Assembly: GCA_002269645.1 (NCBI GenBank)
Contig: NIVC01003339.1
Coordinates: forward strand, 39,402-103,401
Direction of reading: 5' to 3'
From: Macrostomum lignano
Taxonomy: Eukaryota
Length of the DNA stretch: 64,000 nucleotides
The first letter of the stretch is position 1. Each line of letters starts with the position of its first letter. The translations under genes and the position numbers were made by a program. Of the stretch, positions 1-64,000 are shown piece by piece. The notes below the pieces were generated by a model. The model saw only the letters and a list, made by a program, of their open reading frames with translations. It did not search any database and was not told the DNA's origin.

Positions 1-735
1 CTAGAGACACTGACCGCTATCTAGAGACACTGACTTCCATCTAGAGACACTGACTCCCATCTAGAGACACTGACACTCATCTAGAGACACTGACTTCCAT
101 CTAGAGACACTGACACTCATCTAGAGACACTGACACTCATCTAGAGACACTGACACTCATCTAGAGACATTGACTCTCAGCTAAAGACACTGACTCCCAT
201 TTAGAGAAACTGACGCCTATCTAAAGACACTGACTTCCATCTAGAGACACTGACTCCCATCTAGAGACACTGACTTTTATCTATAGACATTGACTTCCAT
301 CTAGAGACACTGACTCCCATCTAGAGACACTGACACTCATCTAGAGACACTGACTCCCATCTAGAGACACTGACTCCCATCTAGAGACACTGACACTCAT
401 CTAGAGACACTGACACATCTAGAGACACTGACTCCCATCTAAAGACCCTGACACATCTAGAGACACTGACTCCCATCTAAAGACACTAACTCCCATTTAG
501 AGACACTGACGCATATCTAAAGACACTGACTCCCATCTAGAGACACTGACTCCCATCTAAAGACACTGACACATCTAGAGACACTGACACATCTAGAGAC
601 ACTGACTCCCATCTAAAGACCCTGACACATCTAGAGGCACTAAAATGTATTTAGATACAATAAAATCTATCTAGATACAGCGATATTCATCTATACAACC
701 TCAACTCCATCTGGAGGCAACAGACGTCTATCTAA
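1..735. repeat. 20-bp minisatellite (atctagagacactgactccc, with 17-bp variants), intronic to the calsyntenin-like gene
   Basis: Directly visible tandem units, degenerating towards about 735. Confidence 0.95.
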
Positions 736-805
736 AGACAACTAGCACTTCAGCTCAGTTCTTGAGACCCTTGCAGTCGTGAGCCATTAGCAACTGCAAA
801 CGCAC

Positions 806-1913
806 CATGGCCATCGATATCAAACGGCACAGCCGCAGGCGGACCACCATCAGCTCCAGAAGAAGCAACCGCCAGGGGGTCGTTCTCAATCTCGTATCGG
901 CAAACACTGGCCGATCCGTGCTGCTCAGAAGCTGCAACTCGCAACACTTCAGTGCCGATAGGCGAGTTCTGAGCCACGGTGGCGGCGTAGGAGGGATGAC
1001 TGAACTTTGGTGTCTCCCACTCAGTCAGGCGCAGCATCACAGGCACCCGAGCTGACTGGCGCTGCAGTTTAGGCCCATTGCAATCGAATGCCGAGATGTC
1101 GAAGTCGAAATACACGCCGGTTGGACTCGAAGTTTCATTGGCATCAACTTTGTCTAGAAAATTAGAAATGTATATTTTTTCATTGGGGATTGTTTATCTA
1201 GTGATTAGGATTAAGCATTGAGAAAGGCTTGTCTAAAAATAGTCCCCCCCCCAGTGACGTGAACCAGCTGCTCTATCTCTTAAAGTACATATAATAATAA
1301 CAGCTGTTTAGTCCAAGGACTGGGGGCTCGCCACACACAGCCTCAATTACCCCAGCTAATGCTGGCACCCATTTTACAGCTGGGTGAACTGAAGCAATGC
1401 GGAGTTGAGTGTCTTGCTCAAGGACACAAATTGTTTCGAGTGGGATCGTCGGGAATCGAACCCTCGACCTTCAAGTCGTGAGTCGACGCTTTACAACCTC
1501 CTAATGTAACATTTTCTCTCAAGTATACAGCAAGCCTTGAAGTACACAAAGCGAACTTATTATTGAGAAGAATTTACCTTTGCCATCGTACACAGACAGA
1601 TCCACGCCATCCTTAGCAAACAGACGCCCAGTGCCAAGCACCGGATTGCTCAAATGGATTTCCACAGGCGGTGCAACGCTATCTCGCTGGTGCAACTTGA
1701 AGCCACAGATAAAATCAGTTGAGCTGTGACCATGGTCTTGATGATGGAACACAGCTCGAATAGGCGGATCAATCACAACTCGGCCAGTGTTCCAATACAG
1801 AGCGGCCTTGTAGCTGGCTACAGGATCACCGTTGGGTGCTTGCAGTTGAATTTTGTTACCCAACGATGCACCAATGATGGTCAAAATGCAGCACAGTCCC
1901 AGCGCTGTGCGAC
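806..1913 (-). CDS. CLSTN: Calsyntenin-like cadherin, partial: exons 1913-1578 and 1153-806; gene continues beyond window start; first exon not found
   Basis: Signal-peptide-like ALGLCCILTIIGASLG, then VVIDPPIRA..ICGFKLH..GTGRLFAK, YFDFDISAFDC, PKFSHPSYAATV and CRYEI..VPFDIDGHG, matching the two N-terminal calsyntenin cadherin repeats. Acceptors at 1915-1914 (ctaac branch site upstream) and 1155-1154; donors at 1577 (gtaaat) and 805 (gtgcgt); all phase 1. Confidence 0.75.
1309..1500 (-). mobile_element. tRNA-derived CORE-type SINE, copy 1
   Basis: cccattttacagctgggtgaactgaagca..gtgtcttgctcaaggacac resembles the MIR/CORE domain; B-box GGTTCGATTCC on the minus strand; near-identical copies at 14.2 kb and 62.3 kb. 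Confidence 0.8.
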
Positions 1914-2254
1914 CTGTTTCGTATTACAGATGGCAAGAGGTTAGTTGGGAATTGGTCAATGGAAATTATTTTTTACTATTTAATCATGGCAACCAGTATT
2001 ATAAATGAAGTTATGTTTTCTTTTTCTTTTTTATGAAGAATTCAAAGAAAAAACCTTTATTATTTAAGTCCACTATTTACAAGAAAGGGTACAAAGAATA
2101 GAGACCTATCTTCTTTACCACAATAATGCAAGGCTATTCATTATATCAGTGACTATGCAATCATTTAATTTCAGGATAGCTTCAAGGATAAATCTATAAT
2201 AGCAAAATCGAAAGAATTTATTTGTACTAGATTCTAAGCAAGAGTATATGTATA

Positions 2255-2257
<3 letters not shown>

Positions 2258-2297
<40 letters not shown>
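2258..2297. repeat. (TA)n microsatellite
   Basis: Direct. Confidence 0.95.
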
Positions 2298-2299
<2 letters not shown>

Positions 2300-5124
2300 C
2301 AAAATGGTAGCCTAATCAAAAAAATGCATAGTTTAATATACAATATAAAGTAATAAGACTTTGTTTAGCAGATCTGCTAATAGGGGCTATGTTATAAATA
2401 ATATAGATCTATATTACTTTTTTATTGCTTTATATTGCTTATAAATATATTTTATAGAGATGGACCAGATTTTAATATGAGGCCTATCAAATCCAATGAC
2501 AATATGTAGTTTTATAGCTTGACACTGACATTTAAAAGTATTATTCATCTTTTTAAACTGCTAGTAGGCCTCTATATTTTTTGTTAGCTTCTCTTAATTT
2601 ATTTTATATTTATAATATATATACTAATATAATATACAATACTTAGTCTAGGCCTAGCCTATAAACAAAAATAAAGGTAGCTGTTATTATTATGGTTATG
2701 GTATCCAAACAATGAGTAAAACAGTTCTTTTTATAGTCAACACAAAATCAAATACTGTCTAAATTAAGTAATAAACTTGCAATGCAAACAATAAGATACT
2801 TTATAAACTCAAAAAATAAATAATCATGCTATTAGTATATTGATACAATAGTAATTTCTAGTGGTTCTTGCCATTAACATTTAGCTTACTTATTGTAACT
2901 ATTAATGTAAATGAAATTTCTTTCTATGACAATACAAATACACCTTCTACTTCTTAATGTATTAGACAATGACAAAGAAAACAATTATTGTACTATTTAC
3001 GAATATATAGTTACATTAGGTTAAAACCTTAAGCCCAAGTATAAGCATATTTGTTTTATGTATTGACCATAAAAATAACTATTTTACTATTTATATGATC
3101 ATTTTAACAGTAACAAGTGACAAAAATAAATATTAAATCCTTACTGTTCTCTTTATAGCATCTAATCTACTTGAATATTAAAATTTGACAAATACTTACA
3201 AACCAAATGTGTATGTCAACTCTTTGAAAATTTTCTAAGTCAATATTGTACTAAAAACTATAGTGCAATATCAGTGTTAAGGTTAAAAAACTTTTGGTTC
3301 AAAGTAGGCGCATAGCCAAAGGGGGACACTAGGGATATGTCCCCCCTCTGAGAGAGGAAATTTTTATTGCCTTTGTATTTTGTCTCTGTTGCTAACATTG
3401 GAGATAGTTTGAGGTCATCTATCCCTATCCTTGACATGAATCCTAGCTATGTGATTAGTTCTAAGGAAAATAACTTGTAGCACTTGTTTTGGTACTGGTA
3501 CTTTAAAAAATAACTTTTGAAACTTTTATTATTTGTCTTTATTAATTTTAAAGATTTGCCAATTAAAAAGTTGCCTAAACTTTTCTTTGTAAAAAAGCAA
3601 AAAGCATGTGTTGGTCTAGAGTTAAATATGTAGTCTTCAAAAATAGCTAAATAAATACTAGGCCCATATATAATATTAGTATTGTATCCATATTGAGGTA
3701 AATTATTAAAAAATAGAAAATAAGAATTACCAGTATATTAGGACACTAGACTTGTGATTTGCCAAAAAAATTTGGAGGCCAATTTTCAAATGTTGATTCT
3801 GCCTCTTTAGAAGTATATATGGAAACAATTTTATGCCAATAGGTATGTCACAATGAGTAGAATACTTTAGCTGACTTTTAGTTTGTGTTGGGTCATTCTT
3901 TTTGCTCTATTAGTATTGCAACTATGATTTTATCTCCTATTCTACTAATCCAAAATGACCTTATTTTGCACAGATTTATGGCAACAACTCTTTTCTTCAT
4001 ATTAGGTTTAACATTATTAAAAACACACAAAAGACAAAAAAATTATAAACTAAAATGTAGCAAGGGCTCAACTATAAACTTATAGCAATTCAACACATTA
4101 ACAAAATATTGAAAAAGTAGCTGATAAATGGGTAACTAGCTGCAGTGAATGCTGCAAAATGACTATAGTAAATGATTGCTAAGACCCATGAGCTGATGAA
4201 AGTTGAGCACGAATCTCAGCTTGATTGTACTGAGTACCAAGTACCAAGTTCTAAGTCCCAATCAATGTACACAATTAGCATACAAAAAGATGAAGTTTAA
4301 GTTTAGCACAATCTCTATGCACATGTTAAAGTAGCTACATTAAGATCAAAAAGAATAGTTTGCCCTTCTAAAAATTAATGAAAAATTATAGTTGAAAGAA
4401 GCAAAAGTAAAGAAAAGTTAAAAAATACATTCTTTACAAAAAACTAATTCATTTTTCCATAGTCAAGAAGGTGGCCTTTGCCATGGAAAATTCCGAGGCA
4501 CACAAGGGGTCCTTGGCATACAATCATGGCACACACTGAGGTCCCTGGCATATGTGGCGCACAAAGCATAGCACATACTGAGGTCCCTAGCACATGCAGT
4601 GCATAAGGTCCCTGACATATGCAGTGCTGTACACAACTTTGGTGCATAAGGAATCAGAATAGAATCTTTATTAGCATAAAACTGGCATAGCATATTGAGT
4701 CTACATGAATTCTAAGAATTTTGTAAATTTGTTATAAAATAAGTAATAAGTAATAATAAAGTAATAATTACATATAATACATAAAATATTTAAAATAAGG
4801 ACACAGACATGGCACATAGACAGCACATAGATGGTGCACAAATTGTGCATAGACAGCACATAGATTGTCCCAAAAAAATTATTCCAGCACATACTGTGCC
4901 ACCTTCCTGACTGTAATAGTTTTTGTTAATCATTTCTATAATGTCTTGAAATATTATTCATAATTTTTAATTTTAGTTTTGGCATATTTTCATGTGCAAT
5001 GAAATTCTACTGGCATACATAGGCATACATGAGCTAGCAAAGCAATTTTCATTCTAGTGGATAGGCCTACTATAATATATGGCAAAATTGGGTAGGGTTG
5101 CTTGCTTAACAACAATCAAGTAGA

Positions 5125-5714
5125 GAAAACTCAAAATCAACATTTTAGTTTTGCCAATGCATTTTGACTACAATTGGTCATCTTTAAAGCAGACGCATCA
5201 ATTAATCACACAAAACCAAGTTAATATATTTTATTCAAGAAATGAAGACTATACAATGCCATGTGCAAATCAATTTTAGTCCAGTCTAGTCCAGTCCAAT
5301 CTAGACCTAAATGATAACTTCTCATGTGCAACTCCTGATGCAATATGAACTGTTGTGATATGTTTAAAGTTATCAATTCCTATAACAAAGAAAACAAATT
5401 GAGCATTCTTGAGACAATGTACATAAAGGCTCAGAAACCAAATTTGAACAGCCAGTTAGCCATGGGGTGCAAGCTGCCAACTCAATATGTTTTAGCTACG
5501 TTGGCAGACTTGTTAACTTTGTTTAGGTTTTCTTTCTCTTGCTAACTGGACTGGACTGAAATTGATTTGCATATGGCATTATATAGTCTTCATTTCTTGA
5601 ATAAAATATATAACTTGGTTTTGCGTGATTAATTGACACGTCTGCCCTAAAGATGACCGATTGTGGTCAAAATGCATTGGCAAAACTAAAATGCTGATTT
5701 TGAGTTGAGTTTTC
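5125..5714 (+). mobile_element. Penelope-like retroelement 3' fragment with inverted arms
   Basis: Inverted arms of about 170 bp (5125-5297 and 5545-5714) enclose FKVINSYNKENKLSILETMYIKAQKPNLNSQ, which resembles the C-terminus of the Penelope GIY-YIG endonuclease. AATAAA lies within the right arm. Confidence 0.65.
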
Positions 5715-7624
5715 TTTACATATGGCAAAATGGTAAATGGTAAAACATATATGCGGACATTCAATGGAAGATAATATAGGTCTATCTAAAAAATATTGCT
5801 TACATGCTTTACATCATTGAATAAATGAGTAAAAAAACAACAATAAAGCATTTTAAAAATCTAAGTTGACCAATTTGCAATTTCTTATATCTATTTTCAT
5901 TAATAAAAACTTAATTCTAGGACTTATAGACCTTAGAGAATGCTAATTTTTCACTACTTACAAAAATCGAAAGTATTCTCCTATTATGTGCTCTACTTTT
6001 TATTTTATTCAAAATGATGGATTTTAAGGAAATTTAAAGGAAAACAACAAGCTTGTGAAAATTCATACTAATTAAAAGTACAAAGTATGCCAAAAAAAAT
6101 CTCTCTAAAATTAAAAACATCGCCAATTCTTTGTTGCAAAATAATCTTTAAGGTGTTTTCTTTCATATAAAAATCAACTTGTATTAGTATTTTTCTAGAC
6201 TGGGCCTATAACTGTTTAACATAACAATAACAATACACAGGTACGAACAAAAAAGCATATAACAACTGAAATGCAAAAATAATTACCTATTGGGTTAAAA
6301 GCGCCCATGGAAACCACGAACAGAACTTATTAACGATGACACCACAAGTTATTTAAGGACACACAATGAATTTTCCGATACAATCTAAAAAAAGATTTTG
6401 ATTACAAAAGTTAAACCTGTGATGAAAACATAAATATTTTACGTATTATTTGTAGTTATAAGAAAATATTTTATTCGTTTTTTGATTTCAGCTAATTGAT
6501 GCACAACATAATAAACAATAAAATGTTTGATTAAAAAAGTTTGTTTTGTTATAACGGTTACAAACAAAATGGCTGACCGTGTTTTTTAAGCACAGTAAAT
6601 TATTGAATTTGCGTTGCTCTCAAAACAGTCATCTTATCCAATCTTGTCTTGTAGTGGCTCGACGTTGATTAATTCACCTCTATAAAAGCAACAGTTAGCC
6701 TTTTTTAGCAAGAAATGCCGTGTTTAAGTTTTATTTCTGGTCCTTGTCCGCTGTCAATGCAGAGGCTATTGTTTTTTAGTGACATTAACTGGCTTCTATT
6801 TTTGTTCCTTTTTTACAGGCATCTTTATTTTTAATTTCTCTTACAGAATAAAGCATCAAAATATTTAGCTCCTAGCATTGCATTGCTTTTAATATTTATT
6901 GCCTTCATTATTATTTACTAGGCAGCACTGTCAATAAAAGCAAGGTAGCAAAAAATAGTTTTTTGCCTAGGCCTAATTTAAAATGTCAATTCATTATCAT
7001 AGGCCTAGGCTTATCAAAAGCATATCCCCTATGTCAGGATTCTATACTGGTGTGCACCTAAATCAAATTTGCTTCCTTACCTCCTAATATATGTATGGCA
7101 ATAGACTTGTATTTGAAAATTTAAATTTTGTACAAAATGCTTACTTAAGCCAAGTTAAGGCATTTTATGTTATATTCCTGACCTAAGGTAGTAAGGATGC
7201 TGTTTTTAGGGAAAAACTCTTCCATGCTAAAAGGTCCCAAGCAATGTACTACTGCATATATGGCATGTATCAAGGAGTTGGCAAAGTTTTTTGGCATGCT
7301 TTGTGCAATAGCACAATATAAGAAAACGTAAAAATGCATGACACTAAGACTGCCACACTCTGGATCATGTAGATGTAGTGTATGCCCAAAAATTTGGGCA
7401 TGCATTGGCCTTGCATCCCAAAAGTAGGCTTGCACTGTTGGCATGTATCACTCCTAAGAAAATACACCTAGTGTACACTTTATACAATCACATAGAAGAG
7501 TTATCATGAAACAGGAAAAATGAAAAAAGTTTATTTTTAAGCATTATTTTCTCACTTTCTGGGTTTTTAAGCTTGTTATAAGGCATTTAAACATTTTTTG
7601 GCTTGTATCAATCATGCTTAAGCA

Positions 7625-7772
7625 TAACCTAGGGATTTACCTGGCTGTTTCTATTGGCAACACACATATATAAGTCATTATTGAATGGAATAGTAGTCAC
7701 GTGACTGCTCTTAGCCAATAGCAACTTACATATGTATGTTGCTAATAGAAATAGCCAAGTGATGCCTAAGGT
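7625..7772. repeat. Degenerate inverted repeat with arms of about 50 bp (MITE-like)
   Basis: aacctagggatttacctggctgtttctattggcaacacacatatataag pairs with cttacatatgtatgttgctaatagaaatagccaagtgatgcctaaggtt. Confidence 0.6.
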
Positions 7773-8313
7773 TGCATATGTATGGTATCAATTTTTTACA
7801 ATAAATAATATTGCCAAAAAAGTAGAAAAAATAACCAAATTATCTGTCTAAAAGGTCTATGTGCAATAAAAGGGTCATTTATTGTTGCAACACTAGCAGT
7901 TTTAAGAATGGGCATGCATTTAATTTTTTGGTGTACATTTTTTTAACTATCATTTTTTGTTTGGGCATGTGCCTAGCATGATCTAGACTATAGATAAATT
8001 GCATAGTCAAAGCTACACAATACAATAGCTATGCCATATTAAAATGTTAGATATTAAATATGATAAATTGGTATATAATTTTGACTTCTTGATTCTTTTA
8101 CTGGATTAAAAAATCAAGTCTATATTTGTTTGTTTTTTATTTTAATAAAACATTTCTTTACATTTATAATTGTTTTTAACTTTTTCTTGATTTCAGATGA
8201 TTAGCTATATACAACCGTGAAAGTGAAAAACAACACACATTTTATTAAAGCCACAAGGCGATTCAAGCTTATAAATATAAAGTATGAAAATTATGGATAT
8301 ATATGCTCGTAGT

Positions 8314-11300
8314 TTAGATCCCCTTATCCTCATCATCTAGCACATGCAACTCCCCAGAGAGGTAGTCCCAATACAAGTTCAAGACTTCCTCCTTTTCTGG
8401 AAAGTCATTGAACAGAACAGCAAAGTGCTGGTTAAATACATAGTGGTCTAGGCTAGTCATTCTGATGCAACTCAGCACTATGCCTTCCTCCCAGCTTTTG
8501 CAATTAAGGTAGGCAAATAGCATTTCTATTCGCTACCCAACCAAATCTGGGAGGTTGGCAAGTGATAGTGCAGCTTCATTGTGTACATTGTCCTGGTTTG
8601 GGCCAATATTCACAGCTGCATTGGCAGCCTGACCACATCCATGGCGCCTTTGTCCGCCGCACCCTTCCCGGGCATGTCCTTGTCCACCATGGCCTCTGGC
8701 TCTGGGGGTGGCACTACTGCCACTATGGGCAGTTTGTTGGGTAGCATCACAGACAGCAGGCTCTAGGTACTCAGCAATGGTGGAACAAATACGCTGAGAT
8801 AGTTTAGCCACATCCAAAATGGCTGCTGGCTGATTGGCAGAGGCTGTGGCAGCGGGCTTAGTACAAAAAATGCCCAGTAGGTTGCGCAGCTGTTGGTGCA
8901 ATTGCATGGCAATACACTTCATGCCAGCCTCTGACAGCAGCAGCTTGGCATGATCTTTGGGCAGGCTGGACTCTGGATTGAAAGGGATTTAAATGGGAAA
9001 TTAAGAGGCAATGCTATAATTTTTTTAATATTTTCATTAAAAACAATGTATTAATTCTCTATTTCTCAACAAAGAATAAATTTAGGCTTACTGTTGATGA
9101 GCTTTTGAAGCTGCGGCTAGGCAACAACTGCCTTGTTCTGCTTTGCAGGGGGCCAGTGTAGCAAGAGCCTTGTCCATCTGCGCGGTTGATGAGCAAAGTC
9201 CACAGAATCCAACACTAGCAATTTTGTCGCGCAGGTTGGCTTCCAATGCAGCCTCCTTGCACCACTTTTCCGCAACTCTTGCATGCATTATTTCCTGCTA
9301 TTGCATACAAACCGCAGCTGCATTGTCTTTCCATCGCCACTCCATAACTGAGGCATTCTGGCACGCATGCAAAATCATGGTATTGCACTGTTCTCACATT
9401 TTTTCCGCCATCCACTCTGATGTGCCATTCTGGTCAAAGAGGACAATAGCTTTGCAAGCAATGGGGCGCATGTTAGGTTAGTCTCTTACGAGATGGTCCA
9501 GCATGGCAAACAAGCGCTCCCCAGGAGTCCTTGGGCGCAGAGTGGGCACGGTTGGCAACCTCGTCTGGCAGTTCACGCAGCACAACTAATTACCTGCAGG
9601 GCCTGACCAACCAGCTTGTTGTCTAGCTTGTTGTCGGCGTCAGCAGTCAGAGAGGCCCATACCTTGGCGACATTGCTGTCACAGAGAATGGCCTCGCACA
9701 GCTCCAGGAAGGGGCCCTCCAAGTCACCAAAAAAGTTAAGCGCATCTGAAGAGGCCAGGCTATGCATCCATGCCACGACCTGCTTGTATCGCTCATTCAT
9801 ATCAATGATTGTGACATATTTGCAGCGTAGCAGCACCCACAGAGGTCTGATCAACAAGATGTCAATCAGGCCGAGGGCTCGGCAGCCACAGATCAGCAAC
9901 GGAGAAGCCAGATCGGCATGCATGGCGAATATGAGTCGATTGCTGTCTGGTTACTCAGAGAGTAAGTCAAGTAAAACATTCTGTTGCCAGAGAATAGTGC
10001 CGCCATTGGAAAGAGTGACCTGTGCTCGGTTGCCACAGAATCCTTCTATCTGAAGTCTTTCTCCCCAAGCATCTAGGTAGCTTGCCAGTGGACCACCGAT
10101 ACCACACTGCTTGTTGCCATTGATGTGGAATGCCTTGCGTGCGGTGCGGATGAGGCGCAGCATTCCTGACTCAAGCTTTGATGGCCAAAAGCCAGATAGT
10201 GCAGCAGCCCCAATGGGTTCTACCAACGGAACCTTGATCAAAATCATGGTAATTGAAAACAAACAAGTATATAATTTTACTAATTTCCCCAATTTTTTAA
10301 AAATCTTACAGTTACACCTTACATCTTAAATTTTTGTTAAAGGAAGCCCCAACCCACAAAAATACCTGGTACTCGGTGTAGTGGCAGCTTTGCTTGCTTG
10401 TTGTGTCAGTCATCATAGTCATCGGTTGATGGTCACTGACGGCTACAATAAGACATTCTGCTATACATAACTTTGCCAGGCTGTTGCCAATGCTGTAGCA
10501 CAGGCTAATCGTGAGGGAGGCAGATGGAAGGCAGAGGCAATTGGCGTCTAGACCAACAAGGTCAGTCAGCATGCATCTGATGGCACTGCTGACCCTTTTG
10601 ATTAGCACCTGACAGTCGAGGACCAGACATATGCAGGTCGCAATGACGTCGTTGGTGAACTGCATACATGCGCAACCTCCAAAATTCGGTCGGCCGTGCG
10701 ACTTAGTTTTAACAAAAATGCGACAGTTTTTGGCCAGAAATGCGACTTACATGTAAAAAAAACCCTAAAGCAAAATTAACGCAACTTTGGGTAAACGGCA
10801 GGAGTAACTATGACTGTCTTATTAACCCAAAATGCCTCGTCAGCTACTTAGTACTACTACTTAGGTATTTTTTCGGGTGGGCATTTTTGCGACTTCCTTG
10901 GTTGGTCACCAAATCAGTCGGCCGGATCGGCCGACTCGGCCGACTGTTGCGCATGTATGGTGAACTGGACGCCACCCTGTGGCCGGCTCTCTAGTGTGCT
11001 GACCTGCATCAATTGTAAACACTCTGCCATGGACTCTGCTGCCATGTCCAGACTGCTATGCAGCTCGTGAACCTCACGCTGCAGCTGTTTGACCTGCTGC
11101 CTGGCAGCCTCATCCAACTTCAGCTGCTTTCTACAAGTATATCCTTGGGCCTGGTGGCACAGCTCACTGATGATGATGGCCTGCTGCAAGGTGATCTGCT
11201 GCTGCTGCAAAATTTGCCGCCTTGACTTGGCCAGCTTTTTATTGGCCCTGCAAAGCTGCTCTGCCAAGGCCTTGTTGCGGCTGTGGGATCTGGCATAATG

Positions 11301-11789
11301 CTCTGTATTGCTGTTGCTAGCGCCAGACTCTGGGATGTCATCAACACTGCCATCATTAGAATCCTCACCAGCACCACTGCTATCAGCACCATCACTATCA
11401 ACACCAAAAAGCTGGGGTTGTAGGTCCTTTACTAACACATTTGGCAGCTCAAATATGGATTCAAGAAATTCTGTCTATTTGGACTGCTGCCCCACTTTGA
11501 GTTGCCTCTGGTGATCACGCTGTAGCACCTGGCTTTTCTTCTTGGCAATATCAAGGCTCCGCAGCAGGTCGTACTTCTGCTTGGTGCTCAGGGCACTGCA
11601 AGAGAGGCCCATGGCACGCATCGCGCGGGTTGCCTGCTCGTGTCCTTTCTCGCCCTTGGCCTTGGCTTTCTGGATGAATGCCAAAGCCTTGCCGGTGGTG
11701 ATTAAGAGATATTTCTGTAGCACACAATCGCCATCAGCATCATTGATGCTTGCTTTGTGCTTTGCCTTTGGCATTGAAAAGCTAGCCAT
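8314..11789 (-). pseudogene. Decayed large DDE-type DNA transposase (coiled-coil N-terminus, Tudor/Spin-like C-terminus); superfamily not assigned
   Basis: Collinear broken frames: QFTNDVIATC..TMMTDTTSK..HYTEYQV (first catalytic D region), ESGMLRLIRTARKAF..GNRAQV, HADL..GCRALGLIDILLIRPLW..IIDMNERY, SAPK..GERLFAMLDHL..PN (catalytic E region), and LVG*RIEMLF..WEEGIVL..LNLYWDYLSGELHVL. Many stops and frameshifts. Family recognition is from memory. Confidence 0.65.
10663..10959. mobile_element. 297-bp MITE with an 8-bp TSD (hAT/P-type) inserted in the transposase
   Basis: Perfect 14-bp TIR CATACATGCGCAAC/GTTGCGCATGTATG; TSD GTGAACTG at 10655-10662 and 10960-10967; removing it restores GGVQFTND. 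Confidence 0.92.
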
Positions 11790-13358
11790 TTTTTAAATTT
11801 GGAAGCTGAAATATTTAAAATTGAAATTAGTCAATTTTAAACATTTCAATCAATGGGCAGACAATATATGTTTAGTGTCTAAAGACAATAAGCATTTAAT
11901 ATAAAATATATGCTAACTTCAGTCTTCAGTTGCAGCTAATCAACAAGCAATAATATTGGGAAAAAATGAAAAGGAGTTTTTTTAATAAACCAAAGTACAC
12001 AAAAACATTTTTATATGTTTTTCACTAAAAAACAAATCAAACTTTATATATATTCATCAGTCTAAAAATTATAATCATTCAAAGTTAAAAAAATGTGCAA
12101 TTCTAAGATATGCTACCATGGTATCAAGTTCCAATAGCAAAAAGTCACAAAATTGGTGATTTTTTAACCTTTATCAATATATAGGTAAAAGAGTATAAAA
12201 ACATACTTTTATATGTTGTGGAGTAAACAAATAAAAAAGATTTCAGAAAAAGCAATTAACTTTTAAATAGTAGCCATTTGAGATTTAAATTTTGCTCTTT
12301 TTTTGATGTGCATTTTCACTTTTAAAAACTTCAAATGCAAACCAAAAAAGATACATTAGAAAGAATAAAACAATTTGTTAATCTTATGTAGAACTGCTTG
12401 GTCTTTAAAATGATACCAGACTCAACATTGTATGTTGAATAGCAAAAAAGACATCACAACAAAAAGTGAAAAATTTTGTTTTTGTATGTCCAATGGCAAC
12501 AATCTATAATGTATTTTTCCTATCTAAAAAGCAGAATTTTTTGGGGACAAAAAATGCTATAACTTTTTTTATTATTCAACCAAATTTAATAAGTGAAGCC
12601 ATTTTGTGATGCTGTTATTGTCCTCTATCAGATACATATCTGAAAAGAAATAAATTTTAAAGTTTCAAAATCTCACTGGAGTCCCTCATAATGATATCAT
12701 ACTTTTTTATTTTGGTCAAGTAAGAAGAGTTTTTGTTGGAATTTTGTACATTGTCTTTAGTGTTATTATTAGCCATTCTTCCTCAAAAAGTCTAATTTTT
12801 CCAAGTTATAGATAACATAATGTTTGAATTGTGAAGTGGATTTTTGTACTTCATGTCATTTTTTAAATTTCTTCTAGATTATTTTGCATTACTGCTTTGC
12901 AAAATGCAATTTATAGTTTTATTGTCATTCTCCAAATATTAAGATACCATAAATTAAATTTTGATTCTTAGATAAATTTTAATATAATAAAATAGTCCTT
13001 AATATAGATCATACACCCAGCCAATCCAGCTGCCAAGCTGGCATGGGGCCTAGCCAAGGTAAGTTGCAAAAATGCTCACATTATATGGCAAGGCATTTAG
13101 TCCTGATAATAGAGTCATAGTTACTTTTGCCATTTACCCAAAGTTATGTTAATTTTTTGCTTGTCTTTTAAAGTAAGTATATATCAAGGTTCCCATAAAT
13201 TTTTTACATTAAATAATTATTAATTAATTATTGCATGTCATTTATCCAAGGCTTGCTTGCTAACTATTGAAAGTTGCACACAAACTACCAAAGCAAAAAA
13301 AACGTCTGCCATTGTCATTATAAACCAGAAGATTCAACAAAAAGCATCTGCAACAACA

Positions 13359-16140
13359 ATGCCAGCAACTGCTGCATCGAAACGGGCCAGCCGTAAGTCC
13401 AGCCCAGCAGCTGGCAAGCAGGCTGCTCAGCGATCGCGCAGTTCCAGCAAATCCCGATCGAAATCTGCCAGCCCGACTGCTAAACCTCGCCAGCGTAGCA
13501 GTTCGAAGACTCGAGCTGCTCCAGAGAAAAAGAGGACTCCGCAGCAAAAGCAGCAGAAGCAGCAACAGCCGAAGCCGCGCTCCCGGAGCTCATCGCGATC
13601 TAGAAAGCCGGCCGCTTCTCCAGCTTCGAACACGTCCACACCGCAGTCAGCTGCTAAACAGCCTAAAAAGACTGCGGCTCGTCCGCCTACGCCAACTGTT
13701 GCTAGGCAACGCCGCTCATCCGCTAGAGCTGTGAATCACAGCCCCGGCTCGCCTTCATCGTCTCCAACAAAGTCTGCTGCGGCCGGCACTTCAACTGCTA
13801 CTAGAAGCGGTGGAGTATCGACTCCGACTTCTTCAACGACCGCCACCCGATCTGGACGGCGTGGCCGAGAATTTGGCGGCGCGATTGGCTCGGCTCTGAT
13901 GACTGTCGGCCTGCCAGTGTCGCTGGTGTGGCTGAGTCTGCTGTCCGATGGCAAGCTTACCTTTAGCCGGTCGAATCGATTTTTATTTGGCAGCACTGGT
14001 AGTCTGGCGCTGGCCGATTTGTTTAGCGTTCGTTCGGCTCTGATCTATGGAGGCTGGGTGCTGGCTCAGCTGGTGCTGTATAGCCTGCCTATTGGTGGAA
14101 AGTAAGTCAATAATGGGAAATATATTATCATATTGATAATAATAATTAATTACACCTGTATCAGTTGGGCCAGATGTGCAACCGACAGCTCAGCTGCTGA
14201 AGGCTGCGTACGGCTGTTCAGTCCAAGGACTGGGGGGTCGCCACACACACCCTCAATTACCCCAGCTAATGCTGGCACCCATTTTACAGCTGGGTAAAAC
14301 TGAAGTATTAAGTCTTGCTCAAGGACGCAAATTGTTTCAGTGAGATCGGGAATCGAACCCCCGACCTAAAAGCCCGACGCTCTAACTACTAATAAGCAAA
14401 ATATACAAAATTTATTATGAAGTGATTCCAGACGACAAGTCAATCGTTAAAAAAAGTCGCAAGAGTCTTTAGCGCTTCTTAGTTATTGTATTATTTTCAA
14501 CAGGTATTATATTTAACCATCGCCTCTCTAGGTGGGTGCAACACGAGGGCGGCCTGTACCATTGCAACGGCCTGTTCGCCTTGATCGTATCCATGCTAGC
14601 TTTAGTTGGCGCTAATTGGTATGGCATCAAAGTTGGCAGCATCATCTGCTCTGAGTTGACTCGGCTAGCCGTATGCGCCAGCCTGTTCTCCCTGCTGCTA
14701 TCCATCGGTCTCTATGCGCGTTCGAGGCGCGTACCGAACTCGGCTCTGACTACCGAGGCTGCCTCCTCGATGAAATCTTCGGCTGCTAGCGGTCGGTGCA
14801 CCTTCATCTACGAATTCTTCATGGGCCGGGAGCTGCACCCGCGTCTGTTTGGCGGTCGGATTGATTTGAAATTCTTTCTGGAGATGCGCCCAGGATTGAT
14901 TGGCTGGGTACTGCTGGATATGGCTTTCATGTTCCAGGTCAAGGCTAACGGCGGCATTATCGGATTGCCATTCGCTACCCTCACTTTTATGCATCTGATC
15001 TACGTAGCTGATGCGCTGTTCTTTGAGCGATCGATTCTGACTACTACCGATATTAAACGCGAAGGACTCGGTTATATGCTGGTGTTCGGCAATCTGGCTT
15101 GGGTGCCCTTCTTCTATAGTCTGAGCGCTAGGCAGCTGATTACTAATCAGCCTACCATGCCTGCTTACTGCGTTGTTGGTGTCCTGTTCATCAACCTATT
15201 TGGTGAGTTCATTGTGTTTTTGCACTTTTTTGAGACTTGCCTGTAGAATTGAAGGTTTTCATCTGTTATTGAAGGTTTTCACCTGTTATTGAAGGTTGTC
15301 ACCTGTTATTGAAGGGTTTCACCTGTTATTGAAGGGTTTCATCTGTTATTAAAAGGTTTCAGCTGTTATTGAAAGGTTTTACCTGTAATTCTAAGGTTTC
15401 ACCTGTTATTAAATGTTTTCACCTGTTATTTAAGGTTTTCACCTGTTATTGAAGGGTTTCACCTGTTATTAAATGTTTTTACCTGTTATTAAAAGGTTTC
15501 ATCTGTTATTGAAGGCTTTCACCTGTTGTAGTTGTTGGGTTTTTTTACCTGTTGTAGTTGTAGGAATTTCACCTATTGTAACTGTAGGGACTTCAACTGA
15601 TGTACTTGTAGGTTTTCAACTGTTGTAATTGAGGGTTTCACCTGTTGTAATTGAATTGTTTCACCTGTTGTAATTGTAGGGTTTTATAAACGTTTCATTT
15701 CTGCAGCCAGGCAAGTCAATTCAGATATATAGATAAACTTACTGCTCAACCTTTTGCACCTATCCGCAGGCTACTTCATCTTCCGCGCCTCCAACTACAT
15801 GAAAGACGAATTCCGGCGCGACCCGCACCAGCCCAGGTTTGCCAACTGTCGCACCGTGCCAACCGGTGTTCGCGGCCGTCACCTACTAGCCGCTGGCAGC
15901 TGGGCGCTGTGCCGTCATCCCAATTTTGTTGGCGACTTAGTGATGGCGTTTGCCTGGTCCCTGGCTGCCGGGTTTCACGCGCCGTTGGCTTGGCTGTACC
16001 CAGCCTACCTGCTGGTGCTGCTGGTGCACCGAGCCAGGCGTGATGAGATTCACTGCTCGGCTAAGTACGGCCTAGCCTGGACTCGCTATTGTGAACTGGT
16101 GCCCAACCGGTTCCTGCCAAGATTCTATCAGCGGGCTTAG
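13359..16140 (+). CDS. LBR: Lamin B receptor / delta14-sterol reductase (ERG4/ERG24 family), about 594 aa; exons 13359-14101, 14532-15202, 15770-16140
   Basis: Basic RS-rich N-terminus; motifs IYEFFMGRELHPR, DLKFFLEMRPGLIGW, TTTDIKREGLGYMLVFGNLAWVPFFYS, GSWALCRHPNFVGDL, HRARRDE..CSAKYG..W..YC..VP. GT-AG introns; 743+671+371 = 1785 nt in frame. Confidence 0.92.
14198..14390 (-). mobile_element. CORE-type SINE, copy 2 (LBR intron 1)
   Basis: Same core and B-box as the copy at 1309-1500. Confidence 0.8.
15250..15690. repeat. 20-bp minisatellite (ttcacctgttattgaaggtt) in LBR intron 2
   Basis: Direct tandem units. Confidence 0.9.
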
Positions 16141-18433
16141 CCTAATTGGTTAATTCATTGGATTGATTTTCAACAAAAAACCAACTGAAGGACACGAGTT
16201 TTGTTTGCAACTTTTTTGTCACTTAATTTATCCAACTTTTGGAATTTTAATGCTTCTTTTTTAAACATGCTACTCACAGTAGCAAAGTTTGGGTCGTTTT
16301 TTTATAAAAAAAATCAAAAATACATTGTTTTGTCTAAATTATTTATCTTGTTAATCTCTTCTTATCACTAAATCCATGTGTGTGCGAGCATATGCAGCTT
16401 TTGCGCAAAAGGCAGTCATTTGTGTATAATAAATTATCTATATATAAACAATTGTTATTGTTGTCAATAATAGCTGATTCATTAACTTTGCGCATGCTTG
16501 CGTCCTTTGATATTTTGTTGTTTCTTTGTCATTGTTTTTAATTAATTACTATATATATTGATCTGCTACTTATAAGTAAGCAAGGTGCAGGCATTAACTT
16601 ATTTTTTATTTTAGTCCTTTTTTATTCGACTTGAAATGTTCGATTTGGCAGCTAAGTCCCATTGTTTGCTTTTTTAATTTTAATTTTTTCTCTGTTATTT
16701 TTTCTAACCAATTCTTTTTTATCTTATTGGTCATTTTAACCTACCAAGTGTACTCACTGACTAAATCCCAAATCCCCGTCTGCCTTGAAGTTTTTTTTGT
16801 ATTTTTTAAATGAGTTTGTTCATTAAATTTATTATATCATACTTTAATATTTATTGTATAATTGTTAACCTATAATTCACTTATCACTGTCTCTGACTAA
16901 GTCACTGAACTTGTATATATGCATTAATTTGTTTTAGCTAATTAATGACCTACTTATAGTAATATTGTAGCTTGTGCATAACAACCAGCATCATATCTAT
17001 TACTCTTAAACGTATAAATTTATCGTAGCCCTAAAATAATATCCGTAGTTTTGTACAGTTTTAAATGTTTAATTCGTTTCTATTTGTTTTGATATTAGTA
17101 ACTTTTATTATAACAAAGGTGAAAGCATCCGCACATATATATATAAACCATTTTTTATAAATTGTAATTCGCTTTGTAGTTTCCCATCTATTCAACTCTG
17201 TTAATTGTGTGTGTTTTTTTTCAACTTTGCGGAAAATATAGGCCACTTACTGTTACTAAATTTAATTAATTCATTTTTAATTACTATTAGAAGTTTGTTA
17301 ATTATATCCATCCAGTTGTACATAAATCAAGCTTTTTATTTACAACAGCAAAAAATAACTAAAATAATTAATTTAGCATTCAATTAGTCTTATATTGTAA
17401 GTGCGAAAAAATTCTCAGTGAGATCAAAAAGCAGGCGGCATTTTTATTGACTTAATTAATTTTTTTTTCTTTAAGCTGGCGGATTTATTTGTGCTCTTAC
17501 AATTAAAGTCTGGACCAGCGCAATACTCGTAGATATCAGTTATTTAGTTATGAGAGTGATTTATATAAGTTAGTTCGGCCCTACGGCGCATGTACCTTTA
17601 AACTGATACGACCAGCTCTTTCTTAGAAAGGTCTTAGAAATGATTAAAGATAAACACGAAAGCAATTGTTTTACCTTAAGGCTCAGCAAACTCCGGTCCT
17701 AGGGTCTTTTGATACTTTACAATAAAAATCAAAGTTTGTGTCTCTTTTTCTTCTCTCCTCTCCCCTCTCACCTCTCCTGTCTTTTCTACTTCATCTGAGC
17801 AGTCTACAAACTGCAAATGTTTTCATCTGGATACTTAAATTTAGAATACATGCACTTCCTCAAAGCAGTTGTGAAAAATGTTTAAATTAAAATTATCAGA
17901 CTTATAAAGCGTACACTACACTCAGCGACATTTAAAACCGAAACCCTACCGAAAAGAGGCGACACGTACGTCGCTTGCGGTTGAAGGTGAGAGGTAGAGA
18001 AGTAGAGTGTAGATTTTTTCGCGCCTAAAAAAGCTTGTTTCCGGTGCCTGATATTGAGCAGTCCCCGTCTCAAAACGTCTAGAATGACAGCAGATGGTTC
18101 ATTCAAGCGCTTCTTTTCGATAGAAGCAGAAAATTTTGAATAAAAAAACAATTGCACGAAAGGAAAAACAAAAGCAGCTTGAAGCTCGATTATGCTTGAA
18201 TCAAAACAATATGCGACAGTGTTTGAAACTGCTCTGCTAGAACTCAAAAAGCGGCACAATGCGCTGTCAGTTTCGCAGCTCTGCGCCACCAGAGCATATG
18301 CGGAGCGGCGCCCGCGCCCTCCCCATTTGGCAAATTTTGTTATTCATCCACATCGAAGGAGCTGAGGTGGCTGCAGTCTAAGTTGAACCTCAGCAACGAG
18401 AGCAGGATTAATTTTAATGCATGCAGAATTTAA

Positions 18434-19300
18434 CTGCCGCCTGCCTGCCTCCCGAGCTTTCGCATCCGCAATATCGCACTGCAGCCAGCATGGCAAACCA
18501 GCTTCATCGCTACTCCAGTCTCCGTTCTGCTTGCAGCGGCCTGTTTGGCCCAGCTGGTCTACTGCGAGAGCCTGCCGACCGGGCTCCTGGCACCGCTTGA
18601 GCAGCCCGCAGTGCCTGCCTGAGAATCTGACAGTCCGGGCGGCTCAAAATTCGAGAGGAATCATCGAGTGCCTCTACGAGGCTGGCTCGAGCGGCCTGCA
18701 GGTGGCCAGACACATCAGTGGATGTCGGAGAATGTGGAGTGGAGCAGCGAGGGAGGCAAGCTCGACGGAGTGTCGTCCAAGATGTGGCTGGAGAACGTGG
18801 AGTTCGCGAACTACCAGCTGCCATTCTCGTGGCTGGTCAGGCTCAAGCGGGAGATCAAGCAAGCAGCAATTCTTGACAGCCACGACTGCACCACCAAGAT
18901 CGATGGAGACACCTTCTGGGACGGCACACCGACTATCCAAGGCCTGTACCTCCACAGAGTCGCTTTGAGTTATTATACTTACAAAACTGCACCGGAAACG
19001 AACTCGTTTGACCCGAATTCGTCGGCTCGTGGCTAAGAAACAGCTTCGTCGGCTCGTGGAAGTCAGCGTAACGTCGGCGTCTCTTTCAAGCCAAACATTT
19101 TTCTCCAACGGAGGCTTCGTGCCGCCAGAGCAGGTGAAGCTGTGTCAGGGCCATATTCTGAAGCAAGCAATCCCAACTGCACCTGTCTGTCACCCTCGGA
19201 TTTCAACATGGCGACTTGCGAATGCTGAAAGGCGGTGGCAGTCATGAATGACACAATGACCGAGGCTGAGATCCGCAACTTCTTCGGTCTGGTGCGCTGA
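18434..19300 (+). pseudogene. Possible disrupted gene for an unknown secreted protein
   Basis: One GC3-rich frame with a signal-peptide-like stretch (VSVLLAAACLAQLVYCES), an RLKR site and a Cys-rich tail. Interrupted by TGA 18620, TAA 19034 and TGA 19226; no in-frame ATG; no family recognised. Confidence 0.3.
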
Positions 19301-19394
19301 ACTGCTGGTGAAACTGGATGAACCGACTCTGAACTATGAAGGCTATAGATTAAATCCCATTGCTCTAACCCCATCATGCTTTAATCTAATTGCT

Positions 19395-19878
19395 TTAATC
19401 TCAGTTGTTTTAGTGATTTAATCTCAGTTGCTTTAATCCCATTTGCTTTACTCCCAGTTGTTTTAATCCCAGTTGCTTTAATCCCAGTTGCTTTAATCCC
19501 AGATGCTTTAATCCCATTTGCTTTAATCCCATTTGCTTTAATCCCAGCTGTTTTAATCCCAGTTGCTTTAATCCCAGCTGCTTTAATCCCAGTTGCTTTA
19601 ATCCCAGTTGCTTTAATCCCAGTTGCTTTAATCCCAGTTTCTTTATTCCCAGTTGCTTTAATCCCAGCTGCTTTAATACCAGTTGCTTTAATCCCAGCTG
19701 CTTTAATACCAGTTGATTTAATCCCGGTTTCTTTAATCCCAGTTGCTTTAATCCCAGTTGCTTTAATCCCGATTTCTTTAATCCCAGTTGCTTTAATTCC
19801 AGTGGCTTTAATCCCAGTTGTTTTAATGCTTTAATCTTAGTTGTTTTGATGCTTTTATATCAGTTGTTTTAATCCCAG
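19395..19878. repeat. 15-bp minisatellite (ttgctttaatcccag); degenerate continuation at about 21073-21170
   Basis: Direct tandem units. Confidence 0.93.
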
Positions 19879-21072
19879 TGTGATAAAATAGGCAATTAGA
19901 TAAATAGCATGCACGGTGAGCAATTACATGTATTTAGGCCCTAGACAAACCTACTTGGAGCGTCAGAGATTTTAAAGCTATTAATCCTAATCGCCTATCG
20001 CCGGTCGGCGAGTTCTACCAGTCTTCTCTAATAGCCGCAGGTACAGTACAAGAAAAGAAAGAACACGAGGGAACGCGAACCGAAAGATTTAGAGAGTGAT
20101 AATCCTATGTGATACGAGCTACAAACTGATAATTGGCTAGACGATTTAATTTGATTACTTCAAGTTACAAAATTCAAATTCAAAGCGGCGCAGATAACTA
20201 GAGTTGACAAAACGACGATAACGGTTAATAATAATAATTAGATTACGCAACTGGCAAGCAGATCTCAGCTGAGAAGAAGAGGAAGAACCGAACACGACCA
20301 CGGATAAGACTCCTAACCCCTGGCCTAAACCAGAACCTACACTCAAACGAGAGCCCTGCCGAATCGACCGTTCAACGGAGTACCGACAAAATTCTATCGG
20401 CACTGCCCTTCAGTGTAACACTGAGGCCCTCGGGGTCGAGGCCGCGTACTTGATCAGATCCGACAGTCTCTATCTAAACCGCGCTTGATAGCGACGACGT
20501 CAGACAAGGATGCCGAATCGTTACGCTACAAGACTGAAGCGGTCGGGCGGGGAACAAAACTATGGACCGGGGATGACGAATTCAGAACGCCTCAAAGCGC
20601 GAATCAAAGGGAAACAGGCCACCGGCCGGGAAGCTGGAACACAAACCAAGAACCGGGGAAAGAAGGGGGGTGAGATCCGATTGCCAAACTCACTTTCATT
20701 TATAGTCAGAGTCACAACCCCTCAAAACTCCCCTCAAGCCGGGTGGTGGTCGTCTGGCCGGCCGCCCGCTAAGCCGACTTGCACTGTGCCCGCGGCGCCG
20801 GGTAGAACTGGAACTTGCCGCGTGCCAGGGTCCAGGCCGGTTCTGATTGGCTGGCCGCGCAAAGCTGGGGTTCGCAGACAAAAGCTCAACCCTCCGCTGA
20901 GTCACAAATGGCGTCTGACTTCTAACCTGTTTACGCAAAATAGATTCTAACTAACAAGAAAAAAGTACACCAAAACGCATGACTAAACTAAAGCAAAATA
21001 ACAATTCAATAACAATAATGCAAAACCTAACTAATAGAATACAAGGCTATCGCAAAAGATGCTCACACTACA
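19879..21072. mobile_element. About 1.2-kb insertion splitting the 15-bp array; solo-LTR-like
   Basis: TG...CA ends flanked by ccag on both sides; array units resume after it; no coding signature. Confidence 0.4.
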
Positions 21073-21515
21073 CCAGTTGTTTAATGCTGTAATCCCAGTA
21101 CTCTCAGCTGTAACCACAGTTTCTTTAATCTAAGCTGCTTTGGATACCAGTGTGTTTAATATCCCAGCTAAATTCAGTAAGTCAGTCAGTAAGCCCGACA
21201 CTCTGGTTGGTAGATCTAAACGCAAATTTGATTGAACTTTAAAACCTGACAACTTTGAAAATGACTTATTTTTAGGTTTTACCGAGCTGCAGTAGTAGGA
21301 AATGCGTCTTAAAATAATTTAACCAAGAATCAGTTCGAGTCTAGTCAGAGTGAGTGAAGTCAGAATGAATTTAACTTTATATTTTGGCTATTGCAGTTTC
21401 AAATCCTTCGTGTACATTTTTAAGAACTTTCAGTCTAAGTAGTGTGTTAGTGCAGATAATTTTCAGTGGCTAGTCGAATTTCATTCTGGTAATACGATGT
21501 ACAGTACATGCTGTC

Positions 21516-23322
21516 CTAGTTTTCAGTTTCAACTTTAACCTCACATGTCGCCACACTGAGCCTCATTGACAATAGGTCGTTGCTGTCCTCACTAAACTGA
21601 TTCCTCAGCCAATCGACGTGCTCTTTCCGGTCCTGGCAGTACTGATGTAGCTTCTCCGAAATCTCCAAGTCCTCGTCACCGATTTCGTGCTCTATCCACA
21701 TCGCCAGTCGGTTTTTGTTGCTTTTAGTCGGCGCACGTCCAACGTCGAGAACTTTAAAAGCGTGCTTGGCGCTGTACTTGGCATTCGGATCGGCTCTCTT
21801 GTTGGTTCGATCGTCAATAGCATTCAGCACTTTCTCTACATGGTCGCATAGTTCCTTCACTTCGTCCAACCTGTCAGAGTCATCGCAGTTGAATCTGAAC
21901 TCGTAGAATACGCAGCGACTTTTCAAGGAGACGCTGCTTACGATAGCGCTGCCGCTGTGACTAGTGCTGGCACCGTCGCTAGCTTGATGCGGATGCAGCG
22001 GAACGGCACTTGTATTGGCATGAACACTTCGTTGTTTAGGCTGGTTCACCTGTTTCTCCTTCATCAGAGCTGTTAGCTTGGAGTTGAGCATCGTCGCCGA
22101 TGTACGCTTCGTCGCGTCGCAGGTCAGTAAGTTGTTCAAGATCAGACGAATCGAGTCCAACACAGGCTTGTGAGCATCGTATTTGAACGGACTTTTACCG
22201 ATGTCAATGCAGTGTTGATCTACACAGATCTGTCCTTTTGAGTCTTCCTGTGAGCTAAACGGCGTCATATACTTCGCAGCTCCTGCGGTGTCAGACGGAA
22301 TACAGCATCGCACATCACCACACCAAGGGAGAAGCAGTCGGATTTGTTGTTGTAGCACCTGCTGACAGCCTCTGGCACCCTCCACAGCTCGGTACCAACT
22401 CCAGGCGTTAATTCATGGCCGCTGCAGTCGTCAGGCAGGTACCTACTGCAGTTAAAGTCGCACAGTTTGCAGTCGAGGCTGCCGTTGAACATCAGAATGT
22501 TTTCACTCTTCACGTCTCGGTGCAGCAGCTTGCTGCCGTGCATGTAGCTGAGAGCGTCCGACAGCGGTACCATCCAACGCAGGCAGTGGGCCAAGCTGTA
22601 GTGATCCTCTCTGCCAGTGCCCTCAATGTCCGTTGGAAATTGGCGCTTCTCAGTTTCGAAGTGCAGCAATTTGTACAAGCTCAACTCGCCGGCCTCCATG
22701 ATATACAAGCACTGGCTGGAGTGCATGCCAAAGGCTGAAACTATGTTAGCGTGGTTGCACGCTTTGAGAAGTCTGTACTCATTCAAACAGGCTTTGGCAG
22801 CGTTCCTAGGCATTAAGAATTTCTTAACTGCAACGTAAGGAGTTTCATTAATGCGAAGTGTAGGTAATGATTGGCCTACTTTAGTCCGATCGCTGCACAG
22901 TTTCACTTTGCACACATGTATTCGGCTAGTTTTGTACAGATCCTCGGCATCGTTGAAGTTCAGACAGTTCGTGTCTATGCACGTGCCAGATTCCTCTGTG
23001 TTGCAGGTCTGCGTTGACTCGCTAGACAGACTGTGCTGCAATCGAACTCGAACCTGCGTTTATCGGGAAATAATTATAGCTAAATAAATAGAGATATCAA
23101 TACATTCACTTTACCGAAATCCATTCAAGCAGATCATGATGTTATAAAAAAATACATTAAATGTACATGCACATGTATACATGTATATCTGAAGAACAAT
23201 ATTTGCCATACTGTTAAGTTGCCCATGTAAAATTAACTTTGATGCATTGACGATTTAACTAACAAGTATCTCTCAGTTGTTTTAAGGCTTACCATTGCTT
23301 CAGATGACGTCGACATTTTCAT
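21516..23322 (-). CDS. TAK1/TKL-like protein kinase 1 with an unrecognised C-terminal domain; exons 23322-23293 and 23053-21516; one frameshift at about 22296
   Basis: VAVKK, NEYRLL, YSLAHCLRWM..ALSYMH, HRDVKSEN, KLCDFN, GTELWRVPE, KSDCFSLG. Exon 1 is 10 codons ending at gtaag (phase 0, matches the acceptor). Adding 1 nt after TTC CG joins the two ORF-track frames (VFR-SDTAG). Confidence 0.8.
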
Positions 23323-23529
23323 AGAAACAAGGATCAAGCAGGGCGGCTGCTCTTATAGGAACTGTTCTCAGATTTTTGTGCTTTATAGTTGGGTGGGTAG
23401 GCTTTTTGTAAGTGTGTTACTTCACTTCATAGTCAGTTGCTTTTCTTTTAATAATAAGTTTGCTCAATTGTCATCGGAATAAAAGAGACTTTATGGCCTA
23501 GATTTTTTAAATAAACTACTCGTATATAA

Positions 23530-24740
23530 TTTTACACGAGTTATGAGTATAGCTGAGCATTGAGAGTAGCATACAAGCGCGTAGGTACCCGGCAAGACCC
23601 GTATTTTCTAGCATCCCTCCTTTGAAAGAAGAGCCAGAGAAAAAATACTCTGCTATTGTTTGGAATTTTTATAGCCACTTAGCTGAAATCTGTCTGCAGA
23701 GAAGTGAGAAGCAGCAAATGCCTCATGTGACTTGCTTGCAATTTAACTGGATGAGTAATCGCAAAAATTCAGTGCACAAGTACTCGCGTTTCATTCTAGA
23801 TCTTTCAGCTTTTCAGTTTTTCATATCATATAAAGACGAAACAGCGTAAATACTAAAAGACTCAACTTCAAGCAACACAACAACACAAAGTACTTCACCC
23901 GCCAGCCACAGCAGTGGCCAGAAAGGGGGAAGTCAGAGAGCGCGTCTCTGGGCCATGGCCTCAGAAAGTCACACTCCCCCGGCTTGGTCCGGGGCGCTAG
24001 CATCGGTCAAAAGCCTGTCCGGATATCTCGCGGTTCGCCCTTGGCCTCGCCTGCGCGGTCCTTGCAGCTTGAGCAGCAGCACTTCGATCGTTTTTCCCCT
24101 AACAGACTGCTAGGGCAGCGTTGTGGGGTGCCGCAAGAGAGAGAGAGCACTTCGTGCAGCGGCTCAGGGCAGCGGCCCTCCGACCGGATGACGTGGCCAG
24201 CCAGTCGAAGTCGCCGCCCGCGCAGCAGGCCAGAAGGCCGCATCGGGCGTGCCCTCGTGTAGAGCGCGGCGTTGGTCTCGCTGCCTGGACTGCTGCGCAC
24301 TCCCACCGCCACACGCAGCATGGCCGCTCACGCGCAGCGTCCAGCTGCCTCTCCAAGGCATCCGTCAGGGTCTAGGTCTCGGCGTGGACCCTAAACCCGG
24401 AACCCTGGACCCTAACCTCAAGATATATGTACTAGTAATAAGATTAAACGAATTCCGAAGACAAGCAATTTTATTTGAATTTAGGCTCTGAAGAATCTGC
24501 ACTGATGTATATCTGTCAGTCAGACAATGTATTGTAAGATTCTAGATCATTAGGTGATGTCACAACAATCACGAAAATCAGATTTCCGACTAGAATACAC
24601 TCTTGGTTAGTCTGCGAACTAGTTTCTTATTGTTATCAATCTCTCTAAGTTAGATTTAATTTAGAAGTCGATGTAAAAGGGACTAGGACTGGATTGCATA
24701 TTGACCATGCAGGGACAGGGACAGCCTTATTGCTAGGGGT
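23530..24740 (-). promoter_or_regulatory. Upstream region of kinase 1, homologous to 34165-34810 upstream of kinase 2
   Basis: Shared blocks in the same orientation relative to each kinase, e.g. gctgaaagatctagaatgaaac and gcga(t/c)tactcat(c/t)cagttaaa(t/c)tgcaagcaag(t/c)cacat. Interrupted here by an RTE fragment. Regulatory function is inferred. Confidence 0.5.
24005..24365 (-). mobile_element. RTE-clade non-LTR retrotransposon 3' fragment
   Basis: QLDAA..MLRVAVGV..TNAALY..LRGRRLRLAGHVIR resembles the post-RT C-terminus of RTE LINEs; frameshifted. Confidence 0.65.
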
Positions 24741-26174
24741 TCTTAGCGAGCTTTCCAGGCATCACTAAAGGCACCAGCTGTATCTCTCTTCAACGAATTT
24801 TATACATTGAGCTTCTACTAAATAACAAATTCGTAAATCGCTGGGTAATTCTCGCTCAGACCCACTCACATCGCTGCTAAGATATATATAAATGAATAAA
24901 TTAAGCTTAGAACCATTCTGATACACCATTTAAAACACGATGCAATTGAAGATTTGGGATAACTTCAAATAACTTCTGGGGTAATTGTTGTGTAGCCAAG
25001 GCTTGAAGTTTTCCAGTTGAGTTGAAAAATAGAGTGCTAGGTGCGCACAGTTGCTTTATTTATATTTTCGTTATTTAAGAAAAACTACATGATCGATATT
25101 TTAACTACAGTAGAAAAACTGCACGATCGATAAATTCAAGAGCTAGAGATATCACGTGATTAATAATACATTATACAGATAATTTATCAACTACTCTACT
25201 TAAAGTGGCAGTATAAGTAATAGGCAATAATAATAATATAGGTAGCATTTACGTTATAGTAGAAACATTCGTAAAATATTATCTATCATTAAGTTGGTCT
25301 GTCAGGTTACACGACACAACAGTAATAAAGCAGAGCTGTCAAAGTTGTCGTGATCGAAATTAATAATTAACAGACACAAAAATAGCTAAGAATAAAGTCC
25401 TAAAGACTATGCTAAGGGAAGTAAAAACAATGATACAATACTAATATACACTAATTATAATATTCATAGAAATAATTCTCAAATTAAGAGAGAAATTAGC
25501 AAAATACGCAGGCGTTATACTGCCAGTAGTGCATAATGTAAATGAATATGGAGAAAAAATAAATATGGGTGAATACAGAGTGAAATTCTGGGCTTATTAA
25601 CTACTATATTTCAGATGAGTCTACATAACTTTCCAAGATCACGGCTAATTTTTGAAAGCCTCATGTACGAGAATATATTTTTAAAACTGCATTCAGGGAT
25701 CGATAAGCCATGCTATTGGCTGATCGTGAATTCAGGAAAATAGATTGCTTATCTGCGAGACTTGTGACCAAATTTTTGCCTTAATTACGATTGCTGTCTC
25801 CCATTTTGAATATAAATTAAAAAGACACTATTTGACACACCTAAAAAGCTACTCACTTATTTAACAATTTAAAGAATTATTTGATGCTGGGAATGTGGAA
25901 TAAATATATTGATACTCAGACAAATAATCAGCTATAAACTCTTCAGATTAGCAAACCTTGGTTTTCTTTCACCAATAAGTTCTCTGACAGCTGCAATGAA
26001 AAAAACTTTTAGTATACTAGGTAGTAGTAGATAGCAAAGTAAATAATAGCTAAGACAATTTTTCTACTACGTGCTACGAAAAATAAAACAGACAGAGCTA
26101 GGTTCTTAGTAAAAAGGTTTATTCTTTTAAAAAATGTTAACAGTTGTACTAGAATAGCTCGTTTACGAATTTAA

Positions 26175-29100
26175 TTATGAATTTAATCCAAACTTTGCCA
26201 GCAAGTCTTGCAGCTCCTTTATACTTTGTTCCAATTTTTCGATTTTATGTTCAACATCCTCCTTTAGTTTTTTCTTTGTTTCTTCGTCCAGTTTGTCTTC
26301 ACTGATGTATTTCCATACGTCCACAGACATTCGCTTTAGCATGAAGCGTATTATCGCTTTTGGAATGCTAGTGGCGATTCTAGTTACAACAAACCCGATG
26401 TATCTGTGACATACCACGCTTAGGGTTTGCTGCAAGACTTCAGTGGAGTCACTGCTGGTTGCTCCAGTAACTAGCGGAACAATTTCTTTTATCAAAGGTT
26501 CAAGGAAGGGCCGAAACTCAGCTGGAAGCCTGGCGGTTGCTCCCTTTTCGATCAGTTTATTTATCAATTTTTTGCCATCTTCCTGAGCTCTGCAAAATAA
26601 TTTACCATTTTAAAATGGGTTATAAGTCCGGCGTTTGTAGTAGCATTCGCATAAATTGAAAAAGATAAAATCACAGTTTTAAACTCTGAGTTTCAATCTA
26701 AATTTAGCTCGTAAAAACTCAAAGAATGGACTGAATACCATTTTTTTTCTATAAATATATCTCTCTAAAACTGACGCGATGTTTGTCTGTTTGTCCGTTT
26801 GTCTGCGTGTTCGATCACTGAGAGATAAAAATATTAATAACTAAACATACCTTTTTGCTTCCTATTTGGTTTTTTCATCATTCAAATTGGTGCGTGGCCG
26901 TCAGCAGTCTAACGTGGCAGCGTAGTAGAGATTCTGCATAGACAAACCATAGAAAGCCATAGATAACAGAAATCAATTTGGTTTTACCTGCGAGCAATTT
27001 GGGCCATAGCTGGAAGGCATAGCTAAAGCAAAGAGAGAACCATATGCTAAAATCCGTCTGGTGGACAGAGAGAGGATAGTGAATGCATACATGACGTGAA
27101 ATAAACCTAATTGGTCGCGAAAAAAAAACAAATTGCTCGGTGACTTCAGTTCTTAGTCTATGGTGAACATGACTTCTGCTGGGCTATTTTCAACGCACCT
27201 AATTGGACGCAGTAAAACCAAATAGGAAGCAAAAAGGTATACTAATATGCATACGAGTTTTTTACTTATTGAAGTCGGCCATAGACAATTGCAGCGAACG
27301 GCTGCCGTGCGTTTCACCCATGGATGAAGGAATAGAATGGATCGCTTATCTGAAAACAAGTCTATGGCCAAGATTTCCTAAAAATTTTGATATCCCCCCA
27401 TGAATTTCATTGGATGCTGGAATTTAATAATAGTCCACCCTAACTTCTTAATGGCTGAAGCTTTTACTCGGGGAAACGCTAATTTCTTTCCCTTAGCCGT
27501 CGTGGCCCAGAGGAAGAAATCAGTTACGAGACTAATAGATGTCTAACGTTAATCGTGACTTTGGAATTTCCCTCGCGTACAAGCTTCAGCCAGTAAGAGC
27601 TTAGGGGGACTATTATTCCTTTTTACGCTCTATTTGATAAAAACTGCAACCAATTTGGCCACGGCTCAGCCTGACGCAGCCGCAGCAATTTTCCATAGAC
27701 AGCCACCGCTAGCGGCAACCAATTTGGTAAAAACTGCGAGCTATTTTGCCAGCTTGAAGATAGCAGCTGGGAGCCCCTTCGCTGAGCGGCCTTGAGTCCT
27801 CGCCGTCCAGATGTTCACCCCAAACTCGTCCATGAAGATGGTGTTCACCTGGCTTCCCTCGTCCAGCATCCATTCAACGTGCATCCTTCGCGCCTCCTTT
27901 GTAACAGGCATGTTCCAGTTCACAGGTACCTGGCGCAGTAACTTCAGGGTGATGAGGCGACCATCCAGAGCACGACTGATAGTGGTCAGACTCACGTTGG
28001 CAACGTCATTGTGTTGGTGCAGCAGGTGCTCTCTCATTTGTTGCAGCGTCGCAGTAGGTTGACCACTTGACCTTCGACGAATTGAACAATGGTGTCCACC
28101 ATAGCCTCCGTCAGCGCCATCCTCTTCACTCCTCCTTTTGGCAGAGTGCCAACTCTACCAGTTCGTTCATACGTGGTCACGATGTTCCTCACTGTCGGTT
28201 TCTTCATCCCCATCATTCTGCCAAGCTCTCCCCAGTCGTCGCCACTCCTGTACGCTCTCACGATTCGCTCTCGATCCAGCTGACTTATCTTTTGGTACGG
28301 CCCACGATTCGCCATCAGAGCAGCTGCTATCTTCAAGCTGGCAAAATAGCTCGCAGTTTTTACCAAATTGGTTGCCGCTAGCGGTGGCTGTCTATGGAAA
28401 ATTCTATGTCTATGGTCAGGCTGAGCCGTGGCCAAATTGGTTGCAGTTTTTATCAAAGGTACCTTTTTACGTTCTATTTGATAAAAACTGCAACCAATTT
28501 GGCCACGGCTCAGCCTGACCATAGACATAGAATTTTCCATAGACAGCCACCGCTAGCGGCAACCAATTTGGTAAAAACTGCGAGCTATTTTGCCAGCTTG
28601 AAGATAGCAGCTGCTCTGATGGCGAATCGTGGGCCGTACCAAAAGATAAGTCAGCTGGATCGAGAGCGAATCGTGAGAGCGTACAGGAGTGGCGACGACT
28701 GGGGAGAGCTTGGCAGAATGATGGGGATGAAGAAACCGACAGTGAGGAACATCGTGACCACGTATGAACGAACTGGTAGAGTTGGCACTCTGCCAAAAGG
28801 AGGAGTGAAGAGGATGGCGCTGACGGAGGCTATGGTGGACACCATTGTTCAATTCGTCGAAGGTCAACCTACTGCCTCTCACGCCTCTCAAGTGCCTGCG
28901 CTGGATCAACCATTCCCAGACGTACTTCAATCGGTGCTTGAATGCTGAGGACATAATGTTCTGACTTCGTGCATGTATTGTTAACATTCTTTATCGTTAT
29001 TGTTATGCTATTGAGCTGCTATCTTCAAGCTGGCAAAATAGCTCGCAGTTTTTACCAAATTGGTTGCCGCTAGCGGTGGCTGTCTATGGAAAATTGCTGC

Positions 29101-32100
29101 GGCTGCGTCAGGCTGAGCCGTGGCCAAATTGGTTGCAGTTTTTATCAAATAGAACGTAAAAAGGTATATATTAAATTCCATTAGCCACTGAAATTCATGG
29201 GGGGGGAGAGAATATCCCAATTTTTAGGAAGCCTTGGCCATAGACTCGCTTTTAGATGAGCGATCCTTTCTATTCCTTCATCCATGATTTCACCCCATTT
29301 CAACACGCTTATGCTAGCTGTAATATACAGCGTAGTGTAGCAGCGCAACCATATAGGCTTGCTTACATTGCGAGCGTACTTACATTTCAAAAGTTATTCT
29401 GGGCCCATTTTGTGAAGCGCTTGTACATGTTTTCGGATAGTTTAGCAGGTTGGTCAGATTTTCTAAATACCTATTCGTACTGCACGAGGAACTTACTGTT
29501 GATTTGCTTCCTCATCGACGTCCAAGCTGCTTTGATAGAAAGCTGCCTCCATGCTCATAATGACATCGATTTTGCTAGCTACATCCCGTCGGAGCACCGG
29601 AAGGTATTCGCAAATCATCGTATTGATAGACTTCTCAAGTGGCTCATGGCTTGCCATGCACCTTTTCACTTCAGTTTGAATTCGATCTTGAATAATACAT
29701 TCGATATCACTAATAAGTCGCTCAATAGTCGGTTTCAAAGCCTTTAATATGTGCTTTTTGACGACTCTTTTTAGGACAGGGAAATAGTGTGGCAGGCCTT
29801 TGAACTCTTCGCCAACTTGATCCTCGCACTCCTCATCGAGAATAGACTTCACTGAAAGTGTGACAAAGATTCAGGGCCGGAATTAGTATAAATAAAGCGA
29901 GCTAAGAATGCAACGGTTTTAACTTATAAAACTTCAGGTCTTACAATGATTTGGCTCTAGAACTTCCTCGGCAATCGTCTTTAAATCCTGCTCGAACTTG
30001 TTCCACTTCATCTTGCACTCACTGAAGAGTTCATTCTTCTTTTTGCGACAAGTGCCGGTAAGTTGTTCCTCAAGCTTCTTATTAAGTTTAATGAAGAGAT
30101 TCTTCAACTCTGAATTAGCACCATCATTCTCGTCTTTAAGCTTTTCCAACTCTTTGGCCTCGTCTCTCCACAAGTTCTGGAGTAAAAAAAGGACTGTGAT
30201 AATATAAATTAACATATTTTTTATTCAGCAAGAAAATAATTTACCAAAAGTTTTGAACGAAATTCCTCTTTCCTTGGCCTTAAAATTCGATACATGTTTT
30301 CCGCTAGGTGACTGATGAGCGCATCGAGGCCAAGTTTTGATTGCGGTTGGTTTTGCCAAAAAGATTGCCGCTTGAAGAAATCCGTTTCCTCGTCAGATGA
30401 GTACCTGCCCGTTTTTGAGTAGCAATGGACAGCAAACGCATCTCTATCTCTTAGCATATCCGGCACCTTCTGCTGTTTGTTCTCCGCAAGGTTATCGCAG
30501 TGAGTCAGCACGAACACGGTCCGTTTAAACTCCGGGTCAAGCCTCTTTGCAAAGTCATAACCCTTTGAAGTATCAATGTCGTTGACTGCCTTCAAAACGA
30601 CAACCATCAGTATGTTGGGTTTGTTAAGTTTTTCTCTCAGGGCAACCGTATTTTCGTCGTCATCTTTCATGTCACTGTGATTGAGTTAGATTACTAAAAA
30701 AGATGCGTAATTAAACTGATGAAATCTGTGCAGCAACAATTGTCAGAAAATTAAATAATTAGTGCCTCTTAAAGCCAGGGGCGTCTACCACAGTCAGATT
30801 AGGACGATCTGGCCCGCTTACTCTTATATTGAGGACTGAGTTCATAGAAATATTCTGTCCTGGGAACTTTTCGTTCATGATGTCTTTCAACTTCGATGAA
30901 AAGTCCTCTTGAGATTCCACGTTGATTGATTTTCCGTCGAAGCTGAAAAATATTTGATGGATGCACATATAAGCTCGACCAAATCGTTGTTTACACTGAA
31001 GATGCTTATAAAAAACTTTTTTTACAATAAGTCAGTAACAGTAACTGTGCTGCAGCGTTTTCCATCCCGATTTAACAAACTGTTAGAGCTTTTCTTACGA
31101 GCGCCCTGCCTCAACCAATGAACGAAATTTAATCTACAAAGAATTGATTTCATGATAAAATCCTTTGGGAAAGCCAATATAAAAACCAAGGACGATTTAA
31201 CTACAAGCAAGACAGAGGCTTCACTTCTCGAACGATTCCCGCTCTCCGTTTTTATCGCAATCTAGATAGCATCTGTTTGCCAACTTCTGTAATTTTCTCC
31301 GCGCCAGTCTTTTAACCATTTGAATTAGAAAGCTGTCTATGAAACTTCTAGCTATCCAACACAAAAGAGTTGAAATTATATTGAAAAGTGAATAAAAATA
31401 GTTCCTGTGACCGGTGAAGGAAGTCCTGCTGCTTACGATGCATGGCCCTTGGTACCGGGGCTACTGAAAAAACTGATCTGATACCCCCGTTTATGAAGTG
31501 TACTTTGTTCCCTGGCGGTTTCATGCCTTGTTGTTGTCGTAAAGTTTAAGTAAATACGTTATTGACTTCCAATTTTGTAAATTTTATCACGTAATATCAC
31601 GCAACTGCAGCAAAATTGTTGTGAACCAAAATCACTCACGTCTCAATCGTGGCATGTTCTGTATCCTTGCATCGAATACTTAGCCTGATGAGACATTTCG
31701 TACAGGTGCCTTCCCCTTTAGGAAGCTTCACTTTTGCGATCGCCTCGAGTACGGTCGACTTTCCCTCGGACTGGTCGCCGAGCACTACAATCTCGGGTAG
31801 GTCGATCTCGCTGCCCAGCTTCAGCTTGTCGATGGCATCGAGCAGCAGGACGTACTGTTCGCCCACGTCATTCAAACTAAGTTTCTGTCTCCCGGAGCCC
31901 CGAGGGATGCGGGTATTTTGGCTAGTTGTCCTCATTTGACTTGAAGTTTGAACCAGTTGCTTTGGAGATGGACTGGGCGGCACTGAGAGTTCTGTTGTGT
32001 CAAAAAAGTATGCAATATTTTTAATATTTTGCAAGTGCAAAGTTTGAATTGCAACTATTAACTACTTATATTTAAATCTTATCTGAAACATTTCTTTTAC

Positions 32101-32565
32101 ATATAATTTTCCATTATGTGTACAATAATTTTCTGTATTTGTACAACAGACTGGCACACAAATCCATCGATAGAGTGATAAGTAAAACTTGAAATGTATG
32201 GAAGAAGCAATCATTACAGTTTGATATTGCAGTCAAACAAAAAAACTAGTGATATTAACTAGAATGAGTAGGCTTTTACGACAATACTTTTGCGTACATC
32301 GCGTAGCTATGGACACGGATAGCTGTTTATACCGTTTTGTGTACTTTTCGAACTGCAAGCCTATAATTTAATTTAAACTTTAATTTTTACCAAGCATTTT
32401 TTAGATTTTCTTACCATAGCTGGCATCGGGTTGGTATCCATGTAAGCCGGTGGATGAATTTCGCGAAGGAAAATCTGCTGGATCGCTGTTGCCTGAGCGT
32501 GGTAAAGTTTTAAGCAATTCTTCCATTTTTTCTTCCATTTTTTCTTTGTTAGAATCGCCTGCCAT
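26175..32565 (-). CDS. Mx-like dynamin-family GTPase A, about 703 aa; exons 32565-32415, 31991-31640, 30942-30766, 30674-30245, 30176-29945, 29851-29497, 26589-26175
   Basis: LPEIVVLGDQSEGKSTVLE (G1), GTCTK (G2), LTVVDAPG (G3), RTVFVLTHCD (G4), GED YIGFVVTRIATSIPKAIIRFML; no PH domain. Exon sum 2112 nt with consistent phases, but this needs a GC donor after 30766. Confidence 0.85.
27426..27617. mobile_element. About 190-bp MITE with TIRs of about 37 bp
   Basis: aataatagtccaccctaacttcttaatggctgaagctt pairs with aagcttcagccagtaagagcttagggggactattatt. Confidence 0.75.
27618..28459 (-). mobile_element. Tc1/IS630-type DNA transposon, deletion derivative A
   Basis: TIRs of about 150 bp; ORF from ATG 28315, MANRGPYQKIS (HTH) ..IFMDEFGVNIWTARTQGRS, then an abrupt join to the 3' TIR; an 8-bp duplication at about 28065 causes a frameshift. 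Confidence 0.85.
28462..29164 (+). mobile_element. Tc1/IS630-type DNA transposon, deletion derivative B, head-to-head with A
   Basis: TA at 28460-61 and 29165-66; ATG 28619 with the same N-terminus as A, joined to the transposase C-terminal end (TPLKCLRWINHSQTYFNRCLNAEDI*), then the 3' TIR. Confidence 0.85.
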
Positions 32566-32595
32566 TTTTCTTCATTCGTTGCAATAGGCACAACT

Positions 32596-32645
32596 AGCTC
32601 AGTAGCTCAGTAGCTCAGTAGCTCAGCAGCTCAGTAGCTCAGTAG
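32596..32645. repeat. 8-bp tandem repeat (agctcagt), about 6 copies, just upstream of the GTPase A start
   Basis: Direct. Confidence 0.85.
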
Positions 32646-34164
32646 ATCATTAGTAAAGAGTAGTATATAAGTTGTTTCTTAATTGCTATTACAAGCGCAG
32701 ATGCAGCAGCAGCCTGGCTATATACAACATTAAATAGTTTTAGTAACCTAGCAACAGCTTATTTAACGTTTTGTTTTGAGTTTGTTTAGTCTTTTCTTTC
32801 TCTACATGTACAAGCTACTTCGTACTCTGGCCTTTAAAAACCACTTCTTTTACTGCTCGCATATGCACACCGTTGTACGCCGTTTTAGTGTTCATCATTT
32901 TTATTTCAAGTACACTTGTACAGCCATGTTTAAAGAACTTCACCTTATATTTGCTTCGAGAGAAGCTGAAGTTCGCTCTGGCCGCTCACTGGGGTTATAT
33001 TTAGCTTATTATGACTAAAATTACTAAGTTTGATTAGTTGGTAAAGCACAATTATTTTGTGTAGCTACGCTTATTAATTCAATTGTCTGGAGAGGGGAAC
33101 TCTTCAATCTTCTTTTCGGACAGCAGTCCTTTTCGCTGCTTGGAATGCTCCAGAAAAAAGTCTTGTTTGTCTAGCTTTGGGATAATTATTTGTGACGAAT
33201 AAGGCGAATAAGACGGATTTGTGTAGCGGTTAATTTAGATAGTTCACGATTAATTAGCAGATCGGCAAGCCGCTTCAACCCTTAGACTTTTGCTAGTGCT
33301 ACTTAAAATTGCTGGATCAGTTAATTAACTAATTGGTATGCCAAGGTAGACGGCGGAAGAGTTGGTGTAAGGAGGCCAGACAGCGTCACAGCTAAGGGTT
33401 AGCGAGCCTAGGTCGAAAAGCGAAGCAAGGGGAAGGGCGAGAGCGGCTGCTGACTGCAGTGTAAGCATATATTTAAAGGTAAACAGATAACAACAACACC
33501 CTTAATCCAAAACCCAGACAAACAACCCCCCACGCGGCGCGCAATGTACATGTACAAATTAATCGATAAATATATCAAGCAAGAATAACATATGTCAGTA
33601 CAAGTACATAGGTAGAACTACTTTACGAGAAATAATAACGATATGAATATAATACAAATAATAGAATAAATACATACGAGGCTACAAAACAAAAGCAATT
33701 AACAGTAAAAATAGCGCGATAATAATACGTACGAATATTGTTAAAATAAATGAAAGAATACAGTATGCATATGAAAATAAAGAAATACGATACACGCTTC
33801 TACGAATCACACTGTCACATATTATATAAGCCTGATTCAGAATTGAGAGTTCCACTGCTGCTGATGAAGACAAGTTTTCTAGGTTCGAAATTAATTGCGA
33901 TCAATCTAGATCGCATTTGCTTGAGATTTGTACTCAAGACTGTTCTTTTCAATGATAGAATTCATTTCCCCTAAAGGTTATTTTTTGTTGTCATTTTGTT
34001 CTCTCATCGACTGCAGAAATCAAGCAACTTAATTACAGACAGAGCTCGATGGAATTACGGTAATGATGACAGATGTAATGTACACTGTACACGCATTTTA
34101 AGTATTTCGAATGAATTTCGGACTCCCCAACTCCTTTTAGCTTACTTTTTGTTCACTTAGCTAC

Positions 34165-34810
34165 ATGTAGAACCCCCCCCCCCCCTGCTAAAAGACACGT
34201 CCCAGTCCTCACATGGTAAATGCGATCCAGTGTCCCTTTAATCGACTAGGACTTTGACATGGACAGGAAAAAGACACTGGTTAGCTGGTCAGTTCAGTGC
34301 AACTTCTACATAGTCGGAAACCCGATTTCTGTTCTCTATCAGCTAAAAAAACCCAGTTGCTCGCTGCATCTTTGCTACCTTTGGGGCTGACAGGAGTGGG
34401 AGGTCAGAGCTTAAGTTATCGATTTCTATAGACTGAGGACCTATAGTCAAAGGCTAAGAGATCGGCTTCATCAATTATATGATTTTGATGTAAATAATGA
34501 GTCTGAATTCTACTAAAAGTACTTGTCGTAGGTTCGTTGAACTTAATAATACGAATACACAGGGCCGGATTACGAGTTCCAATACATGTAGTTACTTTGG
34601 TTCGTACTTATATAAAAAAGAATTAAAGGCTGAAAGATCTAGAATGAAACTGAAGTACATTTACGTGCGCTGCATTTCTGCGACTACTCATTCAGTTAAA
34701 CTGCAAGCAAGCCACATTACGCTCGTATGCAGCTTTTTGTAACTTTTATTTGCTTGTAAAATACTTGGTCAATGCTCAATTCTCCGCTAGACTCGCAACT
34801 CATGTGAAAA
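34165..34810 (+). promoter_or_regulatory. Upstream region of kinase 2, homologous to 23530-24740; contains TATATAAAAAAG at about 34608
   Basis: Block-wise similarity to the reverse complement of the kinase 1 upstream region. Function is inferred. Confidence 0.5.
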
Positions 34811-35435
34811 TCATTTTGAAAACCAAGCTGTAAAAGTTTTTAGAGCGAACTTCTTTTGTATACGCTTGGAGGAGCGCACACGAGGCAGACCTCGATAAGA
34901 ATCCCACAGAGGCCACAAAATGCATTCATGAACAGCTGTGGTTAAATTTTCGATTCAGACAAAAAGCACGGCTTTTGCTCCCTGCACCATACAGCTAGAG
35001 TTTGAAGAAGTCTTCAGAAGAAGTCAGCCAGCGATTAAATTTCTTGCTCCACTACACGCTGCCTTGAATCTGTGTGTTTCCACTCAAAGAACACTTAATC
35101 GTAAGTTAACACTTAACACTTAACCGCTAATATATCCGGCCTGTAAAAACCACTTAAGTGTATTCGTCATAAGATGTCAACTTACAGATAATAGTTTAAG
35201 AAGGGAAATTGCTTGTTGGGGGCGGCGATTTAGTTCTCGGTTCTCACTAGGTTGTACACTACGAGTATGTATGCATATACATGTACTCAGAGTTGGCCGG
35301 ATTAAAGCTGCCACTTATTGATCCCTGGTTTCGTGAAAACTTAAAAAATATTGCTTAGTGGCAACAAGTTGATATCCTGTGAATCTCTTTACTCTAACTC
35401 AGAACCGCATTTTGCACTTATGTGAATTTCAGGGA

Positions 35436-36984
35436 ATGCCGCAAACGGAGTCCTCTCAACCCGGGTAAGTGCGAACAACAGTCTTGATAGAAAATTTTCA
35501 CTATTATATGCCGTAATTAGTTCAAACTTATATAATTTTAGAGTTGAAGCCAAAGATGATATTAAAAACTACGTAAATTTTTATTCCAAACCAATTTACC
35601 ATGACGAAAATTACGGCGGTGTATACAGGGGAACCATGAAGACGAACTGGACCGAAATAGGACAGATTCAACCGACACTTAATATTGGTCACAAAGTTGT
35701 GGTCAAGAGCTGCTACTCGTACAACCGAGAAGATTTGAAAAAATTTCAACAAGCATATGAAAGGCTTAAGCTATGTTCGCATCCTCACGTAGTCACCGTT
35801 TTCTTTTCTGGCATCTACAATACTCCTGTTGATGTGGATGGTACACATATTTTAATGATGAACGCTTTCGTCATGGAATCCGGTGAGCGAAGTTTAGCTG
35901 CTCTTCTGGACAACGAAAAGGATTTTCCTACTGATGAAGAGGGATTAAAAGAGGGGCATCTCACGATGGCTCACTGCATGAGTTGGCTAAAGCAGATTGC
36001 CGATGCTCTGTCCTACTTGCACAGTGAGGAAATTATCCATCGTGATTTGAAGCCAAGAAATATTTTATTATTTCACGCATCGACCATCTGCAAGCTCTGT
36101 GACTTTGACGACAGCAGCAAGATCTTGTCGAAAATGACATCCGAAAAGGGAACTGGAAATTTCATGGCTCCTGAAGTTGCAAAGCGTCCGAGTAAGAATG
36201 AGACGAAGCGAGCGTACACGGAAAATTGTGACTCTACTCATTTGGTGTGACTGTTCTAGCAGTCATTTTTCGATCGGGAGATGCTGAGAACATTCCAGAG
36301 GCAGTCTCTGGGACGTCAGTCTCTGAGAAGTCTCCAGGACCCTCAACATGCGTCGCACGTTTCGTCACGGAGACTGAATCGTCCGAAGTTGATTTGCAGT
36401 CATGCAAATTCGACTACGAACAGCATAAAAGTGAATTTGAATCTTTAAGAAAGATTTTAAGCCACGTACTTCAGGCCGATTATAAAGAACGACGACTGAG
36501 TGCTCCAAAGATCTACTCAATTCTTCGACAGCATGCGAAAGGCATGGCGCCAATTTTAATTTCAAAGGGCACCGAAAATGCGGGTTCGCAGGAAACGGAT
36601 AAATCCGTTTTAAGAAAAAGCCACACTGTCTGCTACATCGCTTCACTTCCGAGCAAAAATTCAGAATTTACTGAAGACCAATTGAAGCAAGTTCAGAATG
36701 TTCTCTCTGCCGTGGGAGATCGGGTTAACAGCAAAGTTGACAAAACTGCTAGCAAAGACACAAGACATGAATATAAATGTACTTTAGTACCAACTCTACC
36801 CACCGAGCTCATCATTGAGCACAACATGGGCAGCACCAACGAATCTGCTAGTAGTGTAGCGGAATACTGCAAAACAGATCATCAACATCTTGAGTGGCTG
36901 GCAGAACAGTTCAAAGAGGATAACGACGAAACGCTGAGAAGCATTAAGTTTTCAGTTTTCAATCCGAAAAATACTGAGCAGTAA
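35436..36984 (+). CDS. TAK1/TKL-like protein kinase 2; exons 35436-35464 and 35542-36984; one frameshift at about 36233
   Basis: Degenerate Gly loop YHDENYGGVYRG, VVVK, LTMAHCMSWLKQIADALSYLH, HRDLKPRN, KLCDFD, GTGNFMAPE. Adding 1 nt after GAC gives CDxYSFGVTVL. Phase-2 intron; same 10-codon first-exon design and C-terminal domain as kinase 1. Confidence 0.82.
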
Positions 36985-37409
36985 ATTTTTTCAAGAGAAA
37001 TCGAAATTGTGATATTTTACTGATTTTTTGTTAATAAAACGTTTGTTTCCTTCGTTTGTGATTTCTGTATAAGCTTTTTCTCTGGTGGAAACATTCGTAT
37101 CATTTGAAACTTTTTCATCTTATACTGTGCTGTTATCACGAATGGGTAGTGGCAATTCGTAGCGGTACTCCCAGCCCGATTTCGGAATAATCAAACCGAT
37201 TTTGACAAAGTTGGTTTCATTCTAAAAACTGAATAGACTACTCAAAAATGACCCGAATGTCATGAAAGACGGAGCACAAGTTTAAGTTTTTCAGAAAGTT
37301 CAAGGAACTGATTTTAGTGTGTTTTAAAAATAAAATAAAAAAATTCAACCTCGTGATGCAGCAAAGTTTTATTCCTGGCAGGATTTTATTGATTTGCGCT
37401 TGATATTCT

Positions 37410-37645
37410 GCACTTGTTATTCTGCATTTGTTATTCTGCCTTGTTATTCTGCACTTGTTAGAAGAATAACAAGTTATTCTGCCTTGCTAGTCTGCACTTG
37501 TTATTCTGCACTTGTTTTTCTGCCTTGTTATTCTGCACTTGTTATTCTGCACTTGTTTTTCTGCCTTGTTATTCTGCCTTGTTATCCTGCACTTGTTATT
37601 CTGCACTTGTTATTCTGCCTTGTTATTCTGCAGTTGTTATTCTAA
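37410..37645. repeat. 13-14-bp tandem repeat (gttattctgcactt / gttattctgcctt)
   Basis: Direct. Confidence 0.9.
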
Positions 37646-37771
37646 AATAGCGCTGCATAGACCATCTCCTACTGCAACGATTATAGCTAGCTATAACCTA
37701 AAAAATAAAAAAACCAATAGACAAGTGTCCGGCATCCATTTATTTTCCATTATCCATTCCATTATCCATTT

Positions 37772-39107
37772 CGAGGGTTGTCAGAAAAGTTCTGTTTATA
37801 TTGTAATAACTTGAGAACGATAAACATTAGAAACATGAAAAGTTACAAATGTCTTCCTTAACATCTATTCACTCAAAGTATGAGCCCTCAGCTTCAATAC
37901 ACTTCTCCCAACGCCGCACCAGCCCGTCAATGCCTGTAGTCATGCCATTGTTCGTCACGGCGGCAATGCCAGCCTTGTAGGCCTGATTCACGTCTTCCTC
38001 TGTGCTGAAACGCTGGCCTCGCATCGACTCCTTGATGCGAGGGAAGAGGAAAAAGTCGCATGGACTTAAGTCCGGGGAATAAGGCGGATGCGGAAGAATT
38101 TCCCACCCCCACGACTCGATCGTAGCCAGCACGCTTTCGGTGCGGGGCTGCGTTGTCGTGAAGCAGAATCGGGCCAGCCGCGTGAAGTGCAGGCCTTTTG
38201 TCCCGAATGGCACGCCGAACTTTCACCAAAACCGACAGGTAGAAATCACCATTGACCGTCTGCCCCACTGGCACAGGCTGATCGAACAACAGACCCTCCC
38301 GGTCGAAGAAAGTCACGTGCATGACCTTCAGCTGGCCGATGCTCCGGATGGCCTTTTGAGGTCGCGGAGAACCTGGCCTGCACCAAGTGGCACTCTGCCG
38401 CTTCAACTCCGCCTCCCAAGAATGCGCCCAGGTTTCGTCGCAGGCAACGATCCTTTGCAGGAACGCCATGCCCTCCCGCCGACACCGCTGCAGGTTGGAT
38501 GCGCACATGGCGACCCGCCGAGCCCGCTGATCGTCAGTGAGCAGATGCGGCACCCACTTGGCACAGACCTTGCGCATCCCAAGGTCCTCGGTCAGGATCT
38601 TGTGGACTGAGTCGTGGGACACCCCTATGGCATCAGCCAGCTGCCTGGTGGCCAGTCTCCGGTCCTGCAGCACGGCTGCCTCCACCTGACTCACCAGGCT
38701 GTCAGTCCGAGCACTCGTTGGTCGTCCACTGCGTGGCTTGTCGTCGAGGTCTTCTTTACCGTTGCGAATGGCAATAGCCCAGCGGCGAATCGTCTCATAA
38801 GATGGGCAAAAGTCTCCTATGGTCTGCCGCATTTCTTCAAAAATCTCGGTTGCTGAAAGCCCCTGAAGGACATGAAACTTGATGATCGCTCGATTGTCGC
38901 GTTTAGAAAAACTCTCTCGCGGGACGGAATGCGCCATGGGTGTGGTTGAAAAATTACTGCTATTTCGGCTAGAAATGATATGGTGCTCTAAAACTGAAGC
39001 TAGCGACTCTTTATATATGTATATATCTATGGCTAAAACCCCAACTCTTCAGCTATTCATAGAGCTAAGCTATTCTCTAATACACAGAACTTTTCTGACG
39101 ACCCTAG
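37772..39107 (-). mobile_element. Full-length mariner element (about 1336 bp); transposase 38937-37869 with one frameshift at about 38140
   Basis: TIRs cgagggttgtcagaaaagttctgt / acagaacttttctgacgaccctag followed by TA; motifs WVPHLL, CDETW, LHDNAAPH, HPPYSPDLSPCDF. Confidence 0.95.
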
Positions 39108-39350
39108 TATTCGACTACTGATTGAATCGATTGGTAATCGCTGTGTTTCTGTGTTTTTTTTCCGGGATCGTCTGAACTGCGGCTATACAGACTCAGAGCA
39201 GTGCTTCCAAACGTCTATTATATACGACAAACGTCTATTACAAGTAGCTACCGATACATTAAATCAGCTTACCTGTAATTATTATAAAAACCTTTTGTGA
39301 GTTTTTCTACACCACACAGTGCCAAGCTAAGAGTTTTTTGCGAGAGAGCA

Positions 39351-39351
<1 letters not shown>

Positions 39352-39412
<61 letters not shown>

Positions 39413-39418
39413 CAGAGA
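39352..39418. repeat. (GA)n microsatellite
   Basis: Direct. Confidence 0.9.
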
Positions 39419-41010
39419 GGTTGCCGTCGACATCCTTCTTAATTGTGCTGATGTCTAGGCCAAAATATCAAATTGGTTGCTTTTTCCCGCCTAATACTGG
39501 CATGTCTATATGGGCAAAAGCAATACTAAACAACATTTTTGTATGTTAAAACATAAGACATACCGTTATCTAACACATACTTTACCCATTTATGAGGAGT
39601 TTTTTTCAGCATTCATTTTTTTTCACTGGCCGTCTAAGTATTATCTCGCTAATTAAAGGCATAAAAACAATGATCGTATTGATTACATCCTGCATCACAC
39701 AGTTGAATAGTAAATTTGCCTGTTTATCTTGTAACTTTGTACTGTAACTAAAGTAGCCAATTGTTTCTTTTGGTAGGCACACATGCACTGCAAAATACAC
39801 ATGTACGTCGTTGCTTTTGTTTTATCCCGCATGTTTGCTCAAACTTTTCGAAAATGTAGTAGCTACACGAATACAAAGTGTGAACTTGTGCATACAGTAT
39901 ATTAGACAGAGGCAAATACTATAAATGTTTCCAAATCTATTCTCTCAAAATCGACCACTGTAACTGCAAACAGAGATCGACAGTTTACTTTTCGTTGGTA
40001 GATTGTTTAGAAGTTGTCACCCCTAACGATAAAAAATCTTTCTGTTTAGCAGTTTCAAATGCTAAAAATGACAATTCTAATTGTACTGGAGGTTTGAACC
40101 GTCTCTTAGACGAAAGATGTTTGGTAAATTCAAAGAAAAACAACGATTTCTTTGCTTTCGCACCTGGGAGAAAGCAATTTCAAACCATGTTTTAGCTCGT
40201 ATATTGTTAAATATACTCGAAAAAAATTATATATTTCCAGCAGTAGAACAAAAAATTGCTAAAGCATAGGAATCTGTCAGTTAAACTTACTTTGTAGTTC
40301 GTATTAATTCAAAAAAGAAATTCAAAGTTTGATTCATATTTCAAAGGGATAAAAAATAGTATACAGGCTTTTGAGTTCTTTGTGGGTAAAATAGAGGCAA
40401 AGATATTTATGCAAAATAGGAATTAAACAACAGTAGCTAAAGAGACTTAAATTTTCATCTGCGACAGTCGCTCAGTTTAAAATGGTAAAATGATTGATTG
40501 CTTCGATAGTCACCTGGGGCGCCAAACCTGCTTTGAAGGTCGTACCATAAAAATTGCCTCCTGTGGCTACGCTTCTGACATGACAAAAACTGTTTAATGC
40601 TATAATGTTTAACAGCAACGAACCCAAATGACTCGTAAAGACCAAAGCACATATATGCCAAAGCACATTTGGCATTCCTTTTTATTTTCGATGTAGTTGT
40701 TGCTATCATCAACGACAACAACAGCAACGAACCCAAATGAGCCGTAACACCAAGGGACATATATTTTCATTCCTGCCCGCTGAGAAATCCCCCCGGGTCT
40801 TTTAGAGAATGGAGAAAAGCCTATTTAATAAATGTATTCATATAACAGCAGAAAAATTTGTTGATTTGTCTATTATTTTACGAGCATCCTCGTTCGGTTC
40901 GTGGCCTGATGAGGCAGAAGTGGAGAACTCGTTTCCATCAATAAATTGTTACACCAGAACAACTCTATTAACAAGATTAATGAATTCAATAATTACCATC
41001 GTTGCAAACG

Positions 41011-43117
41011 TCAATAGTTTCCATAAATTTCCACTTCGCACAGAGCTACAGCCAGATTTTGTAGATTAACAATACTTATTCGACTGCCGAAGGCGTTGCA
41101 GGTGAAGTTGGCCACAGAGAACGGTACAGTCAGGCTCACCCGGTTACACTCGACGCCGTCCACCTGCAAGGAAAATTTGTTGAGCCGGTCAGCGCAGCAG
41201 TCCTGCCTGTTGTAGATGGTGACGTGGGAGATGAGAGCTGACCTATCCAGGGAAGCCTGCCACCAGGTACTGGCAACACCTTTCAAATTCGTGTGACTGC
41301 ATGAACGCGCTGAGTATCTCTGGTTGGTATTGCCGTCAATAGCTTTGGCGCAGACTCCGTCGAAAGCGTTGGAACTTTGAATGCAACTGTCGGTCTTGAG
41401 CTTCGTTGGATCATCTGCAATGCAGCGGGAAAGGAATTCAATTGGTCAATGGAGAGATGGCAAAGTTACATGTAAACCAAGTTTACCATTCTAAATTCAA
41501 TAAAATATATTAATCAGATACACAAGACACGGCACATCTTGGTAGGCGCCCCTGTCTCTTGGTGGGCGCCCCTGTCTCTTGGTAGGCGCCCCTGTCTCTT
41601 GGTGGGCGCCCCTGTCTCTTGGTGGGCGCCTGTCTCTTGGTGGGCGCCTGTCTCTTGGTGGGCGTTTGTCTCTTGGTGGGCGCCCCTGTCTCTTGGTGGG
41701 CGCCCCTGTCTCTTGGTGGGCGCCCCTGTCTCTTGGGGGGTGCCCCTGTCTCTTGGTGGGCGCCCCTGTCTCTTGGGGGGCGCCCCTGTCTCTTGGTGGG
41801 TGCCTGTCTCTTGGTGGGCGCCCCTGTCTCTTGGGGGGCGCCCCTGTCTCTTGGTAGGCGCCCCTGTCTCTTGGTGGGCGCCCCTGTCTCTTGGTGGGCG
41901 CCCCTGTCTCTTGGTGGGCGCCCCTGTCTCTTGGTGGGCGCCCCTGTCTCTTGGTAGGCGCCCCTGTCTCTTGGTGGGCGCCCCTGTCTCTTGGTGGGCG
42001 TTTGTCTCTTGGGGGGTGCCCCTGTCTCTTGGTGGGTGCCTGTCTCTTGGTGGGCGCCTGTCTCTTGGTGGGCGCCCCTGTCTCTTGGTGGGTGCCTGTC
42101 TCTTGGTGGGCGCCCCTGTCTCTTGGGGGGCGCCCCTGTCTCTTGGTAGGCGCCCCTGTCTCTTGGTGGGCGCCCCTGTCTCTTGGTGGGCGCCCCTGTC
42201 TCTTGGTGGGCGCCCCTGTCTCTTGGTGGGCGCCCCTGTCTCTTGGTAGGCGCCCCTGTCTCTTGGTGGGCGCCCCTGTCTCTTGGTGGGCGTTTGTCTC
42301 TTGGGGGGTGCCCCTGTCTCTTGGTGGGTGCCTGTCTCTTGGTGGGCGCCTGTCTCTTGGTGGGCGCCCCTGTCTCTTGGTGGGCGCCCCTGTCTCTTGG
42401 TGGGCGCCCCTGTCTCTTGGGGGGTGCCCCTGTCTCTTGGGGGGTGCCCCTGTCTCTTGGGGGGTGCCCCTGTCTCTTGGTGGGTGCCCCTGTCTCTTGG
42501 TGGGTGCCTGTCTCTTGGTGGGCGCCCCTGTCTCTTGGTGGGCGTCTGTCTCTTGATGGGCGCCCCTGTCTCTTGGTGAGCGCCCCTGTCTCTTGGTGGG
42601 CGCCCCTGTCTCTTGGTGGGCGCCCCTGTCTCTTGGTGGGTGCCCCTGTCTCTTGGTGGGCGCCTGTGTCTCTTGGTGGGTGCCCCTGTCTCTTGGTGAG
42701 CAGGATCTGTGCATTGATCGATAGGATCGACTTTTTCGCTACCAACTGATAGTTATTGACATCTTTCATGCTTATAGAAAATACGTATTATCGTACGGTC
42801 CCTTGGCAACCTTACCAAGCTGTCGTGTGTAAACAATCTCCCGGCTCCACGCTCTCCCAGTCGTCATATTTGTAGAAAGCCGTTAAGTTGAACAGCCGGC
42901 ACAGAGCCCGCAGCCAGCTGAATCCGAAACAGGCCGACCTCAGCGAGCAAAGCTCGGCGCATTTCAGCCTCGGGCAGCCTGAGCAGGACTCCATCGCTGG
43001 AGGAGTTGCCACGCCCCGCTTGCTGATTGACTCGAACTTCACAGGCCGATCCGCTGTGGTAGCCGAGACTGCAGCTGCTATGAGCAACACCTGTAGAACT
43101 AGTTGATTTCCGAGCAT
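41011..43117 (-). CDS. Secreted PAN/apple + F-type lectin (fucolectin) gene 1; exons about 43117-42816 and 41414-41011; junction phase unresolved
   Basis: Signal peptide; C..CAELC....CFGFSW....CRL (PAN); AIDGN, SCSHT, WWQASL, IYNRQDCCADRL and LCEVEIYG (FTP domain with the fucose-binding His..RxDx4R motif). Confidence 0.78.
41538..42700. repeat. GC-rich 20-bp minisatellite (cttggtgggcgcccctgtct, with 18-bp variants) in the lectin 1 intron
   Basis: Direct; about 60 units. Confidence 0.97.
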
Positions 43118-44718
43118 TTTTGGTTCGATTTTTAGACGAGTTAAAAATTTCGAAGCTCAGCCAGTATGGAGTTGTCGCGGTGGAGTGGAGTTTCCTTTGA
43201 TGAGTGTATTTATACCTTGGAAAGGCTCGCGTTTTTCATTAGCCAATGCCAAAGAGATGTAAGCAGATAAACGAAAGATTACTATAATCAAATTTATCTA
43301 CTCTTAGTAGTGTTAGAAGACTTGGTCATACACATTTACCCAGGGCGTGTAAACAGGAAGCCTAAAAAACATCAACATGCACATTTTTACTACTTTAATA
43401 GTATATATACTCTTTATGGTGTTTGCACAACATTTGCTCCAGGAAGGTACTCGTATTTTCTTATTAACAGGCACTGACATTAAAATTATTCAGCCAATGG
43501 TAAATAGTTGAATGAATTTTGACAAGAGATGCATGTCACCTTACTAATCCCCATATGTAGCTAAAATGCAGTCAGAAGATCCTTAAAGGCTCGGGTGGTT
43601 GAAGAGAACACCATTAGTCTCTGAACAGCGATTTGGAGAATTAAGGTGCTGTGCTTAACATGAAGAAGCTCGCGGCTAGGTATTCAGTGATGAGAGAGGT
43701 CCATCAGAGCCAGAGCAGAGACAAAACTTTTTTTAGTGTAGTGGAACAATCTTGAAGCAAAACCACAAATACTAAAAACACTATTTGGGTCACTTAATGC
43801 AATTTCGCCCGATATCTGAATAGCCTACTTTCTTCTAGGCATATCAGACTTTTCAACTTTTCAATGTACAATATAATCTAAAATAAAAAATAACACTTTA
43901 CTTGGTGCACAAATATTATCTAAAAAAACTCTATACAAACGCTCGATTGAAATTAAGCGGCTAAATCATGAAATAGGCGAGTGACCTACCTAGTGTTTTT
44001 ATTACGCTCGTGTATATCTATGGGCGAAACCGACATTCTAGAGCGGACACATCTAGCGTTTTTCTCGATCTGCAGTGAGCCAGACCAAGTAATTCTAAAT
44101 GTCCAACACTCACTCAGCTAGCGTATTAAATCGTAGTCTATGGCACAAGTGACAACTTTCTGTACTAATTTTTGCCTGAAGTGAAACTAATGGGGCGCTG
44201 ACTAATGCATACAACGTGTGTTATCTATAGGCGTGCTTACAACATGCGCCACCCGGCTGCACTAATCCGGCATGCAGCGCGCCGATAGATGCCGTGTAAC
44301 GGGGCATAGCAGCACCGCCGTGGAGAAGTACATTGGAGTGTCCGTCCGCGTAGACCAACAGAGAATGATCAGCGAGACGCTCAGGATGACGTCTGGAGTA
44401 GCGACAACAACACCTGGCCTACAGCTCCGCCTGATGCCGTCTCAACGTCTGCCGTTGACACTGCGACCCCCAAAAAGAAGATGCGACTAGAAATATGCGG
44501 TGAGACTAACACAATCAGCAACCACTTTAATTGATCATCAATTAATTAATTAAATTAACTTCGATTAACAACAATAAGCGTTTATATACATTTCAATGAC
44601 ATCTAATTAGACTTAATCTCCGTTTTTGTTCAAAACATTGCTCGTTCCATCGTTTGATGCTCGTTCATTTGTAACTCAAAATACATGTCTATGTCAAAAG
44701 TTGCGTCATTTACCTGGC

Positions 44719-44828
44719 CCGGCCAAATAAATGAATGGCTCTTTTCTATTGGTTTAGCCATTTATTTGGCCGGGCAAGATAAATGAATCTTGCTTTTCTA
44801 TTGGTGGAGCCATTTATTTGGCCCGGCC
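44719..44828. repeat. Two tandem hairpin units with a central CTATTGG
   Basis: Perfect 15-bp inverted repeat ccggccaaataaatg (44719-33) / catttatttggccgg (44759-73), followed by a second degenerate unit. Confidence 0.7.
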
Positions 44829-46115
44829 CAAGTGGGGGATAAAAATATTGTATCTTGCAAAACTTCTGCAGAGGACGCAGAGACTTGGCTTTAGGAAAGT
44901 CACTCTGGCATATTAGTGCTTACAGGCTAAGACAAAATAAGGCGAAGGAAGCTGATTCTTGTTAGTGCGGCAATCCAATTTGATGCGGCAAACAAATCCT
45001 ATGTCTGGCAATCGCAGTAAGCCTCATCTTGTATAAAAATAAGCCTCATCTTGTATAAAAAAAGTCCTCAGCGCTACTTTAGCTGTCATTCCAGTTGCTA
45101 GATTTAGAATCTCTTGGCCAGACTACGCTCATAATTCAAAGCAATAAAGTCGTTGTTCTATTTTTAGCAACTGACGTTAATTCAAACTCAAGCTAATAAG
45201 AGTAAACATGCTGGAACCAAGAACCACTGAAGAAACGATACTTAAGTTAAGTTCTTAGCTTAAACATGTGACAAAATACCCACCACCAAAAGAAGTGTGG
45301 AGAAACTGTTTATTTAACTTTCAAAGAGGACATTCAAGAAAAAAGACAAATGAATGTCGAAAATAAGGGGCAGACGGAGCGGCAATAGGGGAGACGGAGA
45401 CAAAAGTCACCAGGCAACCAAAGAATGGAGAGCTGTGGTTCAGAACTGAAGGGGGGGTTAGGGGAAGGCTACCAAGAGCCTCAGTACACAACGCTGAGCT
45501 AATACCTCTAAAAACAACTAAGCTTCTCTGGATTCAAACCAAAGCACGCCCCAAAAATCTTCAGTTTTAATTCAGGCCTTTAGAAAATTTCTGACAGGTT
45601 TGAGGACCTCTGCAAGTATTTCAATCCATTTTTCCTGACCTCCATTGTGCTGCTTTCTTCCAAAGCATACAGGAAAGAGGCTGAAAACTCTCCGATTCTC
45701 TCCACACTGTCCTCCTTAGCTTGAATTTTCCCGAACCCTGGAAACGTTTTTGTTGTCGTTAATAGAGTTTTACTTCTTACTGGAAGCTGGAGAGCCGCCA
45801 GTACTGGGCTTGAGTAGCCGTTGAGTCTTTTTGGCTCAGCGGTGGGTCCGGGACGCAGCATTAATTATTCAAAACTGTTTGATTTGAAGCGTGATGACGA
45901 AAATGGTACTTCCAGCATTTCATTTTTTCCCTGAGTAGCCTGGAGTTCTTATTTAATTAAGAGTTTCTACATGTCTAAAATTTCAAATTCATCTGCAGAG
46001 TTTTTTACGAGTAAAAATCTTTTTTTATCAGTTTTATAGTTCGTTAGAAATAAGTAAGACTTTGCAGCTTCGGGATAAATTTGATCCGTTATTCATTTGA
46101 CACGACCTTGACGTC

Positions 46116-46912
46116 TCAGTAACCGTAGATCTCAACTTCGCAGATAACGAGATGTTCACTCAGCTGATTGACAACTCGAACAGCGCTGCCGAAAGCGTTA
46201 CAGGTGAAGTTGGCGATGGAGAACGACTCCGTCAGGTCCACTCGGTTGCACTCAACGCCATCAACCAGCAAGTTGAACTTTTTGAGCCAACTAGCACTGG
46301 AGAGCCGGTTGTAGATGGTGAGGTAGGCCACGAAAGCTGGAGCGGCCAGCCGCGCCTCCCACCATTCGCCGATGCCTTGGACAGTGGCGCTGTAGACGGT
46401 CTGGTCCCTGTTGCCGTCCATAGAGATTGTGCAGTAGTAGCTCAGGTAGGTATTGCTGTGCTGGCAGCTGGAAATGTTCAACTTTGTTATGTTGGTGGGC
46501 GGAGAACCTGTGGGAATGAGTTGCCAGAGTTGTGAATGAGCTTCAAGGTTTGCCAGACTAAGATAAAACAGAACGCGCATGTGACGTTTCGTTCCTTACT
46601 GGTAGCAGCTGTCGGCTCTTCCATCTTCTTGAACACCTCACAAGGTGGCGAGCTCAGCCAGGTGCCAGAGAAGGCGCTCAAGTCGAACAGCTGGCACAGA
46701 CTCTGCAGCCAGGAGAAACCGATGCAGCCGGCTGTTTGAGCACACTTCACCGAGCAGTCCACGGTGCTGCTGCCAGTCACAGATTTCATGCTGACAGGCA
46801 TCGATGAGCTTACGGAACTCACGATTTCGAAGGTGAAGTCTGAAGCCGCTGGTGAACTGGCAGTCAGTAGCAGCAGAAGGGCTAGAAAGTGCGCAGCTGT
46901 TTGGCAATACAT
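46116..46912 (-). CDS. Secreted PAN/apple + F-type-lectin-fold gene 2; exons 46912-46600 and 46507-46116
   Basis: Signal peptide MYCQTAAHFLALLLLLTAS; DCSVKCAQTAGCIGFSW..CQL; MDGN, WWEARL, IYNR, VDGVECNRV..NFTCNAFGS..ICEVEIYG; phase-1 GT-AG intron closes in frame. Confidence 0.85.
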
Positions 46913-47518
46913 TCTGGAGGTTGGATTTGGGCAATGGCTTCTGTCTCGGGTTCTAGCTAGCTGTAGCTGTGGAAACCTAGGGCCCAGAAGCAATCTTAAT
47001 GTTTTATTGACTTTTGAAAATTCTTTCATGAAAAAGCAGATGGATTGGCTGCGGGGTTAACCAACCAAAATTGCGTTGCAGAAAGGAACCGGATAAAGCT
47101 TCTCTAAAACCAAAAAACGCGACGGGTCCACAAAAAACGCTGTCGGTTGCACATCTGGCCATTAAGCCAGGTGTAATCAATTATTATTATTGCTATTGTA
47201 TTACTATTCATAGGCAATTTCTCTCAGTACACTAATAATTTTTAGAAATGACAGAAAACTTAATATTTAAAATTACTTTCAAAATAGCTTTTTATACCGT
47301 GAGGGAATTAAACGATGTGTAGCAGGGGCCCAGGCTCGATTCCAAGTGCAGTCACATCAAATTGGGGCCTAACCGGAATCTCGACTTGGGCTCTGCTCGT
47401 GCAATTGACGCCCCTTGATGACCAAACCCGCAAGGCACAGTGAAGTGTACATGCCTAATGATAACTATAGTTAGGGCCGCTGTACACTCCTGTGTGAGTG
47501 TGTGCCTGTGCGTATGAC

Positions 47519-47660
47519 CGTGTATGGGCAGTATGTGCAGTATGGCAGTATGGACAGCATGGGCAGTATGGGCAGCATGGGCAGTATGTGCAGTACGAGT
47601 ATGTGCAGTATGTGCAGTATGTGCGGCAGTATGGGTAGCATGGGCAGTATGGGCAGTAAT
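47519..47660. repeat. 9-bp tandem repeat (gggcagtat / gtgcagtat)
   Basis: Direct. Confidence 0.85.
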
Positions 47661-50600
47661 GCCTCTCGCCGGTTGTGTAACAATTTCGCCTAAAGTGCAC
47701 CAAGGTACACTCAGTCTCCTATCTCTAATAAAGAAATCACATGCATGATTACGTGATCAAAGTGGGCCCTTGATCTGTTCTTGAATGGCGTAGCCTAGAA
47801 GCAAGTGACGTCACCTGCCTAGATTGCCTAGAGAAAGGGGCTTAGGACGCGGCTCAAATAGCAGGGTTGTGCAACGGTCACATGACAGAAGCATTAAAAT
47901 CGTTTGGGAAGATACGAAGTTAAAACGGACGCCAGACTAAGCGATTTTGAACAATAGCGCGAAGGTGAAAAGGGGTGAGTCATTCGATGAGTCAGGAGCT
48001 AGGAAGCCCCTGCATGGGACCAAGTTCACTTGCATTAGATTGAGGATTAAGCAAGCAGCCAGTAAAATATTATGTTGGAAGATTTTCGCACCCTTTTCTG
48101 TCGACACCCTTTTCTGTCGGTCGATTTCTTCAGGAATAATACAGATAAAATTAATGGGACAATCGAGGTAGTAAAAGTTACGTCCTGAAAGCTACCTCAT
48201 GACAAATAGTCAGGAAAACTATTGCTTTTTTCTATTCAAGATTATCTGGATTAGGATTTCTGGAGATTTTATAAGCGTGTCCACCAAGGGGGACATGCCC
48301 TCGGGTAAAATCTATGGGGGACATGCCAAGTGCTTTGTCCCACCTTGTGATCCGTAATGGAAATCAACAATTGTGCTTCAGGGCGCCAAGATATATCGTA
48401 TTCGGCGGCAAAATGTGTGTCTGTGGCGCCAAAATGAGCGCTACCAATACCAATTCCCAAAAGAATGTAGAAATTTAGTCATGCAAAATTCTTGGCTTTA
48501 CCTCCCCACCATAGAATCCATGGTGACGCCCCTGGCCACCGAGCTGGTGAGCCGTCCGGCTGCTCACGATTGACGCGTTCGACTTGACGTTTCAGCGTAA
48601 CTTTGCTCGGGGGATTTTATAGCCGATTATACTACGAATTATTTTTTTAGTATCTGATCTTAATGATTTTGAACGGCCTACTGATTGCATGATGATGGAT
48701 AATGCAGTCCAGAAAAGCAGCTGGTAGCAATATTCTCTGGGGCTTGAAAGTGGTTGGTGTTCTCACTTGCTTTGCTGTGGGTCTAGCGGTCTAAGGTTTT
48801 TACAGCTCTTTATATCTTCTATCAGGCCGCCAGAGAAAACCGTATAAACTGACGGGATTCCTAGTATCAGGTTGATTTGAATCTCACGAGTATTTCGCTC
48901 TGCGTAACTTTAAGGCAAAAATTGGGTTTAAGGCTTGAATTTGAGCCAACTGGATAGTCCGGAGACCAACACAAATGGAGCGAATTGAGATCTGAAACCT
49001 CGCGAGAAAGAAGCGCCGCTCCAGTTTGAGATGGGCGTCTACTTTATACAGATTGGCATTTTTGACCTCCCCGCCGCCGGTGGGGTGTCTTCGCGTGGTT
49101 AGCAACGGCGCGGGTTTTAAGCAATAACAATCTGGGACTCAGTCCCCTTGTTGTACACGAAGTTAGTTAGTTCTAGTAGGTTGCTAAGTGTGAGGGTTAG
49201 AGATTATTCGGGGTTTCGCAAATCTATGTGTTGAGTTGGATAAAATTTGAGATAGAAAGATTATAGAAAAAGAGCTTCGTTTTCCGTCTCTTAACTCTGT
49301 CCATGGATGATTAAACAGTCTTCTCTCTCTCTCGGTTGTCAAGCTACTTGAGGTTGATCTCGCCTTCTTGGGCAGCTTCAGGTTGAATAGGGGTCTGTAG
49401 GCGGGCCGCACGTTTTCTCCCTCAGGGTGCGCCAGAATCTGCCGCGTGCCGCGTGCCGATCGCCTTTTTAGCTTCGTTGTTCTCTAGTCGGGCCGCTGCT
49501 CGGTTTGCTTCTCCCAGCCGGTTTTGGCGCCATTGTGCCTGCGGCGGGGTGTCGCTACCTGACTGGAATGGAAAGGGGGCTTTATTAGATTCGGCCATTC
49601 AAATTGACTTGACAGTTGATTAATTATCTTAAAGCTGCTTCTGTTTGCCCTTCTAGTAGCTATCTAAGGGTTCCATTGTGCTCTTCTGCCTCGCCCTTCA
49701 CTGCGCCTGGGCATTTCATAAATTTCTACTTATCTTTTAACTTAGGGTCAAAAATTCGGATTTCTAACTCTTATACAATACAGAAGAAACTAACCTATAT
49801 TTTTCTGCTTCTCGGGAAATCCGGCAGCACGAGATAGCTCCGGTCTCAGAAACACAAATCTTCAACAAACTTTCTGACAGTCGTGGAAACGTATTTTCTG
49901 CTGACAAAGGAATCTCATTTACTGATTTACTCATTAGGATGAAGTTACGCAATATTTCCGAAAGTTACGCCCTGATACAACAATAACTTTTAGTGGTTCT
50001 TATTACCAAGATTTTTATGAAATTGCATAAATACTTTCAAGACACAATAGCAATTAATTTTGGTTATTTGGTTATTAATCGTCAGCTGATCCTAAATGTA
50101 CATTTGCTCGATGACTGCCTACCCACGTTTATGAAATTATTCAATGTGTAAAATGCATGTAATGATATGTACATGTACATTGCAGTTGATTAGTAGTGCA
50201 TGTAACTTTGTTGAGCAGTGGTCAGAAAGTTCGCGCGCTGGAATTTCGGCCATTAGTAAACTCATGCAGGTGCATAAAAAACAATCTATCATTGCACAGG
50301 TAATGCTGCCCCGCTTCCCTAACAGCGGTGTGCAATAGTCCCAATAGAAACTTGTGGTGTGAGTAGCTGAAAGGAAAAAAAGAACTGACTTAGTAATCAT
50401 ACAGCTCATTAAGTGCCAGTCTATCGTCTAGTTGTCAATAAGAGCCAGGGGAGTAGACAGGATTGCTGATTTGGAGGGGAGGTCGGCGACAGCGAGGGGC
50501 GCCAGCACCGACTGACAATAACCAGTGCCAATTGAAGTGCTTATCAATGCTGGTAGCCGCTAATATTGACGTGTTTTTGAGGCTCGATCAGACCTTGCGC

Positions 50601-50675
50601 AATTTTCATCATTTAGACGGCTTAAATGCTTGCTTGCTTAATTTACAAGAGAAAGAAAAAATGCCACTAAATGTG

Positions 50676-50758
50676 CAGGGACTACTAAATACTCGGGACG
50701 GGATACGCTAACGTCCATACTCAGTTTTTTGTTCGAACTTAGTATTTAGTAGTCCCTG
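50676..50758. mobile_element. 83-bp hAT-type MITE
   Basis: Perfect 18-bp TIR CAGGGACTACTAAATACT; 8-bp flanks taaatgtg / taagtgtg (7/8 match). Confidence 0.85.
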
Positions 50759-51266
50759 TAAGTGTGTCTCTGAGGCTCTGTATTTTCCACCTAAGAACTG
50801 ACAAATTACCTTTTTTGTGCACAAGTCCCACATTTCCGTTGAACTCTTCCGCTCTGTAAGTACTCGCTAAAGCGAAGTTCTACATTTAAACAATTACACA
50901 AAGTGCAGCTGCAGACTCTTTCTTAGACAGGCAAGTTCGTAGATCTAGAGATATTCAGTCTATTGAAAATGGCTATGAGTTTGCACATCTGCGCGGCTAG
51001 TAAAGAAAATACTGAGTAGACAAGTAAGTACCGTTTTATTTTAGGGTCAGATTACAATTGAATTTTCCATGCTGTCATGAGTAAGTACTTATTTATAGCC
51101 TCGGGCAGACATTACTGCAGACGTTCGCTTATTTAAACCCGAGTTTATCTAAAGCCTAGTTGAAACCGAAAACTACTGCATCAAAATAATAGTAAAAGTA
51201 ATAGTAATAGTAAAAGAGCTGAATGTAATTTTCCGGCAGACATTGCAATTTTCAGCTGTTGTCAGA

Positions 51267-54200
51267 ATGAATTCTGTAGGAAATTCAGGTTTGCTCGATG
51301 TGGATGATCTGCTTCCGCGACGCAGGTCTTCTCAGAGCCAGGGACAGCAGCAGCAGCAACAGGAGCAGCAACAGCAGACACCGCCAACTCGCGGTGGCCT
51401 TAAAGGCCCAGATCCACCCCAGAATTTGCACAAGTTCAGTTTCAAAAGCGTCGACGAACAGTACGTCCTGCTGCTCGATGCCATCGACAAGCTGAAGCTG
51501 GGCAGCGAGATCGACCTGCCGGAGATTGTAGTGCTCGGCGACCAATCCGAGGGAAAGTCGACCGTCCTCGAGGCGATTGCGGGAGTGAAGCTTCCAAAGG
51601 GTGATCGGACTTGTACGAAATGTCTGGTTAGGCTGCGTATTCGAAAAAAGCCTGAGGTGCAAGCCACAATTGAGTAAGAGATTAAATATTGTATTTCTTG
51701 CTTCTTTGCTGAGCCGAAAAATGCAAAATTTTGTGAAAGAATTCACAGAAATTTAAGCATGCTCGTGCCGCACTAATCCAGATTCGATGGCACTTCAACC
51801 GACGTGCACGACCAAGCGGACTTTTCGACAACTTTGAAGAAGATCATGGACGAACACTTTCCTGACCAGCAGGTGTCAATGAGAGCGGTCATCGACATCA
51901 AGATCAGCGGGCCAGCCCGTCCGAACCTGACCGTGATGGACGCTCCTGGATTCAAGAGGTATTGACCTTTTTGATTAACAGTAGAATGTAGCGATGAAAG
52001 CGTCTGCTGCTGATAGAGACAAAATAGACAGCTAAGAAAACTTAGTGGTTGAATTATAATCCGCATGTCTTTGTGAACGGTCATCAGCCCATTGGGTTGA
52101 AGCAGAGTCAAGTAGAATTGACTCAATAGTTAGTAATATTAAGCGCCCCGATCTGTGATAGAAATTCGGAGTCGCCCGAAGTAATTCAAAAGTCTGCTAA
52201 TCTTTGATTAGGGCCCATGAATTCTGTTGGCTTGAGATTCACAGCAGCAAAAGTTGTATTGGTAAAGGGAATCGTCAGGTTAGGCATTGAAATCTTGAGC
52301 AACATTCCTAAGTTTCCGACCCAACCGGAGAAACTGTGTACAAAGACGGCTGAACGTCGGTTAGCTCGTATCACTTAGTTGTTACATGGAAGGCATATAC
52401 ACGTAGACAAGAAAGAAGTAACTGGACGCATACAAACCAACAATGGTCAAAGTTCAAATCATTGGAGATTAGACAGCGATGGGATTTCTCTGACTATTTT
52501 CTGATAACTACAAAGGACATGAACATGAAACAGGAAAATGTAAAGTAATCATTGCTATTCCGTCCGATTTAAAATGATCCTAGGATTCTACACAAACTTT
52601 TGGTTTTACCTGAACGTGATGTCTCGACGATTCTAGTTGATTGGGGTAACAAGTAAAATATCAATGGCGGTCAGGTTGGCCCGCAGTTTTACTTCGGGTT
52701 TTATTTAAATCCTTAAGGCGACGTCCTCTTTTTATTTACCAATTAGACCGTAGTTGCTATAGTTAGGAATTCCTGATATTACTACGATTTTCGTTAGATT
52801 GTAGTACCTATTGATGAATTCGCCTAATATCTTCAATTTGAGTTTCCCTGAAATATAACTGCATCACAGTGACATGAACGAAAATGATGAAAACATGACG
52901 GCCCTGAGAGAGAAGTTGGACAACCCGAACGTGGTGATGGTTGTCGTTCTGAAGGCCATCAACGACATCGAGGCTTCTCGTGGTTTTGGCTTTGCAAGCC
53001 GGCTGGACCCCGAGTTTAAGCGGACCGTTTTCGTGCTGACTCACTGCGACAATCTAACAGACAACAAGCAGAAGATGGTGACCGATATGCTCAACGAGAG
53101 ACACGCTTTCGCCGTTAACTGCTACTCTGAGAACAGCGCATATTCTTCAGAGAAGGAGAAGAAGTTCTTCAATGAGCAGCTGTTCTGGAGAAGCCAACCG
53201 CAGTTCAACCTCGGTGTCGATGCCCTCATAAGTTATCTGGCTGAGCATATGTTCCGAATTTTGGAGCCACGAAAAGAAGAAATTCATTCGAGAGTTTTGG
53301 TGAGGCTTTTTCTGTTACCGAACAAAACAGAGATTGGAAAACTTTTTTACCTCAAGGGCCAGATAAAGAATATAGTTCATGGATGACCAGGTGAGAGACG
53401 AAAGAAGAGGGAATGGAAGAAAAAGGAGGAGATAAGAGATGAGAGAAGAGATGATGCAATTGTGAAGTTTCAAAAGATAGAGAGCCGATCCCAAAGTGTA
53501 AAATTAGTGACTGGGTAAGACACTTGTATTACTTTTCAGAAACTGTGGACAGCTGAAGACACCGAGTTGAAAAAGCTGACAGCCGAACAAGAGTATGCAG
53601 GGCGCGAGTTCAAGCGCTTCATTCGCAACGTGAACAAGGAGATTGAAGAGCAGCTGACTGGATCGCATCGATCTGAGAAGAATGAGCTCTACTCTGCATG
53701 CCGAAGGCAGTGGCAAAACTTTGGCGAGAAGATCAATAAAGTTGCTGAAAGCGTCATAAATGACCGTAAGTTATTGAGTTGAACAATGATCATATCGCTG
53801 TATGGATGGAGCTTTTGATCAAGCTCATTGCAGTTTCCTCATGGCAGCCATATCGAAACCATAATTTTACAGAAGCCCTGCTTCAATTGTGTTCGTCGTG
53901 GCCACTAAAATTGAGGCTCGTGAACAAAAATTTTGTTGAAGTTTGTTGAAGTGAATGCACAAAGCTAACTTAACTAATGTTGCCAGACATTCTGCTGAAA
54001 CCTCTCTAATAATCTTTCTATTCTTAATACTATTTGTAATAAGCAAACATCCGTCCCCATACTTATTAAATTTCAGTGAAGAAAATCGTCAAGGATGAAT
54101 GCGAAGACCAACTCGGCCGGGAAACCACTAAACTTCCAAACTATTTTCCAGTTAAAATTCGAATCGTCAAGAAGCACATCATTGATGCTGTTAAACCAAT

Positions 54201-56041
54201 AATTGATCAACTGATCGGAGAGATTGAATGCGTCATCCAGAGCCATATTCAAGACATCGTCAAAGAGCAGCTGAAGAATCGCGAACCGTTAGAAAATTTT
54301 GTTAACGACAAGGTCAGGGAGTATCTTCCCAATCTTAGGCGAGACGTGTCTAAAAAGATTGAAATGATTGTCAGCATGGAGACGATCGTTTACGAGTACA
54401 AGAGCCCCAGAGACGAAGCTCAAAAACAGCAGGAAGGGTAAGTCTCTAGCTTATAGCTACGTGGATATATAAGAGGTTTTACATATGGAGGGGCAGAGCA
54501 GATCAGTGGTAAAAGCATCTGGATCGGTTTTTCATTTGAGTCTTGTGTGTATTGGCCTGTGGGTTGTCGTAGGATTCACAACAATCAGGGGACTAAGCAC
54601 GGATGATGTGTTCCTTACTACCAAGACTTTCTTAGTAATCAAGGAACAATCACTTCTAGCTACTGCTAAGCAACCCAGAAATCAAATGAAGGTATCTATT
54701 ACCTTGAGTCTTGATCAGTAGAGCTCTTTCGGTGCGTTCTCGATCTCAATCAATTTAGACGTCTTGATTTAGTTGTTCTGGTCCAAGTTCCTTTTTACTT
54801 TCAACGAAGTCGTTTCCGGCCGGTATCTGTAGTTCGGACCAATCAGAAGCTTTGAATCAACAATGGGGATCCCTGCGCCGCGCTGCGGTTTCAAATAAGC
54901 CTTCTCCTTGTAGCAGTGACTCAATGCACTCTAGGTATAGCTCCGGTAATCACTGATAGTCTTCTAATGGCCATCAGGGTAGTCCTTCTGGAAGCTACAA
55001 CTAATGGAGTCTCAAATAGATTCAAGCACAACAATAATATCGAGTCGACTCTAAGACCTGGCGCAAATGAGTTAGGCTTACCGCAAGAACTCAGCCGAGT
55101 CTCGGTTGACTTGGTCTGAAGGAAATACCTCGACGACATGATTATTTTTTGCGTTATAAATGGTAAGGTGATTCATTGTTCGTTATACATAGTAACATTT
55201 TTCATAGTTTCCGTTAAAATAGCAACTTGACTCACGGTTTAAGTTTTGCTGCGCATGTTTGCATTAGTCTACTTATAGTAGCATTCTATGAATAGACAAC
55301 ATTTAACAATTTTTATGATTTTTTGTGGGAAGTAGAACACTCTACACGGAGAGTGTACATACCACCTGACAGTCAAGGGGCACCCTGTAGCACCCTGTGT
55401 GAGCGTGTGTATGAGGGCATGCCTGCGTGCCCTATTGACCCGCTTGTCTGTGCTCAGGGGTCAACGGAATGGGCAGAATTGCCTCAGGCGTTGGTTGTGG
55501 CCGATGTCGCCACAAGCGTTTACCTCGGGGTATCACAACCCTCCTGCATATTTGAATAACATTATTATTAATCATCTTCTTTTACTTTAATCCGTAACGT
55601 TTTGTTACAATTATTAACCGCAGAGCTCAAGGAGGGGAACAGGAAGAACAAGAAGAGACGGGACTCGTGGAGTCAGTAGTCCGGGAAGGTGCCGAGTTTT
55701 TCGCTTCTCCAGCTATGAAGCCTTTTGTGAAGCCTGCGTTTGATAAGGGCAAGCAGTTGTTAAAAGCAATTACCGATGATCCTGCGGATTTTCTGCAGAA
55801 AACTCTGCGCAGAGAGTGCCGCAGTTACATCAGGTTCGTGGAGAACAGACTGGCCAATAGCATTCCCAAAGCCATAATCACGTTCATGCTGAACCAGATG
55901 GCTGAGGACATCTGGGACTGCGTCGATGACGATGATATTGACGAGGAGACCAAGAAGCAGTTGAAGGCTGAAGTTGAGGAGAAGATTGAAAACTTGAAGA
56001 AGAGCACCGAAGAGCTGCAGAATTTGCTACTAAAGTTTTGA
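51267..56041 (+). CDS. Mx-like dynamin-family GTPase B, at least about 670 aa; exons (51267 or 51280)-51673, 51782-51958, 52870-53299, 53540-53765, 54077-54437, 55624-56041; 5' exon uncertain
   Basis: GDQSEGKS, TCTK, DAPG, THCD and GED SYIRFVENRLANSIPKAIITFML. All GT-AG introns with the same phases as GTPase A; the 177- and 430-nt exons are identical in size to those of A. Confidence 0.88.
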
Positions 56042-56345
56042 AAGAATAAAAATGTTTTTGCTTTCTTGTTGATTCTTTCGAAATTTCTATAAAATTGACT
56101 TTTAAGAGGAAATAGTGTAGTATAGTAGCAAAAATTAAAATGAAGGATAAATAATTAACTGTCATTTAAGGTTCATGACACTAGGTATTAAAATATCATT
56201 TAGTATATGTTAATATGATTTTATAATTTTACTACTATCAGTATCACGGCTCATTGCTCCAGTTTAATGCTTTCTATTTATTCCGCTTAATAATTAATTC
56301 AATGTATTTTAGAATACTACGGATTTTGCTCTGTACTATCTAATA

Positions 56346-56992
<647 letters not shown>

Positions 56993-58921
56993 ATCTAGTA
57001 GAATCTGGATCTGCTATCTGTTGCTTAAGCTCTCTTTCTCTTAAGCTCGCATGTAGTTTTAGGTATCAATTACTGAGCTCTATTTTTGTGCTTTCATTTG
57101 GATTATGATTAACGAAAACCTAAAATTAATAAACTTTTGAATGAAATTATTGAAGTATTCTTTGACTGAATACGGCTGAATATGACTGAATGCTTGAGAG
57201 ACTAGCTGAGGATGTCCGGGAGTTGAGGTTTGCCCACTGTCGAGGCTTGACCAGCAAAACTAGAGAGAGTGGCATCAGGTTGTCCATAGTCACCTGGTGC
57301 CACCTGTTGAAGGTCCAGAAGCTCCGCCTGGGTGAAGGCCAGTGACCAACGAAGTCAGAGCTGATGCAGACACATGTGATTGACGTGCTGATGAAATTTG
57401 GAGTATCGGCAAGGCTGCACTGAGGCGCAGTGCTAATTGGCGCACAGGGATGCACTGAATACACTGGCGCTTATGGGAAAAATCCGACCTTCTGGCATAA
57501 TCGTCGAATATCTCGACGGTCCGGAGGGCTGGCCACTTGATTCTTGTTTAAGAAAGTGCGCAACAAAAAAGTTAGCCCGCGTTCTTGAATTTCGTGTGCC
57601 TGCGTTGCTCCATTCCGGCGCAGCAAAAATATTGTCAGGGGGGGGGGGAATTTACCGCCTTCATCGTAGTTCTACTGTTGAAGTATGTTGTACTCGTAGA
57701 AGGCTTGCTTGAAAATTTTTTTTAGTATGTAACAGCTGGGACCCCGCGAAATTCATAATTGACTGGAATTCTGGCTCACTTGATTGTCAACGCAGAGTAC
57801 TTCAAAAATGTAAATTACTGCATCCGCTTCGCCCTCAAGGAATGTCAGAAATTTATTGACAAAAATTCAACTTAGCTACTAAACGAGTATGGCGAAAGAG
57901 AATTTAAGCTTTGGCAGGTGGAATGCTTCAGAGGTGAGTCAGGCAAGTTATTAAGCTGGCTGTATTAAACGAGATGTACGATCAATAATATCGATGCATT
58001 GAATAGCTGTAATTGTCTCTACCGCAACTACAAATATCGTCTACAAGTATTTGCAAGTTTGGCTGCCTAGAAACCAATTTCTACAGATTGATCAGGTTTG
58101 ACACAAAGTTTTTTTCGCGTACACGTTGTACTTCTGAGCGTCGCCTTTTTGTCTATAAGTTTATGGAGCTATCCGAAACGTTTCCATTAGTGACACACGC
58201 CAATAAATGAGTCACTGATAGTAGACATGTAAGAGATTGACTATAGAAGCAGACGAAGTCAGTCAGCAACTACATCGATGTTTTAGCCAATGACAAACTA
58301 ACAGTTTCCATGTAATTTTTCAAACCATATCGAACAGTTCTTAAATCCATTAAGCTATTTTAGAAAGAACAAAATTATATCCTCTCTCCAATGACAGAAA
58401 TCAAGCTAGAATGCACTAAATGCAGAACGAGTTTTGTTAACATTAAAGTTCAATAAGAGGACGCACGCATGCCAGTAAAGCGTGTGCACGAGTTGCACTG
58501 TTAATACAAGCGAGAGGGGTTTTGCACAATCTACACAGCTAGGGTTGGTTGCTTGTCCTTACAGCCGTTCAATGCACACTCACTGCACACAGGTCTCGCT
58601 CTGCACAGCTGTACACGTTGAGTGTAGAACTTTTCATACCTCACACAGGTCTGGGACTGTAGCACGCACAAGAAAACCTACATTTAGGGGCAGTCAAGAC
58701 TGTCTTCGTTTATCTAACAAACTGGAAACTAGAAAAGCAGTTGGTTTATTTAAAACAGAACAAGCTGTCTGAAAAAAAAGGTGATTAAGTTGAGTTAACA
58801 ACCAGTTGAATCAAAGTCTAGTCGTGTGATAAATGTTGCAAAACCTGTGATAAGTAAGGTTACGAATTAAGGTTGGAAAAAAATTTCTGAAAACTTTATT
58901 GAACTCGAGATCGACTTTTTA

Positions 58922-60329
58922 ATGGCGGAGAGGTGTCCGACGTCGGAGCTACACGCTGACGGCGCGTCCTCTGCTGCCCGCGAAGATCATCATCAGGATG
59001 ATGTCCAGCGCTACAGGGAGAGTATTGCCAGTCTGCGAATGTGGCTGGATAGCATGCCGCATCTCATCTGCCGCGATGGTGAGATGATCTTCTAGTTATC
59101 GTACTTTAATAATTGGATTCGGTTCGCTTTGGCGCCCCATTGTCATTTCATCGTTTAGCGTTTGGCCTCTCATTGCAGTAGCTTTGGCGCCTCATTGCAG
59201 TAGCTTTGGCGCCTCATTGCAGTAGCTTTGGCACCTCATTGCAGTAGCTTTGGCGCCTCATTGCAGTAGCTTTGGCACCTCATTGCAGTAGCTTTGGCAC
59301 CTCATTGCAGTAGCTTTGGCGCCTCATTGCAGTAGCTTTGGCACCTCATTGCAGTAGCTTTGGCACCTCATTGCAGTAGCTTTGGCACCTCATTGCAGTA
59401 GCTTTGGCACCTCATTGCAGTAGCTTTGGCACCTCATTGCAGTAGCTTTGGCACATCATTGCAGTAGCTTTGGCTCCAGTTCATAGTAAATACGGAGTTT
59501 CTCTGATTGACTGATATTCCTTAATTTTCTCTCAAGACGACGACTTCCTTCTGCGCTTCCTTCGCGTGGCAAAGATGGACCTGGAGCGAGCGCAGATGAT
59601 GCTGGACAACTATGTGACAATCCGCAAGTCAAGTCGCGGCTCGCCTCACTGGTTCGACTATCCGGCATTGGATGACGAGCGAGTGCTTCGCTACCTTGAA
59701 CAGCCTTTCGTTCATTTGCACCTGGGCTACAAAGCCAGTGGCGAGGCTGTCTACCTGTCGGCTCTGCAGTATTGGGACCCAGACCTGATGCCATTCGACC
59801 AGCTGGTCACCACACTCTACATGACAGCTGACGTAGCGCTGGTAGACCCGCACAGCCAGACGAGCGGAGTCACGGTCATAGTGGACATGAACCAGATTAG
59901 TAAAAAGCAACTCAAACTGTTTGAGAACAGGAAAACTTTGTTCAGCTTGCTAAGAAACTGGCAGGATGCGTTTCCCGTCAGGGTGAAGTCCGTCATCTAC
60001 TTGAACGAGCCGCTGTACTTTGATGTTATCTACGCGTTTATCAAAAGCGCCCGCTGCTCAAGCAGAAGCTGAAAGACCGGCTGCATCGAGTTGGCAAAGA
60101 TCTCGATAAACTGCGCCGATTGATTGGTGAAGAAGAAGCCGAGGCTTTGCTGCCAGAAGAGCTCGGTGGACGGAACGGCTCCATCCAGCAGCTGATGGAG
60201 GAGTCCAAGCTGAAGTTTCACAGCGACGATGTGCAAGAGGAATGGCGTCTGATGCGCGAGATGGACGTGCTGGAGGATCAGCGACCGCCTTCCACCGCGA
60301 ATTATTTGAAAACTTGCACGGTGCTTTGA
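58922..60329 (+). CDS. CRAL-TRIO (alpha-tocopherol transfer protein/clavesin-like) lipid-binding protein; exons 58922-59078 and 59537-60329; frameshift at about 60046-60050
   Basis: LRMWL..PHL, DDDFLLRFLRVAK, GVTVIVDM, QDAFPVRVKSVIYLNEP, then in the shifted frame PLLKQKLKDRLH..LLPEELGG; phase-1 intron. Confidence 0.85.
59170..59478. repeat. 22-bp minisatellite (ctcattgcagtagctttggc(g/a)c) in the CRAL-TRIO intron
   Basis: Direct; about 14 units. Confidence 0.95.
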
Positions 60330-62312
60330 GTTTGCCGCTGTGAGCTGATCAATTTGTTTAACTGTACAGCTTTGTCTGATCCATGCAGAATGCCCGCTAC
60401 GGTGTTCAACGACATTCTGAGCTTCCTTACGTAGAAAACGCTCGTAAGAAGATTTATACAGTAATTGTAGTTTGACAATAAGAAGCTTTGTGGGCAATCT
60501 CAAGCTACGAGGGCTGTCCCAAAAGTAGTGTTATCTTTCATTAAAACTCTCATGCTGATGATTCAATTAATGATGGGGAGTTGTCTGGAAGTGAGAAAAC
60601 ATGGTTAATGGCCAAATTGACACTCGACTCCCGGCGACCATAGACTATTTTATTTCACGCTCATAGACTCGTTCGTTTTCTAAAATGATATCCAGGGTAT
60701 ATTGCTTTAATTTATTATCAATTTAAAACAATGAGCGGTCATTGCTTGAATGACATTGACATTGCCTTAACAATGGAAACAAAAGTTACGAGCAAAAATC
60801 TAGCACGAACTCGGCCATAGTTTACAGTAAGTCAACACTCTAGCGGAAAGTAGCGAAAGTACTTTTGATTGAATGCACTCAGAGTTCTTTATTGGGCTGT
60901 TGTGATAAAGAGACATCTATGGGAAAACCCGGAGAACCATAAAACTTTTAGAGCAGCAGAATATTTCCCAGTGAACGTCAGCTTGATTGCTTTTTGTTCC
61001 CTCCTTTTGCTGCGCCAAAAATTATGGATGGGCATTCAATTGTTGCTCAGAGGAGTATGATTTACACCTTTCGGAGGACAGGGCACAATGCGGCTAAGAT
61101 TCTGTTGACTTACTGAAGTCTATGGTCGAAATCCTGCTATATTTTTGTTCATAACTTTTGTTTCCATTGTCTGTTTTTAACGATGTTAAAGTTAATATGA
61201 AAAAGAGAGTTGCCGCTATAAAGTTGTGCAAAATGATCTTATTGAGATCATTAGAACAATAGATATATTGAAAAGTAACGCAAGTTCAGTGCACTTTCTT
61301 TCGCGCTGTGTTAAGAATTTTAAATCTCTCAGTGCAAAAGTAGGGCACATGTACCATGACATAAACCTGTGCTTCTCTTCTGTTTTACTAGCAATTGTTC
61401 TAGCAATCTGATTGACTATTTCTGTTATCTTTCTATCGATAATTCGAGCCATATGTATAGCCAAGTTTTTATTCCAAGAGTATGAGCCTGAATAATTGAT
61501 GACATTTTTGTAATTATAGATTGCCAAATTAATAAGATTTATTTTCTACACAATGTGCCTCGATTCAGTTAATTTTATTTGTGTCCGCCAATTCTCTAAT
61601 TTCCCGTTTTGATTGAATTTTTTTCCTGTACAAATAGGAAATGTCTTTTGTGTTCAATTTATAGTTGATTTCGTGATAACGACAGAAAGAAGCAATAAAT
61701 TAAAAGTCGATTTAAACAAAAAATATGACGTTTGCATAGCTGAACAGTTTTGGGACTAAAAAAAATGCTGGATTTTTCAGCCCCAAAGCCATGGGAACTT
61801 TTGGGAGCATTACTCGTATGTTCACGCCAGCACGAAAGAGGTTTAATTTAATTACCGATTGCCAACCGTTAGCAAACAATCAGACAATGAGATTAATTCA
61901 GCTTTGTGGGCCTGCAATCCTTTGTCACTAATGTTTTTTCCGGAACTCATTTTCGTATTTTTTCTTCCCCGTCTATAAAATTATCGACGTTTTGGGAAAA
62001 TTCTTAGTCCAATGTCTCAGCCGATAAACCAGGTGCCATTCAGTTCATTGCGACGGATTTGACTCCCAAGTGTTTAAGTTGGTAAGCAGTCTTCTTATCT
62101 GAGCCTTCCGTTCATTTCTACAAGTAATTAACACTGTTCTTTTCAAGCTTCAACGAAAAGCCCAGAATAAGTTGAAGGATTTCAAATCCCAAGTACACTG
62201 TGTACGTAAAAAGCAGAGAGAGTAAACTTGGTAAATCTTGATAATAATAAAAGCCATTGATTAAGAGCGTACACCTGCCCTACGAGCGTATTAATGGGCT
62301 ATTGCGCGGTGC

Positions 62313-62540
62313 ATCTGAAGGCTGCGTACGCGTACGACTGTTCAGTCCAAGGACTGGGGGGTGTCATCAACCCACCCTCAATTACCCCAGCTAATGCTGG
62401 CACCCATTTTACAGCTGGGTGAACTGAAGCAATGCAGAGTTAAGTGTCTTGCTCAAGGAAATAAATGTTCGAGTGGGTCGGGAATCGAACCCCGACCTTC
62501 GAGTCGTGAGTCGACGCTCTGACCACTAGGCTGCAACCCC
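62313..62540 (-). mobile_element. CORE-type SINE, copy 3 (most complete tRNA-like head)
   Basis: The minus strand begins GGGGTTGCAGCCTAGTGGTCAGAGCG (A-box-like) ..GGTTCGATTCC (B-box), followed by the CORE-like body. Confidence 0.85.
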
Positions 62541-62711
62541 TTAATCTTAAACGGAGACTAAAAGTAAGTCACGTGACACCTTAACAAGAATTATAGTTTG
62601 GCAGTTAAGCGGTGGGCACCAGAAAGCAAAAACTGAGTTGATGATATTAGCAACCGAATCGACGAACCTAGCTTGATATAGATCTCTAACTCCAATTCCA
62701 CAAACCACAGG

Positions 62712-63812
62712 ATGGCGACCAATGCTTGTTGGCAATTGTTAGCCCTGCTAATAATCTCGTTCGGACAACTGGAAACAAGCAGTTCTTCACTCATCATCGG
62801 CAACAATCAGCAGAATTGGCTTCGAGCGACTCTGGCAGCCAGTGTCTGGCCCAGATAACGCTGATGACATTCTAACAAGTTCGATTGGTCGCAGCTCGAG
62901 TATCCTGGACTGCCTGGCTGAAGCTACAGCTTGGCTAAGAGTCGGAGAAGTGACTGAGCATCCGGCCCAGATGCCAGCAGTGGCCCAGTTCAACTCTCTC
63001 ACCAGGGTGTGCAGCCTGTTCGCCTATCAGTCGGTCTGTCGGAAATTTTTAACACCAATAGCCGGTTCCACAGTTGCTAAGGGCGATTGTCAAGCTTTTG
63101 TACGATGGCCAATATCGGCGAAACAAGTGAAAGATATTGGAGCTATTGCAGCTCTCTGCTAGGCCTGTGGCTGTTCTCCAGTAGCAAATCCGGAATGGAG
63201 AATCTGATCTGTCAACAGGCTGACAATGTCAACAGGTTGACTATCACTGGTGGAGTCCAGTTGGGCAAAGAAGGAGCAAAATTCGATGGAGTGAATTCCG
63301 AACTGCTGCTAACCAACAGTCGGGGCTATGCCAGCAGTCTGCTTCAAGGCTTCTCGTGGCTGCTGAGGCTTAACGGAAGCCGGGAGTTCAAGCCCTGGTT
63401 GAAACCATGGACTGCAATATGCTGTCTATACGAACAGGCCTGCTCTGGGAGAGTCCCTCATCAAGGCAGCTGACCTACAACTCGTTGCTAGGCAGCAGGC
63501 CTAATGCTCAAATCAATACGCTTAATTCTCCTCTGTCGAATAACTCGTCTGTTTGGCACAACATCGCTCTGACTGCGTCCATTCCCGGAAGTCAGGTGAA
63601 CATCTCGGTGGATCAGACGGTTCTGACTGACATATTGTCCATTTCACCGGTGGGACTTATAGTTTGAACCAAACAGGTACTGCTTGAGTCTCGGCCGTAC
63701 ACACATCGGATACACCAGCTCACTGATGGGAACAGTGTCCGGTTTTGCATTGGCCAATGCCAGTCTCACTTCGGCCCAACTGCAACTGCTGTTTGACATC
63801 ATGCGACAATAA
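62712..63812 (+). pseudogene. Multiply frameshifted secreted PAN-like + LamG/concanavalin-A-fold gene
   Basis: Signal peptide MATNACWQLLALLIIS; SILDCLAEA..FNSLTRVCSLF (PAN-like); LLGLWLF..GAKFDG, VWHNIALT, LSLG..GTVSGFAL..LTSAQLQLL* (LamG-like); spread over at least 4 frame changes. Confidence 0.55.
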
Positions 63813-64000
63813 GATTGACGTACAGATGGAGATGATACTGAAACTCTGTTGAACTGTTGAACTACCTTTGCTTTTAGATCGAAGAGATAATATAACAGAA
63901 AATTTTTGAAGGCTAATATGATTGCTACTTAAAATTTGCCACATTAGCTAAGTCATTTAGCACGATTTTATACTCTGCTCGCTTGCATTCTGTAACAGTA

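Follow-up and report, generated by a model that had tools for sequence, protein, structure and literature searches.

Mx-Like GTPases, TAK1-Like Kinases and F-Type Lectins at a Locus of Macrostomum lignano: Three Duplicated Gene Pairs of Different Age

Introduction

The vertebrate Mx1/Mx2 tandem pairs, the clusters of IRG/GBP GTPases and the NLR clusters are birth-and-death clusters of fast-evolving immune genes. Mx proteins were long regarded as vertebrate, interferon-linked inventions, and the Mx, TAK1-type kinase and F-type lectin families all have immune members elsewhere. Mx proteins have since been recognized as ancient, with at least six of them named for the flatworm M. lignano (Langley et al., PNAS 2025; PMC11789081), and the expansion of Mx in this animal is already published (PMC11789081).

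A locus of M. lignano that contains two Mx-like GTPase genes, two TAK1-like kinase sequences and two F-type lectin paralogs is described here. Like the birth-and-death clusters, it contains local duplicates, pseudogenes and inserted transposons, and near-identical copies of it differ in gene presence; each of those clusters, however, is made up of one family, whereas three unrelated families with no evident link are juxtaposed here. The original prediction took the six genes for an integrated sensor/kinase/effector locus, and this is not supported by an unconserved neighborhood, frame-broken kinases and three duplications of different age. Nothing shows that the six genes work together as one immune module. 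With a probability of about 60%, we favor the reading that the locus is a fast-turnover neighborhood of three lineage-expanded families and not a co-adapted sensor/kinase/effector unit.

Organization of the Locus

The window, the stretch of 64,000 nucleotides that was analyzed, matches M. lignano contig NIVC01003339.1 identically and lies at its very end. All six homologous sequences are present in the order and on the strands proposed, namely K1(-), GTPase A(-), K2(+), lectin 1(-), lectin 2(-) and GTPase B(+) (Table 1). GTPase A was correctly placed between the two kinases, K1(-) and K2(+), and its exon 1 (32565) lies head-to-head with the K2 exon (35567) at a distance of 3.0 kb, in agreement with the ~2.9 kb given earlier. 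Pfam searches at 21.5-56 kb revealed only transposon remains besides the six, consistent with the claim that no housekeeping gene resides in the cluster, and tblastn across the whole window found no further copies of the six genes. Among the six, only GTPase B has a product in the NCBI annotation.

Table 1. Positions of the features within the window.
Feature	Position	Strand	Evidence
K1, TAK1-like kinase domain (~23041-22280) and orphan C-terminal domain (~22280-21516)	21516..23041	-	Pfam Pkinase, 91 bits
Conserved non-coding block (~130 nt) upstream of K1	23725..23853	-	tblastx, blastn, alignment
GTPase A, intact 7-exon Mx-like dynamin GTPase	26175..32565	-	tblastn, splice junctions, Pfam Dynamin_N and GED
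Tc1/Sleeping-Beauty-like foldback remnant in last intron of GTPase A	27614..29168	.	Pfam HTH_SB and HTH_28, inverted repeats
Conserved non-coding block upstream of K2, partner of 23725-23853	34588..34717	+	
Segment absent from NIVC01000034.1	34841..41367	.	blastn of sister-contig locus (L001) against the window
K2, TAK1-like kinase domain and orphan C-terminal domain like that of K1	35567..36984	+	Pfam Pkinase, 87 bits
Mariner-type transposase, degenerate, two overlapping frames	37869..38937	-	Pfam Transposase_1 and HTH_48, ORFs
Lectin 1, Apple/PAN-like and F-type lectin	41011..43117	-	Pfam, PDB, TRF, splice sites
Lectin 2, intact 2-exon gene: predicted signal peptide, Apple/PAN, degenerate F-type lectin domain	46116..46912	-	
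GTPase B, intact 6-exon Mx-like dynamin GTPase (NCBI BOX15_Mlig010126g3)	51267..56041	+	Gene call on two contigs

The Mx-Like GTPases

The exons of GTPase A (~32565-32419, 31995-31639, 30947-30768, 30676-30245, 30176-29946, 29855-29493 and 26591-26175) were placed by tblastn with a truncated 444-aa model that is ~97% identical (P0002; UniRef A0A1I8...), and the junctions were read directly. For GTPase B, the model P0001 was 99% identical to an approximate hand-built query, and its gene maps to the GTPase B position on the contig of the window. The two proteins share 55% of 653 aligned residues, have introns at common positions and correspond as paralogs exon by exon. Pfam scored 93.8 bits for Dynamin_N and 25 bits for GED with GTPase B; Dynamin_M was detected in neither GTPase, and their nearest paralog (P0130) scores 50 bits for it.

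As in Mx proteins, the G domain is of the dynamin type with a GDQSxGKS P-loop, a switch-I Thr and a DxPG motif, the G1 (GDQSEGKS), G2 (Thr) and G3 (DAPG) elements all being conserved. A and B also share with Mx proteins a helical bundle signaling element (BSE) and stalk, the GED signature, a length of about 670-700 aa and the lack of a PH or proline-rich domain; the AF2 model of GTPase B, with a mean pLDDT of 78, consists of helices throughout residues 345 to 705 and has no beta-rich insert, and a full-length Foldseek search with it returned MxB (4whj) as the top match (1.6e-24). They differ from the named Mx proteins in that identity amounts to just 17-22% in alignment and 24-27% over matched stretches, in that Dynamin_M goes undetected, and in that the G4 motif T-K-x-D is replaced by T-H-C-D, where the Asp is retained and His stands for Lys. 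At this position, other Mx-like proteins of M. lignano also have H, N or C instead of Lys.

A phmmer search of the PDB ranked Mx2 first (94 bits), ahead of Mx1 (77), Mgm1 (66), OPA1 (51), Drp1 (49.5) and dynamin (42), with GTPase B matching Mx2 at 7.9e-26, and the closest named relatives in an exhaustive search were mollusc Mx3-like, turtle Mx2-like, pig Mx2 and shrew Mx1 proteins. Since Mx is nearest by sequence, by predicted fold and by named relatives, the GTPases are Mx-like, as had been proposed, and the grouping with housekeeping Drp1/Vps1 that would have refuted this does not show in these rankings. At least five further Mx-like groups occur in M. lignano, one locus being a tandem pair. 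In a poorly resolved NJ tree, A, B, P0130 and P0131 were found on their own long branch, and Mlig010126 is absent among the M. lignano sequences in the supplementary files of PMC11789081; as far as a tree of that resolution can tell, GTPases A and B would form an additional, more divergent branch outside the sequence lists of that study.

The ratio dN/dS between A and B is 0.18 in the G domain and ~0.19 overall, the latter with a saturated dS; to judge from these values, both genes are under purifying selection. Between the copies of GTPase B on two contigs, the exons hold 0 differences in 1950 bp, and non-coding DNA differs by 1.04%. The hyperdivergent parts of A and B are the N-terminus and an L4-like stalk loop, and it is likewise in the N-terminus and the L4-like disordered stalk loop that vertebrate Mx paralogs mainly differ. 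By homology, the GTPases would be self-assembling and plausibly virus-restricting, in which case the hypervariable N-terminus and the L4-like loop may set their target.

The TAK1-Like Kinases

The kinases were said to be TAK1-like, and TAK1 is indeed the nearest relative of both among solved structures, giving 63.4 bits with K1 (next, Nek7 at 51 bits) and 71.5 bits with K2 (next, ZAK at 48 bits). The similarity is centered on the alphaE/catalytic-loop region (SW..Q...ALSYLH....IHRDLKP.N), and the catalytic Lys, the HRD Asp and the DFx Asp of TAK1/MAP3K7, a TKL-group MAP3K, have counterparts here: K1 has the VAVK Lys, HRD and DFN, and K2 has HRD, DFD and APE. Departures from TAK1 comprise the degenerate glycine-rich loop (HDENYGG in K2, none in K1), DFN or DFD in place of DFG, and the broken frames. 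The C-terminal TAB2/3-binding region and the TAB1 docking of TAK1 were not recognized, an orphan domain taking their place. K1 and K2 are not orthologs of TAK1, and no relatives of the two were found in 5.8 billion proteins.

The C-terminal 210-290 aa of the kinases gave no Pfam match, and PDB sequence matches stop at the kinase domain. The orphan domain (~130 aa) is predicted to adopt a beta-alpha-beta-beta-alpha-alpha-beta fold, with an AF2 core pLDDT of 70-87; Foldseek returned nothing significant for this core, its best matches (1.2e-3) being ferredoxin-like dimerization domains, and on the model the domain is probably ferredoxin-like. K1 and K2 are 29% identical over 506 columns that include the C-terminal domain. 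The non-coding blocks upstream of them are 77% identical, far above the identity of the kinase coding sequences, and have the same orientation relative to the gene. A conserved ORF and significant spliced-leader similarity were both sought in the block and not found, and its consensus fold is weak; its conservation hints that K1 and K2 were regulated alike until recently.

In neither kinase does a complete catalytic core lie in one open frame. K2 carries a 1-nt frameshift at 36232/36233 (TGTGA-CTCTAC) inside kinase subdomain IX (YTENCD|LYSFGV), and K1 changes frame near 22265-22300, ~20 codons beyond the break of K2. At each site the other copy is continuous, and it is because the breaks are independent that K1 and K2 are most likely recently inactivated genes (pseudogenes), as read from their sequences. 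Neither has an annotated product, an absence that is weak evidence on expression.

The breaks could, instead, be assembly errors, and on this basis a narrower pairing may be considered in which the kinases are intact, the breaks being such errors or strain-specific null alleles, and each acts with its neighboring Mx-like GTPase while the lectins are bystanders. A kinase might, for example, phosphorylate the GTPase or signal downstream of its assembly. Such a pairing would fit the position of K1 and K2 on either side of GTPase A, the retained catalytic Lys, HRD and DFx Asp, the single frame correction that each kinase requires between long ORFs (222-289 codons), the shared C-terminal domain with its predicted fold and the block conserved upstream of both. 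Nor is the lack of an ATG in the K1 exon a defect, since in M. lignano the spliced leader supplies an ATG at its end and trans-splicing affects ~30% of genes (PMC8629364). However, the ~4 kb that code for the GTPases are free of frame errors, as are the remaining coding exons of the contig, and the contig copies seldom differ by indels in exons (2 in 3.5 kb, of which one falls in lectin 1, itself decaying), so that two random errors in just the kinase genes are unlikely. Moreover, the sister copy carries a deletion of K2, no kinase adjoins GTPase B (14 kb with two lectins separate it from K2), neither of the two other Mx-like loci inspected has a kinase, and the search of 5.8 billion proteins left the kinases without relatives. 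We regard this pairing as unlikely. A more specific version appears more doubtful still. In it, the kinases, with their presumed ferredoxin-like C-terminal domain and the upstream element that they share, would partner exclusively with a Macrostomum-specific Mx-like subfamily marked by the T-H-C-D G4 motif, lectins would have been recruited nearby, and the breaks would be due to misassembly or to null alleles at a locus polymorphic for presence/absence; if true, flatworms would possess an antiviral module of kinase and GTPase for which no counterpart has been described.

The F-Type Lectins

Exon 1 of lectin 1 (43117-42815) encodes a predicted signal peptide and a PAN/Apple-like domain, and is separated by an intron with a 20-bp x 59 minisatellite (41537-42698; TRF) from the F-type lectin exon (~41413-41011). 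The latter scored 48.8 bits with Pfam F5_F8_type_C_2 (cut-off 27.8), and its PDB matches are exclusively F-type lectins, i.e., FBP32 (1.4e-24), eel agglutinin (1K12) and SpX-1. The sequence SCSHT ... NRQDCCADR aligns with SCTHT ... NRGDCCPER of FBP32, with the His/Arg/Arg triad and the Cys-Cys pair in place. Lectin 1 thus has the His ... Arg-x-Asp-Cys-Cys-x-x-Arg motif of known F-type lectins (eel AAA 1K12, striped bass FBP32 3CQO, S. pneumoniae SpX-1), as well as their closing C-E-V-E-[IV]-Y-G strand, and its designation as a fucolectin is borne out by a canonical domain with a predicted fucose site. Its frame is in doubt because the best donor is of phase 2 and the sole usable acceptor of phase 1.

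Lectin 2 is identical to a 234-aa "Apple domain-containing protein" (P0009; UniRef A0A1I8GPM6). Its F-type domain, 48% identical to that of lectin 1, reached a sub-threshold 16.6 bits with Pfam. Unlike F-type lectins in general, it has lost the fucose-binding His, the Cys-Cys pair and the second Arg; the His segment is deleted and NRLS-SASW replaces the motif. The family assignments of the original prediction stand for the Mx-like GTPases, for kinases with TAK1 as nearest relative and for lectin 1 as a canonical F-type lectin.

Hydrophobic N-terminal leaders judged by eye (MLGNQLVLQVLLIAAAVSA... and MYCQTAAHFLALLLLLTASS...) suggest that both lectins are secreted. Their architecture, a single F-type domain fused to an N-terminal Apple/PAN-like domain, differs from that of known F-type lectins and is expanded in M. 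lignano, where the Apple/FTP lectin family numbers about 30 clusters, including a model with two tandem lectin units (P0010); UniRef labels the paralogs "FTP domain-containing." After the M. lignano paralogs, the next relatives are fish and coelacanth fucolectins.

Turnover of the Neighborhood

A second copy of the region, 99% identical, is found on NIVC01000034.1. In place of the absent segment (Table 1), which includes K2, the mariner remnant, a tandem repeat with a 14-bp unit and the greater part of the lectin exon of lectin 1, this contig has 674 bp of unrelated AT-rich DNA, and it carries an extra 1-nt deletion in exon 1 of lectin 1. The block upstream of K2 is retained there although K2 is missing. 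Elsewhere in the same genome, a K-type kinase, lectin or GTPase partner was lacking within 10 kb on each side of all three other loci inspected, one with a lectin (L003) and two with Mx-like genes (L004 and L005). The neighborhood is therefore not conserved, either in the sister contig or at these loci, and to this extent one of the refuting conditions named with the original prediction applies. By rough reasoning, a uniform model would not often place an Mx-like gene within 5-10 kb of an Apple/FTP lectin, which is a point against the favored reading.

The pair identities of 55% (GTPases), about 40% (lectins; 39-42%) and about 30% (kinases; 29-33%) point to clearly different ages, and the description of all three pairs as strongly diverged is too broad for the GTPases. 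These ages, together with the gene order (on the minus strand GTPase A precedes K1, and on the plus strand K2 precedes GTPase B), exclude a single duplicated kinase-GTPase unit. Each pair would have arisen by its own local duplication, at different times. In this fast-turnover neighborhood, the working genes would be the two Mx-like GTPases and lectin 2, the latter as a putatively secreted Apple/PAN and F-type lectin paralog; any glycan-binding role of the lectins is presumed from their family. Lectin 1 would combine a predicted canonical fucose-binding site with disagreeing exon phases and destruction in the sister copy, and the kinases would have kept their catalytic residues but acquired independent frame breaks.

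A lineage-specific immune module, in which secreted F-type lectins detect glycans, the signal passes through TAK1-like kinases to Mx-like GTPases as effectors, and selection for co-regulation or co-inheritance holds the genes together, would accord with the immune members that all three families have elsewhere, with the confirmed family calls, with the lack of unrelated genes within 35 kb and with the head-to-head arrangement of GTPase A and K2, 3.0 kb apart. Turnover is itself no argument against an immune role, since real fast-evolving immune clusters typically vary in gene presence as well, and likewise contain pseudogenes, transposons and tandem duplicates. Against the module, a transmembrane or adaptor component is absent, and hence secreted lectins have no evident physical link to cytosolic kinases; each kinase has a broken frame and no annotation, the sister copy dispenses with K2 and with the lectin domain of lectin 1, lectin 2 is without its sugar-binding residues, and the other Mx-like and lectin loci inspected are without partners. 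The three duplications also differ in age, and a kinase domain was found in none of the eight Mx relatives of 900-1400 aa that were scanned for such fusions. Taken together, we consider the module improbable.

The main practical result is negative, in that a "three-tier immune cluster" would need expression data and statistics on co-location across the genome before being taken further. Because M. lignano is a model open to transgenesis and RNAi, GTPases A and B are usable entry points to Mx-like function in an animal without interferon. The expansion of Apple/PAN and F-type lectins and the orphan TAK1-like kinases provide further leads on lineage-specific families.

Transposon Remnants and Assembly Integrity

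The Tc1-like foldback in GTPase A contains a perfect 391-nt palindrome (28067-28457 / 28477-28867) within 155-nt inverted repeats. The contig is PacBio-based, and this palindrome could itself be an artifact. Both the palindrome (28067-28867) and the location of the window at the very end of its contig might suggest mis-joined or chimeric segments in a repeat-rich genome, the more so as M. lignano is described as a hidden polyploid with chromosomal duplication (PMC10468722, PMC8629364). However, misassembly is a highly improbable origin of the apparent cluster: in the sister contig, which was assembled independently, exon 1 of lectin 1 is again followed by lectin 2, GTPase B and a CRAL-TRIO gene, with 99% identity along 21.7 kb. 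This contig also has the sequence upstream of K2 on the expected side, and the exons of GTPase A are colinear with an independent, older gene model.

Gene Content and Surroundings of the Region

The region is best interpreted, at a probability of about 0.6, as a fast-turnover neighborhood of gene families expanded in this lineage, in which two functional Mx-like GTPases, probably self-assembling and, judging from their homologs, possibly antiviral, would lie together with one functional lectin whose sugar site is degenerate, one canonical lectin of doubtful integrity, and two TAK1-like kinases that appear to have been recently inactivated. All six elements were recovered at the positions and in the orientations first proposed (see the table), and a tblastn scan found no extra copies of them elsewhere in the window. 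Between 21.5 and 56 kb, only transposon remains and tandem repeats were otherwise recognizable, and none of the remaining ORFs of at least 100 aa within or around the region gave a Pfam match. NCBI annotates a product for GTPase B only; GTPase A and lectin 2 are represented by UniRef models alone, and no product or model exists for K1, K2, or lectin 1.

Features of the six-gene region and its flanks (window coordinates)
Feature	Position	Strand	Remark
ERG4/ERG24-family gene	13257-16140	+	Pfam 147 bits; flank
K1	21516-23041	-	TAK1-like kinase
Conserved non-coding block	23725-23853	-	upstream of K1
GTPase A	26175-32565	-	Mx-like
Tc1-like foldback	27614-29168		last intron of GTPase A
Conserved non-coding block	34588-34717	+	upstream of K2
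K2	35567-36984	+	TAK1-like kinase
Mariner element remains	37869-38937
Lectin 1	41011-43117	-	F-type lectin
Lectin 2	46116-46912	-	F-type lectin
GTPase B	51267-56041	+	Mx-like
CRAL-TRIO gene	start near 59.5 kb		flank

The genes flanking the six are ordinary. The ERG4/ERG24-family gene, with an N-terminal exon rich in Arg, Ser, and Lys (RSRSSSKSRSKSASP...), resembles housekeeping genes of the lamin-B-receptor or sterol-reductase type and lies just outside the six-gene region. At the start of the window, two minus-strand ORFs (750-1884) are cadherin-repeat-like by eye (e.g., ...YAATVAQNSPIGTEVLRVAASE...) and gave no Pfam match at E<=0.01; they may represent the edge of a cadherin-type gene. Within the foldback of GTPase A, a perfect 391-nt palindrome (28067-28867), with arms 100% complementary, a spacer of 19 nt, and surrounding 155-nt inverted repeats, is composed of a Tc1/Sleeping-Beauty-like HTH fragment. 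It represents either what is left of a foldback transposon or an artifact of long-read assembly. Approximately 370 bp past the GTPase B stop codon begins a microsatellite, (ATAG)n, of approximately 102 copies (56409-56814).

Positions 41165-64000 of the window matched the end of contig NIVC01003339.1 (assembly GCA_002269645.1), where the GTPase B gene is called, at 100% identity. A second copy of positions 42355-64000, carried by contig NIVC01000034.1 (hereafter the sister contig), was 99.0% identical. As M. lignano is described in two reports as a hidden polyploid with a chromosomal duplication (PMC10468722; PMC8629364), this copy represents an allele or else a duplicate of recent origin.

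The Mx-like GTPases

The GTPase B protein (P0001; 706 aa, NCBI BOX15_Mlig010126g3 of the free-living flatworm M. lignano) was 99% identical to an approximate hand-built query, and its six exons agree with the NCBI model. GTPase A, to which a truncated UniRef model (P0002) corresponds, was rebuilt as an intact gene of seven exons with canonical GT-AG junctions; apart from its extra 5' exon, intron positions are common to the two genes. The proteins are 55% identical across 653 aligned residues, with divergence peaking at the N-terminus and in a disordered L4-like stalk loop. The proposed dN/dS comparison of these paralogs returned a ratio of about 0.19 overall (dN 0.35; dS about 1.8, which is saturated) and 0.18 for the G domain. 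Between the two contigs, the GTPase B exons showed 0 differences in 1950 bases against 1.04% in non-coding DNA. Both GTPases have therefore been maintained by selection.

Their designation as Mx-like was upheld by both sequence and predicted structure. Pfam matches were to Dynamin_N (93.8 bits) and GED, and among solved structures Mx2 (94 bits) and Mx1 (77 bits) scored highest, followed by Mgm1 (66 bits), OPA1 (51 bits), Drp1 (49.5 bits), and dynamin (42 bits). An AlphaFold model built with 33 relatives (mean pLDDT 78) consisted of a G domain and, after it, a stalk made up entirely of helices, without a PH domain; its best structural match was MxB (1.6e-24), and then dynamin, MxA, and Drp1. 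In a neighbor-joining tree, which was poorly resolved, GTPases A and B formed a separate branch together with two Mx-like relatives (P0130 and P0131). With the matches led by Mx and the tree poorly resolved, "Mx-like" is supported, while membership of the Mx clade is short of proof; a grouping with the housekeeping Drp1/Vps1 proteins is unsupported. An exhaustive search of 1.84 billion representatives returned only seven proteins below 1e-30, five from M. lignano (the query included), the other two being a Logan-assembly protein and one from an oomycete (Lagenidium). The next named relatives were a chiton "Mx3-like" protein, a JGI "Mx1", a turtle Mx2-like protein, pig Mx2, and shrew Mx1.

In both GTPases the G4 motif reads T-H-C-D instead of T-K-x-D (equivalent to residues 286-289 of P0001), and the Lys is also absent from other M. 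lignano Mx-like proteins and from three Logan-assembly relatives (THCD/SHCD, TNCD, TCPD; relatives P0130-P0139). TKxD is retained by Mx proteins from other animals, and the M. lignano Mx-like proteins carry H, N, or C in place of the Lys, a loss that may affect nucleotide binding. The kinds of families present in the region are already known, and an Mx expansion in M. lignano has been published; the supplementary lists of Langley et al. (PMC11789081) include Mlig022940g2 and Mlig021727g2 and lack Mlig010126, of which no mention was found in the library of papers searched. GTPases A and B therefore add to the known expansion a new, divergent Macrostomum branch that has a T-H-C-D G4 motif. At another Mx-like locus (L004; NIVC01001310.1), Mlig021727g2 is accompanied approximately 5 kb downstream by a second GTPase-like gene (10321-12571 and 17146-19227, respectively) that is missing from the returned gene list, and tandem duplication seems usual in this family.

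The F-Type Lectins

In both lectins, a hydrophobic leader precedes an Apple/PAN-like domain and a single F-type lectin domain; this Apple plus F-type lectin architecture is new. Assignment to the fucolectin family held, the lectin domain of lectin 1 passing Pfam thresholds and its PDB matches being exclusively to F-type lectins, namely FBP32 (1.4e-24), Sm-hPAF, eel agglutinin, and SpX-1. Lectin 1 retains the fucose triad His/Arg/Arg and the Cys-Cys pair. Lectin 2, which is exactly UniRef A0A1I8GPM6 and is 39-42% identical to lectin 1, is without the His, the second Arg, and the Cys-Cys pair, and is sub-threshold in Pfam. No database product corresponds to lectin 1 (the closest entry is 57% identical), and its integrity is doubtful because the best donor (42813; TTG|GTAAGG) is in phase 2 and the only usable acceptor (41413; TTGCAG|AT) in phase 1, unlike lectin 2, where both are in phase 1. 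This mismatch suggests either a frameshift near the end of exon 1 or an unrecognized splice site.

The intron of lectin 1 holds a minisatellite of 59 copies of a 20-bp unit (TCTTGGTGGGCGCCCCTGTC; 41537-42698), all three minus-strand frames of which are open purely by composition. It was considered as a coding linker and rejected, given also a repeat period not divisible by 3 and an array about 818 bp shorter in the sister contig (L001, about 1207-1548). The lectin family of M. lignano comprises about 30 clusters at 90% identity, including a paralog (P0010) modeled with two tandem lectin units; after these paralogs, the nearest relatives were fish and coelacanth fucolectins, and the library of papers searched held no mention of F-type lectins together with Platyhelminthes.

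The TAK1-like Kinases

A Pkinase domain was identified in both K1 (Pfam, 91 bits) and K2 (87 bits). The TAK1-like assignment stood, with TAK1/MAP3K7 the nearest solved kinase by a clear margin for each (63.4 bits for K1, the next match at 51; 71.5 bits for K2, the next at 48). Identity between the two is 29-33% from end to end, including a C-terminal region without a match in Pfam or among PDB sequences. The core of this region was predicted by AF2 from the two sequences to form a small beta-alpha-beta-beta-alpha-alpha-beta domain (pLDDT 70-87; mean for the model, 58); Foldseek returned only weak, generic ferredoxin-like matches, from which no function could be read. A profile search of 5.8 billion proteins recovered only two remote kinases and none from M. 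lignano. The new elements of the region include a TAK1-like kinase that is an orphan and whose C-terminal domain is novel.

The catalytic Lys, the HRD, and the Asp of DFx are retained in both kinases, and the glycine-rich loops of both are degenerate. K2 is one base short at 36232/36233, in the middle of subdomain IX, where TGTGA-CTCTAC should give C-D-L-Y and K1 is continuous; K1 changes frame approximately 20 codons further on, where K2 is continuous. Short introns in place of these frameshifts were rejected, as the only frame-restoring GT...AG in K1 spans 14 nt and no space for an intron exists in K2. Assembly error is possible and is not favored, since the same contig carries approximately 4 kb of GTPase coding sequence free of frame errors and the two contigs seldom differ by indels in exons. 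That the kinases and the Mx-like GTPases form a real module, the frame breaks being errors or null alleles, is improbable. An ATG is missing from both kinase exons; this is uninformative, because in M. lignano about 30% of genes undergo trans-splicing and the last three bases of the spliced leader are ATG (PMC8629364). Upstream kinase exons with signaling domains were ruled out, there being no conserved ORFs in the K1-GTPase A or GTPase A-K2 intervals, where only a non-coding block of approximately 130 nt is conserved.

Conservation of the Neighborhood

The original inference of a sensor/kinase/effector defense locus was not sustained. In the sister contig, compared from window-equivalent 34467 onward, the equivalent of 34467-34840 directly adjoins an unrelated AT-rich stretch of 674 bp, beyond which the match resumes at 41368; K2, most of the lectin exon of lectin 1, and the mariner element are hence absent. 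Lectin 1 exon 1 carries a 1-nt deletion there; lectin 2 and GTPase B are conserved. The absent segment also contains, between K2 and the mariner element, 18 copies of a 14-bp tandem repeat (TGCACTTGTTATTC; 37395-37643). Nor were the partners found together at three other M. lignano loci, a lectin paralog (L003), a tandem pair of Mx-like genes (L004), and an Mx-like gene (L005): in the 10 kb to either side, tblastn (E<0.01) detected no K-type kinase and no gene of the other two families. The gene pairs do not represent one duplicated unit, given their unequal identities (55% for the GTPases, about 40% for the lectins, and about 30% for the kinases) and differing order: on the minus strand GTPase A lies upstream of K1, and on the plus strand K2 lies upstream of GTPase B, with the two lectins in between. 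A Rosetta-stone fusion of Mx and kinase was also rejected; the eight Mx relatives of 900-1400 aa that were scanned were tandem dynamin modules or bore extensions, and none had a kinase domain.

Against the fast-turnover interpretation, immune loci themselves typically show turnover of this kind, the sample of other loci numbers three, and the approximately 130-nt block upstream of both kinases is 77% identical. The two blocks lie 0.7-1.0 kb upstream of the kinase exons, each oriented alike with respect to its gene, and their identity is far above that of the kinase coding regions (about 30% at the amino acid level). No further copy of the block occurred in the window, at L003-L005, or in the other 70 kb of M. 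lignano sequence compared; it contained no conserved ORF, matched no Rfam family or tRNA, and had a weak consensus fold. Its identity as an SL RNA was rejected (score of 21 against 15.9 ± 2.8 for shuffles), and no SL sequence occurs in the window. The block upstream of K2 is kept in the sister contig despite the deletion of that kinase, and the pair of blocks suggests that K1 and K2 were under common regulation until recently.
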